Shown: positions 1-64,000 of the stretch, one piece after another
How the letters are laid out: each line of letters begins with the position of its first letter
Position numbering within the stretch: the first letter of the stretch is position 1
NCBI GenBank assembly: GCA_963921275.4
Contig: OZ001293.3
Coordinates: 2,624,001 to 2,688,000, forward strand
Direction: 5' to 3'
Length of the DNA: 64,000 nt
Origin: an uncultured Hormoscilla sp.
Lineage (GTDB): Bacteria > Cyanobacteriota > Cyanobacteriia > Cyanobacteriales > Desertifilaceae
The notes under the pieces: generated by a model
What the model was told of the DNA's origin: nothing
Seen by the model: the letters and a program-made list of their open reading frames with translations, nothing else
Databases searched by the model: none
Made by a program: the position numbers and the translations under genes

Positions 1-560
1 TGCAAACGCCCATTACTCAAGGAAGCAGGTTCGTATCGATCGGCTACAAGATGAAATGCCTGAAATTCATCTTGTAGCCGACTGAAAACTATGTAGTAAG
101 GCACCCGTAGTATTTGCTCGTATACTTCCCACTTGGTAGGCGGGTTTCCCGCTTGGCGCACGGTTTGTCCCAAATCTTCATTTTCCGTACTGGGCGATAA
201 GAGTTCAATTATCACAAATGGACTCACCAGTTCTTGCCAAATTACGTAGCTATCCCGCAGATCGCGACCGTCGTAGAGTCGTTCTACTCCCACCACCGCA
301 AACCAATCCGGGCGTTTGTACCAATTCAAATTGCGGCGATCGTAGTAAATGTTGAGGTCAGATGCCACAAACACTTGCTCCGAGGCAATATTCTTCGGTT
401 GGAAACTGTCTGACAACAGCGTTGACTGTAGTCCGTGATATTGGTCTGGCATGGAGATCTCCTCGGGATCTTCGCTGGGCAGGTCGTACATTGTCGGCAA
501 GGTCTGCCGAGGTGAAAGAGGCGGATTAGATTGGGTGGGTAGCGTTGCTAGTTCGTTCAT
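1..560 (-). CDS. Uma2 family endonuclease-like protein, runs off window start
   Basis: Manual translation from ATG at 560: TLPTMYDLPSEDPEE...DLNIYYD...WYKRPDWFAVVGV...IELLSPST...KWEVYEQILRVPYY, typical cyanobacterial Uma2 motifs; absent from ORF track because it is open at the edge. Confidence 0.85.
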   Translation of the reverse strand, partial: MNELATLPTQSNPPLSPRQTLPTMYDLPSEDPEEISMPDQYHGLQSTLLSDSFQPKNIASEQVFVASDLNIYYDRRNLNWYKRPDWFAVVGVERLYDGRDLRDSYVIWQELVSPFVIIELLSPSTENEDLGQTVRQAGNPPTKWEVYEQILRVPYYIVFSRLQDEFQAFHLVADRYEPASLSNGRL

Positions 561-778
561 TGCCAATCTCCTACTAGAGGGTCTTCTCTATTTTAATATC
601 CGATCGCAAAGAGCGGAGTTCTAGAGCATCGGTCAAGTAGGGTATTGGCTATGGTTAAGATTTGGCTAAAAAAAGTAAAATATAAGATAATAAGAGATTA
701 TTCTAGAGTTTGATGGCGCGAAAGGTTATTTAATCCCTAATATAGAGACTGTACTCAATTGTAGTGAGGAGGAGACGG

Positions 779-3700
779 ATGACCATATTTTTCGTAACGC
801 CAGATGACGATCGCGTTACGGGCACCCCAGAAAGAGACCAGATATCGGGTCTGGAAGGAAATGATACTATCAATGGCGCTGGCGGAGATGACGAACTGCG
901 CGGTAACCAGGGTAATGATATCTTGAACGGTGGTCCGGGAAGCGATCGCCTGTTCGGGAACCAGGGTAATGACATTCTCTCAGGCGGTTCGGGCCAGGAT
1001 ACTCTAATCGGAGGCGCCGGCGGAGATATCTTTATCTTGGGACAGGGACAGTCCAATTTCAGGAATGCCGATCTAATCGCAGATTTTCGTCAAGGTCAGG
1101 ATTTAATTGGTTTGAGGAACGGACGGGAATTTGCTGACCTGGAGATCCTAGGTGGCCGCAACGCTGTCCTGCGCCACCGACTACGGGGAGAATTTTTGGC
1201 CATCATCAGGGGAGTTCGGCAATCGGAAATCACCTCAGAGGACTTCACCACGGACTACCGTTCCGGAAAAATCGGGCCACCAACCACGGGACTGGAGGCG
1301 ATCGCCTCCATCGAACTCAGCGGGGCCGAAATTATCGCCCACGACGACTCTACTCAACGGTTGTTTGTAGTCACGGGGAACGAGTTCCTGGAAATTATCG
1401 ATATCGCCGACCCCACCAACCCCATTCAGGTGGATAGCATCAACCTCAGACCCTTTACCGCCAACAGTGTCGCCGCGAACAATGGCATTATCGCCGTTGC
1501 CATTGAAAATACTGTCGCCCAAGACCCTGGACTGGTAGGATTTTTCGATGGGGAGGGAGGATTTTTCGGTGCTGTCACCGTGGGGGCCCTGCCAGATATG
1601 ATTACTTTCACCCCCGATGGTCAAAAAGTTCTCGTGGCGAATGAAGGAGAACCTAACGATGATTATACCATTGACCCAGAAGGTTCTGTCAGCATTATCG
1701 ATCTATCTGGTGGGGTTGCTAACCTGAGTCAGGATAACGTTACTACTGCTGACTTTACCGCTTTTAACGATCGCCTCTCCGAACTCCTGGCAGCGGGAGT
1801 GAGGATCTTCGGTCCGGGGGCCACGGTAGCAGAAGATGTCGAACCTGAATATATCACAGTTTCGGCAGATTCCCAAACCGCCTGGATTTCTTTGCAAGAA
1901 AATAATGCGATCGCCCGCTTGGACATCAACGCCGGGGAGATAACGGGAATCTTCCCCCTGGGGTTCAAAGACCACAATGCCCAACCAGTTTTGAATACTT
2001 TCTTCTTCAACCCTGCCGAGTTACCCAGTCTGGGAACCACCGATTTTTCCGGAACGGTAGCGCGAGGGGAGATTAAACTGAGTGGATTCTCCGGATTATA
2101 CTATGAAGGGGTCAACCCCGAGAATGGGAATTTGCAATTTATCACCCATCCCGATCGGGGACCCGATGACGGCACAGATGAAAATGGTAATCGGATATTT
2201 CTCTTACCCGAGTTCCAACCAGAATTAGTTCGCTTTGAACTGGATCGGGAGTCGGGTGTATTAGATATTGTCGATCGCATCGGTCTGAAACGTCAAGATG
2301 GCACGCCCCTGACGGGTTTACCCAACCTGCCAGAATTAGATCCGGACAGTCCCGTAGACGAAGATGGTAACCTGTTAGAGTTCGACCCCTTGGGAATAGA
2401 TGCTGAGGGAGTTGTGGTGGCGCCGGACGGAACCTTCTGGTTAGTAGACGAATACCGTCCCTCCATCTATCACTTCCTCCCCGACGGAACTCTATTTAAC
2501 CGTTACGTACCAGAAGGACTCGACCCCGCTGTGGGAACCCCGGCATTACCCGCAGTGTATAATACGCGGCGACCCAACCGAGGGTTTGAAGCAGTGGCCT
2601 ACGAGGAAGGGAAAATCTATGCTTTCATTCAGCGACAACAAAGGACCGGAACCAGAAGGGGTCGCAGTGGGACAAGTGGGCGATCGCACCTATGCCTTCA
2701 TCGGCTTAGAACGGATTGGGGGTATCATGACCTATGATGTCACAGATCCGTTTAATCCCAAGTTCGTCCAGTATCTGAATAATAATCCCGAGTTTCTGCC
2801 TACAGGAGACATTGCCCCCGAAGGACTGACCTTTATCTCCCAGACAAATAGTCCCACAAACAATCCTCTGTTAGTTGTCGGGAACGAAGTCAGCGCCACA
2901 ACTACAATATTCGAGTTCGGGGGTGACTCTCGCGGTCCCGGTCCGCAACCCAACAGTCTGGTAAATGGGGTTGCTAGCGGCGATACGACTCAGGATGGGA
3001 CAGTATTATGGACTCGCAGCACATCACTAGGGGATGTCACCTTTGAATATGCTACGGACCCCAACTTTCTGACTATTGTTGGCAGCGAGAATGCTACAGT
3101 CACGAACCCCGACCTGCCAGTAAAGGTAGAATTGACGGGTTTGAGTCCGGGAACTGAGTATTATTATCGCGTGACTGACTCCGCCGGAGACTCAGAGACT
3201 GGAAAGTTCGCAACTGCTAACGAACTGGGAACCCAAGCAGGGTTGACCTTTGGCGTATCTGGAGACTGGCGGGGCGAGTTAAGTCCCTATCCCGCGATCG
3301 TCAACGCCCCAGAAAAAGATTTAGACTTTTTCGTGTTGCATGGGGACACCGTCTACGCCGACTTTCCCTCTCCCGCCGTCCCTCTGGAACAGGCCACAAC
3401 CCTAGCAGAGTTTCGGGACAAAAACAGCGAAGTGTACGATACCCGCTTGGGTTTGAATGCCTGGGGGGACCTGCGGGCCTCCACTTCGGTGTTAGCGACC
3501 ATAGACGACCACGAAGTCACCAACGACTTTGCCGGGGGTGCCCCAGCAGCAACGGATCCCCGCTTTGGCACATCTGATGGTTTAATCAACGACACCGAAC
3601 TGTATTCTTGGAATGCAAGCATTCCAAGAATACAATCCCATCCGGGATGAATTTTATGGAGAAACGGGAGACCCTCGCACCGCTGGCGAACGAAAACTCT

Positions 3701-4566
3701 ATCGGTTTAATACCTACGGGGATGATGCTGCCGTCATCATTCTGGACAACCGTTCTTTCCGCGACCCCCAGCTGCCAAACGTGACGGATGTCACCGATAC
3801 CGAACAAGTTGCTGCATTTTTGGCAAGTTTTTTCGACCCCGATCGCACGATGCTGGGGGCCCAGCAGCTAGCAGACTTAAAAGCAGACTTGCTGCAAGCA
3901 TCCGATAATGGCATCACCTGGAAATTCGTGATGGTGCCCGAACCCATCCAAAACCTGGGGGTAGCGCTAGCGGCCGATCGGTTTGAAGGATATGCAGCGG
4001 AACGGACGGAGATTTTGCAATTCATCTACCAGAACAATATCGAGAATGTCGTCTTCGTAGCAGCAGACGTGCATGGGACGATCGTCAATAATCTCACCTA
4101 TCAGACCGACCCTCTAGGGCCCCAAATACCCACAGGTGCCTGGGAAATCACCACGGGTGCTGTCGCTTACGATCGGCCCTTAGGACCCACGGTAGTGGGA
4201 ATAGCTGCGGCCAGTGGTTTACTAACACCGGAACAACTAGAATTTTACAATTCTCTTCCCACTGTCAACGATGGAGATGATGTTGTCGATGACAAGGATG
4301 ACTTTTTCAAAGATCTGACCGACCAACAGCTAATTCCCTTCGGTTATGACCCCGTGGGATTGCAAGATTCCGGGATTGATGCTACCTTACTCCAAGGTGA
4401 CTATGTTGCTGCTCACAGTTACGGCTGGACGGAGTTCGCGATCAATCCCATCAGCCAAAACCTGCTAGTCACCACCTACGGGATAGACTCCTACAGCGAA
4501 GACCAACTGCTAGCAAATCCTGGGGCCATTGTCGGGCGCGTGCCCGCGATCGTCAGTCAGTTTTAA
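779..4566 (+). pseudogene. Multidomain alkaline phosphatase (RTX Ca-binding repeats + choice-of-anchor-I/PhoA-like + phytase-like + PhoD), split over three frames
   Basis: GGxGxDxL repeats; VGALPDMITFTPDG..VANEGEP; DEYRPS, NRGFEAVA; SDNKGPEPEG; PhoD motifs HGDTVYAD, DDHEVTND, DVH. Frame breaks near 2630 and 3607. Confidence 0.85.
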
Positions 4567-4684
4567 GTAACCCCCGTGTAGTCGGTCAAGAAACCGGGTT
4601 TGGATGGTCAAGGATCTTTTTGTTTATCGGGTCGGGTTGTTCTTCATTAGAAACCCGGTTTCTAGCTTCTACTGCACTCTACTG

Positions 4685-5332
4685 CTACAGCAAGCAGATC
4701 GCCTTGAGAACTTGCAGTAGTTCCCGGGTGCGATCGCCTGCAAAAAAGTCCAGTATTGGCATAAATTGATAAGTAGGCGGATTTCCCTGTTGAATATAAA
4801 CAAACTGATAGGTACGACCATTAGTAGTCAAGCCCCAAACCGATGCTTGACTTTCGAGGCTTTGGAAAGCATAGGTGAGTAATTGGGACAAACCGGTAAA
4901 TTCCGCTGCTGCGCTGTTTTTGCTTTCTACGACCAAAATCCACAGAGGGGTATTACTTGCAGTATATTTCTGTTTGTGGGCAGCGACAATATCAAAGCGC
5001 CCTGTAATATAGGTATCCTCATCATCAATATAAAGGCGGGCAATATCTTCTTCAATTTTCACCTGGATGGGGGGCCGGTTAAAACCAGCTAACCGCAATA
5101 ATGGTGCAACCGCTATAACGCGCACCTGTCCTTCCGTGACTTTCCCCTCTCTCCAATAGGCGATCAACTCATTCTGTATGCGATCGAGTTCCTGTTGTTC
5201 GCTGTCAGTCAGGGGTTCGATTTTTCCGGAACGGTGGGTTAACAGCGGGGTAAAGGAACCGTTGTATCTGGGTTGAAACCCTAGCAAGCGTTCGACATCT
5301 TGTAGAGAAAGCTTGCGAGGTATTGTAGTCAT
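4685..5332 (-). CDS. Restriction-endonuclease-like protein (type I R-subunit N-terminal-like, PD-(D/E)xK)
   Basis: GRFDI...VVESK...QLLTYA...WGLTTNG motifs; contains a 15-nt in-frame micro-insertion at 5221-5235. Confidence 0.7.
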   Translation of the reverse strand: MTTIPRKLSLQDVERLLGFQPRYNGSFTPLLTHRSGKIEPLTDSEQQELDRIQNELIAYWREGKVTEGQVRVIAVAPLLRLAGFNRPPIQVKIEEDIARLYIDDEDTYITGRFDIVAAHKQKYTASNTPLWILVVESKNSAAAEFTGLSQLLTYAFQSLESQASVWGLTTNGRTYQFVYIQQGNPPTYQFMPILDFFAGDRTRELLQVLKAICLL

Positions 5333-5555
5333 AACATAGGATAGAATTGGTATTAGATATCATTATAGCACCTCTTGTCACTACTACTGGACAGACTCTC
5401 GATAGTTAGTCAGACCTTTGTCATCAGCATGGGCTCTGACCAACTCCGATCGTCAGTCAGCCCACGATCGTGATAACATCAATTTATTTACTTGCCAAGA
5501 AAAAAGTTATCGTGGTATGATAGAGGAAGATAATCAAATAGGAGTACACAAAACC

Positions 5556-5783
5556 ATGATGACTGGATTAGAAGCATTACAATCTGTCCAATTTGTCACG
5601 GTAAAAGGAAAGCGACTAGCTGTCCTGAGTGCAGAAGATTGGGAAGCCATGATAGAATGGTTGGAAAATGTTGAAGATGTGCAAATCGCCCAGAGGGCCT
5701 TCGCACAATTGAAAGCAGTAGGAGGTGATCGGGAAAAAGTAGGTTGGTTGAAATGGGACTCTGTGGAAAAGGAGTTAGAGTGA
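5556..5783 (+). CDS. Probable type II antitoxin
   Basis: Small ORF with GKRLAVLSAEDWEAMIEWLENVED, overlapping the start of a RelE-like gene. Confidence 0.6.
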   Translation: MMTGLEALQSVQFVTVKGKRLAVLSAEDWEAMIEWLENVEDVQIAQRAFAQLKAVGGDREKVGWLKWDSVEKELE

Positions 5784-6129
5784 AACACTATACAGTTTAC
5801 ATCACCCCTGAAACATTTCGTGAAATCAAAAACCTTCCATAGAACATAGGACAGCGCGTCAGACAAGCGATTAGAGAATTGGGGCTGAAAATCCTCGCCC
5901 GTCTCGCAGTAAAATGCTTAACGTGCCTGACTTTGAAAACGAGTTCTGGCGACTGCGGCTAGATAGTTGGCGGATCTTGTATGCGATTGCAGAAGCGGAT
6001 CTGGTAGTAGACGTAGTTGCTGTACGTAAACGCCCGCCATATGACTACGGAGACTTGGAGAGACTGATAAAAAAACTTACAGTAGCACCCCTGCCAAGGA
6101 GACATTTGACACAAACTATACAATATTAA
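5780..6129 (+). pseudogene. RelE/ParE family toxin with stop and frameshift
   Basis: GTG start YTVYITPETFREIKNLP, TAG at 5840, frameshift near 5885, then ENPRP..WRLRLDSWRILYAI..VVAVRKR. Confidence 0.75.
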
Positions 6130-6208
6130 ATTGTCTGTGTCAAGTGATGCAGTAAGCTAATAACAATGAAGAACCATGCCATTAACCATTAACCATTAAC
6201 CATTAACC

Positions 6209-7318
6209 ATGATAAGCAATGTCAAAATACTTACCATCCCACTATCGGGAAGTTGCGCGCTCGTTAGCGAGAACTTTGGATCGCAGTTCCAAACCTACTG
6301 TTCCGGTTCCAGTATCTCCCCCCTGTTCATGCTAGGGGATGCTGTAGAACTCTTAAACTCACTACCAAGTGAGTCGATCGACTGCTGCATGACCAGTCCT
6401 CCCTACTGGGGGAAGCGGGAGTACGAAGCCGGAGGAATTGGTCTAGAAAAAGATTTCCAGGATTACATTAATAATTTATGTGCAGTATTTGCAGAAGTCA
6501 AGCGAGTATTGAAGTCAACAGGCTCGTTTTGGTTGAATATTGGCGACAGTTACTGTAGTAAGCAGCTTCTGGGTATTCCCTGGCGGGTGGCGATCACCCT
6601 CACCGACTCCCAAGGATGGACCCTGAGAAACAGCGCCATCTGGAATAAAGTTAAAGGCGGCCCAGATCGGGCCAAAGATCGACTGCGAAACATCCACGAA
6701 AATGTCTTCCATTTCGTTAAATCACCCAAAGGTTACTACTATGATGAGGATGCAATAAGATCCACTCCCAGAAAAGCCAAAGTAGTCAATGGAGCAATTG
6801 TATCAGCAACAGGAGTGACAGGTATTCGCTATCACCGTCAAATCGAACTATCTACAGAACTTACAGAAATAGAGAAAGCCAATGCTAGGGCTGCTTTAGA
6901 TGCCATGCTGGAAGAAATTAAAAATGGCAATTTGGCTGATTTTCGCATGATTATCCGGGGTCAACAGCGAACGACGCACTCCAATTATACCTCAGTTTCG
7001 GGACGGGCAAAAGAACTTAAAGAGAAAGGCTTTTACTTTCTTAAGTATCACCCCAAAGGCTCAAAGCCAAGTGACATTTGGGAAATTTTACCAGAAGATA
7101 GTCAGAAGCGCAAGGTTCATTTTGCCCCTTACCCCGTCGATCTCTGTAAAATTCCCATATCAGCAACTTGTCCGCCTAAGGGAATAGTTCTCGATCCATT
7201 TGCAGGAACTGGTACGACAATGGTAGCAGCGCGACTACAGATGAAAAAATCCATCGGTATTGATATTTGCCGCCGATACCTAGAACTAGCGCAAGAAAGA
7301 AGCGAAACAATTTTATGA
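6209..7318 (+). CDS. Site-specific amino DNA methyltransferase (beta class, probably N4-cytosine)
   Basis: TSPPYW before HFAPYP and VLDPFAGTGTT; true start may be downstream (6329). Confidence 0.9.
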   Translation: MISNVKILTIPLSGSCALVSENFGSQFQTYCSGSSISPLFMLGDAVELLNSLPSESIDCCMTSPPYWGKREYEAGGIGLEKDFQDYINNLCAVFAEVKRVLKSTGSFWLNIGDSYCSKQLLGIPWRVAITLTDSQGWTLRNSAIWNKVKGGPDRAKDRLRNIHENVFHFVKSPKGYYYDEDAIRSTPRKAKVVNGAIVSATGVTGIRYHRQIELSTELTEIEKANARAALDAMLEEIKNGNLADFRMIIRGQQRTTHSNYTSVSGRAKELKEKGFYFLKYHPKGSKPSDIWEILPEDSQKRKVHFAPYPVDLCKIPISATCPPKGIVLDPFAGTGTTMVAARLQMKKSIGIDICRRYLELAQERSETIL

Positions 7319-8163
7319 GCAAAGTTGTTGAATTGTTTGGAATATCAAAGACAGAAGCAAATGTAGACTGGTCAAATGTTGTAGAAGAACAGCATTGTCC
7401 CTATCTACAAAAACGCTGCATTAAAATTCGCAAGAGTCAACCCGAAGTTTCTATAGGCACCTGTACGGTAATGTATGGGAAGCAAAAAGTTTCCACAATC
7501 ATCTGTCCTCATCGCCTGCTGGAACGAAAGCAAATATTTACAGACTGTCTGCACTTGTTAACCACGCATCAACCTGGAAATGAATTGCACGTTGTGACTG
7601 AAGTCTCACTCCCAGGAGGCAACGTAGATTACTTTCTATTGTCAGTCAATCAAAGCAAAGTAAGAGATTTTGTAGGAATTGAATTGCAGGCCCTGGATAC
7701 GACTGGAACCGTTTGGCAAGAACGCAAACGATTGCTTGAGGATCTTGGCGTTGAAGCAAATGCAGGTGATAATGAGTCTCGCAAATCTTTTGGAATTAAC
7801 TGGAAGATGACAGCAAAGACAAGCCTAGTTCAGTTACATCATAAAATAGATACTTTTGAAAAGTTACAGAAAAAGTTGGTATTGGTGGTTCAAGACTGCT
7901 TTCTTAGCTATATGCAGCGCCAGTTTAATTTTGCCCATGTAAACCAAGCTATAATCCGAGACTCAATGCACATTCACTCTTATCAGATGGTGATGCAAGC
8001 AGAGCACTCCTACAAGCTAACTTTAGAGGAACGCCTCAGTACTGATGCAGCGGGAATCGCTAAATGTCTAGAACTGCAAGCTGAAGCAAATGTTGAACTC
8101 GAACAGATAATCCAGGTTCTGGAATCAAAAATTTTAGGAGCTACTCTCTTCACACTTGTCTGA
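7315..8163 (+). CDS. NotI-like type II restriction endonuclease
   Basis: N-terminal CPY..C.K...GTC...ICPHRL cysteine cluster, VD...GIELQA nuclease motif; ATGA overlap with methylase stop. Confidence 0.75.
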   Translation: MSKVVELFGISKTEANVDWSNVVEEQHCPYLQKRCIKIRKSQPEVSIGTCTVMYGKQKVSTIICPHRLLERKQIFTDCLHLLTTHQPGNELHVVTEVSLPGGNVDYFLLSVNQSKVRDFVGIELQALDTTGTVWQERKRLLEDLGVEANAGDNESRKSFGINWKMTAKTSLVQLHHKIDTFEKLQKKLVLVVQDCFLSYMQRQFNFAHVNQAIIRDSMHIHSYQMVMQAEHSYKLTLEERLSTDAAGIAKCLELQAEANVELEQIIQVLESKILGATLFTLV

Positions 8164-8265
8164 TATCAATTTGTAGGTTCTCGTATTTGGAATAAAAGAA
8201 TATGATTGACAGAGTTCGCGCAATGGCGATCCAATTCTCAATTAACCATTGTTCAATTTCCTGTG

Positions 8266-9417
8266 TTAATTTCTCTGATAGCGCATACCAGGCAGTTGGG
8301 ACACCAAACCCAACAACTCTAACTGCAACAACGCACTAGAAACAGAACTAGCATCCATGACAGCTTGCTCGACAATTAAATCAAACAATATCGCTTCTGA
8401 CGGTACAGCCTCCAACACCTTTGCCAGGTCTGGCGCTAAATCGGGTACAGTCGGTGAAGAGGACGCAGGCGCAAACAACTCCAACTGTTCGGCCTTCTGT
8501 TCCCTCTGAGAGACTGGTGCAGCATCCAGTTGGGGAATAGCACCCAACATTTCCAGCAGATAACCTTCACTAATAATCAATTGGGCCCCCTTACTCAGTA
8601 GCCCCAAACAACCCTGAGACTTCAGATCGTCCAGACGCCCAGGCAAAACATAGACATCTCGCCCAAAATCATTGGCCAAGCGGGCGCTAATCAATGCACC
8701 CGAATTCACAGGCGCTTCCATGATCAGCACAGCACGACATAAACCTACAATAATCCGATTACGTTGGGGAAAGTGAGCCCGATCGGGTTGAGTACCTGCC
8801 GGATACTCACTTACCATCAACCCCTGCTGGAGAATTTGTTCATAAAGCTGTTTATTTCGAGGCGGATAAATCATATCCACCCCCGTGCCAAAGACCGCGA
8901 TCGTCCGTCCGCTGGCTTCCAGACAGCCCCGATGGGCTTCACTATCAATACCCTGTGCCATGCCAGAGACGATCGTAAAACCCTGCTGGGCAAGAGTGCT
9001 ACTAATTCTGCGAGTCCAGCGTTTACCATAGTCAGTCGGTTCCCGCGTCCCGACGATCGCCACTGCTGGTGTCATGCCTTGATTTTCCTCTCGTCGCACC
9101 ACCCCCCGGTAATACAGCAGGGTCGGAGGATTAGGAATTTCCCGCAGCAGGCGAGGATAGTCAGCATCAGCAGGAGTCCAAAAATGAGGATTTTTCCGTA
9201 AATGCGCTTCGGCGAGTTTTTCCGGGTCGATCGCCTTTCGGGCCGCCAACACCGTTGCCACCGTCTTAGGGCCAAACCCCTCCACTTGCCCCAAAGCCTC
9301 AGCATCCGCATGCCAAGCAGCTGCCAGGGTGCCAAAATGCTGTTGCAGACGCAATAGCAGAATCGGTCCAATGCCCTTAACCTGCGACCAGGCCAACCAA
9401 AATGCACCTTCTGCCAT
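8266..9417 (-). CDS. dprA: DNA processing protein DprA
   Basis: AIVGTR, IVSGMAQGIDSEAH, FPQRNRII, SGALISA, C-terminal winged helix LLQLELLGLV. Confidence 0.95.
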   Translation of the reverse strand: MAEGAFWLAWSQVKGIGPILLLRLQQHFGTLAAAWHADAEALGQVEGFGPKTVATVLAARKAIDPEKLAEAHLRKNPHFWTPADADYPRLLREIPNPPTLLYYRGVVRREENQGMTPAVAIVGTREPTDYGKRWTRRISSTLAQQGFTIVSGMAQGIDSEAHRGCLEASGRTIAVFGTGVDMIYPPRNKQLYEQILQQGLMVSEYPAGTQPDRAHFPQRNRIIVGLCRAVLIMEAPVNSGALISARLANDFGRDVYVLPGRLDDLKSQGCLGLLSKGAQLIISEGYLLEMLGAIPQLDAAPVSQREQKAEQLELFAPASSSPTVPDLAPDLAKVLEAVPSEAILFDLIVEQAVMDASSVSSALLQLELLGLVSQLPGMRYQRN

Positions 9418-9510
9418 TTGCTAATTATTCGTGTTCATTGTCAACAGGTTGCCCTTGTCTCCCCCGGTCAGACAGCCACCGTTCCCGTGGCTCCGACGGA
9501 GCGGTGGGTT

Positions 9511-9561
9511 CTGTCACTTGACAGACTCGATCAATATTCAATCATGTCTGTCAAGTGACAG
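9511..9561. repeat. Perfect 16-bp inverted repeat, degenerate relatives near 5376 and 6101
   Basis: CTGTCACTTGACAGAC (9511-9526) / GTCTGTCAAGTGACAG (9546-9561). Confidence 0.85.
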
Positions 9562-9913
9562 GAGGATGACACTCTTGCATCTGTAATGGTATACTAAGTG
9601 AATTAAACCATGAAAAATTCGCTTATGCGGGACTTGAGAATTTTCTCAGGCAAAAAACGGCTTCTTAGCTGACTGGGTGGGGGATTTAGGTCGAACGTGC
9701 TCTTGGGAGCTTAAACCCAGAGCCTGCGGAGTTCCAGACCTGATCGACTTAAAAGTGCCTCTGTGAAAAGGTTTGATACCAATTGACGCCTATTTTTTCG
9801 CAAAGTCCCGATAGCCATCCTGGGCGACTTGCCGCTCGCCAAAAATGCAAATAGCTTCTTGTTAATGGTCAAATGTAAATTATTTGTTTTGATTTGCACT
9901 TTAGCCTTCGGCG

Positions 9914-10030
9914 TCTCCTGGGTAGTGCGAGTACAAAGCGAGCGGTCTCCTCTTTTGTGCGAATATGATGTCCCCCGGGTTTCGCCGTGCATTCGGGGGA
10001 CATCAAGCTTCCAGGAGACACCTCCCAGGA
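9914..10030 (+). repeat. ~110-bp GATGTC..GACATC hairpin element, copy 1
   Basis: Near-identical to 10838-10950. Confidence 0.85.
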
Positions 10031-10074
10031 GACGCCAACAAAACTATCATCAATCATGTAGTGGAAGTAGGACG

Positions 10075-10806
10075 ATGAGCCAAATTAGCGTTGTCTTGAT
10101 TGAAGATCATGACCTGACTCGCGTGGGTCTGCGGACAGCATTTCATCAGCGGCGCGAGGTAAAAGTAATAGGCGAAGCAGCTAATGGCAAGGAAGGTCTG
10201 AAGTTGGTGACCGACATTAAGCCAGATATCGCTATAGTCGATATCGGTTTGCCAGACATAGATGGAATAGAGCTGACTCGCTGGCTGAAGAAGAACAGGT
10301 CAGCATCAAGAGAGTCCAAACAAAAAGTCTTGATTTTAACCATGCAGGACAATGATGAGACGGTGCTAGCAGCATTTGCAGCCGGTGCAGACTCGTACTG
10401 TATGAAGGATGTCAACCTAGAAAAGTTGATCGAGGCCCTAATCGTTACCCAAGAAGGCAACAATTGGGTGGACCCGACGATCGCCAGGATAGTGCTACAG
10501 CAAGCACGCAACAATTCGACAAGTGGACGTTCAGCAGGGTTCGGTGGTGCAGCACGGCCAAAAGCTATTCAGGTGAGTTTGAAACCAGAATATGGCCCGC
10601 GGCGGCAAACATCCTCCCTGACAGAAAGGGAATTGCAAGTGCTAGAACTAATTGTGGCAGGATGCAGTAATGCCGCGATCGCCGAAAGGCTGTATATTAC
10701 TGTAGGGACAGTCAAAACCCACGTCCGGAATATTCTCAACAAGCTCTGTGCTGATGACCGCACCCAAGCAGCGGTGCGGGCTCTACGCCGTGGCTTAGTA
10801 GGATGA
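10075..10806 (+). CDS. NarL/LuxR family response regulator
   Basis: REC (IEDH..DIGLPDIDG) plus LuxR HTH (LTERELQVL..TVKTHVRNILNKL); ATG at 10075 after the repeat. Confidence 0.93.
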   Translation: MSQISVVLIEDHDLTRVGLRTAFHQRREVKVIGEAANGKEGLKLVTDIKPDIAIVDIGLPDIDGIELTRWLKKNRSASRESKQKVLILTMQDNDETVLAAFAAGADSYCMKDVNLEKLIEALIVTQEGNNWVDPTIARIVLQQARNNSTSGRSAGFGGAARPKAIQVSLKPEYGPRRQTSSLTERELQVLELIVAGCSNAAIAERLYITVGTVKTHVRNILNKLCADDRTQAAVRALRRGLVG

Positions 10807-10811
10807 CCAGT

Positions 10812-11180
10812 CGATGTTTCCTGGGTAGTGCGAATACGATGTCTTCTGGGTAGTGCGACTAGACACGCGAGCGGTCTCCTCTTTTGTGCAAATATGATGT
10901 CCCCCGGGTTTCGCCGTGCGTCCGGGGGACATCAAGCTCCCAGGAGACCGCTCGCCCTGTCAGAAGACATCGAGCGACCAGGAAACATCGAATGTGTCTC
11001 CTGGGTAGTGCGGGGGCATCGTCGCACACCATCGGGAAGGCGACAAACCAATTTCGCCAGATGGCTCAGTTAAGATATAACCTGTAAACTGATATCAGCT
11101 TCGATGTCTCTGCCAGAGATCTTGTCCCAGGGGACATGGCTGCGCTCCCGCAAGGGATACGGCACACAGGAGACATCGAT
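10812..11180 (+). repeat. Cluster of CGATGTCTC..GAGACATCG hairpin repeats including copy 2 of the 110-bp element
   Basis: Recurrent CTGGGTAGTGCG and TCCCAGGGGACAT..CAGGAGACATCG motifs; relatives at 19761, 24510, 24975, 27130, 56200-56445. Confidence 0.8.
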
Positions 11181-11310
11181 TGGGCATTGTCAATCGCTAG
11201 CGCTCCTGGGTCGCACGATGGATCTGCTGCGCGATCGGCGGGGAAAGGAGAATATAAATAGACTTACACTCAAGCCATTGGCGTTAAATTAACATTAAGT
11301 GGAGTACGGC

Positions 11311-12986
11311 ATGAGTCAGGGATCTGGGCGCAAACTCAAATTGATGGTGGTTGACGACGAGCGCGACAACCTGGATTTGCTGTACCGGACGTTTAGAAAA
11401 GAGTTTCAAGTCCACAGAGCAGACAGTGGCATCAAGGCTTTGGAGGTCCTAGAACAGCAAGGAGAAATGGCGATCATAATTTCCGACCAGCGGATGCCGG
11501 AAATGAATGGTACCGAATTTTTGGAAAAGACGGTCGAACAGTTTCCCGATACGATCCGGATTCTCCTAACAGCCTACACTGATGTGGAAGACTTGGTAGA
11601 TGCGATTAACGCCGGTAAGGTTTTTAAGTATATAGTCAAACCTTGGACCCTCACTGACCTGAAAGCAGTGGTGGAACAGGCGGCTGAAACCTACAAGGTA
11701 ATCAAGAAAAGAACGAACGAATTGGTACGCTCGCTGCGGCGGAGTCCCTCATGAATGGGGTGATGAGTGCGATCAGGGAATCCCTGGACTATGGTAGTAT
11801 GCTGCAAACGATCGTGGAGACGATCGGCTCGAACTTTGATGCTAGCTATGCTCAGCTGCGACCAGTAGAGGAAAACAACCTGACCCCGGAAGATTTCTCC
11901 TATCAGGCACCGGACGAGGAGGCTAACCCAAACCAGAATAGTACCTCCTTGAGCAATGAGCTGGTACAAGAAGTCCTAGAAACCGGTCAGACAAAAGTCA
12001 GGAACTCCCAAGATAAGAAAAACCCCTATCAACAACTAATAGTGCCCCTTACCTACCAGAAGGATGTTCTCGCTATTCTCAGTCTGTACCAATACGGCGA
12101 TCGTAGTCCCTGGGAAAAGGAAGATATCCAGCTGATAGAAAATCTGGTGGGACAAGCAGCTCTGGCCCTTTCACAAGCTAAACTATACCAGCAGGCCACG
12201 GAGTTAGCCCAACAGTTACGCTTGGAGCTAGAAGTGGCTCGCAAAATCCAGATGGGTCTGTTGCGCCAGAGTTGGTCCGAAATTGAAGGTGTCAAGGTGC
12301 AAGCCTGCTGTTATCCTGCTAGAGAAGTGGGAGGTGATTTCTTTGAGGTCTATGTACAACCCCAAGGCGATCTTTGGGTGGCGGTGGGCGATGTCTCCGG
12401 CAAAGGGGTGCCTGCTGCTCTGTTTATGGCCAGCGCAATTTCGGTTCTGCGACGAGAACTCTCTCAAGAAGGCTCCCTGGAACCGGATGTGGTGATGGGG
12501 AACCTCAACAGTTCTCTGATCGAAGACCTCGCTAGCAATAACCGCTTCATTACTATGGCTTTGGCCCGTTACAGGCCCTCAACTGGCGAGCTAGTATACA
12601 CCAGTGCGGGGCATGTTTACCCGATCGTCTGGTCTCACAAAACTGTGATAGAACAGTTAGCGTCTCCTGAAGGTAAAGTTACCATAGAGCCTAACTTACT
12701 GAAGGCTCGGGGCATCCCAGTGGGAATTCTGCCAGTATGGAAAGGAAAAGCTGGGCAAGTCCAACTTAATCCAGGAGACGTTTTGCTGCTGATTAGCGAC
12801 GGGATCACCGAAGCAAAAGACCCCGCTCATCTTGATGATGGCAGGATGCTGAACGAGGATGGTCTGTGGCGGCTGCTAACTAAGCAGGATGGACATCTGA
12901 GCCTGACAACTTTATTAGACAGTGTTCGGGCAAATAATACTGTTCAGGAAGACGACCAAACCATACTCTCTTTGGAGGTTCTGTAG
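11311..12986 (+). pseudogene. REC-GAF-SpoIIE (RsbU-like PP2C phosphatase) with 1-nt frameshift near 11742
   Basis: REC ORF and GAF/SpoIIE ORF (VGGDFF, GDVSGKGVPAAL, SDGITEA, DDQT) join as RR(E)SLMNG if one G is restored. Confidence 0.85.
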
Positions 12987-12989
12987 TTA

Positions 12990-13415
12990 ATGAGAACTGA
13001 GCTTAATGTCCCAAGCGACTTAAGGTTTTTGAATATTGTAGAATCCTGGCTACTAGGTTGTTTGGAAGTTGAGCTAGGAGAATCGGTCGATTGGGCTCGG
13101 CAATCGAATCGGTTACGCTTGGCTTTAGTAGAAGCATACTCGAATGTGGTGCGTCACGCCCACAAAGAACAACAGGAGTTGCCAGTGCAGATGTGTTTAG
13201 AACTAAAAAGCCGCGATATTGCTTTGGAAGTTTGGGACCACGGTCAAGGATACGACTTGGCTACCTATCTGCCACCGGACCCAAAACAGAAGCAAGAAGG
13301 TGGCTATGGCTGGCTGATCATGAATCGTCTAATGGATCGGGTGGAGTACCGGTTACAGATAGATGGTCGCAACTGCCTGAAGTTGGAAGCAAGTTTACCA
13401 GAGGTCACCAAGTAG
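12990..13415 (+). CDS. RsbW-like anti-sigma factor / Ser-Thr kinase
   Basis: EAYSNVVRHA, WDHGQG, EGGYGW; directly after the SpoIIE gene. Confidence 0.85.
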   Translation: MRTELNVPSDLRFLNIVESWLLGCLEVELGESVDWARQSNRLRLALVEAYSNVVRHAHKEQQELPVQMCLELKSRDIALEVWDHGQGYDLATYLPPDPKQKQEGGYGWLIMNRLMDRVEYRLQIDGRNCLKLEASLPEVTK

Positions 13416-13495
13416 TTCAGCAAAATATATTTTTAATACTAACAGAGACGCTATTAGGCGTCTCTAACAGGCGGGACAAGTCTACGAAATAAAAA

Positions 13496-15317
13496 ATGGA
13501 TGTTTCTCTGAGCAGCTCTCAGGTAAAGCAAAAAGCGCTAGAATTGGGCTTCCATAAGGTGGGCATAGCGGCTATAGATGCTAAAACTGTCAGTAAAGCA
13601 GTTGAACGTTTACAGGCATGGCTAGGAAATGGCTACCAGGCGGATATGGAATGGATGGCAAACCCTAAGCGTCAAGATATCCGTCAGGTAATGCCTTCAG
13701 TTCAGTCTATTATTACGGTAGCTCTCAATTACTATACTGCTCATCAGCGTCCTGAAGGGAGTCAGTACGGAAAAATCTCTCGCTATGGGTGGGGACGGGA
13801 CTATCATCGGGTGATGGACAAAAAGCTGAAACTGTTAGCAAACTGGCTGCGATCGCACTCTTGTGGAGTGGAAGTGCGTTACTATGCTGATACGGGACCT
13901 GTTCAGGATAAGGTATGGACCCAGGCGGCGGGGATTGGCTGGATTGCCAAGAATGGTAATGTAATTACGCGGGAGTATGGGTCTTGGGTATTTTTGGGAG
14001 AAGTGTTGACGAATATAGTTTTAACCCCAGATGGGCCCCATACTGAACATTGTGGCACTTGTACTCGCTGTATAGACGCTTGTCCTACGGGGGCGATCGC
14101 CCAGCCCTTTGTAGTAGACGCTAATCGCTGTATTGCCTATCATACGATCGAGAATCGTGCCGACAGTTTACCCCTAGCGATCGGGTCTCATCTAGAGGGT
14201 TGGGTTGCGGGTTGCGACATTTGCCAAGATGTCTGTCCCTGGAATCAGCGGTTTGCCAAAGAAACCGACATTACTGAGTTTGTGCGATTCGTTCTAGCCT
14301 AACGTGGTCAAACACGGAACGCTAGCCCGGTTTCATTAGCCGGGAACTCTGACCGCATGGGGGTTAAATTCCCCTCCCCCCAGGTACGGGGGTGACACCG
14401 GTCCTCGGTGCTACGAAGCGACATCATCGTGGTGCTAAGCGAGGACTCAAATGTAGGATAACTGGCAGCCTAAGCCGGTGACGCCGCTAGGAAAGATATC
14501 CAAGGTTAGAGCAGGCAAACATGTGCAAGCCTCGTTATAAGGAACCAGCGAAATAAGGCTATATGCGCTGGCCTAAAAAGGAAATGGTAGCTAGTATTAG
14601 TTTTAGACTCTGGCTAATATAGTACTCAAATAGCTCCCGGGGTATAGTGTGGACCTAAAGGTATTGCGAAATGTTGTTAGGGAACGAAGTAACCTCTCGT
14701 GTGCTGTCCATCAGGACAAGTTAGATGTTAAGCGCAAGCCACGGGGGGAGGGATGGCCCAAGAAGCGAATGCCCGGGGTAATTCCTGGGATAACATCTAC
14801 AGTAATGTAGATGATGCTGGGTAGCCAGCGCTGACGTGGGTCGGTGATACTAGGAAGCTGCTGGAATGAGTAATCCTAAAAAGCCACGGAACTAATCCGA
14901 AACGCAAGTGGAGGATAAGGTATGGATAACTGGTAAAACTGACTTGAAAATGGTGATACTAACGGTTATCAGAACAACCACTCGCTAAACCAGGAAAGGG
15001 AAGAAAAGACAGGCGGCAAGGGCTAACGGAAGTAATTCCTATTAAGTCTACCTATGAAAAGGGCCTAGTACCCAGTAGCCGGATGCGGTGAAAATCGCAA
15101 GTCCGGTTCCTCAAGGGAGGGTCGGGAAGCGATTCCCGGCTCGACCCCATCCAACCCCTATCCCGAGAATCTGACTCCCAAGTTGAGCGAATTGGCAGAA
15201 ATTTCTGATGCGGAGTAGAACCGGCGATTTCCCGCTTCGGCCCTGCGGCGGATTAAACCAGAGATGCTGCGGCGAAATGCTCGTGCTAACCTGGAAGCAG
15301 ATGCGCTCGTTGAATAA
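13496..15317 (+). pseudogene. queG: Epoxyqueuosine reductase, exons 13496-14281 and 15153-15317, with in-frame TAG at 15216
   Basis: [34 protein letters not shown]; spliced C-terminus ITEF|NPYPEN..DAE*NRRFPASALRRIKPEMLRRNA. Confidence 0.9.
14282..15152 (+). mobile_element. ORF-less group II intron, family A copy 1 (871 nt), sense in queG
   Basis: 5' GTGCGATTCG; domain V AGCCGGATGCGGTGAAAATCGCAAGTCCGGTT; domain VI hairpin with bulged A; no ORF; three more copies in window. Confidence 0.95.
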
Positions 15318-15942
15318 ATGATGGTAATTATTTTTGATTTTGATGGTACTCTGGCTGATACGCTAGATGCGATCGTCTCTATTACTAATCGCTTATCTGG
15401 GTAATTTGGATATCAACCTGCTAGTCCTGAAGAGGTGATTAAACTAAAAAATTTAAGTTCGAGAAAAGTTCTTCAGCAGTCTGGTATTTCTCTGTGGAAG
15501 TTACCTTTTTTGCTCAAAAGGGTGAGAACAGATTTCAATCATCACATGGATGAATTAAAACCAGTTCCCGGAATTAAAGCAGCCTTGAGGGAATTAAAAC
15601 AGCGCGGTTATCAGCTGGGGATTCTCACTTCTAATGCTCGGGAAAATGTGCAGCTGTTTGCCAAGCTTCATGGTTTAGATCCTCTGTTTGATTTTATTCA
15701 CAATGAATCTGTTTGAAAAAGGGCGGGCGATCGAACATTTGTTAAGTCAGTTAAGATGCGATCGCCAGGAGGTAATTTATGTGGGAGATGAAACCAGAGA
15801 TATAGAGGCGGCCAAAAAAACCAAGATTAGGGCAATCTCCGTCAGTTGGGGTTTTAATTCTCCAGAAATATTGGCCGCGCACAACCCAGATTTTTTGATC
15901 CATCAACCCAGAGAATTGATTGCAGTGATTGAAAATTGCTAA
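15318..15942 (+). pseudogene. HAD family hydrolase (phosphoglycolate phosphatase-like)
   Basis: IFDFDGTLADT, TAA at 15402, GILTSN, frameshift near 15710, YVGDETRDIEAA. Confidence 0.85.
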
Positions 15943-15961
15943 TGGAAAATAAAGCATAAGT

Positions 15962-16180
15962 TATATCCCACTTTCCGCACGACAAGTTGTAACATGCTAA
16001 GTAATACATAATTGCTTGGTTAGATTACTATTGCATTACTTTTTGTGATCCGTACTATATCTGATAATTTAGGAAACAATACGTATATTTATTTATACGG
16101 ATATGAACTTTTCGGTTCGTAAAATCACAAGCTGTTTGTCATCATTTCGTCAAATTTGTCCGTGCGGAATGTAGGTTATA
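15962..16180. mobile_element. MITE-like element
   Basis: Imperfect terminal inverted repeats TATATCCCACTTTCCGCACGACAA / TTGTCCGTGCGGAATGTAGGTTATA around an AT-rich core. Confidence 0.6.
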
Positions 16181-16245
16181 TCAGATCCGGAAAATTGCCC
16201 TAAAATAAAGAAGCAGTGAAATAACCTATTCGTGGGTTTGAGACC

Positions 16246-16525
16246 ATGCCTCGACGTATTAAACTAGAACCCCACTTGACTCCTGAAGAACTGGAAAGGG
16301 GCTATCGGAGCGCCAAAAGCGGAATCCTGCGCAGTCACTACCACATAATTTGGTTGTTAAGCCAAGGTAAAACAACTCTGGAAGTATCGGAAATCACTAG
16401 GAAAATCAAGGGCGCAAACCCCTGCGTAAATGTTGTGCAACAAGCTCAACTCTGGCAAGCTCTACAAGATCAACCTGCGGATGGAGACTTGTGGGATGGT
16501 CTGAAAGTGGCCCAATGGATGAGTG
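16246..16525 (+). pseudogene. IS630-family transposase N-terminal remnant
   Basis: MPRRIKLEPHLTPEELERGYR..RSHYHIIWLL..LWDGLKVAQWM; internally deleted and truncated. Confidence 0.7.
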
Positions 16526-16668
16526 ATATCATGTCCGATTAAATGCCCATAATAAAAATTTTATCATCCTCGGGTGCTGTTGGGTTTCGCTAGCGTTTGT
16601 AGCCGTGTGCTCTACCCAACAAACGCAAGAGATCTTTTTTATTACGGTTAATCATCCGGACTTGATAT
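16526..16668. mobile_element. MITE-like element carrying a REP-like hairpin
   Basis: TIRs ATATCATGTCCG / CGGACTTGATAT; internal GTTGGGT..ACCCAAC. Confidence 0.6.
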
Positions 16669-16730
16669 TAATCGCTGCATACCCCCCCCTCGCAATGACA
16701 AATAAGATGCTTAACCCAGAAGTATTGCCA

Positions 16731-18068
16731 TTACTCTCCAGTAATTGACAAGCCCTCAACCCAGATTCGGGGACAGACTCCTGATCGAGTAACTTGGGGT
16801 TCTTTCTCTACAAAAACAATGGATTTTAGCAACTCCCAAATATCTCCAGCAACGGTAGCGGAATCAACACTTGTCTTTTGCCAGGCGTCCATCAGCCAAC
16901 CATCAAAGGGCAAGGAAAAGGATCCTTGTAAAGGTTGTACTCCTGCATGGAGAGCTTGAAGTTCATCGATGAAAATCACGTTTTTCGCTTCCGCAAGATT
17001 GTATTCTTGTTCAGCGGTAACTCCTGGAAACACGTGATAAAAATTTGGGCTTACTGTTACTTTAGCACCAATATTAGCGTGACCAGTGGGTTGAGAATTC
17101 AGCCGTTTCGCAGTCCCAGCACTGTGCAGGAAGTTAGTCAAAACCCCTTCGGTAATTATGGGGACTCGGCGGGTTGGCGTTCCTTCTCCATCAAAGGCGA
17201 TCTCGGCCACGTTGTCTGGATGCAGGGCGTCGTCGCAGAGGGAAAGCAAGGGAGAAGCAATTTGAGTTCCCAAAGACTCGGGAGTAGAGAGACTTTGCTT
17301 GTCGAGAATATTCTGAGCATTGAAGATATTGGAAAAAGCATTCAGCAAACTGATGAATGCTTCGGCGGAGAAAACCACCAGATATTTACCCGACTTGACC
17401 TTTTCATAGTTCAAGTGACTGATAGTTTTTTCTGCCGCCTCTTGCAGACAACCCTTGACATCTAAATTATCCAGGGAATGGCTGATTCTGAAAGCACCGG
17501 CACCGCGAGGCTTTTTCCCGGGCTGTTCAGTTTTGCTGTAAAGGAAAATCGAGCTGTAGGAGTTACCTTCAGCCCTGGCTGCACCGTCGCTGTTCAGATA
17601 AAATCGGTCAATATCTTCTTGAGCTAATCCATTGTAAGGCACACTGGCGATCGCCTCTGATGCGGACAGTAATTCTTTTTCTGCGCTTATCAATTGCGAA
17701 AGTAACCGATCGGCAGGCGCTGGGGGGGTTTTCCGATCGGCAGTTGCCAGAGTTGTCGTGGCCTCTGGACTAAAATCAGGAACATGTTCCTTAACACCGA
17801 AGAAACTCGCCTCATAAGCGGTTTTTAATGCCAATTCCACACCCTCTGGGTCAACATCTGTGGTGCTAGTCACCCCCATTGTGTTATCCTCGTTCCAGAC
17901 CCGGACCGTCACGCTCGATCGCTGGGATGCTTTCACCTGTTTGGGTTCCCCTTCATATATTTGCACGCTCGTTTCATCCACAGAGGAGCCAAATATATCA
18001 TATTTCTTGATGCCGAGTTTCTCTGCACTTTCTTTGGCCGAACTTGTAACTTCCTTAATGTTTGGCAT
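16731..18068 (-). CDS. pmbA: TldE/PmbA family protein
   Basis: FDGEGTPT, GSFSLPFDG; follows tldD. Confidence 0.88.
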   Translation of the reverse strand: MPNIKEVTSSAKESAEKLGIKKYDIFGSSVDETSVQIYEGEPKQVKASQRSSVTVRVWNEDNTMGVTSTTDVDPEGVELALKTAYEASFFGVKEHVPDFSPEATTTLATADRKTPPAPADRLLSQLISAEKELLSASEAIASVPYNGLAQEDIDRFYLNSDGAARAEGNSYSSIFLYSKTEQPGKKPRGAGAFRISHSLDNLDVKGCLQEAAEKTISHLNYEKVKSGKYLVVFSAEAFISLLNAFSNIFNAQNILDKQSLSTPESLGTQIASPLLSLCDDALHPDNVAEIAFDGEGTPTRRVPIITEGVLTNFLHSAGTAKRLNSQPTGHANIGAKVTVSPNFYHVFPGVTAEQEYNLAEAKNVIFIDELQALHAGVQPLQGSFSLPFDGWLMDAWQKTSVDSATVAGDIWELLKSIVFVEKEPQVTRSGVCPRIWVEGLSITGE

Positions 18069-18194
18069 AACCTATCTCCCTTTTCTGCTAATTGCTAATC
18101 GCTAATTGCTAATCCCTGATCATAATCGTAGGTTGGATTGAGGCACGAAACCCAACCTACCAACCTACTGGTCACTGGTCACTGCTCACTGACA

Positions 18195-19670
18195 CTAGCG
18201 TCCGCCAACAGTAATCGAATCCACCTTCAGATGAGGCTGTCCCACTGTTACGTAGATACTACCACTAACGGAGCCACAGAAACCAGGTGCTAGTCCCAAA
18301 TCTTGGGAACTCATAGAAATCTTGTTCATGATTTCGCTAGCTTCGCCAATCAATGTAGCACCCTTCAGCGGCTTGGTAATTTTGCCCTTTTCAATCAGGT
18401 AGGCTTCATCTACAGCAAAGTTAAACTCACCTGTAGCCCCCACACTGCCGCCGCCCATTTTTTTACAATAAATGCCTTTGTCGATCGAGGCAAATAGGTC
18501 ATCAATGGAGTCGTCTCCGGGGGCGATGTAGGTATTCCGCATCCGCGAAGCTGCCGCAAAGGTATAGCTTTGCCGCCGTCCACTTCCAGTGCGGGGATGT
18601 CCAGTGCGCATGGAACCGGCCCGGTCAGCAATAAAATTTTTCAGGATGCCCTTTTCAATCAACAGGGTTTTTTGAGCGGGCATCCCTTCATCATCCATGT
18701 CGATCGTCCCGAAAGCATTGCCCGATCGCCCTTCATCCCAGGCCGTCAGATTTTCGTGAGCAATTTTTTCGCCTTTTTTATCAATGAAGGGAGTAGTTTT
18801 CTTTTCGATCTGAGTCGTTTCCAGCAGGTGTCCGCAGGCTTCGTGGAAGATTACGCCGCCAAACTTATTCGCCATGATAATGGGATAAGTTCCCGACTCC
18901 ACGTAATCAGCGTAGAGCATTTTCCCGGCCGCTTCTGCTACTTCCGAGGCCGTAGTTTCATAGTCCCAGGTTTTCAAGAAATCTGCTTGACTGGTGCTGC
19001 CAACCCGTTTGTTGATCGCGGAGCGATGGCTACCATCAGCGCACAACAGATTATAACCCACAGATTGAGTCAGGCGGATGTCCCGGGCGAAAGTGCCATC
19101 ACTGGCAGCAACTAGGACCTCTTGCCAATCTCGGAAATAGATCGATCGCTTCGACTGTACGTGACTAGCTTTCTGAGCCAGTTTAGCATTAGCGTCCAGC
19201 AGCACCTCTGACATTTCCCGCATCGAGCTACATTCAGACAGCAATACTTCCTTACCTTTGGTGGTAGCATAGTCTCTGAGGGGTTCCAGGGTAACTTCCG
19301 GGATGTAGGAATTGGCAAGAGACAATTGCAGTCCCAGGATGGAGAGACCTTTTTCCAAAGCAGCTTTCAGTCCCGCAAATGTCAAGTCGTTGGTGCTGAC
19401 ATAGCAGTCCGCTTTGCCGCGAAATACTCTCACCCCAGCGCCAGTTGACAGGCGGGGGGATATACTGGTGATCGCGTCGTCTTCTGCCAGACAGCTAATA
19501 TAGTTTACCCGTTCTAGGAAGAATTCGATCAAATCCGCCCCTGTGGCCCGTCCCCATCCCAGCAGGGTGGAAATCATTGCCTCCCACGAAGCGTCGAAGC
19601 GATTTTTGGTCGAACTGTACTCACGGGCCGACAGTTCTTGGGATTGAGGTGCTGTAATTACTAGATTCAT
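18195..19670 (-). CDS. tldD: TldD metalloprotease
   Basis: HEACGH, DDEG, RMRNT, GFCG. Confidence 0.92.
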
Positions 19671-20281
19671 ACGATCTCTGCTACTGTACTCTCCGATTAT
19701 ACTTAATTTCCCTCACTTTATTTATTTTAACCAATTTCTGTCACATCTGACATCTTGCCTCGATGTCTTCTGGGTAGTGCGGGTAGCGATCCCAGAAGAT
19801 ATCGAAACCCGACAGCTTGCCCGATCGCGCAGCGTGGCGCAGCCATGCGCCCGTGAGTTGCAGGCGAGCACCTTCTATAATACAACATCTCCTACCGTAA
19901 TCCTCTGACCCTAACGCCTCGATCGCCAAGTTTGGGCGGTTAACAAGTCTACCTGTGCTACATTGGGGAAGAGAACATCTGGGGGCGATCGCAATTAATT
20001 CCCTACTTCTTCTATCAGGATATTTTTGTATAAAAACATTCCTGATGGTGGAAAACGTTTTCATTGGAGTTCGTCCTTTCCGTAATATTCTCATAAGGAA
20101 GGTGGCAAGAATTAGAAGTATACTGATAATATAGTCGATCTTCAATGGTTTATCGATCAGGTGCGGGCACTACTCCCGGAAGATTAACAGAGGATATCCG
20201 CACTCCCCCATGAGTCTAGCCCTTGAACCCACATGTTGATAGCTGATGTTTGGCGATCTGCGGACGGCGCGATCGCGATTC

Positions 20282-20938
20282 TCAATTCTCAATTTTCGAT
20301 GCTCCATTCTCAATTTTCAATTTTTCTGAATCAGCTAAAACTCCATTTAGGAATATATCAGCAAGCACTTCCGCCATTTCCTTCATGTCTTGGGGAGAAG
20401 AGTTCGGTTCCACAAGGGTATTTTGGCTGAACCCAGCGATCGTAAACATGCCCAAAAATACCTGAGCCACAATTCTCGGGTTCATGGGGCGGTAGATCCC
20501 CCGATCGATTCCCGTTTGGATGAAAGCTTCCGTCACATCCGTCATTTTCACGATCACTTCCGACTGGATGCGATCGCGCAAATCCGGGTGAAACTGCGCT
20601 TCCATAAAGCAGATCCTGAGTATATCGTTATTTTTCTGCATATTCACCATCCGCCGACGCATCATTTGAGCCACAGCCCGATAGCTTGCCATCTCACTCA
20701 AGTCTGTCAGTAGATCCGTCAGAATTTCAATCCAGCCAGCGCTAGCAATTTCAATTAAAATTGCTTTTTTACTGTCAAAATGCCTAAATATGGTTCCTTC
20801 AGCCACACCAGCTGCTTGTGCCAAATCCCGGGTGGTGGTCCCGTCATATCCCTTATGGGCAAACAACCGCTGCGCCGCTTGTAAGATGCGGGTTCGCGTC
20901 TGAGCTTCTGGTTGGGGAGGACGACTGGCAATTCGCAT
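20282..20938 (-). CDS. TetR family transcriptional regulator
   Basis: RILQAAQRLFAHKGYDGTTTRDLAQAAGVAEGTIFRHF; C-terminus reads through heptamer repeats. Confidence 0.92.
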   Translation of the reverse strand: MRIASRPPQPEAQTRTRILQAAQRLFAHKGYDGTTTRDLAQAAGVAEGTIFRHFDSKKAILIEIASAGWIEILTDLLTDLSEMASYRAVAQMMRRRMVNMQKNNDILRICFMEAQFHPDLRDRIQSEVIVKMTDVTEAFIQTGIDRGIYRPMNPRIVAQVFLGMFTIAGFSQNTLVEPNSSPQDMKEMAEVLADIFLNGVLADSEKLKIENGASKIEN

Positions 20939-21042
20939 GACTAAATCAGGTCTTATTTGACATAATATTTGTAGCCCTATTTGGGAACACACAAGCAGTC
21001 GCTCTCCATTTCTTTACATTCTTTTACATAATTTCATCTAAC

Positions 21043-21154
21043 TTAGCTTATCGTGTTGATGGGAATGGAGATCGCAAACTCTGTTCCCTGGCCAGGTACT
21101 GAATTACAGCTTAACTTTCCGCAGTGTTTTTCTACCACGATCGAGTAGCTAATA
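21043..21154 (-). pseudogene. C-terminal remnant of a histidine kinase HATPase domain
   Basis: Translates ISYSIVVEKHCGKLSCNSVPGQGTEFAISIPINTIS* immediately after the intron 3' end. Confidence 0.8.
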
Positions 21155-22873
21155 ATTAAACTAAGCCAGTCCGTCACCGGACCGACTCGTTTTCAAAACC
21201 GGACGTGAGATTTTCACCTCATCCGGCTCCTCAGTAACGCCATCCTTGTCATGGACACGGCAACTACCGTCACTGGCAGTCTTGATATCGTGGCAATGTT
21301 TGTGTAGCAGTTGTAGGTTGTCCCACTGGTCCTTACCACCTAATGAGAGTGGCTTGATGTGGTCTACTTCCCATCTGTCGTTATCCTTAAACGTTAGTCC
21401 GTATTGTTGACATTTCCCCTTTTGCCTTTTCAGTAGCATAGCTACTCGGTTACTTAATTCCGGGTTTTTGCCTAGTCTTGTGCTCCAATATGTGAGGTTC
21501 CCGTCGTATGGGCTAGCTCTTCCTTTCACTTTAATGTGTCTCACTATCCCTACACTTGCGTGTCGATTTAGTGTTACCTCCCTTTTATCTTCACACCGGA
21601 ATCGCCATTGTCCATCTTGGTCCACTGACCAGTATTTTTGGGCTATCCAATGCTTTGACTTGTTGGCGTGTCTTCTCTTTGCCCAATCCTACAGGATTTT
21701 CCATAGGTAATCGTCCATGTCCGAGTAAACTTCTTTGCTTACTCCTGTCCTGAAGTAGTTTGCCCATCCTCGTATTATCGGGTTGAGTTTGCTAATCAGG
21801 GCGTCTTGTGGAGCTGCTCTGTAACTGTTTACTATCTCTTTTAACCTTTCTTTGTGCTTACCTGTGGATTTATTACTGGGTTTGATGAGGGTCTTGTAAC
21901 CTAGGGGTTTTCCATGTCCGTTCTTGCTGCTTCTATTCTTACTAATCTCATATTGCCTTACGTTGAACCCCAAGAAGTCGAATCCTGGTTCTTCTCCCTC
22001 TAGCGTATGAGCTATTTTTGTCTTTTCCGGCTTCAATTCTAGTCCAACCCCTTTCTGCCACTCTGCTATGACCACTTGCGCCTCTTCTATCTTCTTTCTA
22101 TCCTCATGCATTACCACAAGGTCATCGGCGTATCTGACCACTGTCAGCTTCTCCTTCTCTCTTTGTGTTTTTACAAGTTCCATCACAGCCTCCTCTAGCC
22201 CATGTAGAGCTATGTTTGCCAGTAACGGTGATATGACTCCTCCCGTACCCTCTTTGGTTGCATACCATTCTTTCTTGTCTATCACCCCGGCTTTTAACCA
22301 TGCCCGTATTTGTTTACGGATTGGTGAAGTCGTATTCAGTTTTTCTATCAGCGCTTTATGGTCAATCTTATCAAAGCATTTTGCAATGTCAGCATCTAAT
22401 ACCCATTTGGGTTTGTACCTAATGCTGTTGAATATTGCTTCGATTGCATCGTGGCATCCTCTTCCAGGTCTGAATCCGTAGGAGTTACCTTCCATATACG
22501 CTTCCCATTCAGGATAACTGCGCAATTTTCAGTAACCCCTGTGTCGCTCGGTCGTGCATTGTAGGTATTCCTAATGGACGTTTTTCGTCTCTCCCTGGCT
22601 TGGGTATCCACACTCGTCGCGCGGGCCGAGCTTGGCTGGAGATTTCTATTTGTCCTACCAGTTCTAGTCGTTGCTTTGGGGTTAGTGATTTCACACCATC
22701 CACACCTGCCGTTTTCTTTCCCTGGTTGTCTTGTGTTACCTGCCGTACCGCTAGACTTTTGGCAGCCCGGGATTTTACCAGCATCATCTGTAAGTTGTCA
22801 GGGCTAATGAAACCCTGCTATCTGGGACAGCTTTTGAATTGTGTCAAGTCGGTTTAATCTAAACGAATCGCAC
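21155..22873 (-). mobile_element. Chimeric, internally deleted group II intron with dead RT/maturase/HNH ORF
   Basis: 5' GTGCGATTCG at 22873, ~80 nt later runs into LAVRQVTQDNQGKKTAGVDG; YADD; HNH; domain V/VI ending TTAGTTTAAT at 21155; frameshift near 22515, PQ lost from GTPQGG, TAG at 21689. Confidence 0.9.
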
Positions 22874-24006
22874 CCCAGATATCCTCTGGATGAATTGGAT
22901 GGGGTCGAGCCGGGAATCGCTTCCCGACCCTCCCTTGAGGAACCGGACTTGCGATTTTCACCGCATCCGGCTACTGGGTACTAGGCCCTTTTCATAGGTA
23001 GACTTAATAGGAATTACTTCCGTTAGCCCTTGCCGCCTGTCTTTTCTTCCCTTTCCTGGTTTAGCGAGTGGTTGTTCTGATAACCGTTAGTATCACCATT
23101 TTCAAGTCAGTTTTACCAGCTATCCATACCTTATCCTCCACTTGCGTTTCGGATTAGTTCCGTGGCTTTTTAGGATTACTCATTCCAGCAGCTTCCTAGT
23201 ATCACCGACCCACGTCAGCGCTGGCTACCCAGCATCATCTACATTACTGTAGATGTTATCCCAGGAATTACCCCGGGCATTCGCTTCTTGGGCCATCCCT
23301 CCCCCCGTGGCTTGCGCTTAACATCTAACTTGTCCTGATGGACAGCACACGAGAGGTTACTTCGTTCCCTAACAACATTTCGCGATACCTTTAGGTCCAC
23401 ACTATACCCCGGGAGCTATTTGAGTACTATATTAGCCAGAGTCTAAAACTAATACTAGCTACCATTTCCTTTTTAGGCCAGCGCATATAGCCTTATTTCG
23501 CTGGTTCCTTATAACGAGGCTTGCACATGTTTGCCTGCTCTAACCTTGGATATCTTTCCTAGCGGCGTCACCGGCTTAGGCTGCCAGTTATCCTACATTT
23601 GAGTCCTCGCTTAGCACCACGATGATGTCGCTTCGTAGCACCGAGGACCGGTGTCACCTCCGTACCTGGGGGGAGGGGAATTTAACCCCCATGCGGTCAG
23701 AGTTCCCGGCTAATGAAACCGGGCTAGCGTTCCGTGTTTGACCACGTTAGGCTAGAACGAATCGCACATCCTCAATAGAAGATTAGCATCGGCTTGAATC
23801 GCCTCTGCGGACACCTCCAGTAATTCACTGCAACGATTACTCAGGAACGGCCAAGCCAAACGGCCATCGTCGCGCCGCAGAATTTGGCAGATCGCCATAG
23901 CCGATCCTCTAGCAAGGATTCGGTCCAGTCTGGCCTCACTTTCGACCTTCACCGCAGGCGTGGCGCAGCCATGCTTGTTTGGTGTCGAATTGCTTAAATC
24001 TCGCAT
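22874..24006 (-). pseudogene. PAS-domain 5' part of a sensor kinase, exons 24006-23768 and 22896-22874
   Basis: Removing the intron gives ..FLSNRCSELLEVSAEAIQADANLLLRIIHPEDIW (PAS IHPED motif). Confidence 0.75.
22897..23767 (-). mobile_element. ORF-less group II intron, family A copy 2 (871 nt)
   Basis: Reverse complement of 14282-15152 with about three substitutions. Confidence 0.95.
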
Positions 24007-24159
24007 TATTGGGTATATCTACTCATTTTACTCCCGTCGAGCGCGAAAAATCCCAGACCCGTCATCAATGTCTCTATCGAAACTTGACATACCGTAATAT
24101 AAAGTATTATCACCCATATCAAGTGATACTGCACCGGACTGCGATTGGATGGTGGTCCC

Positions 24160-24477
24160 TTAAAACTTGTCGAGCATCCATTCAGAAGCCCGCGCTCCCA
24201 ATTCTATGGGAATGCTGACCACTTTACCCAGTCGGGGGCGATCGCGGGTGTTTTCAATGTACGACTTGATCTGTTCGTCAGCGCCCCAGTCATGCAGGCA
24301 CAGAGCAATCTGATTGAGATGGGATCTATACTCTGCCTCCTCTAGCGGGAAAGACGCCTGTTCCAGATATTTCCACATCACCTGCACAAATATCTTGCCC
24401 TGAGTCCGCCGCAGCTTCAGGTCGTAAGAGCGTCCCCATTTGTTCAACAATAACTGATGTAAGTCTGCTCCTGTCAT
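24160..24477 (-). CDS. DUF3067-like conserved cyanobacterial protein
   Basis: KWGRSYD..QVMWKYLEQASFPL..RPRLGK; divergent from petC. Confidence 0.8.
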   Translation of the reverse strand: MTGADLHQLLLNKWGRSYDLKLRRTQGKIFVQVMWKYLEQASFPLEEAEYRSHLNQIALCLHDWGADEQIKSYIENTRDRPRLGKVVSIPIELGARASEWMLDKF

Positions 24478-25097
24478 ACCATTTTATATTTTAGATTGCA
24501 ATCTAGTCCGATATCTCTGCTCCTTGCTCTTATCCCAGGGGACATGGACGGCATACAGGAGACATCGGCGAGTGATTATCGGGATTGTCACCTGTAGCAT
24601 TTTTTTTATGTATGGTATCATAGCACTCCTCCTTGGGTCTTTTGTTTACATTTATTCATGAAAAATATCTGCGAGCAGTTAAAAAAATGTAATAATACTC
24701 TCAGAAAGATGAGAAACTGCCTCGATCGGCTTGCGGTGGCTGTGTCCCCCGAGAGCGCCTTAAGCACGTTCCCAGGCTTCTTCAATGTACTTCGGGCGCA
24801 CTATTCATACTGCCCGGAGTACATCGCCGTGGGAACGAGGGGGCTGTGTCCCTTGACAGGGCAGGGGGGACACAGGAGCGGAGTCGAACCGCAATCTTGT
24901 CAGCATATACTCGGTGTCTCCTATGAATGTGCTCCTAGGGGTCGGGAGACACCGAAGTCCCTGGTGCCTGCCTCCGATATCTCCTATTGTGCTCTTGTCC
25001 CAGGGGACATACGGCACACAGGAGACATCGTAGTAAGGTAGGTGGAGGTCACTTTTGTCTATAGACAGATAAATTAACAATATCTCAAGCAGAGGTC

Positions 25098-25640
25098 ATG
25101 ACACAAATTTCAGGCTCAGCGGATGTCCCGGATATGGGACGTCGTCAATTCATGAATCTTCTGACCTTTGGTGCGGTCACGGGCACGGCCCTAGGAGCAC
25201 TATATCCGGTTGTCAAGTATTTTATCCCACCCTCTAGTGGTGGTGCAGGCGGTGGGGTCACAGCGAAGGACTCTCTGGGGAATGACGTGATCGTCAGTGA
25301 GTTTTTGTCCAATCATAATTCAGGGGAACGGGCCCTAGCTCAGGGGCTGAAGGGGGATCCGACCTACCTGATAGTAAAGAAAGACGAAACCCTGGCAGAG
25401 TATGGCTTAAACGCTGTTTGTACTCACTTGGGCTGTGTGGTTCCCTGGAATGCCAGCGAGAACAAGTTCATTTGTCCCTGTCACGGTTCTCAGTATAATG
25501 ACGCTGGCAAAGTAGTGCGGGGACCAGCTCCCCTGTCTTTGGCATTAGTCCATGCTGATGTCACAGAGGATGATAAAGTCGTGTTTACCACCTGGACCGA
25601 AACTGACTTCCGCACCGGTGAAGACCCCTGGTGGACCTAA
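25098..25640 (+). CDS. petC: Cytochrome b6f Rieske iron-sulfur subunit
   Basis: [26 protein letters not shown]. Confidence 0.97.
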
Positions 25641-26061
25641 TGCTGCACGAGAACCTATACTTTGAAAGGGATCGACTTGCGCAAAAATGTTGAAGTTGGT
25701 GTCATTGCTCGGGGGGCTCCCAAACCAGTAACTGTGGTATGCTTCAACTTTTGACCCCCCGGCCTTCGCAGCGGCGCGACGCAGGAGCGCTAGCAATCTC
25801 CTGCCCAGCGCGTGGAGATTGCTTCGGGGGGGAGTTACTTCTTTTGCACAAGGCTCTCTCAATTGGACCCCCCCTCGCTCCGGACATTTGCTTAGCGCTT
25901 TTGCTCTTCAAGATATGGCCCTAAGAGCAAAGGGACCCTTCGCAGTATAGGATGTTGATGGTTGATGGTTGATGGAGAACGTTCATGGCAATGAACAATG
26001 AACAATCAACAATGAACGATTAACAATGAACTAATTGTATTTCAGAGCATTGTTGGAACTG

Positions 26062-27069
26062 ATGAAAAAAGTTGATGTATTGGCGAGATCCCATAGCTGC
26101 AAGCGGGTACTGACTCAAACTATAGTGCTGGCGATCGCTATTCTTGTCTGTTTTGTAGGGCTAGATCTAGCCCACCTCCAAACGGCGGCGGCCTATCCCT
26201 TCTGGGCCCAGCAAACGGCCCCGGAAACTCCCCGGGAAGCGACTGGGCGAATTGTTTGTGCCAACTGTCACTTGGCTTCTAAAGTGACGGAAATTGAAGT
26301 ACCTCAGTCGGTGCTGCCCGACACGGTGTTTGAAGCTGTGGTGAAAGTCCCCTACGACCTGAGCGTGCAGCAAGTGTCGTCCGATGGCGAACTTGATTCC
26401 TTACAGGTGGGTGCGGTGTTAATGTTACCCGAAGGCTTCAAGATTGCACCAGAGGAACGCATTCCTGAAGAATTACTCGAAAAAATCGACGATTTAGACG
26501 ATTACGAAACCTACACCGAGGACGACGAAAACGTCATTATTGTCGGACCGCTACCGGGCGACGAATATCAGGAAATCATCTTCCCAGTTCTTTCCCCCGA
26601 TCCACGGACGGATAAAAATATCCACTTCGGGAAGTATGCCATACATGTAGGCGGGAACCGGGGTCGCGGTCAGGTTTATCCCACAGGGGAAAATAGCAAC
26701 AACAATGTCTACAAGGCTTCTACCGCTGGCACGATCGCTCAGATTACCAAACTGGTAGATTCCGATGATGATGAGGAGGGTTATGAAGTGACTATTCAGC
26801 CTGCTGACGGTGACGCCGTGGTAGAGGAGATTCCGTTAGGACCGCAGTTGATTGTCTCGGAAGGACAGGAAGTTGCCGCTGGGGAGCCTTTGACTAACAA
26901 CCCAAATGTGGGTGGTTTTGGTCAGGCTGATACGGAAATAGTCTTGCAAAGCGCTAGTCGGATTAAATGGTTAATGGCTTTCATTGCTGCTACCATACTG
27001 TCTCAAATATTGCTGATTCTGAAGAAGAAGCAAATTGAAAAAGTTCAAGCTGCTGAGATGAATTTCTAA
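26062..27069 (+). CDS. petA: Apocytochrome f
   Basis: [42 protein letters not shown]. Confidence 0.97.
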
Positions 27070-27629
27070 GTCGATCGTCTCATCTTTATTTCTGTCTGGG
27101 ATGGGCGAATTGCCTGTCCCTTAGTCAGCCATGTCCCCTGGGATAAGAGCTCTGGCAGAGACATCGAAAGGGAAGGTTGACAGGCTCCATGTATGCTACA
27201 AATGGAAGGAGATAGATGATATCCGATCGGGAGATCCCTAATCGAAAATATAAAATATAAAATCGATAAGGGATTGAACAATATGGCTCTTTAACCCTGG
27301 TGGATAGGAAGGGTAATTACAAACTCCGTTCCCTGTCCTGGTTGCGATGTGCTCTGCGCGCGCTATTCGCACTGATTAATGTGCTCTGTGCGCGCAGTGC
27401 ACAGAGCACATTAATCGCACATCGCGGAAACACACTGCAAACTCCCGTTTGGCAGATGGATATATTGTGCTAGCTACAACTGGAGTCAATGTCTTAGCTT
27501 CAGAATATCTTAATTTTTATCCGCTTTCAGGCATAGAGTAACTCTCGCGTCACTTGATGGGAGAATGCGATCGAGAAGATTTGGGGAAGATGGAAGTATA
27601 ACACAGTTCCCATCTCCCCGATTTTAGCT

Positions 27630-29222
27630 TTACTGCAAGGGGCGATAGACGCGATAGTTGATTTCGGGGAAGATATTGTCGATCGTCTCTACTTTCTCCA
27701 GCCAACCGCTATCGATTTTACCGTGATTAATATCATCGTAGAGTTTGTTGAACCGCATTAAGTGCGATCGGGTCCGCCGCACGGCATAAGGCACCATCGT
27801 ACCCGTGCGCATAATAAACGCCCAGTCAGAAGATTCAGCCAGCAAAAGTTCTCGTGCGGCCTGGTTAAGGGCCTTCCACTCCAACTCATCAGCAGGTTCT
27901 CGACTGGCCATGGAAATCATCCGTTCCGCTGCTTTGTGCAAATGGGGATAAACCCAGGCATTCGTCTCATTCAGCCAATACTCGTGGAAACCCTTATACC
28001 CCCAACTAGACTGAGAGGGACGACAGACTTGCTGAGTCAGATTACCTCGTAGATAATCTGCCAAATGGGTCATCTCATAAATGTCTTGGTCATACCAGGA
28101 CTTACGGAATAGGTAATCGATGAACCAAGGCCCCTCGTACCACCAATGGCCAAATAACTCCGCATCGTAGGGCGAGACGATCATGGGAGGACGCTGCATA
28201 ATCCCGTGCAGGTGCTCGGTTTGCTGCTGGCGATTGAACATAAAATTACCTGCATGTTCGGCTGCCTTTTCCCGCGCCCAATAAGGGTCATACAGGGCCT
28301 TGTCTGATAAACCCAGACCCCGACCCGTAATCTTGTGGTATTTGATGCCAGTATTTTTCCGCTGTCCGTTGGGCATAATGTAAGGCTTGATGTACTCGTA
28401 GTCAGCCTCCCAGCCCAAATCCTTGTAAAATTCTCGGTATTCTGCTGCACTAGGATAGCCTACCTCCGAGGACCACACCTGTTGGGAAGACTCGTGATCG
28501 CGCCCGAAAGCCGCCACGCCGGTTTCTGTGAAAACCGGCGCATAGCTGCCATAGCGGGGGCGGGGACGGGCGTAAAGAATCCCGTGTCCGTCGGTGAGGA
28601 AGTAGCGCAAACCTGCATCCGCTAGCATCCGCTCTACCCCTTCATAATAGGCACATTCTGGCAACCAGATGCCCTTGGGCGATCGGCAGAAATTCTGCTC
28701 GTAATGTTCGCAGGCTACCTGAATTTGGGCCCACACGGCCTCGGGATACATCTTCATCAGCGGCAGATAGCCGTGGGTAGCGCCGCAGGTGACGATCTCC
28801 AGGTTGTTGCTATCCAGGAATTGCTTAAAAGCGGTTACCAAGTCGCAGTCATAACGTTCCCAGGTATCGCGAATCTCCTTCAACTCTTTGGCATAATACT
28901 CGGCTAGATAGCGCAGGTGACCGTTATGCTGGTTATGATCGATCTCTTTTTGGACTAATTCCTCTAACAAGGCCAGATGCGCGTCGTATCGTTCTTGCAA
29001 CAGCGGATCCCGCAGCATCGACACCAGAGGCGGTGTCATGCTCATGGTCATTTTGAAGTCCACACCATCCCTTTTTAAGCCTTCAAATACATGCAGCAGA
29101 GGGATGTAGGTTTCTGTGATCGCCTCATACAGCCATTCTTCTTCCAGCACGTAGTCGCTTTCGGGGTGCCGGACAAAGGGTAGGTGGGCATGGAGGACAA
29201 GGGCAACGTAGCCAATAGCCAT
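27630..29222 (-). CDS. Glycoside hydrolase family 57, branching-enzyme type
   Basis: HAHLPFV, WLPECAY, YDAELFGHWWYEG, SSDWAF. Confidence 0.92.
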   Translation of the reverse strand: MAIGYVALVLHAHLPFVRHPESDYVLEEEWLYEAITETYIPLLHVFEGLKRDGVDFKMTMSMTPPLVSMLRDPLLQERYDAHLALLEELVQKEIDHNQHNGHLRYLAEYYAKELKEIRDTWERYDCDLVTAFKQFLDSNNLEIVTCGATHGYLPLMKMYPEAVWAQIQVACEHYEQNFCRSPKGIWLPECAYYEGVERMLADAGLRYFLTDGHGILYARPRPRYGSYAPVFTETGVAAFGRDHESSQQVWSSEVGYPSAAEYREFYKDLGWEADYEYIKPYIMPNGQRKNTGIKYHKITGRGLGLSDKALYDPYWAREKAAEHAGNFMFNRQQQTEHLHGIMQRPPMIVSPYDAELFGHWWYEGPWFIDYLFRKSWYDQDIYEMTHLADYLRGNLTQQVCRPSQSSWGYKGFHEYWLNETNAWVYPHLHKAAERMISMASREPADELEWKALNQAARELLLAESSDWAFIMRTGTMVPYAVRRTRSHLMRFNKLYDDINHGKIDSGWLEKVETIDNIFPEINYRVYRPLQ

Positions 29223-29472
29223 AGTAACTCAGTCGTAATGGGTGAATTTGCAATTACAGCAGGATCGGTAAAGCTTTACGATATTTTAAAATTTTCTTGT
29301 CATATGCGGACAAGACAGCCATCTGTCTATCCCAAGAAAGCAGAGCGATCCCAACGGGATCACTCTACCTCAAAATCATGCTAATTGAAAATGGCGATTG
29401 CGCTGCATGCACGAAGCGCAAGTATTTATACTTATATTATTCCCTAACGCTTACTGCCAAAGGCTTCCGGAT

Positions 29473-29624
29473 CTAGAACATCGGTCCAGTAGCACAAATT
29501 TTGGGTAAAGTGATTATGGCTCCTTGGGAGGTCCAGGGAGAGGGCCAGACGAGAAGATGTTGATTTTCCGTTGATTCACAGATGTTTGAATTTGTCAAGT
29601 ATTATTAATGGACCGATGTCCTAG
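29473..29624. mobile_element. 152-bp MITE bounded by CTAG
   Basis: CTAGAACATCGGTCCA ... TGGACCGATGTCCTAG; a lone similar end at 621-640. Confidence 0.7.
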
Positions 29625-29795
29625 GCACCTTCTCACGCCCAGCAGTCACCGTAGGTTGGATTTGGCAACGTTACCCAACCTACTGCGATCGCCCTTTTGC
29701 TGGGGCCATATTCACTCTTTTGCCCAGAAACCAGGTTTTTTGGAAAAACCTGGTTTCTTAATGCAAAGCGATCGGGCAGACTTCTCCAACCCACT

Positions 29796-31799
29796 CTAAT
29801 AATAGTAATACCAGTTTCCAGGTTTAATGCCATTAAGCCACCAGCGGAGCAAAGACCCAACAACTTCCACCTCAATCTCTTGTCCTTTGCGCCGTAAAAT
29901 CGCGTAGGGACTATAGGCTTCGCTGATATCCATACATTGGTGAGAGCCTTCCTTGCAAAAGGCGACAAAGGCAGGAATAGCTGCTCCCTGAGAATCCCAA
30001 TAAATTTCGCTCTTCTCCCGCCACTCCCAGAAAGCCTTCATAACTGTCTGGTGATTCAGTCCTAGCAAATTGATTGGGTCTTTAGCTGACCATTTAGCTT
30101 TGAATGCTGCCTCTAAATCTGGAGTTTCTAGCACTGAGAATACATAGTGCTCGTGGACCTCATCGCGAGCCTCATCGTTCCAGTACTGGGCTATGAGTAA
30201 TGTTGCTGAGTTAAGTTGAGGGTATTTTTCAAAACAAGCTTTAACCCAATTTGACATAGGAATCAATAATTCGCGCTCTTAGTTGTGCTGCTTCCTATTC
30301 ACTGTATAGGTGGATGGGGTCGAGCCGGGAATCGCTTCCCGACCCTCCCTTGAGGAACCGGACTTGCGATTTTCACCGCATCCGGCTACTGGGTACTAGG
30401 CCCTTTTCATAGGTAGACTTAATAGGAATTACTTCCGTTAGCCCTTGCCGCCTGTCTTTTCTTCCCTTTCCTGGTTTAGCGAGTGGTTGTTCTGATAACC
30501 GTTAGTATCACCATTTTCAAGTCAGTTTTACCAGTTATCCATACCTTATCCTCCACTTGCGTTTCGGATTAGTTCCGTGGCTTTTTAGGATTACTCATTC
30601 CAGCAGCTTCCTAGTATCACCGACCCACGTCAGCGCTGGCTACCCAGCATCATCTACATTACTGTAGATGTTATCCCAGGAATTACCCCGGGCATTCGCT
30701 TCTTGGGCCATCCCTCCCCCCGTGGCTTGCGCTTAACATCTAACTTGTCCTGATGGACAGCACACGAGAGGTTACTTCGTTCCCTAACAACATTTCGCGA
30801 TACCTTTAGGTCCACACTATACCCCGGGAGCTATTTGAGTACTATATTAGCCAGAGTCTAAAACTAATACTAGCTACCATTTCCTTTTTAGGCCAGCGCA
30901 TATAGCCTTATTTCGCTGGTTCCTTATAACGAGGCTTGCACATGTTTGCCTGCTCTAACCTTGGATATCTTTCCTAGCGGCGTCACCGGCTTAGGCTGCC
31001 AGTTATCCTACATTTGAGTCCTCGCTTAGCACCACGATGATGTCGCTTCGTAGCACCGAGGACCGGTGTCACCCCCGTACCTGGGGGGAGGGGAATTTAA
31101 CCCCCATGCGGTTCAGAGTTCCCGGCTAATGAAACCGGGCTAGCGTTCCGTGTTTGACCACGTTAGGCTAGAACGAATCGCACAGTCTCCAGAAGGATCT
31201 CCCTCTAGACAATCTTTAGCTATTTGTTTAATTTCATATTCCTTAAAGCTCCTCAGAGATTGTGGCGTGATTCCATCCTGATGAGGACGCCACATTTTAC
31301 CAATAATTTCAACTTCAATGTCATCACCCAGGCGACGGAGAATGGCATAGGGAACAAAGTCTTCCTTAACATTATTTTTTGAGGGAGACTCATTTTTGCA
31401 AAATGCAGCGAAAGCAGGAATTGCAATTCCTGCTTCATCCCAAATTAATTTGTAGTTGTGCGGTAATTTGACTTTTTGATTTTCCGATCGCAAACTGCGC
31501 ATTACTTTGTCAATTTCCTCGCGATCGTGACATGTAAATACTGGCAGATTAACTAAGTCTGTGCTTAAGTGATATTTTGAAGTTAGACCAGCGGACCAAT
31601 CGGGGTTTTCCAGTAATGAGAATATGTATTCGTCATAGACTGCGTCATGTTCCCACTCATTACAATACTCAACGAGCAACACAATAGACTGAAGCTGGCT
31701 GTACTTTTTAAAGCAAGCGGCTGCAAATGGCTTGACCCAATCTTCTATTAGCTTTGCCCGTAATTGGGCTGTTTCTTCTGCTGTGTACATGTATTTCAT
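29796..31799 (-). pseudogene. Two-domain tandem-repeat protein of unknown function, exons 31799-31184 and 30311-29796
   Basis: Both halves share AQLRA..ACF.KY.QL.S..FS.LE.PD..AIPAF.AFCK..PYAILRR; second half has TAG near 30295 and a frameshift near 30250. Confidence 0.75.
30312..31183 (-). mobile_element. ORF-less group II intron, family A copy 3 (872 nt)
   Basis: Near-identical to the other copies, one extra base near 31113. Confidence 0.95.
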
Positions 31800-31839
31800 T
31801 GCGATCGCCCTCTCGAATAAGTCTCCACAACTGTAAAAA

Positions 31840-32523
31840 TTATCCCACAACCAGGTCCAGTTGTTGCTTTCTTTGGCGATCGCATAGCCTGTGCATGTAA
31901 TATTCCAGGATAACTGGCGTTCCATCTGCGGCTCGTTCCCGTACCCAGTCTAACCCAAAGCTGCGATCGGTCAGGGGTTGGTGAATATCCGCCTGTCCGT
32001 TATTGGCCGACAGGTGAAGTTCTCCGATATGTTCGTAGTCCTGGAGTCGGCGCCAGATCTGGGGTGACAGACTACCCTGGCACAGTTGCATATAGATGTG
32101 AGAGACATCAACTGCCAGCACCACCCCCATTGCCATTGCCCGAGCAATTTCTTCATCATCACCGAGGCAGTAGCCAGGATACATAGTCTCTAATAATAGA
32201 TGGGAGTAGGCTCCTGCTGCCAAATTTTTTCTCCAAACCTCAACCATGCTGTCTGTCAAGCGAGGCGGATGGACTGAGTGGCTGAGTGGCAGACATACTG
32301 CGTTTTCGTTCCAAACTTTGCACTTCAGGGCTCGATAGTGAAAGCCGTGGTGAGTTCTACTCTCAACCTGGTAATCTTGCAGCCATTGCCAAAAATTAGG
32401 TGTAGGCACGTTCCCAGGAGTTAACTGTAGACCAGCAGCCCCCAATTCTAGCAATTCTTCTGCCGCCCCTTGCATCGGTCGTCCCTGCAAACAACTTAAG
32501 GCTAGGTAAAGCACCGGTTCCAC
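31840..32523 (-). CDS. Putative metal-binding TIM-barrel protein (xylose-isomerase/AP-endonuclease-like)
   Basis: LETMYP, DVSH, ELHLSANNGQADIH, ILEYY. Confidence 0.55.
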   Translation of the reverse strand: MEPVLYLALSCLQGRPMQGAAEELLELGAAGLQLTPGNVPTPNFWQWLQDYQVESRTHHGFHYRALKCKVWNENAVCLPLSHSVHPPRLTDSMVEVWRKNLAAGAYSHLLLETMYPGYCLGDDEEIARAMAMGVVLAVDVSHIYMQLCQGSLSPQIWRRLQDYEHIGELHLSANNGQADIHQPLTDRSFGLDWVRERAADGTPVILEYYMHRLCDRQRKQQLDLVVG

Positions 32524-32610
32524 CTCCTGCTAGTCAACGAAGTTGATTCCATCTGATAGAATTATTCTAACATAAACAGGACTGGGGCAACATCGCAGCC
32601 CTAAGAAAAA

Positions 32611-32928
32611 AAATTTGTCAAAGAGACATGAGAAAATTATAATAGGTATTGTGGAGTGCCTGTATCCTTGAGCGAGGGTCAAACCGTGCGACTGCGATTG
32701 GTGCCGGAAGTTTCGCCTGGGGGACCAAAGACTGAGTTAGACAAGGCATTCCAATTGATGGTTGACCAAGGATGGATGACTCTCCCACCTCACGATCCTA
32801 ATATCAAACCAGTTTCCCAAGAAGAGGTATGCGAACTGGCGAAGAGACTAGAGGCAAAACCGGGTAATCTCGGAAATTATCATTGAGGATCGTCGCTAAT
32901 GGCAAACGCTTATTTTCTTGATAGTAGC
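32611..32928 (+). pseudogene. Truncated tandem duplicate of the downstream antitoxin-vapC start
   Basis: Near-identical to 32941-33352 but lacks the ATG-bearing segment. Confidence 0.85.
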
Positions 32929-33014
32929 CCGAAGGGAAAAAACATTTGTCAAACGGACCTGAGAGAATTATAATAAATATTGTGGAGTTGGAGTAAAAGC
33001 ACGGGAGTAATAAT

Positions 33015-33323
33015 ATGGAAAAGATACCAGAAATAATAGTTGCTGTATACGAGAATGGGATGTTGCGCCCGAAAGTGCCTGTATCCTTGAGCGAGGGTCA
33101 AACCGTGCGACTGCGATTGGTGCCCGAAGTTTCGCCTGGGGGACCAAAGACTGAGCTAGACAAGGCATTCCAGTTGATGGTTGACCAAGGATGGATGACT
33201 CTCCCACCTCACGATCCTAATATCAAACCAGTTTCCCAAGAAGAGGTATGCGAACTGGCTAACAGACTGGGGGCAAAACCAGGTAAGCCTCTCTCGGAAA
33301 TTATCATTGAGGATCGTCGCTAA
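33015..33323 (+). CDS. AF2212/DUF104-like antitoxin
   Basis: IVAVYENGMLRPKVPVSLSEGQTVRL; overlaps PIN gene start. Confidence 0.75.
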   Translation: MEKIPEIIVAVYENGMLRPKVPVSLSEGQTVRLRLVPEVSPGGPKTELDKAFQLMVDQGWMTLPPHDPNIKPVSQEEVCELANRLGAKPGKPLSEIIIEDRR

Positions 33324-33790
33324 TGGCAAACGCTTATTTCCTTGATAGCAGCACCTTGGTCAAAAGGTATGTGACTGAAACTGGTAGCGCCTGGGTGCAA
33401 GCGCTTACAGATCCCCAGATGGGCAACTCTATAATTGTAGTCCGCATCACCTGGGTGGAAGTTCTAAGTGCTTTCGATCGCCGTCAACGGGAAGGGAGTC
33501 TAACTGCTACTGAAGTTGTCGAGACTATTGACAAGTTCCGCTCTGAACTAAATAGTCAGTATAGAGTGATAGAAGTTGACCAAGCACTATTTGAAAAAGC
33601 GGGTGAATTGGTTGTTCAATATCCCCTACGTGCTTATGATGCTATGCAACTGGCAGCGGCAATGCGCATTCGCTCGATCGTCACTCTGATGCCAGATACT
33701 CAACTGGTTTTTGTTTCGGCGGACGATCGCCTCCTGAATATTGCCCAGACTGAAGGCTTGGTGACTGATAACCCTAATAATTACCCATAA
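33323..33790 (+). CDS. VapC family PIN toxin
   Basis: YFLDSSTLVKRY..E..LRAYDAMQLA..FVSADDRL. Confidence 0.9.
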   Translation: MANAYFLDSSTLVKRYVTETGSAWVQALTDPQMGNSIIVVRITWVEVLSAFDRRQREGSLTATEVVETIDKFRSELNSQYRVIEVDQALFEKAGELVVQYPLRAYDAMQLAAAMRIRSIVTLMPDTQLVFVSADDRLLNIAQTEGLVTDNPNNYP

Positions 33791-34167
33791 GGGGGCGAGG
33801 GCGATCGGGGGGTATAAGGGGGCGAGGGCGATCGGGGAGTGCATTCCCAAATTAAGAAACCCCAAAATTAAGAAACCCGGTTGGCAACCAGCCAGCACAA
33901 TCAAATTTGTCTGTACGCCGGTTACAGCCGATCGTCTTCTGACAATTCTGTCAACTTTCTACGGTACTCAAATATGCCGATCGAAAGCTGTTTTTTTCCA
34001 CCGTTCCGGAAAAATCGGTAGCCTCTCCGTACCGGCGACGGGCTCTATTGCGAATCCCAACCGGAACAGCACAACCGATCGCGCAACTGGCGATTGCCGC
34101 GACTTTTTCTATTGGGCCGTCATCTACTGAAAAATGGCTGATTCTGGTAAATTATTAGGTTATTGCT

Positions 34168-34770
34168 ATGTATGCTGTTGTTTCCCGTGAAAAAATTAAA
34201 TTACCCCCAGGAACCGTGATGCAAATGCCCAGAACCTGGCAAGACTACTGTACCCTCCGCGATAGTCGGGGGGATGGATCTATTCCCCGCATTAAGTTTC
34301 GTAATGGTAAAATTCTGCTGATGAGTCCTTTACCTATACACGGGCGCGAAGCCAACATTCTGGCGGACGTTGTCAAGGCACTGCTAGATAGTGAAGCCCG
34401 CAGCTACGAAGCCTTTACCCCCATCACAATGAACATTCCTAAAGCAGGGGGGATCTCCCCAGACTACTGTTTCTACATCGACAACTGGCCTGCTGCCGTC
34501 GGCAAAGATCGGATCGACTGGCAAGCAGATCCGCCGCCCGATCTGGTCATCGAAATTGATGTCACTACCTATACCGCAGCTGAAGACTATGGGCCTTATC
34601 AAGTGCCAGAAGTCTGGTTATTCAAAAAGAGTGGGCTCAAGATTTACAGCTTGCAAGGGGAATCTTATCAACAGCAAACCTGGAGCCGCTATTTCCCAGA
34701 AATTGACTTGCCAACCCTCATCGGGAATGTCCTTCAGGCGGCATCAACGCAAGCGATCAGGTACGAATGA
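34168..34770 (+). CDS. Uma2 family endonuclease-like protein
   Basis: PDYCFYI, PPPDLVIEID, VPEVW. Confidence 0.85.
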   Translation: MYAVVSREKIKLPPGTVMQMPRTWQDYCTLRDSRGDGSIPRIKFRNGKILLMSPLPIHGREANILADVVKALLDSEARSYEAFTPITMNIPKAGGISPDYCFYIDNWPAAVGKDRIDWQADPPPDLVIEIDVTTYTAAEDYGPYQVPEVWLFKKSGLKIYSLQGESYQQQTWSRYFPEIDLPTLIGNVLQAASTQAIRYE

Positions 34771-34982
34771 GTTACTGCTATGATATGCTATTGAGCGATC
34801 TCCCCCAGCTATTCCCCACCCAAGATTGCGCTGGTGCTACCACTGCACGAGCGATCTGCTGGTGGCCAGAGGCCAAGACCGGGTTTCTTTTACCAACCCG
34901 ATGGCTTATGCAACAGTTATGAAAGAAACCCGGTTTCTTGTCGCGCATAGGAATCTGCCCGAAATTGCGGGCTAACGTAGAA

Positions 34983-35273
34983 TTAGACCCGATCGATCCA
35001 GTAATTTGGCTCTCTATGGCCGTGAGCAACAGCGATGATGAACAACACATCTCCAACAACTGCATAAATGAGTTTGTATGGAAATCCCTTAATCGCAAAC
35101 CGCCGGATTGAGGGTCGCTCTTCCATTCCTAGATTTGGGTATTTTGAGAGAATACTTAAGGCAGCCTCGATCTCGCCACGAAACTTTTCACCGAGACCCG
35201 GAGCCCGATCCTCGTAGTAATCAATTGCTTCTTGATATTCTTTGGCCGCCAGTGGATCGAAGATTTGATTCAT
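34983..35273 (-). CDS. RelE/ParE family toxin
   Basis: EYQEAIDYYE..GLG..FPYKLIY..IIAVAHGHREPNYW. Confidence 0.88.
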   Translation of the reverse strand: MNQIFDPLAAKEYQEAIDYYEDRAPGLGEKFRGEIEAALSILSKYPNLGMEERPSIRRFAIKGFPYKLIYAVVGDVLFIIAVAHGHREPNYWIDRV

Positions 35274-35476
35274 AAATTTCCACCCAGTACATCTCTTGCT
35301 GGAATTCCTTTAGTCCTACCAGCCTTAAATGCCTCAAGTCGCTTCTGGGCTTCATCAAGCCAGATATTGTCAATTTGACTGTCTGGTCGATCGAGACTCA
35401 TCACGATGACATCTAGCAGCTTAGCCCTCTCATTGGGCGGCAGTTCCAAAACACTGTCAACAAGCGCCTTATCCAT
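35270..35476 (-). CDS. Addiction-module antitoxin
   Basis: LELPPNERAKL..WLDEAQKRL; 4-nt overlap with toxin. Confidence 0.85.
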   Translation of the reverse strand: MDKALVDSVLELPPNERAKLLDVIVMSLDRPDSQIDNIWLDEAQKRLEAFKAGRTKGIPARDVLGGNL

Positions 35477-35842
35477 CTCTAACTCCTAAAACTTAATCAA
35501 TTATACCGACATCAGCAGAACGATGCAACTTACTTCGAGCGACCGCTGGCATGTAGTTGCACATCAAAGTCGATCGCCTCATCGCCGCAGCCTTCGATCG
35601 CGCCAGCCAAGGATATTTTAGCACGGCGGGCGTGAAGATTCCCGCCGTCCCCATTATCAACAGCATTGACAACAGTAACCTCGCAAAGGAGAGTGCTGTT
35701 ACTGTAGAGGCGATCGGCTACACTGGGATGAGCTGCTGCTATGATATGCTAGTGAGCGATCGCCCCCTGCTATTCCCCACATTAGATTACACCGGCGCTA
35801 TCACCGCACAGGCGATCGAGGAAGAAGCAGGGGAGGCGACCT

Positions 35843-36202
35843 TCAACCAACTCCAAATTGCGAGGTAGGTTTGCTTGAGTTTCTGCATAAGAGCAAATCT
35901 TCAACATTTTGGAAGCGCTGTCGCAATTTGGTTAATATAGCTTCATCCCTGCTTTCTACATCGTAAGCGCTGCTATCTACGGCACGAACGATTATACTCG
36001 GATCCGATCCCTTGTCCGGGTAGCATGTGAAAGTGCCGTCCGTAATTTTGGTAATGTTAGTAGCTATCTGTAATAGGATTTCTCCAGAGACTCTGGTTTC
36101 GGTATTGGCTATTTGATAGAGGCATTCCCTCTTGCTTCCCAAAACATTCAAGGTCCGAGATTCCCCAATAAATTTCTGTATCGTACCACACAAAATTTCC
36201 AT
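35843..36202 (-). CDS. Hypothetical protein
   Basis: 119-aa ORF only. Confidence 0.4.
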   Translation of the reverse strand: MEILCGTIQKFIGESRTLNVLGSKRECLYQIANTETRVSGEILLQIATNITKITDGTFTCYPDKGSDPSIIVRAVDSSAYDVESRDEAILTKLRQRFQNVEDLLLCRNSSKPTSQFGVG

Positions 36203-36379
36203 AAATAGACGAGGCTGTTAACAGACTTGTTGGCAGTGTTTCTGACGATGATTAACAGACGGGTGTGGTCAAAACCAACTGGTGCAAGACCACACCCGAA
36301 AAGCTGGATGGTACATAAACAGTCCGGGCTGATAAAAGCTGATAAAAGCCTTTCCCACGTAGAACAATCTTTTCGTTGC

Positions 36380-38323
36380 CTAGCTTTTCAGAAAACGCAT
36401 TTTAGGGACACCCTCAATCATTTCTAGAGCAAATTTAGCCGGTGACAGATCCTCCGAAGCATTTAATGCCTGTTTCAGGTAGTCGGCTAGGGTTTTGATA
36501 TTAATGGTGCGCGAGGTCTGGTCGCGGAAAGGCACGCGAACCCACTCCCTGGTGACATTTGTTCCCGTATCTGTTGCACAAGGAGTTTCCGGTTGCACCT
36601 GATGGGGATTGCCGTTTTCATCCCGAAGTGCTTTATAATAACAAGGAGCCTGGATATTCAGGTCTTTGTCAATGCCTTGGTAGGTTACTCCGAAGTCTCT
36701 TATCGGCTGGAGCATGCACCATAAACGGCAGCTTATCGGGGGAGCCAGAAGGCTTCCAATCGTATCCGGCAATCTCCATATGAGGCCAACCCGCAACCAC
36801 CGGCGATCGCAACAAGAATCCGCTCAAATCCTTTGGGGGTTTGGGATCTCTTGAAACAGTTCGGTTTCCAGCCGTCCGTTACCTCCAGTAACTCTGCCAA
36901 TACTAAAGGCCCCATGCATCAGATATTGTAACCAGGTTCGATCGACAGTGAAAAAGCGCAGGGAATCCTTGGGCAGCAAGCGCTCGTCAGGAACCAGATA
37001 GTTGAACGGGACATGCTCGAGTCGTTCCACTTCGGCAAACCAATTAGACACCACCTCTGGCACTGGGAGAGATTCAGTAGGTTTGCTGAGGTGCAGATGG
37101 GCGGGATTATTGGTTTTACTAGCCTGAGCATTAGCTCGTTTCCAGTTGAACAGGGCAAGGGAAACCCGCTTGTTGCGCAACATTAGCAGCCGCCCCAGTT
37201 CCCAGGCAGCAGCGTAGCTGACATCAAACATACCATAGGTCGAGAAAAATCGCACCAATTGGTCGGCGGATTGAATAATATCATTAGAAATAGTTACTGG
37301 CGAGCTGGGTCCCGGTAATAGCGGACTGCGATACCACGAGACCATGCGATTCCCCTGGCGCGTCTGATGATTCAAGGGCACATAGCCCTTGTCATAGAAT
37401 TTATCTACATTGCTTTTGTTAGTGTGAGGTAGCCGCAACACGCTCCCGGTTGTTTGGCTTTCGTTCGCGTCAGCATCCTCCAACAGCTCCACAAATGACT
37501 CCCGGGCGTCAACGGAGGCGAAGCGCCAACTCGTTAACGTGACAAAACGGTAAACAACTGGGTCAGGGTCGGGGTTATTATTGGGGTTGTACTGTCCTAT
37601 GCGATCGTAGACATCCCTGCGGTTTTCCAGAGAGATCAGGAAGACGGTATTTTCATCCCCTGGCTGGGGCAGGCGATTGCAGATCAGGATCGGGTATTTG
37701 GGATTGGGCGTGCCGTTTGAGTTGGAATCAGCTGACTGGCGAACGTGGGCTAGCAGGGGTAACTCCTCTTCCTGTGGTAAAATCTTATGCAGTAAAGGCT
37801 CTGGCACGTCAATGTAGCTAATGCGATCTTGGTTGGTTTCCCCCGGTTCGAGGTCAATTGAAGTGGGAAAGACCAGGTTTGAATTTGAAGCGGTATTGAG
37901 AATATTCTGAAGGGTATCGGTCTGGACGGCGAGCAATTTCTTATTTGTAGTCCGTTGCTGCCAGTCATTAATCTCCTGCCGGGTAACCAGAATTAGAGCC
38001 AACCAGGGGGTAGTATTATTGCCGTTCAGCAAGCGCTCCCAGGGCAGAATGGAGCGGGCAAACATAATGTGAGGCAGTACGCTGTAATAGCGACCTGTGG
38101 TTTTATCTGGCGGAAAAACACTGGCAATCTCTTTCGGTTCGAGGCTAAAACGCGGTCCCAGGACGGCAAAATGCTTGCTGAAAGGGTCGATCTGAGCCTG
38201 AGGGTCACTAGCGCCCGCCTGAAATTTATGCGTCACTTCTAACTTGTAGAGACCGTCCTTTAAGGCAGGTTGGTCGTAGGAAAGAAGCTTTATACTGCCC
38301 TTAGGCTTACCGCTGCTTGTCAT
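36380..38323 (-). pseudogene. Conserved hypothetical partner gene of DUF6603-type clusters, frameshifted near 36720-36830
   Basis: LPHIMF..LPWER, DVSYAAAWELGRLL, VPFNYLVPDERLLP..LRFF, C-terminal AKFALEMIEGV in another frame. Confidence 0.65.
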
Positions 38324-38327
38324 GGTC

Positions 38328-41300
38328 TTAGTCCTCCAATGTGCCATACTGCGGTACAAAGAATGTATCGCGGTTGAGGGGTTGGTTGTAATTCAATTTA
38401 CTGGGGTCAAAGCCCATTGCTTGCAGTAGCACGCCGCGATCGCTTTTTTTGTCGAATATGCGATCTGTAATATCTGTCCATTTGTCTTTATCTTCGTCGC
38501 GGCTAAAAGTGCCAGTGCTACTGACCCAGGTATATGCTTTGGGTTCAGTGGACGGTTCGTAAGCGAGGGCCTCACGACTGGCTACGATCGCCTGGGAATC
38601 TTCATTCGACGACTTGTCAGGCACAATCTCAAAGCCAGAAAGGGTGCGAACCAGTTTCTGGTCTGGCGGCGGATTCAGCTCCCGCTCCATCTGGTTGCCC
38701 CACAGCGCACCTGGATAGTCTTTATCAATCTTCTTGAGGATCCAGGTTTTCTGTTTTTTCTGTTGGCGAACCGCTATTACCATCATGGTTGACACGGGAA
38801 ATCGCGATCGCATGGTCAGAATGATCCACGGTGCTGACATTCATAGGGGCAACACCAGCGACCTTAAAAGTCCCTGGGTCATAAGTCTGAGCTTGATCGT
38901 CCAGTGTAAAGGTAACAGATTTCACCGGGAAGTAGGAGTCGGTGGAAATGCGAAGTCGATCCCGCTTGACCATCCACACTTCGCCGTATTGGCCGTCTTG
39001 TACGGTGCGAATGAGACTGTCGTTAATCGAAGCACTCAGACGCTTATCCGCCGCAGGCAGGAAGGAACTCTGAAACTCCGACCAGGGTATTGCTTGTGGT
39101 GGGGAGCTAGATGCACCGAAATCAATGCTGAAATGGAAGTGAATGCCAATCACTTTAACGGTAACCCGGGCATGACCGCCAAACTCCGGCCCCCACACAT
39201 GGAGATCGGCACTGGCATCGATGGAAATATGATGGGTACCAAAGAAGTGGATGGTTAGCTCTGCACCTAGGTCTACATACAGTTCGGCGTCATAGTGGAA
39301 AGGCTTCCAGCCAATCAGGAAATTGGCACCCAGAATGAACCAGGCTTTCACATCACCGCTCTGCCAGATCGCACTGTACGAGCCACCAGCCATCAAAGCA
39401 TGGGGAACCAGGGCAAAATAGCCGCCCCCTTTAACGTGGAGGTAACTGCTAATCGCCCAACTGTAACCGACCCGTGGCACTTGGGGGTAATAAGCAGGGG
39501 ACTTGAAATCAGGATGGTAGCCGCCGATGGTCACCACAAAGTCCCCCGCATGAGGACCGCTCGCCCAAACGGCGAACGCAAAACCCCCGGTGAGATGACA
39601 GTCGCGAGATAAGATGAATGAGGCTGGGGTGAGTTGCCCTTGGACGAGGATAATGCCTTCATCCGGGATAATAACGGCTTTGAAAGCCAATTGGGCTTCG
39701 GCCAGGGGCGACGTCGGCGTATCTGGCGGCAATAGCACCGTCGAGAGACCCAGTAAATCCACCTCAAAGTGCTTGCCAAACTGCACCGTCGCCAGCAGGA
39801 AGCTATCCAGCAGTTCAAAGGAGGTGAAGCGAATGCCAACTGTTAGGAAATACTCGCCCACCGCTGGCGGGATGTATCGATCCATCAGCGTTAGTTTGTC
39901 GCTGATGTAGCTTTTGATCTGACCCATATCCGTCGGTGGGGGAGTCGGCGAGGGATTGACTGCCGCCGCAACCAGTGGGAATTGCTGCACCTGGTTGATG
40001 GGCGGCATCAGCAACCGCCGATTGTAGCCAAAGCCTGCCGCCAGACCCATGACGACGAAGAACGGGGGGCCGCCGAGGGGGTAGTCCAGCACGGCATAGA
40101 TAAACAGGGATTTTTCGCCGCTGCGCAGTTCCGCAAAGGAGCCGATGGCCCTGAGTTCCAGTTCCTCAGCCCGAATGGTGACAAAGCCGTCAAATTCGGT
40201 CATCTCGTCGGTGCTGAGCTTGAGCAATCCGCCCCCGATTTCTACTGGCCCTTCCTTAAAGTCTAGGCCCAGGCCATCCAGACCGAAGTGGGGTTCAAAT
40301 TTGTGGATTCCAGTTAAGGCAACCCCCACGTTCAGGCCCAGTACGCTACAGGTTAACCCCAGAACTGACAGGGAGCCGTCGAGATAGGCCGTGAGTTTCC
40401 CCTCTTTGTAAGCAAAACCAACCCGTTCTAGTTTCAGCGGCCCGAACGAGCGCTTGAGGGCGAACCATTTAGTGCCGTCATTCTGGGTTGTCTGGGGGTT
40501 ACCGCCTGGATTGAAGGTCCCGTTAGAATCCTGAGTCAGGGTGCCGTTATCGCTGACTTTGAGGGGCAAACCCATATCGATCGCTTTTTCATTCCCCACG
40601 CGCAGGGAGGTGGAGATGTCTGGACTCCCGGCAGTAATCTTCGTCTCCGGAAAACGGACATCGTTGAGGTTAAAGTCCTGGTTCAGCTGCTGTAATTCAG
40701 CTTGGGTAAAGTCGCCCCCCATCCCATAGACAATCTGCAAAGCCAGGGTCAGGGATTCAGCCGCCGCCAGTTCCTCACCGATCAAGGGCAGGTCTCCTAA
40801 ACCGGAAAGCTGAATTCCCGCATCCATGTCAATGGCAAAGAGGGACTTGGTTGTTGTATCGTCCTTGCTGCGAGCAAAGAGTGCCTTACGCACGTTAATA
40901 TTGAACTCTTGCCCAAAATCGGCATTATGGTCGATCGCCTGTAGCAGGGTAACCAGATTAAATCCCTTGCTGCTTTTGTCTTCATAGTAAGCGATAAATT
41001 CGTTAGCCCCTGCTTCCGCTTTCAGTTCGAGGTCGAATATCAGTTGATTTTGCTCGTCCCCGGGATGGAGAATGAGCTTACCCGAAACATCTTTTTCATA
41101 GCCACCCTTGACTTGGTGCAGCAGATCGATCTGAATGTGCAGCAGCGCTGCTGAACCGAAGTCGAGATAGACCGTAAAACCATAGTGTTGAGAAGAACTA
41201 TCATAATAGCCACTCAGCCCCTTCAGTTCCAAGTCAGCGATACTGGTGGGCAGAGTAATATCTAGACTCGTTATTGAGTTGATGTAGGCCATCAGATGAG

Positions 41301-41575
41301 TAGTCCAGCCAGATTGGGTATGATTGGCTGTCCCATCGAAGCGCTAGTGAACTCCGCCGCCTTCCGTGTGAAAACGGATGAAAATCGTGTCTAGGGGAAT
41401 ATTGCCGCCAGCAAACCCACCTTTTTCTTTCAGACCCATAAACAGGTCAAGGCTGGAAGACTGGGTCGCAGATGTGGTGTAGTTGAGGTAAAAGCCCGTA
41501 ACATCAATATGAGTGAAATCATTTAGGAAACTGTTGTGGGAATCAACTCCCAGATCCCGTGCTAGGTCAGTTGGT
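38328..41575 (-). pseudogene. DUF6603-like large beta-rich protein, 5'-truncated and frameshifted
   Basis: LGGPPFFVVMGLAAGFGYNRRL, LTGGFAF, GDFVVTIGGYHP, YFALVPHALMAGG; frame breaks near 41300 and 38780. Confidence 0.7.
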
Positions 41576-41607
41576 TAAGCTGGGACATCGGTTGTCTTTC
41601 TTATTTA

Positions 41608-42619
41608 ACCTAAGTTGCGACCTATTAAAAAAAATATGAATTACCCACTTAGACTTTACAGATATTTGGGATATTTCGTAGCTTTTGATACAAAATTATA
41701 TTTTTTTTGTGCTATACGGCGGGTTGGCTGTTTATAGGTTATAATGTACTAAAATAATAGTTAATTGCTGGGGGATGTAGATGATGGAAGATATGATTAC
41801 AACAATTTTTGTTCTTTGTGACGAGCTACTAAAAGCGTTAAATATAAAAGAAGATCCACAAGTAAAAATGAACAATGCCGAAGTGATGACAGTCGGATTA
41901 GTTGCTGCATATTTTTTCGGAGGACACCACGATCGCTCTTGTCAATTTATGGTCGAACACAAGTATATAAAAAATATGTTAAGTAAAAGTAGGTTCAATC
42001 GTCGATTACACAATATTGACGAACCAATTTGGATGTTTTTCTTCCAAGTTATAGCTCAAACATTTAAAGAGCTCAATCCGGGTCAAGAATATATTCTTGA
42101 TAGTTTCCCGGTGCCAGTATGTGATAATATTAGGATTGATAGATGCCAAATTTATAACAAGGAAGAATATCGAGGGTATATTGCCAGTAAAAAACGTTAT
42201 TTTTATGGATTAAGAGTTCATATGTTGGTAAACAAAAATGGAAAGCCAATAGAATTTTATCTAGATCCTGGTAGTTATAATGATGTTAAAGTTTTGCAAT
42301 CTTTTGGCTTTGACTTACCATCAAATTCAATAGTTTATGGAGATAAAGCTTATAATGATTATCAATTAGAGGATTTACTAAAAGAGTCGTCAAGTATAAT
42401 GTTAAAACCTTTGCGAAAAAAGAACTCAAAAAGAAAAGAATCTTCTTGTTTTGAATATATACAAAAAGTAACAAGAAAACAAGTTGAAACCTGTTTTAGT
42501 CGAATCACCAATTTGTTTCCCAAGTCAATTCATGCTGTTACATCTAAGGGATTAGAGTTGAAAATAATTCTCTTTATCATAGCTTTTTGTATCCAATTTT
42601 TATAGGTCGCAACTTGAGT
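41608..42619 (+). mobile_element. IS982-family insertion sequence, transposase 41781-42605
   Basis: 18-bp IRs ACCTAAGTTGCGACCTAT / ATAGGTCGCAACTTGAGT, TATTTA direct repeats, DSFPVPVC..YGDKAY..RKQVET; very AT-rich. Confidence 0.9.
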
Positions 42620-42724
42620 TATTTATTTAACAAATAATCCTTCAGTGCGGGGACAGTAGATAGCAATTTATTGCCGGTACCAAGTCCTCGGCGTTACTCA
42701 ATTGCGGTTCAAACCCCTGACAGG

Positions 42725-43212
42725 GGGAGGTGGCAATCACAACCTGACTACCGGCATTAGGGACAAGTCGTCCTCGCACGCGATGGACCGTCTTCGCCCA
42801 AGTTGGTAGCCTCTTTTCGTTACACTCCCCCAATATAGCAAAGCCCATTTTTAAATGTCAAGCCCCCTCGAGCCAGATTTTATCCACCTTGGCGAAAAAA
42901 TAAACCTTTTTAGGGAGGTGGCAATCACAACCTGACTACCGGCATTAGGGACAAGTCGTCCTAGCACGCGGCTGCAATCCCCGTAGGCTGGAAGCCTGGC
43001 ATCATGGACCCTCTTCGCCTCAGTTGCTAGCCTCTTTTCGTTACACTCCCCCAATATAGCAAAGCCCATTCTTGAATCACAATCCACCTTTATCCACCTT
43101 TTTGCTTCCAAACATCCACCTATTTTTGCCCTATAGCACAAACTAGCACGTTTGTCAAGTTCCATTCATCCACCTATTTTCCAGATTTTTGGCGAAAAAA
43201 ATCAACCTTTTT
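42725..43212 (-). ncRNA. Two tandem promoter plus candidate ncRNA/leader units
   Basis: 42725-42850 and 42913-43070 share two long blocks; TTGACA-18-TATATT and TTGACA-17-TATAGG on minus strand. Confidence 0.4.
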
Positions 43213-43834
43213 TCTGAATGGGTTTCACCGGTAGTAAATAGCCTGAGTATTATTGCTCAACAAAGATCGGATATGAACCGGTTACCGAAGTAAAATTAAC
43301 CGGCACTCACTCGCATTTTGTAGAGATGTGAAGTATCCAGCCAGCCTATAAGTATGGGTAGAAGCTTATATTGCATCTACGGAAAACCTGGTTCATGAGG
43401 GTGTGGTCAATCATTTGTTGTTAGTCAGACAGCCTCTGAAACCGGGTTTCTGCGATCCATACAAGTACACAAAGCCAGATTTTACGCTTCTTTACCCGGT
43501 TTGGGACCCCCACGGGAGGGCCTAGGTGAACTTTTCTTTCGCCAACTGACCCATGACCACACCCGCCACCCCCCCATTGCGATCGCAGTCACTTTCGAGC
43601 CCATTGATTGAATAGCTTTGTTTTCCCATTCAACTGTTCTTCCAGGGTCAAGAGTTACCACGCCCGCCAACGGGCGCGAAGGTTGGAGAAACTGTTGCGC
43701 AAGAGTTACCACGGCCCGCCAACTCTGAAACCGGGTTTCTGCGACCAAATCAGGCGCACAAAGCCATCTGGTATTAAAAAACCCAGTTTCTGGCCCCCCA
43801 CGCGATTTTTCGGGCCGTCTGCGGACCGATCGCC

Positions 43835-44097
43835 CAGCAGACGCCACCTTTACCAGACACACCAGTACAGGTAGGGGGACGGCATCAATTAATTTAGGGA
43901 AATAACCTGCAACTTATCTACCGCCGTGCCCCGGCATCAATTAATTTAGGGAAATAACCTGCAACTTATCTACCGCCGTGCCCCGGCCCCCAACAGCAGA
44001 CGCCACCTTTACCAGACACACCAGTACAGGTAGGGGCACGGCATCAATTAATTTAGGGAAATAACCTGCAACTTATCTACCGCCGTGCCCCGGCCCC
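43835..44097. repeat. Tandemly amplified GTAGGGGCACGGC..GCCGTGCCCC REP-like element
   Basis: Three copies of GGCATCAATTAATTTAGGGAAATAACCTGCAACTTATCTACCGCCGTGCCCCGGC. Confidence 0.9.
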
Positions 44098-44269
44098 ATG
44101 CCGTCAGAATGGGCCTCTCACACCAGATTAAAATATCTGGATCGAGAGTTCCCCTGGGAGGCGCATCTGGATCTCCGATCCTCCTGACTATCAGATATGG
44201 AGCTTTGCGCAAGAGTTGGGTGCGGTAAAGCGAGGCTATATGCTCATCGAGCAAATATTGGATCGTCAT
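44098..44269 (-). pseudogene. DUF5615-like PIN toxin, truncated by the repeat
   Basis: YLLDEH..GTLDPDILIWCE then runs into repeat. Confidence 0.7.
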
Positions 44270-44619
44270 ACAGCACCCGCCGACCCAGATAACTCTCGCC
44301 GCCGAATATCTGCTTCTGCTTTCAATTTGCGAAACCTCTGCCGTGCAGGAGAAGGATTATGTTTTTGCTCCTCTTGTTGTTGGCGACAAAACTCTAACCA
44401 GTCAGCCAAGTAAGCGCCGACCTCTTCTTTTTTCTGTAGATAGTAAAGGATGGTTGCGTAGACCTGTTCTAGGGTAATAGTCTCAAATTTTTGGGCAATT
44501 TCTTCCGGAGTTCTAGCGCGATATATATATTCATAGAGGACGCTTTCGATACCAATACGGCTGCCTTTTATCCGGATGTCGTCATCAGCTAGGAAGTTGA
44601 AGTAGTCTTGTATTTGCAT
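44266..44619 (-). CDS. DUF433 antitoxin
   Basis: IRIKGSRIGIE..TPEEIAQKF..ITLEQVYATILYY. Confidence 0.88.
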   Translation of the reverse strand: MQIQDYFNFLADDDIRIKGSRIGIESVLYEYIYRARTPEEIAQKFETITLEQVYATILYYLQKKEEVGAYLADWLEFCRQQQEEQKHNPSPARQRFRKLKAEADIRRRELSGSAGAV

Positions 44620-45168
44620 TGTACATATACATTATGTTTGTGGTAATAGTGGGAAATAAAATGAATGCTCATTACCTTTACGAACAACTCGCTCGAGATA
44701 TGATCGTCCGTTTCTGGGCCCGATCGTTCCCACCAAAACCAGCAAGATGTTGCATCTCACTTTAGTAAAAGCCCGCGCAGGCGGGCTTTGGAACTGTAGC
44801 CGGACCCTTCAGGGTTCGGGCGGCGGCGTCTATATAATCGTACCCAACTTTTCCAGCGGTGTCAAGGTTTCTATAAGATTAATCTCGATACCGGAGTAAT
44901 CTCACACCAGCACTCCCCCCGTTCGGAGTCCAACAGACAGATAATGCTGTAACACCGGTGACAGGACATCAAAGGCGATCGCCTTATTGTGCCTGCGCTA
45001 CCCTTGGTTTTGGGGACGTTTGACATGATACCAATCTCGTTAATCACCCTGTGGACTAAACACTTTCTCTACAAGTTTTTTAGTCGGTACCGACTTTAGC
45101 CTCGTTCCCTGGGGAACGCGGGGGTTTGCAACCCACGGCGGGCCATGAGACTAATTGAGAATGGTGCA

Positions 45169-46003
<835 letters not shown>

Positions 46004-46019
46004 AAATCTCAGTTCAACT

Positions 46020-46535
46020 CTACTTACCCAATTTCCAATCTTCACCACCCGATAGTTTGCTGACTTCCTCCATAATCACACTACGTATTGTTTTCGCAGA
46101 ATGTTCATAAGTTAAATTTAGCAGTTGAGTCGCACCCCGAAATACTGCCGTCTTATCTACCAGATTTTCGAGTTTAAATGGCGTCAACTGCCCATCCAAA
46201 ACTTCCCCACTCCCTATTGCTATTGCATCAGCAAAAGCCATTTCCAAGTAGTCACCCCATTCATCCTGCTTAATATAGTAAGAAGTTTTATTCTCTTTCA
46301 GATTTAGACTTTGGATCTTCAGGAGAGAATCTCTGATCGAAGCATACCATGAATTATTCATCTTTTTTTCAACTACATTCTTAATTAAATGAACCAGCAT
46401 TTTGACCAGAAAACTCTCGATATTTTGCAAAATAGCTTTCTTACTCATCCCTTCCAGTTCGTCTACTAACATTAATGCCTCATCATATCGACCTGACAGG
46501 ATGCATGTTCTGATGTCTGTGAGTTCTTGAGTCAT
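46020..46535 (-). CDS. DUF29 family protein
   Basis: ELEGMSKK..IESFLVKMLVHLIK..SWYASI. Confidence 0.8.
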   Translation of the reverse strand: MTQELTDIRTCILSGRYDEALMLVDELEGMSKKAILQNIESFLVKMLVHLIKNVVEKKMNNSWYASIRDSLLKIQSLNLKENKTSYYIKQDEWGDYLEMAFADAIAIGSGEVLDGQLTPFKLENLVDKTAVFRGATQLLNLTYEHSAKTIRSVIMEEVSKLSGGEDWKLGK

Positions 46536-47128
46536 GGCAATCTATCCTTGGCAACCTCTGTCCTTATTCTACTATAGCATTTTCAGATAGATGCGCGCAT
46601 TCACTTTTCCCATCTTGCAACAATGGTCCCGCGCTAATTGAGAATTATTCTAGTTTGTCCGGAATGTAACATTCCGTTCAATTATTACTAATCTTTTTAC
46701 AAATATGAGATACACCCATAGGATCTAAAATCAGATTGATACAGTTCGCGCTCTGTCGAGCGACGAGCCGCCCGCTCGTTCCCACCAAAACTAAATCCAG
46801 CAGGGTGTTGAGGGTTTGGTCGGGTCTCTATAATATAATAACCATTTTTTGCAGCGGTGTCAAGGTTTCTATGAGGGTAGAGTCACAAGTAGTGATTTTA
46901 GTGCCTGAAACCCGGCCATGGCCAAATCATTACATCTGGACCACTACCTATATAAGATTAATCTCGATACCCGCACCCATCTCGCCTCCCCGTTCCTGTC
47001 CAACAGAGCCCTGCCCTGGCAGCGGGCTTCTACCGAGTTCCCTAGCTCCCCCGCCTGGTAACGCAGGGGGTTTTAACCCCCTGCGGGCTATGAGACTAAT
47101 TGACAATGGTGCAAGATATCAGATGCTA

Positions 47129-47863
47129 TTATCCCACAAAAATAATCTTACCCACATCGGAAATTCCATTTTCCAAACGGTAATATTTGTTAGCCACCTG
47201 CTGGTAAAACTTAAAGGATATACCAGCGATATTAAAAGCATTACCGTTAGTATCCGTAGCCGAAACGCCAGGATTGCTATAAAAGGTAAATTCAGTAGCA
47301 TCCAAAGGCACCTCAGCCGAAGCCCCAATTGCAAGATCTGTAGTAATGTAAATATCATCTGCTGTAGTAGTAATACCCGCGACAACAGTTAGAATTCGAG
47401 CATGAGTAGCTCCCATAGGGGCTTTAAGATCTTCCCCTCGAAAATTATTTTCCAGAAGATTCTTCAGACCGACCCCAGATTCATCGATCGCGATTTTTCC
47501 AGAAAAAATTGAGTCAAAAGGGCTCGCAGGATTGAAATCAAAACCAGCCAGCAGAAAGACAGCAGCATCCCTGGACAAAAATCGTTGTCCCCTTGCCGAA
47601 GTAGTATCCATTGGAAAAGCCTTTTGCCTAATCAACTTTGTGAGGCGATTATGCTGACCGCGAGGAGCTACCCCTAAAGGAGCAAGGGCTTGGCGTATTA
47701 TCTTTGAAGTCCTAGCGGCCCGACCAAATTCACTATTATTTTCACGAGTGCGCTTAGCAGTTATAGGCCGCGGACCAGGAAGCATCCTAGCTTGACCGTC
47801 ACGGGAAAAAGATATACCGCCAATGTTACCAACAAGTTTAATTGGATTTTTTTGTCGTGCCAT
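47129..47863 (-). CDS. Hypothetical protein with basic N-terminus (MARQK..RTRENNSEFG type)
   Basis: Intact 244-aa ORF; motif resembles uncharacterised proteins I associate with Bacteroidota (unverified). Confidence 0.7.
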   Translation of the reverse strand: MARQKNPIKLVGNIGGISFSRDGQARMLPGPRPITAKRTRENNSEFGRAARTSKIIRQALAPLGVAPRGQHNRLTKLIRQKAFPMDTTSARGQRFLSRDAAVFLLAGFDFNPASPFDSIFSGKIAIDESGVGLKNLLENNFRGEDLKAPMGATHARILTVVAGITTTADDIYITTDLAIGASAEVPLDATEFTFYSNPGVSATDTNGNAFNIAGISFKFYQQVANKYYRLENGISDVGKIIFVG

Positions 47864-47915
47864 TTTACTTCACTTCAATTAAGTAAACAGATAGAATGAA
47901 AACCTCGAAACTCTT

Positions 47916-48280
47916 ACAGAGATACCTTTCTCTCGTTCCCAGGTAAAACCTGGAAACGGACCTCGCTCGGCTCCCCCCTCCTATCAGGAGTGCCTGTTCA
48001 AGTCTACTACCATACAGAGCCTGAAAGCATCGCCCCCTCGACAGAGATACCTTCTCTCGTTCCCAGGTAAAACCTGGAAACGGACCTCGCTCGGCTCCCC
48101 CCTCCTATCAGGAGTGCCTGTTCAAGTCTACTACCATACAGAGCCTGAAAGCATCGCCCCCTCGACAGAGATACCTTTCTCTCGTTCCCAGGTAAAACCT
48201 GGAAACGGACCTCGCTCGGCTCCCCCCTCCTATCAGGAGTGCCCGTTCAAGTCTACTACCATACAGAGCCTGAAAGCATC
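47916..48280. repeat. Three tandem 124-125 bp units
   Basis: Units start at 47916, 48041, 48165; each holds CGTTCCCAGG..CCTGGAAACG hairpin. Confidence 0.95.
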
Positions 48281-48373
48281 ATTACCGGCTCCCTCGGTCA
48301 AAACAAAGAGGTTCTTGAGAGCGATTGTTTTCAAACAGTTGCAAAACAAAAACGAATCCTCTTGATAACTGCC

Positions 48374-48431
48374 CCCACCCAAATCCCACCCAAATCCCAC
48401 CCAAATCCCACCCAAATTCCACCCAAATCCC
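48374..48431. repeat. 11-mer tandem repeat CCCACCCAAAT x5
   Basis: Directly visible. Confidence 0.9.
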
Positions 48432-48793
48432 CTACATTATCACATATAAGTACATATATAGTCATTACAAGACAAAAATTTCAATTTTGGAATTTTCTTA
48501 AGAACGCTCTCTCAGTGAGTCTATTTTGCAATGTATCTCATAGATGCTAGCGGGCGATCGCGACGATGGGATATTATGAGATCGCCCATACTCCCCTGAC
48601 CCAGAACGCCATAAACAAATTGGAGTATCGAGCGAAATATGTTTAGTAGCCCAAGAATATTTCCAAGCATTAGCAAGCTACACTGGCAGATATCAAATTG
48701 TTGCCGATCCGAAGGTGACGCGGATCTTTCACCCTGACGGAGCAGTCTCCATGCTACAAACAGAACTGTCAATATAAGAGAAGCGGAGGTGCC

Positions 48794-49525
48794 ATGTCGC
48801 TCCCAAAAATTTTACTCTCAAGGATCGCAGAAGCAAAAGCGGCGCTCGCGCAGCATCCTAACTCGGATTTGAATTTAGGTTACCGTCAGGGAATTTGGGC
48901 TGGGTTAAATTATAATATGGATGCTCAGTTGACCCGGGCGGAGATCGGACACAAAAGACGCGCTTTGCTGGCAATTATAGCAGCGGAGCGGGTTATACCT
49001 ATATGGGAAAGAATCTGGTCAATTGATGATACTCCACAATGTATTATAGCTACGGCCCGCCTCTTATTGAATGGATTGTTAGATACAAACATTGCTCGCT
49101 CTTACCGAGATGATAACTGGCAAAAGTTGGAAAGCTTGGCTTGCGCTCCATCATGCCAAGACTGGGAATATCAAAAAGCAGTTAGCGTCGGACTCAGCAG
49201 TATTAGCGCTCTTGGAGCTGTTTTAGATGACGAACAGTTTGATAGCGAGCATATTGACTATACTTTAACTGATGATGAGGTAGATTCTTACTCTAGCGAT
49301 GCATCTTTCTGGGCGGCGATCGCCTACTCGGGATCCCAGAGGAATCCCAGTCACGATGGGCGCAAACAACGCGAGTTTTGGGAATGGTGGCTGGATGAGG
49401 CGGTCAAAAACACTTGGTGGTCTTTTGATGATGATTCATTGCACTTAACGGCGTTTCCTCGCCAAATCCAACTAATTTCTATAGGAGCGGCTCCTCTTCA
49501 GGGAGTAGAGAGTAAAGAATCATAG
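48794..49525 (+). CDS. Imm5-like immunity protein (orphan)
   Basis: LGYRQGIW, GHKRRALLA..VIPIWE, DASFWAAIA, REFWEWWL. Confidence 0.6.
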   Translation: MSLPKILLSRIAEAKAALAQHPNSDLNLGYRQGIWAGLNYNMDAQLTRAEIGHKRRALLAIIAAERVIPIWERIWSIDDTPQCIIATARLLLNGLLDTNIARSYRDDNWQKLESLACAPSCQDWEYQKAVSVGLSSISALGAVLDDEQFDSEHIDYTLTDDEVDSYSSDASFWAAIAYSGSQRNPSHDGRKQREFWEWWLDEAVKNTWWSFDDDSLHLTAFPRQIQLISIGAAPLQGVESKES

Positions 49526-49846
49526 CAGGGCGCCAGTGACAGCACATCAAAGGCGATCGCCAACTTGAGCCAGCGCTGCCCTTAGTTTTGGGGACGTTTG
49601 ACAGGATCCGAATTCCGGTAATCACCGAGCCGTACCCGATCGCCCCCTGAACCTAATCGCACTACCCTAGAGACATCTATCGCCCCCCGATAGCCCTGCC
49701 CTGGCAGCGGGCTCCTACCGAGTTCCCTAGCTCCCCCGCAGGGCTATGAAACTAATTGACAATGGTGCAAGATCTCAGATGCTATTATCCCACAAAAATA
49801 ATCTTACCCACATCGTAAGTTCCCCAAAACAGCTATTGAGCCAACT

Positions 49847-51353
49847 TCAATTAACCACAGTGAAATCATCGACATTAATCAGGTTCTCATCAATCCGCTG
49901 CAGGGTGGCCAAGGTTTCCCCGGCGAAAGAGTTAATCAAGGTATCTCTGCCCTGAGAGACGATCGCCAAATCGTCGAAACTCAAACCTCCTGCAGCCAGC
50001 CAGATCGAGTCCGTGCCATATTCAAAGTCTATGATGGTATCCCGGCCCCTGCCCGACTCCAGGACAAAAAGATCGGCCTGAGATCCCCCGTAGAGGCGAT
50101 CGCTTCCATCTCCGCCGATGAGAGTGTCGAAGCCACGGTCTTCGTAGAGGCGATCGCTTCCATCTCCGCCGATGAGATAGTCGTTCCCATCTTTTCCGTA
50201 GAGGCGATCGCTTCCCTCTCCGCCAAAGAGGGTGTCGTCCCCCTTTTTCCCAAAGAGCCAGTCTTTCCCTCCTAGACCTAAGAGCTGTTCCCCGTTGGGT
50301 GTCCCTTGGAGGCGATCGTTCCGATTATCCTGACCGACTATTGGTGCGGCGACCTCCAGAACATCCTTGACGTCAATAGTAAAGACCTCCTCGTAACGGT
50401 TCCCAGTAGAGTCGGTAGTTTGGACGCGGATGCTGTAGCTCGATTGGGTCTCAAAGTCCGAGGAACTGTTAATTAGCAGGTTTTCTACTATGATGAAGGC
50501 GGCGTTATCATCGGCACCAACGCCGGAGACTAACTGGTAGGTAAAGGTATCTCCCTCATCGGGGTCGGTAGTGGAAAAAGTCCCTACGACTGCACCCTCA
50601 GGGGAGTTTTCGTCAATGCTGCTGCCAGAGAGGTTGAGGTCGGTAGGAGATTCGGCAACATCGTTCACGTTAATCGTGAAGACCTCCTCGTAACGGTTCC
50701 TAGTAGAGTCAGTAGTTTGGACGCGAATGCTGTAACTCGATTGGGTCCACCTCTACCGCCGTTGCCACCTCTACCGCCGTTGCCGCCGTGGCCGCCGCGG
50801 CCGCCGTCGTCGCCGCGGCCACCTCTACCGCCGTTGCCGCCGCCGTAGCCACCTCTACCGCCGTTGCCGCCGAAGCCGCCGTTGCCGCCGAAGCCGCCGC
50901 TGTTGCCGCGGTAGCCATTATTAGCAGAAATAGGAGTGACGAAATTAGCATTACCACCCGTATCGTGCCCGCTGCTATTGCCACCAATGGCGTGATTATT
51001 CACGAAAGTGCTATCGGTCACCGTGACCGTCCCGTTATAGACAAACAGGCCACCGCCCATGCCTGCCCCGCCGCCGCTGCCATTGCCTCCCCGGGCCCGG
51101 CCGTTGCGAAAGGTCAGGTTATCGAAATTGACCACACTGCTTCTGACAAAGAACAGCCGGTATTGGTTGTTGCCACTAATGGTGTTGTTGTTCCCATATA
51201 TCGTGAGCTGGTCGTCTTCTTCAATAAGGGTAGCAACTTCGTCAGGGTAATATTTCCCGTGATGTTAATGGTATCTGCCTGACGGTTATTCTTGGAATTG
51301 GTAATCGCTTGAGAGAGTTCTGCTTCTGTGTTGACGTAGTTAAATTCAGCCAT
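49847..51353 (-). pseudogene. Glycine-rich, cadherin-repeat, RTX Ca-binding surface protein, frameshifted and internally deleted
   Basis: GGGAGMGGGLFV, GGNGG runs, DFETQSSYSIRVQTTD cadherin, GGDGSDRL repeats across three frames. Confidence 0.8.
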
Positions 51354-51394
51354 AATATCTCCTAATGATTGGTTCGGGGGAGCCCTTCTAGGGG

Positions 51395-51647
51395 TTGGAT
51401 AGTTTGGACGACCTGATCGTCGGGGCCCCCGGTGCTAGTAACAGTCGCGGACAGTCCTACGTAGTCTTCGGCAAGAACGACAGCAACCGAGTGGACTTAA
51501 ACAGTGTGACTGCGGGTATTGGCGGCTTTGCGATCAACGGCATCCTCAACAATGACCGTTCCGGTACCAGCGTCAGTAATGCTGGAGACGTGAATGGAGA
51601 TGGCTTGCAAGACCTGATTGTCGGGGCCTCGGGTGCGTCCGGCGGGT
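51395..51647 (+). pseudogene. FG-GAP/integrin-like repeat fragment
   Basis: DDLIVGAPG..GQSYVVFG..SVSNAGDVNGDGLQDLIVGA. Confidence 0.75.
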
Positions 51648-51664
51648 ACTGTTCCGGAAAAATC

Positions 51665-51879
51665 GGACCCGGGGCGGCCCGACAACAGCTCCCGCAGCCG
51701 CCACCGGAGCCATGCCGTTCGCGCAGCGGCGCGTAGCGCTTCCCGACAGCCGTCCCAGCCACCGCCAATCCCATCCCGCCAACCGCTGCGGAAACTCCCG
51801 CACCAGCCGCAGTACCCACCCCGACGCCGGCAGCAGCTTCAATCATGTCTTTGGTCTTGTTGTTCTTAGAGTCCGTCAT
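51665..51879 (-). pseudogene. Small glycine-zipper-like protein, disrupted and truncated
   Basis: AAAGVGVGTAAGAGVSAAVGGMGLAVAGTAVG then GC-rich insertion, GMAPVAAAGAVVG continues in another frame. Confidence 0.55.
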
Positions 51880-51893
51880 CGCTCATGTCCTCG

Positions 51894-53051
51894 TCACATC
51901 TTCTTGAGTATACCAATCAGCGCTTCACCCATAGCGCGACAACCCAGCATTTTCATGCCCACCGTTCCGGCGTCTTCCGCCTGCTCTTGTCCTGAAGGAC
52001 TCGGCATGCTCCAGACACCGCCGGAAAAATCAGACATAATATCACCCGTGCGATATCCCCGATCCAAAACTTGCATCACTGCTTGTTCAATTTTATCGGC
52101 GGCTGCCAGTTCGTTTAACCCATATTTTAACATCATCGCCGCACTCAAAGCTTGGGCTAAGGGATTGGCTTTATCTTGTCCCGCGATATCCGGTGCAGAA
52201 CCATGTACCGGTTCAAACACCCCTGGACCCGATGCCCCTAAACTAGCTGATGGTAACATGCCTATACTGCCCGTGAGCATGGCGGCGGCATCGGAGAGGA
52301 TATCGCCAAACAGATTACCCGTCACGATCGTATCAAACTGTTTGGGCGCGCGCACTAACTGCATGGCGGCATTATCTACGTAAAGATGAGACAGTTCTAC
52401 ATCCGGATATTCTGAAGATAAAAGGATAATGCGATCGCGCCAGAGTTGGGAGACTTCCAAGACATTGGCCTTATCCACAGAACATAGCTTACCGCGCCGC
52501 TTGCGAGCAGTTTCAAAGGCTACCCGCCCGATGCGATCGATCTCAGCTTCAGTATAAGCCATAGTATTCACGCCCCGCTGTGCGCCCGTTTCCGTAGCAA
52601 AGACTCCCTTGGGTTTGCCAAAATAAATCCCACCTGTCAATTCCCGCACCACCATAATATCTACCCCTGCCACCACCTCTGGCTTCAAGGTGGAAGCATC
52701 AACCAACTGAGGTAATATCGTCGCGGGGCGGAGATTGGCAAATAAACCCAAACCCGATCGCAGTGCCAGCAGTCCCGTTTCTGGGCGCTGATGGCGGGGA
52801 AGGTTATCCCACTTGTAACCCCCGATCGCCGCCAGTAACACGGCATCACTGTTACGGCACATTTCCAGGGTGTCAGGGGGCAGAGGTTCTCCGGTGGCAT
52901 CGATCGCAGCACCCCCCATCAGGGCTTCGGAGAATTCAAACTGGATATCGCATTGCTTGCCAATGACTTTCAGGACTTCTACTGTCACAGCCATGATTTC
53001 CGGACCAATGCCGTCGCCCGGAAGTAAGGTAATGCGGTATTTTGGGGTCAT
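51894..53051 (-). CDS. leuB: 3-isopropylmalate dehydrogenase with a 23-aa C-terminal insertion
   Basis: [42 protein letters not shown]. Confidence 0.96.
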
Positions 53052-53154
53052 CTTCACTCTTATTGCTTGTCAGCTATTATCATACTCTATAAAATGTACT
53101 GTATGAGCTTTTCGTCCGGAAGCGAAGGTACAGAACTAGCCAGCTGACAAACAA

Positions 53155-53693
53155 ATGGAATATTTAATCTATTTTGATGTCTGTTGTCTAAATCGTCCCT
53201 TCGACGACCAGACACAGGAACGAGTGCATCAGGAAGCTAAAGCCGTGCGACTAATCATAGATCGTTGTCACAGCGGTAACTGGCAGATGCTTGGCAGCGA
53301 AGCCATAGATGCAGAACTCGATCGGACCCCTACTGGGGCAAGAAAACAGCAGATGGAGACCTGGGTTGCTTTGGCCATAGCGACAGTCGCGATCGACGAA
53401 CAAATCTACTCGCGTGCTGCGGAACTTTTTGAACTGGGGTTAAAAAATTACAATGCGGTGTCTGGAGCATGCCGAGTCCTTCAGGACAAGAGCATGCGGA
53501 AGACGCCGCCTTGCACATCGCTTGTGCGGAAGTGGGAAATGCCGACATATTGTTAACGACAGACGATTGCGCTGCGCGCACGCTACGCGATCGGATGTTG
53601 CGTTTGGCGGCTAGGTTAAGCTCTGTGTTACAAGTAAAAGTGGAGAACCCATTGCGGTGGCTAAGAGAGGTAACAAATGATAGACGTGAGTAA
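53155..53693 (+). pseudogene. PIN domain toxin disrupted by two micro-insertions
   Basis: IYFDVCCLNRPFDDQTQ..; 53-nt insert 53455-53507 shifts the frame; ALHIACAE..LLTTDD. Confidence 0.85.
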
Positions 53694-55081
53694 ACTGACT
53701 TTAGAACAGATTATCACACTAGTAATAGACGCTCTTGCTGAAAGTCTCGGTCCTGCGGGGATGGGGCGTTTTATGGAGCAGTTCGAGAAAGGGAGTGGAG
53801 ATTACACTCGCGATCGGGATAAATTTTTAGGCAATAGCACCCTTGAGGAAATTTTTGCCCAGATCCAACAGCGGCGACAACAGCAAACTGAAAATGCCAA
53901 TCGGACACCGTTCCGGAAAAATCTGACCCAATTCAAAAACGCGATCGATGTTCGCCAGCTAACTCTATCCCAGATTAGGGAATTGGGAATAGAAGTGCTG
54001 ACCTTGGCCCTTGGCCGATCGGGCATGGAGCGATTTCTGCAAAAATTAGAAATGGACAATGGTGATTATTACGGATGGGGTCGAGCCGGGAATCGCTTCC
54101 CGACCCTCCCTTGAGGAACCGGAATTGCGATTTTCACCGCATCCGGCTACTGGGTACTAGGCCCTTTTCATAGGTAGACTTAATAGGAATTACTTCCGTT
54201 AGCCCTTGCCGCCTGTCTTTTCTTCCCTTTCCTGGTTTAGCGAGTGGTTGTTCTGATAACCGTTAGTATCACCATTTTCAAGTCAGTTTTACCAGTTATC
54301 CATACCTTATCCTCCACTTGCGTTTCGGATTAGTTCCGTGGCTTTTTAGGATTACTCATTCCAGCAGCTTCCTAGTATCACCGACCCACGTCAGCGCTGG
54401 CTACCCAGCATCATCTACATTACTGTAGATGTTATCCCAGGAATTACCCCGGGCATTCGCTTCTTGGGCCATCCCTCCCCCCGTGGCTTGCGCTTAACAT
54501 CTAACTTGTCCTGATGGACAGCACACGAGAGGTTACTTCGTTCCCTAACAACATTTCGCGATACCTTTAGGTCCACACTATACCCCGGGAGCTATTTGAG
54601 TACTATATTAGCCAGAGTCTAAAACTAATACTAGCTACCATTTCCTTTTTAGGCCAGCGCATATAGCCTTATTTCGCTGGTTCCTTATAACGAGGCTTGC
54701 ACATGTTTGCCTGCTCTAACCTTGGATATCTTTCCTAGCGGCGTCACCGGCTTAGGCTGCCAGTTATCCTACATTTGAGTCCTCGCTTAGCACCACGATG
54801 ATGTCGCTTCGTAGCACCGAGGACCGGTGTCACCCCCGTACCTGGGGGGAGGGGAATTTAACCCCCATGCGGTCAGAGTTCCCGGCTAATAAAACCGGGC
54901 TAGCGTTCCGTGTTTGACCACGTTAGGCTAGAACGAATCGCACAGGCTCAATAAGGATAAATGGCTATCCAATCTTACCTTTGACCATATTCACGATCGC
55001 ATCGCCGCCCTGACAGCTACTACTCCCGCAAATCATTGCAATGAGATCGCAAATGAAGCCCATCAACAATCGCCTTTGTAA
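53677..55081 (+). pseudogene. Duplicated-domain antitoxin-like gene knocked out by an antisense intron
   Basis: Two LG..GM.RF.....GDY repeats; frame continues GDYY|RLNKDKWLSNLTF when 54073-54943 is removed. Confidence 0.7.
54073..54943 (-). mobile_element. ORF-less group II intron, family A copy 4 (871 nt), antisense to host gene
   Basis: Near-identical to other copies; substitution in domain V at 54124. Confidence 0.95.
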
Positions 55082-55341
55082 ACTTTTGTAAAATTAGGTT
55101 AAAAGATTGTTCGGGAGAGATAGAGAGCATTATAATAGGAAAGAGTTGCGGGAAAATTTTCTGGGTAAGTTCAGTTTCAATTTCCGAAACTTATAAGGCG
55201 GTAGAGAAAAGCTAGGCTAGAATGAAGCAGAACTTAGAACCCTTGATGCTTGGCACGAGAACTGGCAATTTGCACCCGGGGACTCACTAAACAGTTCGAG
55301 CGCTGACGGTAAGCGATATGGACTTGGAAGTGAAAATGGGT
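54969..55341 (+). repeat. Diverged direct duplicate of 56757-57141 (ABC gene upstream region and first codons)
   Basis: Colinear match with scattered indels; ATG lost in this copy. Confidence 0.9.
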
Positions 55342-55431
55342 AATGACATTGCTTTGTTTATGTAGCCGGATCCCTCGTTCCCAGGCAGCGCATCCTCTCC
55401 GCGCTGCCTGGGAACAGGTTCGGGCGGCTTT

Positions 55432-56094
55432 CTATGGCATAATTGGGGCACTCACAAGATCGCTCCAGGGCCCTGGCTTTCCTTTCGGGTTGACCCAGCG
55501 CAACCGGTAGTAGGCAATTTTGCGCGCATCTTCGCTATCAAATTTCGATATATAGGGAGTGCGGGTATCGAGGCCGAAAAATCTCAACTCATCTGTATTC
55601 GTCGGCGGTGCGTCCCCGATCTTCACCCAAACTTCTGCCCCCATGACACCAGCAGGTTTAGCCCGACGGTTAGGAGTGGTTTCGTCGAAGAAACGCAGCG
55701 TGTGACTCAAGGGTTTGCTGAGGGCGATAATCACGATAGGGCGCGTTGTGGGGGCGCTAATGGCAGTGCGGTGGCTTTCGGGGACGGTGATACCCAGGGC
55801 GGCACGGTGAGCGTTAGTAATGGTATCGCTAGCTTGCAGTTTGCGGACTTGGCGGCGGATCTCCTTTTCCCAGGCTTGGCGGTCTTCGTCTTTTTGCTGA
55901 CGCGCGCTTTGGGCCGCTGCTTGGGCGTTAAGATGGACTTCGTAGGAGGTTTCCCAGCCAGATTGAGTAGCGATGAGGGTGGTAATATCCTCGTTGCTGA
56001 CCTTAAGTTCGTCTTTATTAGTTTGCAAGTAGCTTCCGAAATTTATTTGCCAGTTATTGAAATCATTGTCAGAAGAAGGAATGTAGTCGGCCAT
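55432..56094 (-). CDS. Hypothetical protein, helical N-terminus plus FN3-like C-terminus
   Basis: MADYIPSSD..RAALGITVP..KPAGVMGAEVW..YYRLRWVNPKGKPGPWSD. Confidence 0.7.
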   Translation of the reverse strand: MADYIPSSDNDFNNWQINFGSYLQTNKDELKVSNEDITTLIATQSGWETSYEVHLNAQAAAQSARQQKDEDRQAWEKEIRRQVRKLQASDTITNAHRAALGITVPESHRTAISAPTTRPIVIIALSKPLSHTLRFFDETTPNRRAKPAGVMGAEVWVKIGDAPPTNTDELRFFGLDTRTPYISKFDSEDARKIAYYRLRWVNPKGKPGPWSDLVSAPIMP

Positions 56095-56507
56095 TGAGAT
56101 ATCCTGTTCGCGATTAATTTTGTAAAAGTACTGACCCTGATGCCAAGCCGTTGCTCTGGCGGGACAAAATGTCGTCTCCAAAGGGCTTTCTCGCTTTTAG
56201 GCTTCGATGTCTCCGGAGAGTTCGATGTCTTTTGGGGCGAGATGTATCCTGGGAGCGCTAACCACACTACCCAGTATACCGCTCGCGTGTCTAATCGCAC
56301 TACCTCTCTGATCGTGGCGCTAGGACGATGTCTCTACCGGTAGTGCAACTACGATGTCTCGGGGGTTTCTCCGTGCGTCCGGGAGACGTCGAGTTCCCCC
56401 GAGACATCGAACTCCCCCGAGACATCGAACTTTCCCGGGGACACTCAGCGCGCAGATCACGTCGAAGCCAAAGCGATGGCCCCTTAAGGATAGATATATT
56501 CTATCAT

Positions 56508-56652
56508 GGAATAACTCAGTCATGCCTCTCTGTGACTGAGTTATTTTCTGGAGTGACTGAGTTATTCCTTGGAGTAATTGTTCAGTTCCTGAGGTGACCG
56601 TTTATTTCCTGGAGTAACTGAGTTATGCCACCGAGTACGAGAGTCATGCCCT
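56508..56652. repeat. Degenerate 21-nt tandem repeat, about 7 units
   Basis: Consensus GGAGTRACTGAGTTATKCCTY at 56508, 56529, 56550, 56571, 56611, 56632. Confidence 0.8.
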
Positions 56653-57045
56653 GACGGCACAGATCTTTACCAAGGGTGAGATTCCTCACTCTCAGGCCGG
56701 AACAGTGCGAGTGCCGTGGCCAAGCCAGCCCCCAGCCCCCCAAAGCTTAGATGCGCCCAATCTTACCTTTGACCATATCCACGATCACATCGCCGCCCTG
56801 ACAGCTACTACTCCCGCAAATCATGGTAATGATATCACAAATGAAGCCAATAAACAATCGCGTTTGTAAAGTTTTGTAAAATTAGGTTAAAAGATTGTTC
56901 GGGAGAGATAGAGGGCATTATAATGGGAAAGAGTTGCGGGAAAATTTCCAAGTGGGTAAGTTCAGTTTCAATTTCCTAAACTTATGCCCACGGCGGTAGC
57001 GAAAAGCTAGGCTAGAATGAAGCAGAACTTAGAAGCATTGCAGCT

Positions 57046-57996
57046 ATGGCACGAGAACTGGCAATTTGCACCCGCGGACTCACTAAACAGTTCGATCGCC
57101 ACATTGCGGTCAACGATATGGACTTGGAAGTGGAAATGGGTGAGGTCTACGGCTTGATTGGACCCAATGGGGCGGGTAAAACTACCCTGATCCGCATGTT
57201 GGCAACTGCTGAAGACCCCACGACGGGGGAAATCTATATAAATGGCGATCGCCTGCTACGGGACCAAAGCAATCCGACTCTTAAGCGTCGCCTGGGCTAT
57301 CTCCCGGATGACTTTCCTCTATACGACGATCTCACGGTTTGGGACTACCTGGAATATTTTGCCCGTCTCTACCAACTGCGAGACCCCCGTCGCACTCAAC
57401 GGCTATATGAAGTTCTGGAACTGGTGCAGCTGACTAACAAACACCATAGCCCGATCGCGAGCCTCTCCCGGGGAATGAAACAGCGGCTTTCTCTGGCGAG
57501 AACCATTATCCACGAACCAATTCTGCTACTGCTAGATGAACCGGTCTCAGGCTTGGACCCGATCGCCCGGATGCAGTTTCGGGAAATCATCAAAACATTG
57601 CAGTCAGCGGGAATGACTATTCTGATTTCCTCTCACGTGCTCAGCGACTTGGCAGAACTCTGTACCTCTGTGGGTATAATGGAATTAGGTTTTCTGGTGG
57701 AAAGTGCATCACTCAAAGACCTTTACCAGCGTCTCAGCCGCCAGCAAATCCTCATGTCTACCCTAGAAAATACGGACGGCCTACTTGCGGAACTAAAAAA
57801 TCATCCGCAGGTTCAAGGGTGGGAACTGCTGCCTTCATATGGTCAAGTGCGGGTTGATTTTGCTGGAGATCGGGAAGAATGTGCGACGTTATTACGCGCG
57901 ATAGTTGCTGCTGGCATTCCCCTGACGGAATTCCACTGCACTCAAGAAGATTTGGAAACGATATTCCTGAAATTAGACCACAAACAAGCATCCTAG
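57046..57996 (+). CDS. ABC-2 type exporter ATP-binding protein
   Basis: GPNGAGKTT, LSRGMKQR, LLLDEP, SSH. Confidence 0.95.
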   Translation: MARELAICTRGLTKQFDRHIAVNDMDLEVEMGEVYGLIGPNGAGKTTLIRMLATAEDPTTGEIYINGDRLLRDQSNPTLKRRLGYLPDDFPLYDDLTVWDYLEYFARLYQLRDPRRTQRLYEVLELVQLTNKHHSPIASLSRGMKQRLSLARTIIHEPILLLLDEPVSGLDPIARMQFREIIKTLQSAGMTILISSHVLSDLAELCTSVGIMELGFLVESASLKDLYQRLSRQQILMSTLENTDGLLAELKNHPQVQGWELLPSYGQVRVDFAGDREECATLLRAIVAAGIPLTEFHCTQEDLETIFLKLDHKQAS

Positions 57997-58041
57997 TGTC
58001 AGGGAGCACTGGTACCACCAGTTATAAAGGATACAGGAAAA

Positions 58042-59739
58042 ATGACAATGAATTTGATTAACCAGTTGGGGGAATGGAATCCCCAGTTGTTCCGAGAAGT
58101 AAAAGGCAGGCTGAAAAGTCGTAATGGCGCGATCGCCCTGGGAGTTTCGGTTTTTAGCCAGTTGCTATTAGTCTTGGTTTTTGTGGAAAAACTGCCGGGT
58201 CGGGAAATCCAGCGTTCCGGAAAAATCGGACATAGATACTGCACGGGCGGTGTGGAGGCATTATCTGATTATGTGAAGTACCACCAATGCCTCATGGATG
58301 CCTTCGGCAATCCGGATATAAACTGGCAGTTGTGGTGGACAGATATCTTTATCTGGATGAGCGCGATCGGCATCTTCACTATGTTAATAGTGGGGACATA
58401 TATGCTGATCGGCGACCTGGACCAGGAAGAACGTCGCGGCACCTTGAACTTCATTCGCCTCAGTCCCCAGTCTACTCAAAGTATTTTGACTGGTAAACTG
58501 CTAGGGGTGCCGATTTGGCTCTATGTTGCCAGTATCCTGGCCATGCCATTGCATCTGTGGTCGGGAGTCGCGGCGCAGGTTCCTTTGAGTCTGATTTTTA
58601 CCTTCTACGGGGTAACTTTTGCCAGTTGCGTTTTCTTCTACAGTGCCGCGCTGCTGTTTGGTTTAGTCAATTCCTGGATGGGAGGGCTTCAAGCTTGGTT
58701 GGCCAGTGGGATGCTGCTCTTTTTTTTGACGGGCACAACTGCTATGCGGATTCCGGAAAACCCAATGGATCTGCTGAATTTACTTTCTCCCTCTACTCTG
58801 CTGGTCTATCTGGTTCCCGACCAGTTTGCAGAATATGTGGAGATTTTTGGTTACAGTGCTGAGACTCTACTGTCTGATTTACATGATTGGCTGTGGTTTC
58901 ACTTGCATATCGGTGCCAGTTCGGTTACGATCGCAGGGTTTATGGTGTTAAATTACGGCCTGTGGACAATCTGGATTTGGCAAGCCCTGAACCGTCGTTT
59001 CCACAATCCTAATAGTACCACCCTGAGTAAGGCCCATAGCTATTGGTTAGTGGGGGGCTTGGAAGTTTTGATGGTGGGATTTGCCCCCCTGTACGGTTCA
59101 CATAATGACTTTTCCGCAAGCTTGAGTTTATTACTGTTAGGGAATCTGTGGCTGTTTGCTGGTTTAATCGCAGCATTGTCACCCGGACGGCAAGCTTGTA
59201 TTGATTGGGCCCGTTACCGACATCAGTCAGGCGATCGCCGCAAGCATCTTTGGCAAGATTTGATGTGGGGTGAGAAAAGTCCGGCGGTAGTGGCGATCGC
59301 CCTTAACTTGCTCGAAGCTCATCTCATCCTATTACCCTGGGTTCTCCTGCACCAAAACTTAGACTACAAAATAGAGGCGATCGGTTATCTGCTTTTGAGC
59401 ATGTCTATCCTGATGCTATACGCTTCGATCGCCCAGCTGATGTTATTAATGAAAACGCAGAAACCGGGGCTGTGGGCAGCTAGCACCGTAGGGGCAGCAA
59501 TTTGCTTGCCACCATTTATGTTAGCGGTGCTGTCCATTTCCCCAGGAGAAAATAATCTGCTGTGGATGCTTACAGCCTTTCCCTGGGCGGCCTTTAAGTA
59601 CGCATCAGCCATGACAGTCGTTGTCTCCTTCGTCGGACAGTTAGGCGTCGCAGGCATGTTAAACTGGCAATTGACGCGGCAGCTTCGACTTGCTGGAGCA
59701 TCAGCATCCAAATCCCTCTCCCTAAAGCCCCAACCCTAA
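58042..59739 (+). CDS. ABC exporter permease-like membrane protein
   Basis: WNPQLFREVKGRLK, EERRGTLNFIRLSPQ, many TM segments. Confidence 0.8.
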   Translation: MTMNLINQLGEWNPQLFREVKGRLKSRNGAIALGVSVFSQLLLVLVFVEKLPGREIQRSGKIGHRYCTGGVEALSDYVKYHQCLMDAFGNPDINWQLWWTDIFIWMSAIGIFTMLIVGTYMLIGDLDQEERRGTLNFIRLSPQSTQSILTGKLLGVPIWLYVASILAMPLHLWSGVAAQVPLSLIFTFYGVTFASCVFFYSAALLFGLVNSWMGGLQAWLASGMLLFFLTGTTAMRIPENPMDLLNLLSPSTLLVYLVPDQFAEYVEIFGYSAETLLSDLHDWLWFHLHIGASSVTIAGFMVLNYGLWTIWIWQALNRRFHNPNSTTLSKAHSYWLVGGLEVLMVGFAPLYGSHNDFSASLSLLLLGNLWLFAGLIAALSPGRQACIDWARYRHQSGDRRKHLWQDLMWGEKSPAVVAIALNLLEAHLILLPWVLLHQNLDYKIEAIGYLLLSMSILMLYASIAQLMLLMKTQKPGLWAASTVGAAICLPPFMLAVLSISPGENNLLWMLTAFPWAAFKYASAMTVVVSFVGQLGVAGMLNWQLTRQLRLAGASASKSLSLKPQP

Positions 59740-59871
59740 AGGGTAGGGCTACAAGAACAAAGCCCGCCTGCGCGGGCTAGCTTCTCTGTAGGGTGGGCGG
59801 TGCCCACCGCCTCTCTTTTCCTTCACAGAGTCAGAAAACGAGAGTACAAATATCAATTGAGGAAAGCGGTT

Positions 59872-61413
59872 ATGAACATACTTGTGCTAAATCAAATGAG
59901 CGAGTGGAATGCCCAGTTTTTTCGAGAAATCAAAGGGCGGCTCAAAACTCGATCGGTGATGATTGCAGTTTTGACATCTCTGCTGGGTCAAGCTATGTTA
60001 ATGATGGTTTGTTCCCAAAGCAAATGTCTCAGATATGCTGCTGACAGATCTTGTGCCCTGTATGACTGGCAGTTCCAGTGGTCGATCGCCTTCAGGTTTC
60101 TGGACTGGTGCCTACCCTTCATCCTGCTAGTTTGCGGTGTCTATCTGCTGATCGGAGATTTGGCGAAAGAGAGACGTCGCGGCACCCTGAATTTTATTCG
60201 TTTAAGTCCCCAGTCCAGCCAGAGCATTTTCCTAGGCAAACTGCTAGGAGTGCCTGTATTGGTGTATTTAGGAGTTGCTCTCGCAATTCCCTTGCACTTG
60301 GTGTCTGGCTTAGGATCTGGAAGGTCATTGATTGGGATTTTAGCTATCTATAGCCTTTGGACGGCTGGTTGTTGTCTGTTTTATACAACCGCTCTCCTGC
60401 TGACTTTCCTGGGTAATGCTGAATGGGGAGAACAATCTCCTGCTGGGGGTGGTGGCTTCTTGGCGAGTGTCCTGGCAATGCCTTACATCAGTCTAATTTA
60501 TGGTAGCTGGGATTTGTACAGTTCCAAATATCCCCCCGATTGGAAATGGTTCTTTTTGCCAATTGGCTCGGTGCCAATATTTGCCTATGGCTTGGCAATG
60601 GTGACCTTGGGAACGGCAAGTTACTGGATTTGGCAAGCCTTGAATCGTCGTTACCAGAATCCTAACAGTACCCTCTTGAGCAAACAGCAGAGTTATTGGC
60701 TAACGGCTAGCTTTCAAATTTTGCTTTTGGGGTTCTTTTGGCGAGAAATATCGGCCCATGCTGGCGTTCTCTACGGCCAGCTATTATTTGTCAGCATTGT
60801 GAATTTATTCGGGTTTTTGGCTCTAATAATGGCGCTTTCGCCTCACCGCCAAGCTTGCCTTGATTGGGCCCGTTATCGGCATCAGCAAGAGTATCGTCGT
60901 CCGCGTAGCGTGCGCGCAGCGCATTCTTTGCTACAGGATCTGATCTGGGGTGAAAAAAGTCCAGCCGTTCTGGCGATCGCGGTCAATATCGCCCTTACTG
61001 CTGCGATCTGGATGCCTTGGGTGCTGTTGTGGCCTGAAGGTGAGGAAAAGATGGCAGCAGTTGCGGGGATGTTGATCTGTGCTAATTTGATCTTGATTTA
61101 TGGGGCGATCGCGCAGTTAGTGCTATTGAGCAAATTACCGAAGCGGGCATCTCTCGCAACTAGCACGGTTTTCGCTAGTGTAGTATTACCACTTATTATT
61201 GCGGGCTCCTTGATGGAGAAAATAACTCCTATGTTCTTGATGTTTGCAGTTTTTTGCAGCGCATTTTGGGCTATAGGAGAAGCATCCGCGATCGGGATTT
61301 TGATGGCAATCTTGGGTCAATGGAGTATCCTGGGATTGTTGAACTTCCAACTGACGCGCCAGTTAAGAAAATTTGGAGAATCTCATTCCCAAGCGCTTCT
61401 CGCTGGAGGTTAA
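59872..61413 (+). CDS. Paralogous ABC permease-like membrane protein
   Basis: Same motifs as preceding gene; 7-aa micro-insertion at 60902-60923. Confidence 0.8.
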   Translation: MNILVLNQMSEWNAQFFREIKGRLKTRSVMIAVLTSLLGQAMLMMVCSQSKCLRYAADRSCALYDWQFQWSIAFRFLDWCLPFILLVCGVYLLIGDLAKERRRGTLNFIRLSPQSSQSIFLGKLLGVPVLVYLGVALAIPLHLVSGLGSGRSLIGILAIYSLWTAGCCLFYTTALLLTFLGNAEWGEQSPAGGGGFLASVLAMPYISLIYGSWDLYSSKYPPDWKWFFLPIGSVPIFAYGLAMVTLGTASYWIWQALNRRYQNPNSTLLSKQQSYWLTASFQILLLGFFWREISAHAGVLYGQLLFVSIVNLFGFLALIMALSPHRQACLDWARYRHQQEYRRPRSVRAAHSLLQDLIWGEKSPAVLAIAVNIALTAAIWMPWVLLWPEGEEKMAAVAGMLICANLILIYGAIAQLVLLSKLPKRASLATSTVFASVVLPLIIAGSLMEKITPMFLMFAVFCSAFWAIGEASAIGILMAILGQWSILGLLNFQLTRQLRKFGESHSQALLAGG

Positions 61414-61703
61414 GTTTGGTCTGGTTGTGAAAGTAGGGTGAGCACCTTTGTTAATGCACTAGCGACAAGATGCTGCAAATGAATGCATCTCAATCTCTCT
61501 CGCCCTTTACAAAAGTTTACATGGGGCCCCAGATATCTCTTTCGTTGGCTATAATCAGCAGAAAGTCTCGCTATTGAAGAGTAAGTGGAAGGCCAAATGC
61601 TAGATATCTCTTTCGTTGGCTATAATCAGGATAAGGTCTCGCTATTGAACGGCAATCTGGGCAGGCGATCGCCTGCTGCTTGTAGTATAAGGAGAAAATC
61701 ACC

Positions 61704-61967
61704 ATGCAGATCGCGATCAAACTTCCCTCGGACATAGTAAATCAACTACAATATGTCAACATTTCCCGCCGAATTTTAGAACTAATCGCAGCCGATCGCT
61801 ATCGGCAAGGTCATATTGGAGCTGCCGAAGTCCGGCGAATGCTCAATTTTTTCTCTCGTTGGGAAACTTATGAATTTCTTAAGCGTGAAAAAGTATACTT
61901 GCCATATACTGAAGAGGATTTAGAGCAGGATTCAGAAGCGATTCGCAACCTTTTAGGCACCGAATGA
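61704..61967 (+). CDS. UPF0175-like antitoxin followed by a truncated PIN-like gene (61964-62036)
   Basis: SRWETYEFLKREKVYLPYTEEDLEQD; next MIIVSNTSPINHLILIG. Confidence 0.7.
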   Translation: MQIAIKLPSDIVNQLQYVNISRRILELIAADRYRQGHIGAAEVRRMLNFFSRWETYEFLKREKVYLPYTEEDLEQDSEAIRNLLGTE

Positions 61968-62060
61968 TTATTGTATCCAACACTTCCCCTATTAACCACT
62001 TGATTTTGATTGGGAACATCCACTTGTTACCTGAACCCACTCTACTTGAGGAGATGTATT

Positions 62061-64000
62061 ATGACTAATGCTTTACCGGGAAAAAGAGAATTTTGGGGTA
62101 ATTTAGTCCAAGGTGTTAAGGCGATGGCGATATTGGCGCCGCGAACTTACATGACGGATGAAAATACGAAAACTGAATACCTCCGAGTCAAGGATTGCGA
62201 AAAGATCGAAAAGTTCTGCACGCAGATGAAGCAAGTAGAAATGCAGTTGCAGGTGTTGCAGCAGGAGAAAAACCTAGCGTTTCCAGCGGAACAAGGGGAG
62301 TTGAACCGCCAACTGCAAGGGGAACTCGCCCGACTCAACGACTTTCAAGCGGAACAAGAAGAGTTGAAGCGCCAATTGCAAGAAAAATACACCCCGCAAA
62401 AATACACCTACGGCGGCTATAAGCGAGATGAGGATGAGGATGAGTATTCATGGGAAGTAGGAATATTAAACCGCCAACTGCAAGAGGAACTCGCCCGACT
62501 TACCCGCGACTTTCAAGCTAACGAAGGTAAACTCAACCGCCAACACGCCCTTCAGATAGAACTTTTTCAGGAAAACTTGCAACAATCTCTGATCGCGCAA
62601 CAGAAGCAATTCTAATTAGAATGGAAACAAATGGATGCGGAACTGTACCTGGAACTGAGGAAAGGATACAGAAGAAGATATGAACCGAATAGTTCACCCC
62701 TTTGGTTATCTGCGGTAAATTTAATTGATGCCGATGCCGATACAAGAGACAGTTTTATGCTGGTATTACCCTCGCCTCCCGCCTTGCCTCACGACAGATC
62801 AAAAGCGGCGGGGGGGACGCGAGGGTTCCCAGAAATGGAGCGATTTTTGGGAAAAAGTTTGCGCAGTTTCTTTGAAAAGTATACTCAGAATGGGAGACAG
62901 ATCTGGTTTCTCGCGGGCGCTTGGAGGAGTAAAGGATTCCATAGCGAAGCTGCAACCAACGCGATTTTCTAAGACTTGTGTTCAGAACCGGTTCTGATTT
63001 TAGAGTCAGCAGTAGAAGGGGGAGATTTTAATTTAAATTTTGGTTACTGGGTAAATTGGCTGGACTATCGCTACGAAACAGCCATTTCTTTTCCTTGGCA
63101 AGAGGTGCTTTACGAGTTTGCGAAGATGCGGACTTGGCGTTGGAAGCAAAAGCGAGACGACTATATTGCCGCTGGCAAAGATCAAAGAAAATTTGACAAG
63201 CGCTATGGCCAGGAAGGCGTTGCCGGGTTTATGAAAAACCTAGAAATTATTGAATTAGAACGGGAATGTCTGGAGGAAGGAGAGGATCTGACGGAAATAG
63301 AACGACCTTACAGCGTTCATCAAAAGGATTACCAGAAATTGCAAGAGTTCATTGCCAACTGTCACTGCTTGTTTGCGGGGTTGCTGGCGGATGAATATTT
63401 CCTGCTGCACGTTCCCATTAATGACAGAAAACCGCCTTTGTTGCCGCAGTTACTCGCCGACTTGATCGAGGGAATGCCAGAACAGGAGTTGCAAAATCTG
63501 GTAGAATTGGTGGTAGCCTTCTACGAAACTCTCTATCAGGGGATCGGGGAGTTGGAGTCGGGTTGGGTTCCGGAACTGAAGTTGGATCTGGCGGCAAGTT
63601 TGCAGCACTTACCCCAGCAGTTTGGGGCGAAGCAACAGGTAGACGCATCGATGCAAGCGTGGTTGCAAAGGCGAGGAATGACTCCGGATGGGGATCTGTT
63701 GGCGCAGGTGGAGTCGGCGTTGACTGTTGCGGACCGGGAATATGTGGAGAAACTGAATCAATGTTTGCTATTCTTGGGTGAGGAACGTCAACTGAATGTG
63801 GCGAAGGCTTGCTACGATCGGGGGATACAGCGCTGCACCCGGGAAGAGTACGTGACAGCAATTGCCGATTTCGACCAGGTAATCGCACTCGAACACGAGT
63901 TGGTAGAAGCATATTACAATCGCGGGCTGGCTCGTGCTAAGGTAGAACGGCACGAAGAGGCAATTCAAGATTATACGGAAGTGTTGCAACTTCAGCCCAG
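62061..64000 (+). pseudogene. Coiled-coil plus TPR protein, multiply broken, runs off window end
   Basis: In-frame TAA at 62613, further breaks; 3' end encodes AIADFDQV..AYYNRGLA..EAIQDYTEVLQLQP. Confidence 0.7.

Follow-up and report, generated by a model that had tools for sequence, protein, structure and literature searches.

The small dispersed repeats (SDRs) of the Nostocaceae, described by Elhai et al. in 2008, are reportedly 21–27 nt long. Excerpts from the literature describe them (SDR4–6, and SDR5 in particular) as very short dispersed units that insert precisely and without target duplication, lie within genes, between genes and inside other repeats, and vary in presence or absence among relatives (PMC5861425, PMC4390886), all of which recurs in the elements described below; according to one of these excerpts, Elhai found no SDR-like repeat outside the Nostocaceae (PMC5861425). 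REPs and REPINs, too, are short hairpin-forming dispersed non-coding units. As excerpted, they are thought to be moved in trans by the Y1 HUH nuclease RAYT (TnpA_REP) acting on single strands; REPs measure 20–40 bp, carry a GTAG or CGTC tag, flank their own RAYT gene and are mostly extragenic, some lying inside genes like our elements (PMC3116915, PMC3733652, PMC6006769). IS200/IS605 elements (IS608, ISDra2) likewise resemble the units reported here, in that an excerpted account has them insert beside a fixed, retained tetranucleotide, make no target duplication, lack terminal inverted repeats, and show an orientation fixed to the target and secondary structure near the end; they are, on the other hand, hundreds of bases or more in length, with a hairpin at both ends and a lagging-strand bias (PMC6006769). 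The short fixed flanking sequence and the lack of duplication and of inverted terminal repeats are common to REP/RAYT and IS200/IS605 systems. A TTAC target and guide pairing characterize IS200/IS605. Rickettsia palindromic elements (RPEs) are selfish repeats tolerated in frame within protein genes, as is the 15-nt unit F1 described here, and are roughly ten times longer; we know of no defined tetranucleotide target for RPEs, unlike F1.

A 15-nt unit in the window and the genome

The window, the whole 64,000-nt stretch of Hormoscilla DNA that was analysed, contains eight copies of the 15-nt unit ACCGTTCCGGAAAAA (F1; Table 1). A scan allowing up to two mismatches returned seven matches (0.14 expected; none of 100 shuffles gave seven), and the eighth copy is split, with 54 nt between ACCGTTCCGG and AAAAA. 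All eight sites named in an earlier note on this DNA were thereby confirmed, as was its remark that TC directly follows the unit, true for 8/8 copies. Contig C1 carries every one of the 180 exact copies in the 7.03-Mb genome (81 on the plus and 99 on the minus strand), against 0.02–0.10 expected by Markov models of order 2–6; F1 ranks 107th among 11.2 million distinct 15-mers. About 260 copies were found genome-wide in a 19-mer search permitting up to three mismatches, and these resolve into 188 in unique contexts and 19 clusters borne within larger repeats.

Table 1. Copies of F1 in the window, with the nested element and host ORFs
Feature	Position	Strand	Following bases	Host or composition	Read as
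F1, exact	1257–1271	+	TCGG	663-aa ORF 746–2734	RSGK
Host ORF	746–2734			RTX repeats, choice-of-anchor I domain, phytase-like domain (Pfam)	
F1, exact	2044–2058	-		ORF 746–2734	FSGT
F1, exact	5221–5235	-		224-aa ORF 4688–5359 (-)	RSGK
F1, exact	34000–34014	+	TCGG	121-aa ORF	
F1, ACTG variant	51648–51662	+	TCGG	113-aa ORF 51395–51736, FG-GAP repeats	
F1, split copy	51961–52029	+	TCAG	ACCGTTCCGG 51961–51970, AAAAA 52025–52029	
Nested hairpin element, family F4	51971–52024			54 nt, inside F1	
LeuB host ORF	51897–53069	-		contains split F1 near C-terminus	
F1, exact	53907–53921	+	TCTG	146-aa ORF 53674–54111	PFRK
F1, AGCG variant	58211–58225	+	TCGG	580-aa ORF 57997–59736	RSGK

That the copies lie mostly in genes, as the earlier note had it, is only roughly true: 98 of the 180 (54%) fall in ORFs of at least 150 aa, compared with 63% of random positions. 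Within such ORFs the unit is read in frames 30/10/11 in the sense and 5/2/40 in the antisense orientation. A conserved protein motif was rejected, in agreement with the earlier note, since all six frames are used and 46% of copies lie outside ORFs of this length. An artefact such as an adapter or an assembly error was likewise rejected, since F1 turned up in five genomes assembled independently of one another, at some sites shared between them, and also in Logan contigs from other runs; nothing beyond the oddity of an identical 15-mer across many genes speaks for either explanation, and we give them a negligible probability.

At 1257 the unit falls between Pfam domains (about aa 171–176 of the host ORF), and at 2044 it lies in the linker that joins the choice_anch_I domain to the phytase-like one. 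No Pfam family was found in the 224-, 146- or 580-aa ORFs. The coding status of the copy at 34000 is uncertain because its host ORF is only 121 aa long and has no Pfam family.

Occupied and empty orthologous sites

Sister genomes (G001–G004) lack the unit at several of these sites. Exactly these 15 nt are missing at 2044 from G001 (GTTDARGE in G001 vs GTTDFSGTVARGE), and clean 15-nt gaps were found at 5221 in each of G002, G003 and G004 and at 58211 in G003, where the empty site reads C^TCAG; the latter insert is also missing from G001, G002 and G004. The remaining comparisons are less tidy. At 53907, G002–G004 are 15 nt shorter in an untidy alignment, at 1257 the orthologue of G001, the sole relative found, is 12 nt shorter within a diverged stretch, and for 51648, whose ACTG variant occurs in four independent contexts genome-wide, there was no spanning match in the sister genomes. 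The natural peptides that the earlier note obtained by deleting 15 nt are matched by sister genomes at 2044, 5221 and 58211, and not cleanly at 53907 and 1257; they appear on removal of 15 nt because the junction codons are split.

For a broader comparison, 79 F1 copies taken from the genus's other assemblies were compared with the genome of the window (G000), where 62 had a spanning match, 25 of them occupied, 20 with a clean 15-nt gap and 17 other, several of the last being 15-nt gaps with changes nearby. A second comparison, of 19 distinct copies, gave seven clean gaps, two near-clean, eight occupied and two untidy. In all 20 clean gaps the insert has the exact length and no donor flank was co-transferred, and TCGG is retained at the empty site in 15. 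Clean 15-nt presence or absence among four sister genomes supports the view of the earlier note that this is an unusually short mobile unit, adding five residues to proteins.

At leuB, F1 is itself interrupted. The split copy and the 54-nt element together amount to 23 extra residues near the C-terminus of LeuB; PDB 3r8w aligns with residues 9–346 and 370–385 of the ORF, with nothing facing 347–369. The nested element belongs to a family of about 95 copies (logo built on 35 copies sharing one 14-nt seed), and its register is ambiguous by 4 nt, CCGG being present on both sides. G004 and a contig of run X5 have an unbroken F1 and a clean 54-nt skip at this site, while G002 has the split form with the 54 nt, as in the window; at least one further genomic copy of F1 is interrupted at the same point. 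We count this nesting, a 54-nt element within F1 and absent from relatives that keep F1, in favour of the mobile-element reading.

Sister families, shared layout and target

Two further families, F2 (ACGCTGCGCGAAAAA, 15 nt) and F3 (ACGGTCCGCGGACGGCCCGAAAAA, 24 nt), have their insertion point in common with F1, ^TCG. Clean 15-nt gaps were found in three, and near-clean ones in another three, of 17 spanning comparisons for F2, and clean 24-nt gaps in seven of 14 for F3. All three families have the same layout, also in the predicted fold: one unpaired base, a short G+C hairpin (C first, G last) and five A. The 15-nt hairpins of F1 and F2 are weak (-1.6 and -2.0 kcal/mol; z -1.0 to -1.4, with 69–102 of 200 shuffles folding as well); because the fold energy is no better than that of shuffles, the case for a hairpin is made by the layout common to the three families and by a single compensatory variant. 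This variant, the double stem change ACGGTTCCCG, preserves the pair and is found as two copies in two contexts at the same target. A loop variant, ACCGTGCCGG, is present 19 times, in 18 unique contexts, again at the same target; variants of F1 breed true in new contexts. All three lengths are divisible by 3, and all six frames are stop-free (genome-sampled chance 0.30, 0.30 and 0.13). F2 and F3 variants with an initial T in place of A come after an A, usually as CGA, in 26 of 27 unique contexts and are unexplained by the model proposed below.

The TC noted 3' of the unit opens TCGG, a required target that was in place before insertion. F1 sits in fixed orientation directly 5' of it, with G-Y-S-Y^TCGG-A-A as the favoured context, and leaves it intact; the flanks are without any duplication and the unit without terminal inverted repeat, as the earlier note had claimed. 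A tandem run of six 15-nt F2 units is counted as further evidence of a retained target. When 123 unique-flank copies were set against all 50,793 TCGG sites of the genome, position -1 was C or T in 90% of copies and G in none of the 123, with A at -1 in 36% of background sites, and position +5 was A in 51% of copies vs 23% of the background. Information content declines with distance on either side of F1. This would fit a spread without a dedicated enzyme, through template switching at microhomologies or short-patch gene conversion in replication or repair, in which any existing copy could be the donor and TCGG(AA) would supply the homology needed to switch back. The tandem F2 units, and the resemblance of the target YTCGGAA, as we read the logo, to the element's own TTCCGGAA, would fit such spread. 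The left boundary is sharp, however, with at most a 1-nt preference (Y) in common with the flank; the inserts measure 15 or 24 nt exactly, donor flank accompanying them in 0/20 clean gaps; the exclusion of G from -1 is hard to obtain from homology alone; and three families with different cores have one junction. We consider this route very improbable.

At shared sites, only 4 of the 420 positions in F1 copies depart from the consensus (a count that leaves out pairs in which the element has gaps or over three mismatches), compared with 8.3% difference in the flanks. This low divergence also fits selection for function or repeated hot-spot hits, and every family contains a short perfect palindrome, such as TTCCGGAA in F1 and GTCCGCGGAC in F3. 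The unit may be, or have turned into, a functional DNA site kept by selection, its spread by insertion being secondary; TTCCGGAA might serve as a methylation site or be bound by a dimeric protein. We regard this reading, which is not exclusive of mobility, as improbable: conservation can otherwise be ascribed to young copies or repeated hits, placement in coding and non-coding DNA is near random, insertion sites differ among species, and the distribution of F1 over strands and along the chromosome shows no clear pattern (p 0.20 for the strand counts; 21 plus vs 36 minus copies on the 0–2.5 Mb arm, p 0.06, GC skew being too weak to place the origin).

Possible movers and place among short mobile repeats

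We favour, with a probability of about 0.7, the overall explanation that F1 is a mobile DNA element of the SDR type, ultra-small and non-autonomous; that F1–F3 are genuinely mobile SDR-type insertions is highly probable. One putative trans-acting enzyme, from the host or from another mobile element, would move all three families. It would recognize the mini-hairpin and tail on one strand and cut beside CG(A/T), at the target as CCGA^TTTTT on the strand with the T run and at the unit's other end as ..SGT^, in a movement perhaps akin to the single-strand 'peel and paste' of HUH/Y1 transposases. An HUH-like single-strand nuclease, strand-specific and guided by the hairpin, is only our leading, tentative guess. 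Counted against this best explanation are the weak hairpins, the lack of an apparent strand bias and the scarcity of Y1_Tnp matches, of which the genome has only two, each bordered by its own, different repeat family (40 and 25 nt) and, unlike the situation in REPs, not by F1–F3. To our knowledge, any HUH substrate with two end structures is far larger than 15 nt, which also counts against such a nuclease.

Reverse transcriptase or other templated copying is the main rival as mover, possible though doubtful. In a target-primed version, which we think rather unlikely, F1–F3 would represent three RNA templates with the same primer-binding tail: the bottom strand would be nicked after ...CCGA-3', its end would pair with UCGG at the 3' side of a small RNA (5'-ACCGUUCCGGAAAAAUCGG...), and extension would proceed to the RNA 5' end. 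This one step accounts for several features: three families whose cores are unrelated meet their target at one junction, AAAAA^TCG(G); no target duplication is made; orientation is fixed; and the 5' end is sharp, at an A. Reverse transcriptase is expected to be plentiful, with five group II intron D5/6 matches in the window and at least about 150 in G000 (150 scored candidates), and the copy number of F1–F3 tracks intron load across the genus: G001 has two intron matches and the fewest F1/F2/F3 copies (25/19/7), and G002–G004 have at least 86–127 matches among 150 scored candidates and 127–148 F1 copies. The correlation, however, involves five related genomes only, and a general expansion of mobile DNA under relaxed selection would be just as likely to produce it. 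No family of F1 copies truncated at the 5' or the 3' end was found, in keeping with all-or-none insertion, although a 15-nt template is perhaps too short to reveal 5' truncation; nor was a master gene or promoter-bearing source copy, or any overlap with tRNA or tmRNA genes. The rest of the probability falls to some other mover.

F1 was found in all five genomes of a genus whose public records are titled Hormoscilla (177, 25, 140, 148 and 127 copies) and in none of 36 other genomes searched; F2 and F3 both occur in the same five and in none of 16 others. In G000 the tail-plus-target motif CSGAAAAATCGG has 248 occurrences; 150 further genomes of the phylum have no more than 11 apiece, near the control count. 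The three families are restricted to one genus, and their sites vary between its species. Unlike REPs, they have no GTAG or CGTC tag and lie about equally in and outside ORFs; unlike IS200/IS605, F1 has a single 3-bp hairpin in 15 nt and no apparent strand bias. The earlier note's comparison with cyanobacterial small dispersed repeats is the right one. Given a one-base register ambiguity, the insertion point of SDR5, as given in excerpts of the SDR literature, is that of F2 and F3, before (A)TCG in CGA^TCG. F1–F3, set beside SDR1–8 by description, differ in that F1 and F2 are under the 21–27 nt range, the target of F1 is Y^TCGG and not HIP1, the host genus lies outside the Nostocaceae, and the layout of mini-hairpin and A5 tail is undescribed for SDRs in the excerpts consulted. 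F1 is smaller than the tiny mobile repeats described in the literature searched, and we read F1–F3 as a new, smaller variant of the SDRs with a target of its own.

Copies, boundaries and target of the 15-nucleotide unit

The 15-nucleotide unit F1 (ACCGTTCCGGAAAAA) was sought in the window with up to two mismatches, and seven matches were found against 0.14 expected, a number that none of 100 shuffles reached. An eighth copy is interrupted by 54 nucleotides, the hairpin repeat F4. All eight sites reported in the earlier note, each said to be followed by TC, are present, with TC after 8 of 8. The same note had proposed a genome-wide k-mer count; in the source assembly (G000; 7.03 Mb, seven contigs; the window spans C1:2624001-2688000) F1 occurs in 180 exact copies, every one on contig C1, compared with 0.02–0.10 expected under Markov models of order 2 to 6, and it ranks 107th among 11.2 million distinct 15-mers. 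Extended by TCGG to a 19-mer, the unit gave 135 exact matches and 260 with up to three mismatches, while five scrambled 19-mers gave 0 to 4 at the latter tolerance. Contig C3 of the assembly (31,420 nt), with a G+C content of 17.6% versus 47% for the chromosome, may be foreign to the organism.

A logo of the 180 copies showed conservation past 15 nucleotides on the right side alone (T in 180, C in 177, G in 157 and G in 159, then a weak A-A); the left flank is a weak G-Y-C-Y. Unique flanks surround 188 of the 260 copies, the rest falling into 19 clusters inside larger repeats, which rules out F1 as solely a passenger of such repeats; like small dispersed repeats (SDRs), it is scattered far above chance through many unrelated contexts. 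The view that F1 is the footprint, or the joined ends, of a bigger element was rejected on the scarcity of unfinished 9- and 10-nucleotide prefixes (17 and 7); two of the four displayed 10-nucleotide cases are nested 54-nucleotide elements. A prefix and suffix survey of the source genome found no family of 5′- or 3′-truncated copies. Among 55 tRNA and tmRNA features none overlapped F1; rRNA and other RNA genes were covered within the window.

Orthologous sites were compared with four sister genomes of the genus (G001–G004), whose assemblies of 6 to 570 contigs bear on every sister-genome count. Set against the source genome, 19 distinct copies from these genomes comprised seven clean 15-nucleotide gaps, two near-clean gaps, eight occupied sites and two untidy alignments. 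A further comparison started from 79 copies in four other public genus assemblies and gave 62 spanning matches in the source genome: 25 occupied, 20 clean 15-nucleotide gaps and 17 other. Several of the last are 15-nucleotide gaps with a neighbouring change, and in one the source copy is retained with an internal 5-nucleotide deletion. The sequence missing at gaps is always exactly ACCGTTCCGGAAAAA, and the clean empty sites read Y|TCGG in 15 of 20, the remainder having TCAG, TCTG, TTGG or TCCA. These orthologous empty sites therefore define F1 as 15 nucleotides long and TCGG as a pre-existing target that survives insertion without duplication. Clean indels against orthologues, which the earlier note had asked for, were thus obtained in both comparisons and at window sites 2044, 5221 and 58211; flank logo and empty sites alike bear out its claim that target duplication and terminal inverted repeats are absent. 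F1 is an exact unit, in one orientation, beside a retained asymmetric 4-nucleotide target on one side, and copies are present whole or not at all. SDRs share this pattern of occupied and empty orthologous sites with exact borders and without target duplication.

Target preference extends beyond the tetranucleotide. With all 50,793 TCGG sites of the genome as background, position −1 of 123 unique-flank copies is C or T in 90% and never G (background A, 36%); C or G fills position −2 in 81% of them and C or T fills position −3 in 79%, and position +5 is A in 51% versus 23% of background sites. Over unique contexts, C or T precedes the unit in 149 of 162 and A in the other 13. At 28 orthologous occupied sites the source copy departs from consensus at 4 of 420 positions, a count that excludes pairs with gaps or more than three changes in the element, while the flanks differ by 8.3%, so F1 copies are either recent, renewed again and again, or under constraint.

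Positions of the features, in window coordinates or on contig C1 of the source genome
Feature	Position	Strand	Observation
F1 copy	1257	+	single relative found differs by 12 nt; diverged stretch
F1 copy	2044	-	empty in G001
F1 copy	5221	-	empty in G002, G003, G004; host ORF without Pfam family
F1 copy	34000	+	host a doubtful 121-aa ORF
F1 copy	51648	+	short ORF with FG-GAP repeats; no spanning match in sister genomes
F1 copy, interrupted	51961-52029		in leuB
54-nt element (F4)	51971-52024		nested in the leuB F1 copy
F1 copy	53907	+	relatives 15 nt shorter, alignment untidy; host ORF without Pfam family
F1 copy	58211	+	clean empty in G003, absent from other three sisters; host ORF without Pfam family
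Group II intron domain V/VI match	15074-15150	+	
Group II intron domain V/VI match	21155-21232	-	
Group II intron domain V/VI match	22899-22975	-	
Group II intron domain V/VI match	30314-30390	-	
Group II intron domain V/VI match	45925-46032	+	
Stretch of ~2.7 kb	~54073-56757		absent from G003 and G004
CRISPR-DR28 match	59756-59779		just past a 580-aa ORF
REPtron-like locus	C1:241795-242139		Y1_Tnp (RAYT-like) ORF, 206 aa
Second Y1_Tnp match	C1:1348544-1348780		weak
F2 run	C1:4116582-4116671 (L230)		adjoins a GCGATCGC site
IS-like repeat, 1.4 kb	C1:4350999-4352390 (L229:2500-3891)		long ORFs without Pfam family
Tandem array	C1:5096027-5096670		89-nt period

Host genes and nested elements

The claim that insertions lie mostly in genes held in part. 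On ORF-based gene calls, 98 of 180 copies lie in reading frames of at least 150 residues, yet so do 62.6% of 5000 random positions (p = 0.025). Of those 98 copies, 51 are sense, read as TVPEK (30), RSGK (10) or PFRK (11), and 47 antisense, read as FSGT (40), FFRNG (5) or FPER (2). This use of all six frames and both strands rules out a protein motif as the identity of F1, as the earlier note had held. The unevenness among frames exceeds that of unoccupied YTCGGR sites (chi-square 23.0, 5 df, p = 3e-4) and may reflect peptide selection or finer target choice. F1 and its two sister families, F2 and F3, all have lengths divisible by three and carry no stop codon in any of the six frames, a property of same-length words sampled from the genome at frequencies of 0.30, 0.30 and 0.13, respectively.

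Both F1 copies in the reading frame at 746-2734 sit between Pfam domains (RTX repeats, choice-of-anchor I and phytase-like). The leuB copy is common to G002 and G004; G004 and a contig of a separate sequencing run (X5), a source that gives presence rather than frequency, carry F1 alone, so the 54-nucleotide element entered an F1 copy that already existed. Nesting with other repeats, another SDR trait, is also seen in F1 and F2 copies embedded in further repeat families. Aligned with the plant isopropylmalate dehydrogenase 3r8w (IPMDH), LeuB residues 9-346 and 370-385 find partners and residues 347-369 stand opposite nothing, an insert of 23 residues (15 + 54 nucleotides).

The hairpin-forming 54-nucleotide family has about 95 copies of its 37-nucleotide core genome-wide, and some arm changes in aligned copies look compensatory by eye (for example CACAC...GTGTG). 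Its length is a multiple of three, with one stop codon in six frames, and at least two separate F1 copies carry it at their CCGG centre. Elsewhere in the window, the ~2.7-kb stretch present in G000 is lacking from G003 and G004, where the flank matches lie 25 nucleotides apart; it has dozens to hundreds of matches across the sister genomes and is therefore taken as one or more inserted mobile elements. A borderline Rfam CRISPR-DR28 match (36.6 bits, threshold 35) probably belongs to the many short repeats here and not to a CRISPR array.

Two sister families and a common layout

A survey of the commonest 15-mers revealed a source genome full of short repeat families, two of which end like F1. 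F2 (ACGCTGCGCGAAAAA, then TCG) numbers 80 exact A-first 15-mers and 107 copies with a 12-nucleotide tail seed; F3 (ACGGTCCGCGGACGGCCCGAAAAA, then TCGG; 24 nucleotides) numbers 66 copies with its tail seed. Against the sister genomes, F2 gave three clean and three near-clean 15-nucleotide gaps in 17 spanning comparisons, and F3 seven clean 24-nucleotide gaps in 14. In the source genome F3 is largely a passenger of larger repeats, its 53 A-first copies occupying just 11 unique contexts. A 1.4-kb IS-like repeat, with at least seven further near-identical copies (~99.5% identity) and ends that resemble inverted repeats by eye, contains five F3 copies; these insertions are therefore older than its last burst.

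Folded as single-stranded DNA, either strand of F1–F3 is predicted to adopt one layout, namely a single free base, a hairpin starting at base 2 and reaching up to the tail, and a free A5 or T5 tail, with energies of −1.6, −2.0 and −5.0 kcal/mol, respectively. The energies of the 15-mers F1 and F2 are no better than those of shuffles, so the predicted hairpin is treated here as a design common to the families rather than as a proven structure. A loop variant of F1, ACCGTGCCGG, is found 19 times, in 18 unique contexts, and keeps the same target, an ACTG variant occupies four contexts, and a double change, ACGGTTCCCG, in which the middle stem pair is restored, occurs in two unrelated contexts and provides one compensatory event for the F1 stem. 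That these variants breed true speaks for descent of copies from copies, or for several templates. Duplication and inverted ends are lacking, variants are heritable, and three cores share one tail and one insertion point. Eight F1 copies lie in the 89-nucleotide tandem array, seven of them reading ACCGTTCTGG and all followed by TCAG.

F2 also forms a head-to-tail run of six 15-nucleotide units in its T-first form. An A stands at position −1 in 28 of 68 F2 contexts versus 13 of 162 for F1; such a run is expected if the target outlasts every insertion and an A is accepted there, as in F2. Of 27 unique contexts of T-first F2 and F3 copies, 26 have an A just before the unit, mostly as CGA. Their left junction resembles an intact CGATCG, and the unit seems flanked by a TCG(G) repeat, an arrangement for which the model does not account.

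The three families were confined to the genus in the genomes searched. The F1 17-mer was present in all five genus genomes (177, 25, 140, 148 and 127 copies) and absent from all 36 further genomes searched in the family and order; F2 and F3 were present in the same five and in 0 of 16 others. A degenerate word of tail plus target, CSGAAAAATCGG, occurred 248 times in the source genome and never more than 11 times in any of 150 further genomes from across the phylum, a level close to that of the reversed control. Across a species-level genome collection the 19-mer lay in at least 104 stretches; among the 80 loci listed (L043-L122), 76 belong to four assemblies titled Hormoscilla sp. and four are single matches in unrelated bacteria, as chance predicts. 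The available text of PMC6520454 describes Hormoscilla spongeliae as an uncultured, filamentous organism living in symbiosis with Lamellodysidea sponges; that text lacks the terms transposase, mobile and insertion, uses 'repeat' for protein repeats only and mentions no such units. A literature search found no description of F1–F3 or of repeats in Hormoscilla genomes.

Relation to known systems and candidate mechanisms

In 2008 Elhai and colleagues reportedly described mobile repeats of very small size (SDRs) from Nostoc and its relatives, said to be 21–27 nucleotides long. At 15 nucleotides, F1 and F2 lie below that range, and F3 has 24. F1 differs from SDR5 in size, in its target (Y^TCGG, not HIP1), in its single mini-hairpin with A5 and in host lineage; it does not split HIP1 (GCGATCGC), position −1 being predominantly C or T. 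F2 and F3 come closer: CGA precedes 19 of 68 A-first F2, 11 of 18 T-first F2 and 8 of 9 T-first F3 copies, and their empty sites read GCGCG|ATCGAG and GCGATCGG. Allowing a one-base ambiguity of register, they often enter CGA^TCG, the insertion point of SDR5, which suggests a mechanism in common. According to the available text of PMC5861425, SDR-like repeats were not found outside Nostocaceae. F1 also lacks the terminal inverted repeats and target-site duplication of MITEs. It is therefore placed with elements of the SDR kind, from whose descriptions it is set apart, and outside every named family.

On the strand bearing the T-run, F1 and F3 read CCGA^TTTTT-hairpin-T^ and F2 reads NCGA^TTTTT-hairpin-T^. 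Cuts would fall after CGA at the target (CCGA^TTTTTCCGGAACGGT, T-run strand) and after SGT at the far end, each a constant distance from the hairpin. The closest resemblance is to single-strand transposition by HUH/Y1 enzymes (IS200/IS605, REP/RAYT), by analogy our leading if doubtful model. Like IS200/IS605 elements, F1 lies beside a fixed tetranucleotide without duplication or terminal inverted repeats; those elements have subterminal hairpins at both ends, which TnpA recognises, however, whereas F1–F3 have one, and a tiny one (3 bp in F1 and F2, 3+3 bp in F3). The GTAG or CGTC tag of REP/RAYT is absent from the F1–F3 logos, and the extragenic bias of such repeats is not seen in F1 (98 of 180 in reading frames, 63% at random). 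The sole two Y1_Tnp genes also argue against this model, for they are flanked by their own 40- and 25-nucleotide repeats, the only families within 2.5 kb. IS200/IS605 elements favour the lagging-strand template; F1 copies are nearly balanced between strands (81 plus, 99 minus, p = 0.20) in a genome whose GC skew is too faint to delimit replichores, and the single arm that shows a skew trend has 21 versus 36 (p = 0.06).

The tag does occur in two other families of the source genome, beside the Y1_Tnp genes. The 206-aa Y1_Tnp frame of the REPtron-like locus has inverted pairs of the 40-nucleotide family (111 copies) on both sides, and the weak second match adjoins the 25-nucleotide family (120 copies). 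A REPtron association of F1–F3 was ruled out, as both loci are flanked by other families.

The main rival, which we consider unlikely, is that a small template is copied by target priming; the template's 3′ end, ...AAAAAUCGG, would pair with the nicked target. It accounts neatly for the common tail and target, and the reverse transcriptase it needs is expected to be abundant: the window holds five group II intron matches, and of 867 candidates at first pass in the source genome about 150 of the 150 scored matched. The genus member with the fewest F1–F3 copies, G001, has 2 intron matches versus 86–127 in the others, a correlation that spans five related genomes and may mirror a general licence for mobile DNA. 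A genome of a sister genus (G005) had none among 150 scored. Enzyme-free template switching is less likely, given a sharp left boundary and exact insert lengths. Pairing of the 3′ arm with the target across the A-run would join CCGG..TCGG, GCGA..TCGC and CCGA..TCGG; the bases after F2 (n = 68) are TCGC in 27, TCGA in 19 and TCGG in 16, near background, and TCAG follows the C8-to-T variant in 3 of 8 contexts versus 19 of 162 (Fisher p = 0.07).

A more far-reaching interpretation, at a probability of roughly one in three, is that F1–F3 form a mechanistically distinct class of 'A-tailed mini-hairpin' elements, in which a few structured bases and a five-A tail would suffice for copying before any suitable TCG(G) by some enzyme. 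The mover could be an HUH nuclease of a new kind, or a reverse transcriptase of the group II intron type that primes on the 4-nucleotide target.

F1–F3 bear on how very small cyanobacterial repeats move, a question standing since 2008. With unrelated cores, one layout, tail and insertion point, and dozens of clean occupied and empty site pairs between species, they reduce what the mover must recognise to some 15 bases of substrate and a 4-base target, making a biochemical or genetic test feasible. They show how far a genome tolerates in-frame peptide insertions without closing reading frames, essential LeuB being among the hosts, and could serve as fine-scale markers of strain history in an uncultured genus of sponge symbionts (PMC6520454, available text). 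If they are a distinct class, F1 and F2, at 15 nucleotides, would be smaller than any self-propagating DNA unit found in the literature searched; the families would act as a natural source of 5- and 8-residue insertions, reaching hundreds of proteins, and might represent, in its minimal form, the mechanism that underlies SDR5-type HIP1 insertions across cyanobacteria.

Follow-up and report, generated by a model that had tools for sequence, protein, structure and literature searches.

A very recently expanded family of ORF-less group IIB-type introns in a Hormoscilla genome, apparently served by the reverse transcriptases of related introns

Introduction

How does an intron that encodes no protein come to lie in four near-identical copies on one stretch of a cyanobacterial chromosome, and whose reverse transcriptase (RT) would have put it there? 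Group II introns that lack an open reading frame (ORF) and are moved in trans serve as the standard model of how an early eukaryotic genome could have been overrun by introns. The bacterial cases known, going by the accounts cited here, either are small or lack a family-level dissection. For Thermosynechococcus elongatus, the small case, in which 17 of 28 introns are ORF-less, Mohr, Ghanem and Lambowitz (2010, PMC2882425) describe ORF-less TeI3 introns and TeI4 driver RTs, the mobilisation of ORF-less introns in trans by the RTs of ORF-bearing relatives, and a divergence of the introns into six families with mostly good pairing between EBS and IBS sequences. The case not dissected by family is that of Arthrospira platensis NIES-39, for which at least 150 group II introns, 79 of them without an RT, have been reported (Fujisawa et al. 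2010, PMC2853384); elsewhere (Miura et al. 2022, PMC8919778), 101 introns are given for A. platensis, which placed it first in a set of 1,790 representative bacterial genomes.

Here we analyse an intron family, referred to as F0, starting from a window of 64,000 nt, which is the whole stretch of DNA presented above. A preliminary description of this window had proposed a recent burst of a non-autonomous intron with relaxed target specificity, driven by an RT encoded elsewhere, and had expected many more copies genome-wide.

Results

Four copies of F0 and their surroundings

The four copies are located as follows, on the coordinates and strands previously assigned to them.

14282..15152, plus strand: F0 copy 1, 871 nt, within queG in sense orientation
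22897..23767, minus strand: F0 copy 2, 871 nt
30312..31183, minus strand: F0 copy 3, 872 nt, an additional A following intron position 70
54073..54943, minus strand: F0 copy 4, 871 nt

Neighbouring features of the window are the following.

13496..14281, plus strand: queG 5' exon (QueG_DUF1730 and Fer4_16)
15153..15218, plus strand: queG 3' exon, ending at TAG (15216-15218), where the orthologue in genome G004 has TGG
21155..22873, minus strand: degenerate RT-bearing (clade A) intron, RT split into two frames
45169..46003, plus strand: intron of another ORF-less family, F1, 835 nt, with 75 members genome-wide

Relative to the family consensus, copies 1 to 4 carry 1, 2, 1 and 2 changes, respectively, the single private change of copy 1 being C384T. 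Their 5' exons end in GAGTTT, GAGGAT, GAGACT and GAGCCT, as had been read before. IBS1 of copy 2 pairs at 4 of 6 positions, IBS2 of copy 4 (CCTTA) at all five, and the base at +1 is A in copy 1 and G in copy 4. The nonsense codon in queG is located 21 codons downstream of the intron junction. Copy 2 is upstream of the degenerate RT-bearing intron, 23 nt away from the 5' end of the latter. The RT of this intron lacks the N-terminal part and is distributed over one frame with RVT_1 and GIIM and another with HNH; truncated and in two frames, it is the RT that had been called the only one in the window, and dead. A 261-aa frame without a Pfam family (31140-31925, on the strand of copy 3) enters that copy by 44 nt, and copy 4 lies antisense to a 178-aa frame which is restored by removal of the intron.

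Ribozyme elements and lack of an ORF

The elements of the intron are given here for copy 1, all on the plus strand.

14536..14542: EBS2a (U255), the invariant A256 and EBS2 (UAAGG, intron positions 257-261), identified by covariation with exon positions -14 and -13 to -9
14605..14610: EBS1 (AGACUC, intron positions 324-329), located in a terminal hairpin loop and matched by the target logo with wobble alternatives
14867..14915: domain IV remnant of an RT ORF start (intron positions 586-634), 38 of 49 nt identical to family F11
15049..15050: internal F0 site (between intron positions 768 and 769), entered by other F0 copies elsewhere in the genome to give self-nested twintrons
about 15074-15107: domain V (Rfam RF00029)
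to 15152 (15074..15152 together with domain V): domain VI and the 3' end ...CCCCAUCC (RF00029), the 3' end being fixed by empty sites

Judged by these elements, F0 is a non-autonomous (ORF-less) intron of group IIB type, and its ribozyme looks complete, comprising the 5' GUGCG, EBS1, EBS2, EBS2a, domain V and a domain VI with a bulged A. The presumed branch-point A at 15144 (intron position 863, 9 nt from the 3' end) is, as read from the sequence, unpaired and flanked by two helices, and the length of the 4-nt tail after domain VI is common to F0 and its sister families. The earlier view that all four copies keep GTGCG as well as domains V and VI was correct for the 5' start in each copy; the Rfam model RF00029 recognised domains V and VI in three of the four (44.4 bits, gathering score 40), whereas copy 4 (54073) scored below the gathering score. 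Private mutations of F0 also reach catalytic parts, an example being the change G820T of copy 4, which falls in the two-base domain V bulge. The Rfam models D1-D4 remained below threshold on F0 (best RF01999, 22 versus 36 bits, E = 0.043). In a consensus fold of 32 representatives of ORF-less families, 117 of 149 pairs were formed by at least two standard pair types, and 95.8% of the cells were paired, which speaks for a ribozyme under constraint. F0 contains no RT ORF, its longest stop-to-stop frame having 58 codons and a tblastn comparison with an intact RT yielding nothing better than E = 0.94, in agreement with the earlier statement that the copies encode no protein; a C-terminal remnant of an RT ORF was likewise not found in F0.

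A large and very young family

On the 6.88-Mb chromosome F0 is represented by 138 full-length copies with an identity of at least 98.5%, and 26 further partial high-identity HSPs occur in the genome, so that many more copies are indeed present. As the genome average already is about 1.3 copies per 64 kb, the four copies in the window are only a mild excess. Among the 138 copies, 61 are identical to the consensus, the mean pairwise difference is 0.27%, 85 of the 104 variable columns are singletons, and the 5' start is GTGCG in 137 of the copies listed and GTGTG in one. F0 consists of two subfamilies, each of which includes identical copies. The nearest relative in a sister species has an identity of only 91% to F0 and differs in EBS1 and EBS2. 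At queG, the one of the 138 copies covered by a check for orthologous empty sites, all four congeneric genomes (G001-G004) are intron-free with a contiguous junction. Based on the consensus-identical copies, the low divergence and the empty queG sites, the burst took place very recently and only in this species lineage; gene conversion in a cyanobacterium that is possibly polyploid could let the copies look younger than they are. Altogether, the genome contains 479 domain V matches and about 420 paired introns.

Target sites and guide pairing

When shared flanks are collapsed, F0 occupies 108 distinct non-tandem sites. The target logo of these sites is complementary to EBS1 (AGACUC), EBS2 (UAAGG) and EBS2a (U255), with an additional A at +1. 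The most conserved positions are -6 (G at 96 of 108 sites) and -1 (T at 95), while 81 sites have A and 14 have G at +1, and the alternatives in the logo are transitions that keep G-U wobbles (A/G at -5, C/T at -2 and C/T at -12). AGACTC at 14605-14610, previously proposed as EBS1, thus finds its complement in the logo, and the stem of the hairpin that presents it covaries between families. The candidate EBS2, ATAAGG at 14537-14542, was essentially right with regard to 14538-14542, but A14537 is outside the pairing and EBS2a is located at 14536. Among the sister families, which provide 86 distinct variants of the EBS2 region, intron positions 257-261 covary with exon positions -9 to -13 and position 255 with -14; the Watson-Crick excess amounts to 35-46 points in the EBS2 and EBS2a cells (+46 for 255 and -14) and to at most 10 in every other cell, and A256, which takes no part in the pairing, is invariant in 84 of the 86 variants.

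IBS1 sequences with five or six of six pairs are found at 94 of the 108 sites, as opposed to 1.6% of random positions (200,000 positions served as background for the pair counts). Pairing of EBS1 with IBS1 and of EBS2 with IBS2 in the 5' exon accordingly appears in the logo, against the random background and in the covariation across families, and the EBS2a-IBS2a pairing of IIB1/IIB2-type target recognition is likewise present, with IBS2a being A at only 50 of the 108 F0 sites. The +1 position is A in nearly all families, and A or G at this position of F0 sites fits a U as an EBS3-type partner. A purine, mostly A, is favoured at -15 in ORF-less and RT-bearing introns alike. The sites show 8 to 12 of 13 pairs and none is perfect, which corresponds to the relaxed specificity suggested earlier; since the whole genome does not contain a single perfectly matching target, every F0 copy would be at an ectopic site, and the spread would represent retrotransposition rather than homing. 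With respect to frames of at least 100 aa, F0 is in sense orientation at 40 sites, antisense at 29 and in no frame at 39, and therefore a rescue of host genes by splicing is not evident.

Related introns as source of the RT

In the tree, all RT-bearing introns form one clade (support 100/96), and F0 and the other ORF-less families group in a second one with modest support (94/36); three introns that seem to deviate are nested composites. An RT of their own is lacking in all members of the ORF-less clade. The genome contains 81 RT-like frames, 59 of which are shorter than 550 aa, while the 22 of at least 550 aa belong to the RT-bearing clade, in which about 20 introns have intact TeI4h-like, HNH-containing RTs. 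One intact RT of 592 aa comprises RVT_N, RVT_1, GIIM and HNH, includes YADD and matches chain 6ME0_C (3.9e-114), 6ME0 being the entry under which PMC8643678 cites the structure of a T. elongatus intron solved by cryo-EM. The distribution of RTs over the two clades supports by inference the earlier proposal of an RT encoded elsewhere; an intact RT-bearing relative does exist in this genome, but in the sister clade only. Intron positions 586-634 of F0 are identical to the RT ORF start of F11, the nearest family, at 38 of 49 nt (78%), the F11 representative having an in-frame stop near the RT N-terminus; no significant similarity to F0 domain IV was found in the eight other clade A representatives that were compared. 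The RT binds to the ORF-start region in other group II introns. F0 apparently borrows the RT of related introns.

We consider it very probable that F0 is an ORF-less IIB-type intron which has spread in trans to ectopic sites, very recently, by means of sister-clade RTs. Its ancestor would be an RT-bearing intron whose ORF was lost except for the start, and its splicing and insertion into DNA would be carried out in trans by RT/maturase/HNH-endonuclease proteins from the approximately 20 intact TeI4h-like introns. The F0 RNA would choose the DNA sites by pairing of EBS1 with -6 to -1, EBS2 with -13 to -9, EBS2a with -14 and a U with +1, a choice that would tolerate one to five mismatches. We infer the helper in trans, reverse splicing followed by reverse transcription, and re-insertion as the origin of the tandem arrays described below.

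Alternatively, the burst might have been real and mobility since lost, through the helper or the activity of F0 itself, leaving the copies to decay neutrally. Private mutations in catalytic parts such as G820T, the 59 short RT-like frames, the lack of a sense-strand bias of the sites and the nonsense codon that queG carries after the insertion would be consistent with such a loss; however, 61 copies are still consensus-identical, with identical copies in both subfamilies, and the 22 long frames persist, one of them with all domains and YADD, so that we hold this to be rather unlikely. Mobilisation of F0 by a free-standing or otherwise unrelated RT/maturase might be considered in view of the 93 RVT_1 matches in the genome; only 46 paired introns have an RT-like frame, and no specific helper has been singled out. 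This appears improbable, as domain IV of F0 keeps the ORF-start region of the sister-clade RT lineage, ORF-less and RT-bearing introns have the purine preference at -15 in common, and the RTs of ORF-bearing relatives do the job in T. elongatus (PMC2882425).

Exact insertion, tandem arrays and twintrons

The joined flanks of F0 were found intact elsewhere in the genome in 17 of 119 cases, and in none when the boundary was shifted by 2 nt; these empty paralogous sites and the empty orthologous sites of queG demonstrate that insertion is exact and occurs without target-site duplication. Flanks are shared by 27 of the 138 copies, in groups of 9, 6, 5, 3 and 3 and six pairs, and 38 of the 108 distinct sites have a repeated flank, which might indicate that F0 multiplied mainly as DNA, by segmental duplication, as a passenger in mobile elements or by gene conversion. 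Such an origin seems very improbable to us, given that 108 distinct sites remain after the flanks are collapsed, 70 of them in non-repeated DNA, and that the sites share a motif complementary to the guide loops of F0 and have exact boundaries. That the repeat count is an assembly artefact, a caveat of the preliminary description, is hardly credible even though the placement of 0.9-kb elements with so many repeats is difficult and the assembly may itself derive from the DNA runs with this region: in three runs of one study, the depth of single intron contigs was roughly 80-130 times that of the flanking contigs (X1-X3; summed contig depth does not equal copy number), contigs crossed the exon-intron and intron-exon junctions at queG in two of them (X1 and X2), the copies carry private mutations and 108 different flanks, and both the paralogous sites and the queG orthologues are empty.

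One tandem array consists of three F0 copies with different private variants from the two subfamilies, and its 5' exon is the best-matching one observed. As recognition resides almost wholly in the 5' exon, occupied sites could be targeted again, and reinsertion there would give rise to tandem arrays. Five self-twintrons, at four different outer sites or more, have the inner copy between intron positions 768 and 769, an internal near-match of F0 which would have been targeted repeatedly.

Discussion

By analogy, the situation of F0 is that of TeI3 and TeI4 in Thermosynechococcus, on a much larger scale. As described by Mohr et al. (PMC2882425), TeI3 is, like F0, a cyanobacterial IIB intron with the RT ORF deleted in domain IV and a remnant of the ORF start kept, ORF-less copies outnumber RT-bearing ones in both organisms, and both have twintrons and insertions into other mobile elements. 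The likeness to TeI3 is one of description, and F0 appears without the C-terminal ORF remnant; likewise, trans mobilisation by the RTs of relatives is described for T. elongatus and would apply to F0 by extension. In contrast to 17 ORF-less introns in T. elongatus, we count 138 copies of F0 and about 420 paired introns, and whereas the introns described there form six families with mostly good pairing, F0 has a single unchanged set of guides and imperfect sites. The self-twintrons of F0 are formed between positions 768 and 769, not at the RT start as in the T. elongatus comparison, and tandem arrays occur here, while the word 'tandem' is absent from the text of PMC2882425. A. platensis shares with Hormoscilla the filamentous habit, a genome of about 6.8 Mb and very many group II introns; relative to the published figures, the number of introns here (479 by domain V, 420 paired) is roughly three times as high, and ORF-less elements are dominant.

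It might tentatively be speculated that we are looking at a live natural runaway invasion, in which a non-autonomous intron is spreading at present to ectopic sites all over the chromosome. If so, its targets would include single-copy genes in either orientation, sites already occupied and F0 itself, and its behaviour would be closer to that of a eukaryotic SINE than to that of a homing intron. Among the models available, such an invasion would come closest to the proliferation of introns that has been proposed for early eukaryotes. The evidence from F0 suggests that imperfect pairing suffices for large-scale spread. By-products of the spread are tandem arrays, self-twintrons and gene insertions that show no bias in orientation, and about 20 RTs of the thermostable TeI4h type can be named as candidate drivers.

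Being one family with fixed guides at 108 independent sites, F0 also provides a natural target-site data set, which bears on key positions, tolerated wobbles, the EBS2a pair and the so far unexplained purine preference at -15. The layout matches the EBS2a architecture published for IIB1 and IIB2 introns (PMC8643678) and is that of the IIB1 intron EcI5, with a 5-bp EBS2 and EBS2a as the middle one of three adjoining bases, followed by an A and pairing with exon position -14. In EcI5, according to Monachello et al. (2021, PMC8643678), EBS2a-IBS2a has to be a strict Watson-Crick pair, whereas the A expected at IBS2a is present at only 50 of 108 F0 sites. For organellar ORF-less introns, the same study reports no statistical support for an EBS2a pairing; the ORF-less introns studied here differ from these in that EBS2a covaries with its partner in the exon.

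Structure and copy number of the intron family

The identity of the four window copies of the 871-nt ORF-less group II intron (family F0) opens exactly at GTGCG and closes at ...CCCCATCC, and the flanks, aligned over 50 nt, are unrelated. Two further introns in the window were recognized by Rfam domain V/VI matches.

Group II introns in the window
14282-15152, plus strand: F0 copy 1, one difference from the consensus of all genomic F0 copies
22897-23767, minus strand: F0 copy 2, two differences from the consensus
30312-31183, minus strand: F0 copy 3, one extra A relative to the consensus
54073-54943, minus strand: F0 copy 4, two differences from the consensus, including G820T in the domain V bulge
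21155-22873, minus strand: degenerate RT-bearing intron
45169-46003, plus strand: ORF-less intron of another family, 835 nt

The Rfam model recovered the domains V and VI noted in the preliminary description, with three of the four copies reaching the gathering threshold (44.4 versus 40 bits), while the Rfam D1-D4 models stayed below threshold on F0. Similarly, the absence of a protein product was upheld, as the longest frame comprises 58 codons and tblastn of an intact RT yielded a best E value of 0.94; a search of F0 for a C-terminal remnant of an RT ORF found none. The only RT of the window, which had been described as dead, is missing its N-terminal portion, and the rest is divided between two frames (RVT_1 plus GIIM, and HNH). 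The RT intron at 21155-22873 begins only 23 nt downstream of copy 2, and thus two introns break the same short frame.

The window resides on a 6.88-Mb contig of the 7.03-Mb assembly. The expectation that many more copies occur genome-wide was borne out by blastn with copy 1, which retrieved 138 full-length copies with at least 98.5% identity, all of them chromosomal (64 on the plus and 74 on the minus strand), besides 26 partial high-identity HSPs. The cumulative GC skew, examined with a view to a strand bias by replichore, is so weak and irregular that it marks neither an origin nor a terminus. The consensus sequence is matched exactly by 61 of the 138 copies, the mean distance from it is 1.23 changes, the mean pairwise difference is 0.27%, and 85 of the 104 variable columns are singletons. 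Positions 830-831 divide the copies into two subfamilies of 117 and 21 members, both of which include copies without any other change. After collapsing shared flanks and setting tandem partners aside, 108 distinct sites were obtained, 70 of which are located in DNA without repeats elsewhere. The genome as a whole contains 479 domain V matches; a 5' end could be paired with a domain V in 420 cases, which together make up 6.2% of the chromosome. Clustering at 93% identity resulted in 91 intron families, led by F0 with 146 members, interrupted copies counted, and F1 with 75.

Exact insertion

For 17 of 119 distinct junctions, the joined F0 flanks (14 + 14 nt) occur intact elsewhere in the genome; a 3' boundary placed 2 nt earlier, at the end of the Rfam model, gave no joined flanks and was rejected. 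Likewise, the queG site occupied by copy 1 is uninterrupted (...ACTGAGTTT/AACCCCTAT..., the slash marking the junction) in all four other congeneric species compared. In X1-X3, three DNA sequencing runs from the same study, the depth of individual intron contigs is about 80-130 times that of flanking contigs; such contig depth does not equal copy number, and the runs are possibly the source of the assembly itself. Contigs of two of these runs, X1 and X2, cross both queG junctions, and no DNA contig at queG joins the exons across the site. In X5, which belongs to a separate study, a 753-nt contig aligns to window positions 14468-15154 with one difference from F0, and its loose end is the flank of another F0 site; thus, the F0 family is present in the sample of another study.

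Target sites and guide pairings

The 5' exons of the 108 distinct sites share a pattern, and beyond +1 the logo contains no downstream information.

Exon preferences at 108 distinct F0 insertion sites
Position: bases (number of sites)
-15: A 77
-14: A 50, C 32, T 21
-13: C 73, T 20
-12: C 62, T 34
-11: T 72
-10: T 66
-9: A 65
-6: G 96
-5: A 65, G 37
-4: G 81
-3: T 85
-2: C 78, T 25
-1: T 95
+1: A 81, G 14

At -5, -2, -12 and -13, the second base is in each case the one that preserves G-U wobble pairing with AGACUC and UAAGG. EBS2 was located by covariation, for which 242 introns outside F0, all differing in their 5' exons, were aligned over their first 480 nt and complementarity was scored for each intron column against each exon position, giving equal weight to 86 distinct variants. 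Intron positions 257-261 covary with exon positions -9 to -13 and represent EBS2, and position 255 covaries with -14; the Watson-Crick excess amounts to 35-46 points in these cells and to no more than 10 in all others. An alternative EBS2, AAGGTT at 223-228 opposite -15 to -10, looked better on the F0 logo alone; it was rejected, as across families its complementarity did not exceed that of shuffled sets (1.77 versus 1.83 pairs).

The 255/-14 pairing, together with the invariant A256, corresponds to the EBS2a-IBS2a arrangement of IIB1 and IIB2 introns as described in PMC8643678, where this interaction is given as required for DNA integration and dispensable for splicing. That a pairing needed for integration covaries in ORF-less introns argues that these introns have been under selection for mobility. 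F0 favours a purine at -15, mostly A, and the same preference is seen outside F0, in 161 of 190 ORF-less and 42 of 53 RT-bearing introns; no intron column was found to covary with this position, which is a candidate for a protein contact.

The specificity of F0 is relaxed, and pairing at the occupied sites is imperfect throughout. Including wobbles, IBS1 forms six pairs at 38, five at 56, four at 12 and three at 2 of the 108 sites, and IBS2, scored with the six-nucleotide EBS2 of the preliminary description, forms two to six, mostly four or five. Together with the A at +1, the sites reach 8-12 of 13 positions and never 13, and the perfect Watson-Crick site CCTTAT-N-GAGTCT-A is absent from the genome, occupied or empty. 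Since about 1% of random genome positions score at least 9 of 13, the supply of target sites does not appear to limit the spread of F0. The four copies in the window are in line with this, with 6/6 (one wobble), 4/6, 5/6 and 5/6 pairs in IBS1 and 4/5, 4/5, 4/5 and 5/5 in IBS2 for copies 1 to 4, respectively.

Twintrons, tandem arrays and nesting

Five self-twintrons were identified in which F0 has inserted into F0 between intron positions 768 and 769. Their site, ...CCTATTAAGTCT/A, is an ordinary imperfect match occurring about 140 times, and the outer copies occupy at least four different genomic sites and carry differing private variants. In addition, F0 forms two head-to-tail arrays, one double and one triple. 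The copies of the triple array differ in their private variants and represent both subfamilies, and thus are not local duplicates; among the 5' exons seen, the one of this array (AACCTTTCGGAGTCT) matches best, and an occupied site retains the whole 5' exon followed by G, the second commonest base at +1. We therefore infer that the arrays arose by repeated insertion at one 5' exon.

F0 is also found within other introns and within RT genes. At four loci on contig C1 of this genome (613774-614358, 826691-827260, 1664867-1665436 and 3401355-3401924) it adjoins RVT_1 matches that start at profile position 24-29, suggesting that it lies inside the RT gene of one family of RT-bearing introns at these loci, as a double tandem at one of them.

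RT-bearing introns and the origin of F0

The genome contains 93 RVT_1 matches and 81 RT-like frames of at least 200 aa, 22 of which reach at least 550 aa. In a maximum-likelihood tree of the first 500 nt of intron family representatives, every RT-bearing intron falls into one clade (clade A, support 100/96), and F0 groups with essentially all ORF-less families in a second one (94/36). No RT-bearing member of the ORF-less clade was found among the families of the genome; three candidate carriers, F19, F5 and F61, were dismissed as composites in which a clade A intron is nested or neighbouring. An intact RT of 592 aa comprises RVT_N, RVT_1, GIIM and HNH domains as well as YADD, and matches over its full length (3.9e-114) chain 6ME0_C, from an entry that PMC8643678 cites as a T. 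elongatus intron structure determined by cryo-EM.

F0 positions 586-634 share 38 of 49 nucleotides with the sequence surrounding the RT start codon in the clade A family F11, and their translation is a broken version of the F11 RT N-terminus. Domain IV of F0 scored 47 against F11, compared to 24 +/- 3.7 for shuffles, and no better than shuffles against the remaining eight clade A representatives tested. This resemblance indicates that F0 is probably a deletion derivative in which the beginning of the ORF survives. The ORF-start region is where the RT primarily binds in other group II introns.

No F0 copy above 91% identity was found in the four other species of the genus. The closest congeneric relative, at 91%, resides in the species G004 and has the same EBS2a and a different EBS1 and EBS2; around queG, the host sequences of the two species show about 95% identity. 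F0 thus gained its current guides only once its lineage had separated from G004, and the burst followed. F1 is likewise young (72 copies, mean 1.7 changes). The ORF-less lineage itself is old, because relatives at 75-83% identity are present in all four congeners; beyond the genus, the 36 further genomes searched yielded only domain V-sized matches, apart from a few short ones at chance level.

This kind of element is already known. For T. elongatus, PMC2882425 describes 28 introns, 17 of them ORF-less by one deletion and mobilised by driver RTs, as well as twintrons; at least 150 introns, 79 without RT, are given for A. platensis in PMC2853384, and PMC8919778 gives a maximum of 101 among 1,790 representative bacterial genomes. 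Our literature searches brought up no account of group II introns numbering several hundred in one bacterial genome and nothing on Hormoscilla introns, although a paper on this organism itself may have been missed. What the present genome adds is the scale, the ectopic spread with a single guide and the tandem arrays.

Host genes and neighbouring regions

At 40 of the 108 sites, F0 lies in sense within a frame of at least 100 aa that becomes continuous once the intron is taken out, at 29 it is antisense to such a frame and at 39 it is in neither, without a clear bias in orientation. Copy 4 is antisense within a 178-aa frame. Copy 1 resides in sense in queG (QueG_DUF1730 and Fer4_16), which contains a TAG at window positions 15216-15218, 21 codons past the junction, where the G004 orthologue has TGG; thus, about 30 codons are lost even if the intron is spliced. 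The G004 queG (contig C38) has an in-frame insertion of about 90 nt, or 30 extra residues, that is absent here and may be a small mobile element. The HAD-like frame that follows queG (window about 15320-15420) is interrupted in both genomes by an in-frame stop codon at an identical position (...NRLSG*FGYQ...), which suggests a shared pseudogene. A single Rfam CRISPR-DR28 match (window 59756-59779, plus strand; 36.6 versus 35 bits) is located between two long frames. Contig C3 of the assembly (31,420 nt) has a G+C content of 17.6%, compared to 47.4% for the chromosome, and could be of foreign origin or else a contaminant of organelle or plasmid-like type.

Follow-up and report, generated by a model that had tools for sequence, protein, structure and literature searches.

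Group II introns are expected to end in the dinucleotide AY, which is regarded as equivalent to the AG of spliceosomal introns and is used by annotation pipelines together with an A at position -7/-8. The penultimate A normally contacts G1 in the second splicing step. A departure from this rule has been described for RmInt1 of Sinorhizobium meliloti, whose 3' end is CC and whose penultimate pyrimidine has been described and mutated (Chillon et al. 2014, PMC4238363). According to the available part of that paper, substitutions of the penultimate base impair the second step, with G and U being the worst and A approximating the wild type, and other class D introns carry similar runs of C. In the accessible portion of Zimmerly and Semper's review (PMC4424553), class B domain VII introns are the only ones mentioned as having altered 3' sites. 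Normally, the branch A lies 7-8 nt from the 3' site, and B2-like introns have four base pairs below the bulged A and a 3-nt linker joining domain V to domain VI, as given in the excerpted text of Stabell et al. (PMC1865049). For IIB2 introns, the available text of Pfreundt and Hess uses GUGCGAUUC as the 5' criterion (PMC4649490), and Supplementary Table S3 of PMC8643678, as far as it was accessible, gives 21 IIB2 introns by coordinates and EBS2 and shows no 3' ends for them. The literature searched yielded no description of a CY end in cyanobacterial IIB2 introns and nothing on group II introns of Hormoscilla.

Here, we analyzed a 64,000-nt stretch of Hormoscilla DNA (the window; G+C content 48.6%), which contains at least six group II introns. 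Five of them scored above the threshold of the Rfam domain V/VI model RF00029 (44.4-56.9 bits versus a gathering score of 40). Four ORF-less copies form family A (871-872 nt, pairwise identity 99.3-99.8% by BLAST): A1 in queG (14282..15152, + strand, 871 nt, GTGCG...CGACCCCATCC), A2 in a gene for a repeat-domain protein (30312..31183, - strand, 872 nt), A3 in a PAS histidine-kinase gene (22897..23767, - strand), and A4 (54073..54943, - strand), which lies antisense within a + strand gene. RF00029 matches of this family are located at 15074-15150(+), 22975-22899(-), and 30390-30314(-); A4 was found by BLAST without a reported Rfam match and has possibly been missed by Rfam through a G->T change in its domain V. 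Family B is represented by an ORF-less intron of 835 nt (45169..46003, + strand, GTGCG...CGACCCCGACT; RF00029 match at 45925-46032(+)), which is 75-79% identical to family A and lies inside a non-coding repeat element. We estimate a probability of about 0.8 that families A and B, whose host is most likely a Hormoscilla-like symbiont of sponges, are ORF-less cyanobacterial IIB2 (CL2-type) introns in which 8 nt follow the branch A up to the 3' boundary and the last two bases are CC (family A) or CU (family B), not AY. The Rfam searches also returned a CRISPR-DR28 match, which is a single hairpin with no array.

The remaining element, family C (21155..22873, - strand; RF00029 match at 21231-21155(-)), starts 23 nt past the end of A3, ends canonically (...GCUUAGUUUAAU), with 7 nt following the A, and contains a decayed RT/maturase/HNH ORF that is truncated and split, leaving the window with no intact IEP. 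We considered using it as a canonical control from within the window. At its 5' junction (W|E) it agrees with the intron-free kinase homologue P0121, and its 3' flank consists of the last ~40 kinase codons, with residues ~88-607 absent; because these residues are missing, the two flanks do not represent one site, and the candidate was rejected. An element of 871-872 nt is too small for an encoded reverse transcriptase; on the + strand of A1, positions 14303-15152 contain no ORF reaching 80 aa. Since families A and B lack a reverse transcriptase, they have to depend on an intron-encoded protein (IEP) that is provided in trans. A search of a plasmid collection with the family A intron gave no match.

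The original prediction held that the 3' end of family A lies beyond CAT, at CATCC, and the host genes bear this out. All four copies share the block GTGCG...CGACCCCATCC, and with their flanks they match from GTGCG through ...GGCTCGACCCCATCC; the base before GTGCG is T in every copy, and CC is followed by A in three copies and by G in the fourth. Excision of exactly GTGCG...CATCC restored all four host reading frames, whereas an end at ...CAT produced a frameshift in each. Junctions A1-A3 were judged against intron-free homologues, and A4 was judged against the spanning ORF and a paralogue in the window. The 5' exon of queG (13496..14281, + strand; 91% identity to Hormoscilla QueG P0002) ends with ACT GAG TTT (T E F), and its 3' exon (15153..15317, + strand) starts with AAC CCC (N P). 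Joining 14281 to 15153 gives TDITEF|NPYPENLTPKLSELAEISDAE, which is colinear without gaps with all 11 aligned QueG homologues, and four Hormoscilla proteins among these read TD(V/I)TEFNPYPENVAPKLSELA(E/K)ISD(A/E)EW. When A1 was ended at CAT or CATC, the translation was frameshifted, stop-rich, and unrelated.

The other host genes lead to the same boundary. Excision of A3 gives LLLR-I-IHPEDIW, the same as in P0121 (96% identical; LLLRIIHPEDIWEFNQ around the site, LLLRIIHPEDIWEFNQSL over a longer stretch), and the junction AGG AT|A ATT CAT (R I I H) splits an Ile codon as AT|A. Likewise, the A2 junction GGA GAC T|AC CTA (G D Y L) splits a Tyr codon as T|AC; the excised product GD-Y-LYSE*EAAQLRARIIDSYVKLG agrees with the intron-free homologue P0125 (GDYLYSEEE), which reads GDYLYSEEEAAQLR near the site and EGDIYGDYLYSEEEAAQLRARIIDSYVKLG over a longer stretch. 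The comparison with intron-free orthologues that had been suggested as a check, made here with homologous proteins, supports removal of CC in QueG, P0121, and P0125 alike. Removing A4 gives NGDYY|RLNKDKWLSNLTFDHIHDRI (GDYY|RLNKDKWL...), followed by 45 more open codons, and this host resembles the upstream paralogue GDYTRDRDKFL (GDYTRDRDKFLGNSTLEEIFAQI), with a difference of one residue in length near the junction. A4 is the least secure of the four junctions; its host gene had no outside homologue at E<=0.01 and no Pfam match. Agreement of all four frames by chance has a probability of ~(1/3)^4 on frame alone, and it is negligible given the residue-level matches. At the level of sequence, it is confirmed that the mobile unit of family A ends at ...CATCC and that the internal AT is not its end. 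Reverse splicing, by which these elements integrate, is the mirror image of the forward reaction, so the boundary of the insert is taken as the probable 3' splice site, and we infer forward splicing at this site from the integration junction.

For family B, the junction was tested on non-coding paralogues rather than proteins. An exact empty target, GGTGCA^AGATCTCAG, is present at 49764..49778 (+ strand), and a second one with one mismatch is found at 47108-47122; the search for such targets gave two matches in none of 100 shuffles. The three loci are copies of one non-coding repeat, and their flanks are homologous. Excision at ...CGACT gives GGTGCA|AAATCTCAG, compared with GGTGCA|AGATCTCAG at the empty site, and an end at GAC leaves one extra base. 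On the 3' side, nine bases can be clearly aligned, including one mismatch, and weaker similarity is visible by eye farther downstream. These comparisons support an end of the family B unit at ...CGACT, with the internal AC apparently not being the end, and family B thus fits both empty sites in the way the original prediction proposed.

The ribozyme features agree with a group II identity. GTGCG opens all four copies of family A as well as families B and C, as expected for a GUGYG boundary, and the three families begin with GTGCGATTCG, in accordance with the IIB2 5' consensus GUGCGAUUC. In A1, domain V (15077..15108, + strand; AGC triad, GAAA loop, 44.4 bits with RF00029 versus gathering 40) is followed by the domain VI helix (15115..15147, + strand), for which RNAfold places the branch-site A, bulged in an internal loop (A / GA), at 15144 above three base pairs. 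An unpaired 5-nt tail, C-A-U-C-C, occupies 15148..15152 (+ strand) and contains the last intron base, 15152. The branch A was therefore placed correctly in the original prediction: 8 nt follow the bulged A 15144 up to the junction. Corresponding values are 7 nt in family C and 6 nt in the Rfam consensus, and the 8-nt spacing falls inside the published 7-8 nt or one base outside it, depending on the counting convention. Eleven domain VI sequences could be aligned without gaps (96.5% of cells paired, compensatory changes in 7 of 13 pairs), and the GA bulge is invariant. Colinearity with homologues and the empty sites place CC and CU, not AY, at the 3' ends of families A and B; the missing AY does not exclude group II membership, because RmInt1 shows the same documented exception. 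The stem base differs from that of B2-like introns, as three G-C pairs are followed by an A/C or U/C mismatch and the V-VI linker measures ~6 nt, and the same three-pair stem base and ~6-nt linker occur in AY-ended sister introns. Only five unpaired nucleotides follow domain VI, unlike the class B/domain VII arrangement. Among the Rfam D1-D4 models, a sub-threshold match alone was obtained (group-II-D1D4-2, 22 bits versus 36).

Related loci place the 3' site of families A and B in a wider context. A genome scan by domain V sequence gave at least 103 stretches, those listed coming from genomes other than that of the window, and at least 12 loci among the 103 listed carry the same domain VI (GGGAGR...YCGACCCC). 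Eight of the 12 related loci among the matches listed end with CTAAC or CTAAT in the alignment column of CC/CU. The tail CTAAC was found at five loci among these matches, all in Hormoscilla sp. SP12CHS1, with identity among the five copies lost directly after CTAAC; CTAAT was found at three loci, in Okeania, Crocosphaera, and Oscillatoria. These AAC/AAU-ended sisters (L008, L082, L083, L087, L101, L011, L044, and L067) belong to Hormoscilla, Okeania, Crocosphaera, and Oscillatoria MAGs. The other tails among the matches listed, CATCC (two loci), CAACC (one), and CGACC (one), are all from Hormoscilla MAGs, and the penultimate-C loci besides families A and B are L005, L033, L061, and L085. All 11 aligned members of the clade, whether AY- or CY-ended, have a tail of 5 nt, and a regular-expression search found this spacing in at least 16 copies. 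A CY tail is combined with an intact, covarying domain VI in at least five diverged families (A, B, and the L005, L033, and L061 types; ~70-80% identical), and the tails of family B (GACU), L005 (AACC), and L061 (GACC) differ from the sister UAAC by one or two substitutions.

Since the sister AAC/AAU lies in the same column, the splice site stands where this IIB2-type clade normally has it. The 8-nt spacing from the branch A is, judging from the alignment, a trait of the clade, and the apparent true departure is the replacement of the penultimate A by C; the AY inside CATCC of family A is coincidental. The suggestion of a shifted 3' splice site in the original prediction is thus correct only in part, as the departure from the sister introns lies in the penultimate base. 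The IIB2-type 5' end itself was seen in families A, B, and C of the window; L067 begins with GTGCGAAACG, and the 5' ends of the other sister loci lie outside the fetched DNA. L033, L005, L067, and L062 were subjected to an ORF-spanning test of the 3' end and are all in non-coding DNA, with no preferred register.

We also compared the putative exon-binding sequences. The predicted EBS2 (AUAAGG, 14537..14542, + strand) complements IBS2 (CCUUAT) at -13..-8, and the pairing involves 4, 5, 5, and 6 of 6 positions at the four family A sites and 2 of 6 in family B; the EBS2 segment differs between the families, and the hairpin loop after it is conserved. EBS1 is predicted as AGACUC (14605..14610, + strand) in the 13-nt loop UUUU-AGACUC-UGG, with U 14604 as a delta-like base. 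IBS1 pairs at 6, 5, 4, and 5 of 6 positions at the family A sites, and the aligned EBS1 of family B (UGCACU) pairs at 6 of 6 with GGTGCA. The best-matched insertion site is that in queG, which suggests that A2, A3, and A4 were inserted ectopically.

In families A and B, L033, and L005, a U stands directly 5' of EBS1. Each of the five occupied sites in the window has A or G at +1, which can pair with this U. At +2 and at +3, pairing is seen in two of the five sites each, which is at chance level against U-rich bases, and only the two empty sites of family B pair at three of three positions over +1 to +3. It had been proposed that the bases 5' of EBS1 pair with the 3' exon, and this is supported for +1 and finds no support at +2 and +3. 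The related idea of loop-contiguous 3'-exon recognition is likewise confined to +1, where an ordinary EBS3 or delta contact would explain the pairing equally well. By analogy with standard IIB introns, a delta U with a delta' A and an EBS3 U in a YAU bulge could predict the same +1 purine; the EBS3 was assigned by analogy, through manual comparison of four families, to a conserved YAU that bulges out on the 3' side of the EBS1 stem, as MFE folding of domain I was unreliable for the coordination loop. Covariation of the gamma-gamma' pair was sought between family A (last C) and family B (last U), and no gamma partner was located in this comparison: J2/3 reads AAGUUA in both. Because J2/3 is identical, covariation is uninformative here, and one G could pair with either C or U.

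Taken together, the 3' site would be set by a fixed distance from domain VI, in the same column as in the AAC/AAU sisters, and the terminal pyrimidine would still be free for the gamma-gamma' pair. The 5' exon would be held through EBS1-IBS1 and EBS2-IBS2, and the +1 purine would pair with a U, either the EBS3 of the bulge that follows the EBS1 stem on its 3' side or the U beside EBS1, with the IEP being supplied in trans. The sole departure would be the penultimate C, which may replace the A contacting G1 in the second step, as in RmInt1.

Several other explanations were weighed against a CY end. One is that the introns end canonically at ...CCCCAU (family A) and ...CCCCGAC (family B) and that the following CC or U are conserved target bases, since an AY is present 6 or 7 nt after the bulged A, a textbook distance, and the RF00029 alignment stops at ...CCCCAU. 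Such an end is extremely improbable: keeping CC frameshifts the queG, PAS, and repeat-protein genes relative to intron-free homologues and closes the fourth ORF, family B gains one base versus its two empty sites, a +1 C or U could not pair with the conserved U, and the sister AAC/AAU sit one or two bases farther, at the CC column. Similarly, we give next to no credence to boundaries displaced by one base (UGUGCG...CAUC, with 5' exons losing the shared T and 3' exons starting with C). The T before GTGCG in all four copies means that the repeat boundaries alone would fit, and the queG protein would be unchanged (Phe as TTT or TTC), but the displacement would put Thr in place of the Ile of P0121, His in place of the Tyr of P0125, and Gly in place of the Arg of the in-window paralogue. 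Because Ile and Tyr codons straddle two of the junctions, this register is excluded by them; it would also cost the intron its GUGYG start, abolish the A-U pair at IBS1 -1, and raise the mismatches of family B against the empty sites from one to two. Capture of exon bases, in which an ancestor ending with ...CCCCAU was mis-spliced 2 nt downstream and took CC from its old 3' exon, is improbable. The internal AU of family A does lie at the canonical distance, and mutants of B.c.I4 use 3' sites a few bases downstream in vitro, according to the available part of PMC1865049. Against it, the 5-nt tail is constant in 11 of 11 aligned members and the tails of family B, L005, and L061 are close to the sister UAAC; with a fixed tail length and one or two substitutions, substitution is simpler than capture.

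The remaining explanations accept the junction. It is possible, if on balance unlikely, that the integration junction is right and the CY end goes with poor or absent exon ligation, in which case the elements would be mainly gene-disrupting retroelements, perhaps forming circles or a stalled lariat-3' exon. The natural CC end of RmInt1 is associated with an inefficient second step and circles in the accessible text of PMC4238363, the window is without an intact IEP, and one insertion is antisense. All four host genes also carry extra inactivating lesions, including an in-frame TAG at 15216-15218 in the 3' exon of queG where homologues have Trp, both a TAG and a frameshift in the gene hosting A2, and a large deletion in the PAS kinase gene hosting A3; given these lesions, splicing need not be under selection or ongoing. 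Yet a symbiont genome undergoing decay would be expected to contain pseudogenes in any case, and at least five diverged CY families with covarying domain VI argue for a functional end, at least for reverse splicing. Moreover, the A mutant of the penultimate base in RmInt1 approximates the wild type in the available part of PMC4238363, so C is not necessarily harmful. More doubtful is the idea that a IIB2 lineage independently exchanged the penultimate A for C and rewired the G1 contact (possibly as G-C), perhaps together with an IIA-like 3'-exon pairing contiguous with EBS1. Family B has a 9-bp continuous match with the empty sites, which suggests such EBS1-contiguous pairing. If true, it would be a convergent second natural example, and AY versus CY sisters would test the role of the last two intron bases.

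We therefore return to ordinary IIB2 introns with a CY end as the preferred reading. In other respects, families A and B would be ORF-less IIB2 introns of the ordinary kind, which makes the finding a modest refinement. It has a practical side, as an annotation by the AY rule would here set the boundary two bases off and put every host gene out of frame. The AY-ended sister families in the same genus offer a natural comparison for the effect of the penultimate base on the second step and on circles. As for novelty, which the original prediction had left as a possibility, the CC end itself is known from RmInt1 and class D, and a description for cyanobacterial IIB2 introns was not found in the literature searched. 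The CY end would thus represent a second, unrelated lineage beside RmInt1, the exception being rare but already documented.

Among the known systems, RmInt1 and class D (IIB3) introns are alike in being bacterial, mobile, and IIB-like, with family A ending in CC and family B in CU. The introns studied here differ from RmInt1 in their GUGCGAUUC 5' end (IIB2), their lack of an ORF, their 5-nt tail with the A 8 nt from the junction, and a 3' exon that starts with a purine instead of a C run; they are also known from sequence alone. The IIB2-type 5' end and the cyanobacterial sisters argue against membership in class D. Thermosynechococcus elongatus likewise has ORF-less families that are small and proliferated (Mohr et al. 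2010, PMC2882425), with partial EBS/IBS sites and presumably an IEP acting in trans, but they are IIB1, EcI5-like introns according to the available part of that paper, unlike families A and B. Class B domain VII introns (B.c.I4; PMC1865049, PMC4424553, accessible portions) also have an off-rule 3' site backed by in-frame joining; their shift amounts to 50-70 nt with an extra stem-loop, compared with only ~1 base more than 6-7 nt here. Cyanobacterial IIB2 (CL2) introns, such as Tr.e.I7 of Trichodesmium, and the sister copies share the same domain V, domain VI, and 5-nt tail, and the difference is that the sisters end in AAC or AAU whereas families A and B have a penultimate C.

Disabling lesions were found in host genes of the ORF-less family A introns. 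In queG, the host of A1, an in-frame TAG (window positions 15216-15218) replaces the Trp codon found at this position in all 11 aligned homologues (DAEW to DAE*). Past this TAG, the queG sequence stays homologous and in frame up to the usual C-terminus; queG therefore looks like a recent pseudogene, or the TAG is a sequencing error. The gene for the repeat protein that hosts A2 carries two lesions in its 3' exon (positions 30147-30312, minus strand), namely a Glu codon changed to TAG (YLYSE*EAAQ versus YLYSEEEAAQ of P0125, an intron-free homologue) and a frameshift near position 30244. The protein consists of repeated modules of ~190 aa each, for which no match was found in Pfam.

The PAS histidine-kinase gene (positions 21049-24006, minus strand) contains two introns, A3 followed by family C, with 23 nts between them. 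This gene lacks about 520 codons, and the 3' flank of family C encodes the C-terminal end of the kinase, in ~40 codons that correspond to residues ~605-643 of the 644 in the homologue. Such a loss would be expected if two copies of family C, formerly located at separate sites of the kinase gene, had recombined with each other. The coding region of family C (positions 21161-22525, minus strand) has itself decayed: its RT domain is truncated at the N-terminus, an ORF of 278 aa carries RT/maturase while a separate one of 154 aa carries HNH, and the full length of the intron is only 1719 nts. Thus, no intact intron-encoded protein is present in the window.

In A4 (positions 54073-54943), a G in domain V, located in either the 3' strand or the bulge, has changed to T (..CGCAATTCCGG..). 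Because A4 was inserted in antisense orientation relative to its host gene, it could not be removed from the host mRNA by splicing.

The family B intron sits, exactly at GGTGCA^A, in one of three copies of a non-coding element of roughly 300 nts (positions 44829-45168 plus 46004-46040, 46827-47170, and 49533-49823); a search of positions 49600-49900 against Rfam gave no match at E<=1. A tandem repeat of three ~125-nt units (83-93% identical) was also observed at positions 47897-48280. In addition, a G+C-rich hairpin matched Rfam CRISPR-DR28 (positions 59756-59779 and 44769-44789), but a CRISPR array was rejected, as there are only two copies, 15 kb apart and on opposite strands.

Among the matches listed by a genome scan with the domain V sequence are two introns from Nostoc MAGs (L089 and L091) that belong to a neighbouring IIB2 family. 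Judged by sequence, these would also be candidates for CC ends if the 7-nt spacing is kept, as both have ..ATCGACTCAACCAAAA versus ..ATCGACTCTAAC in their relatives.
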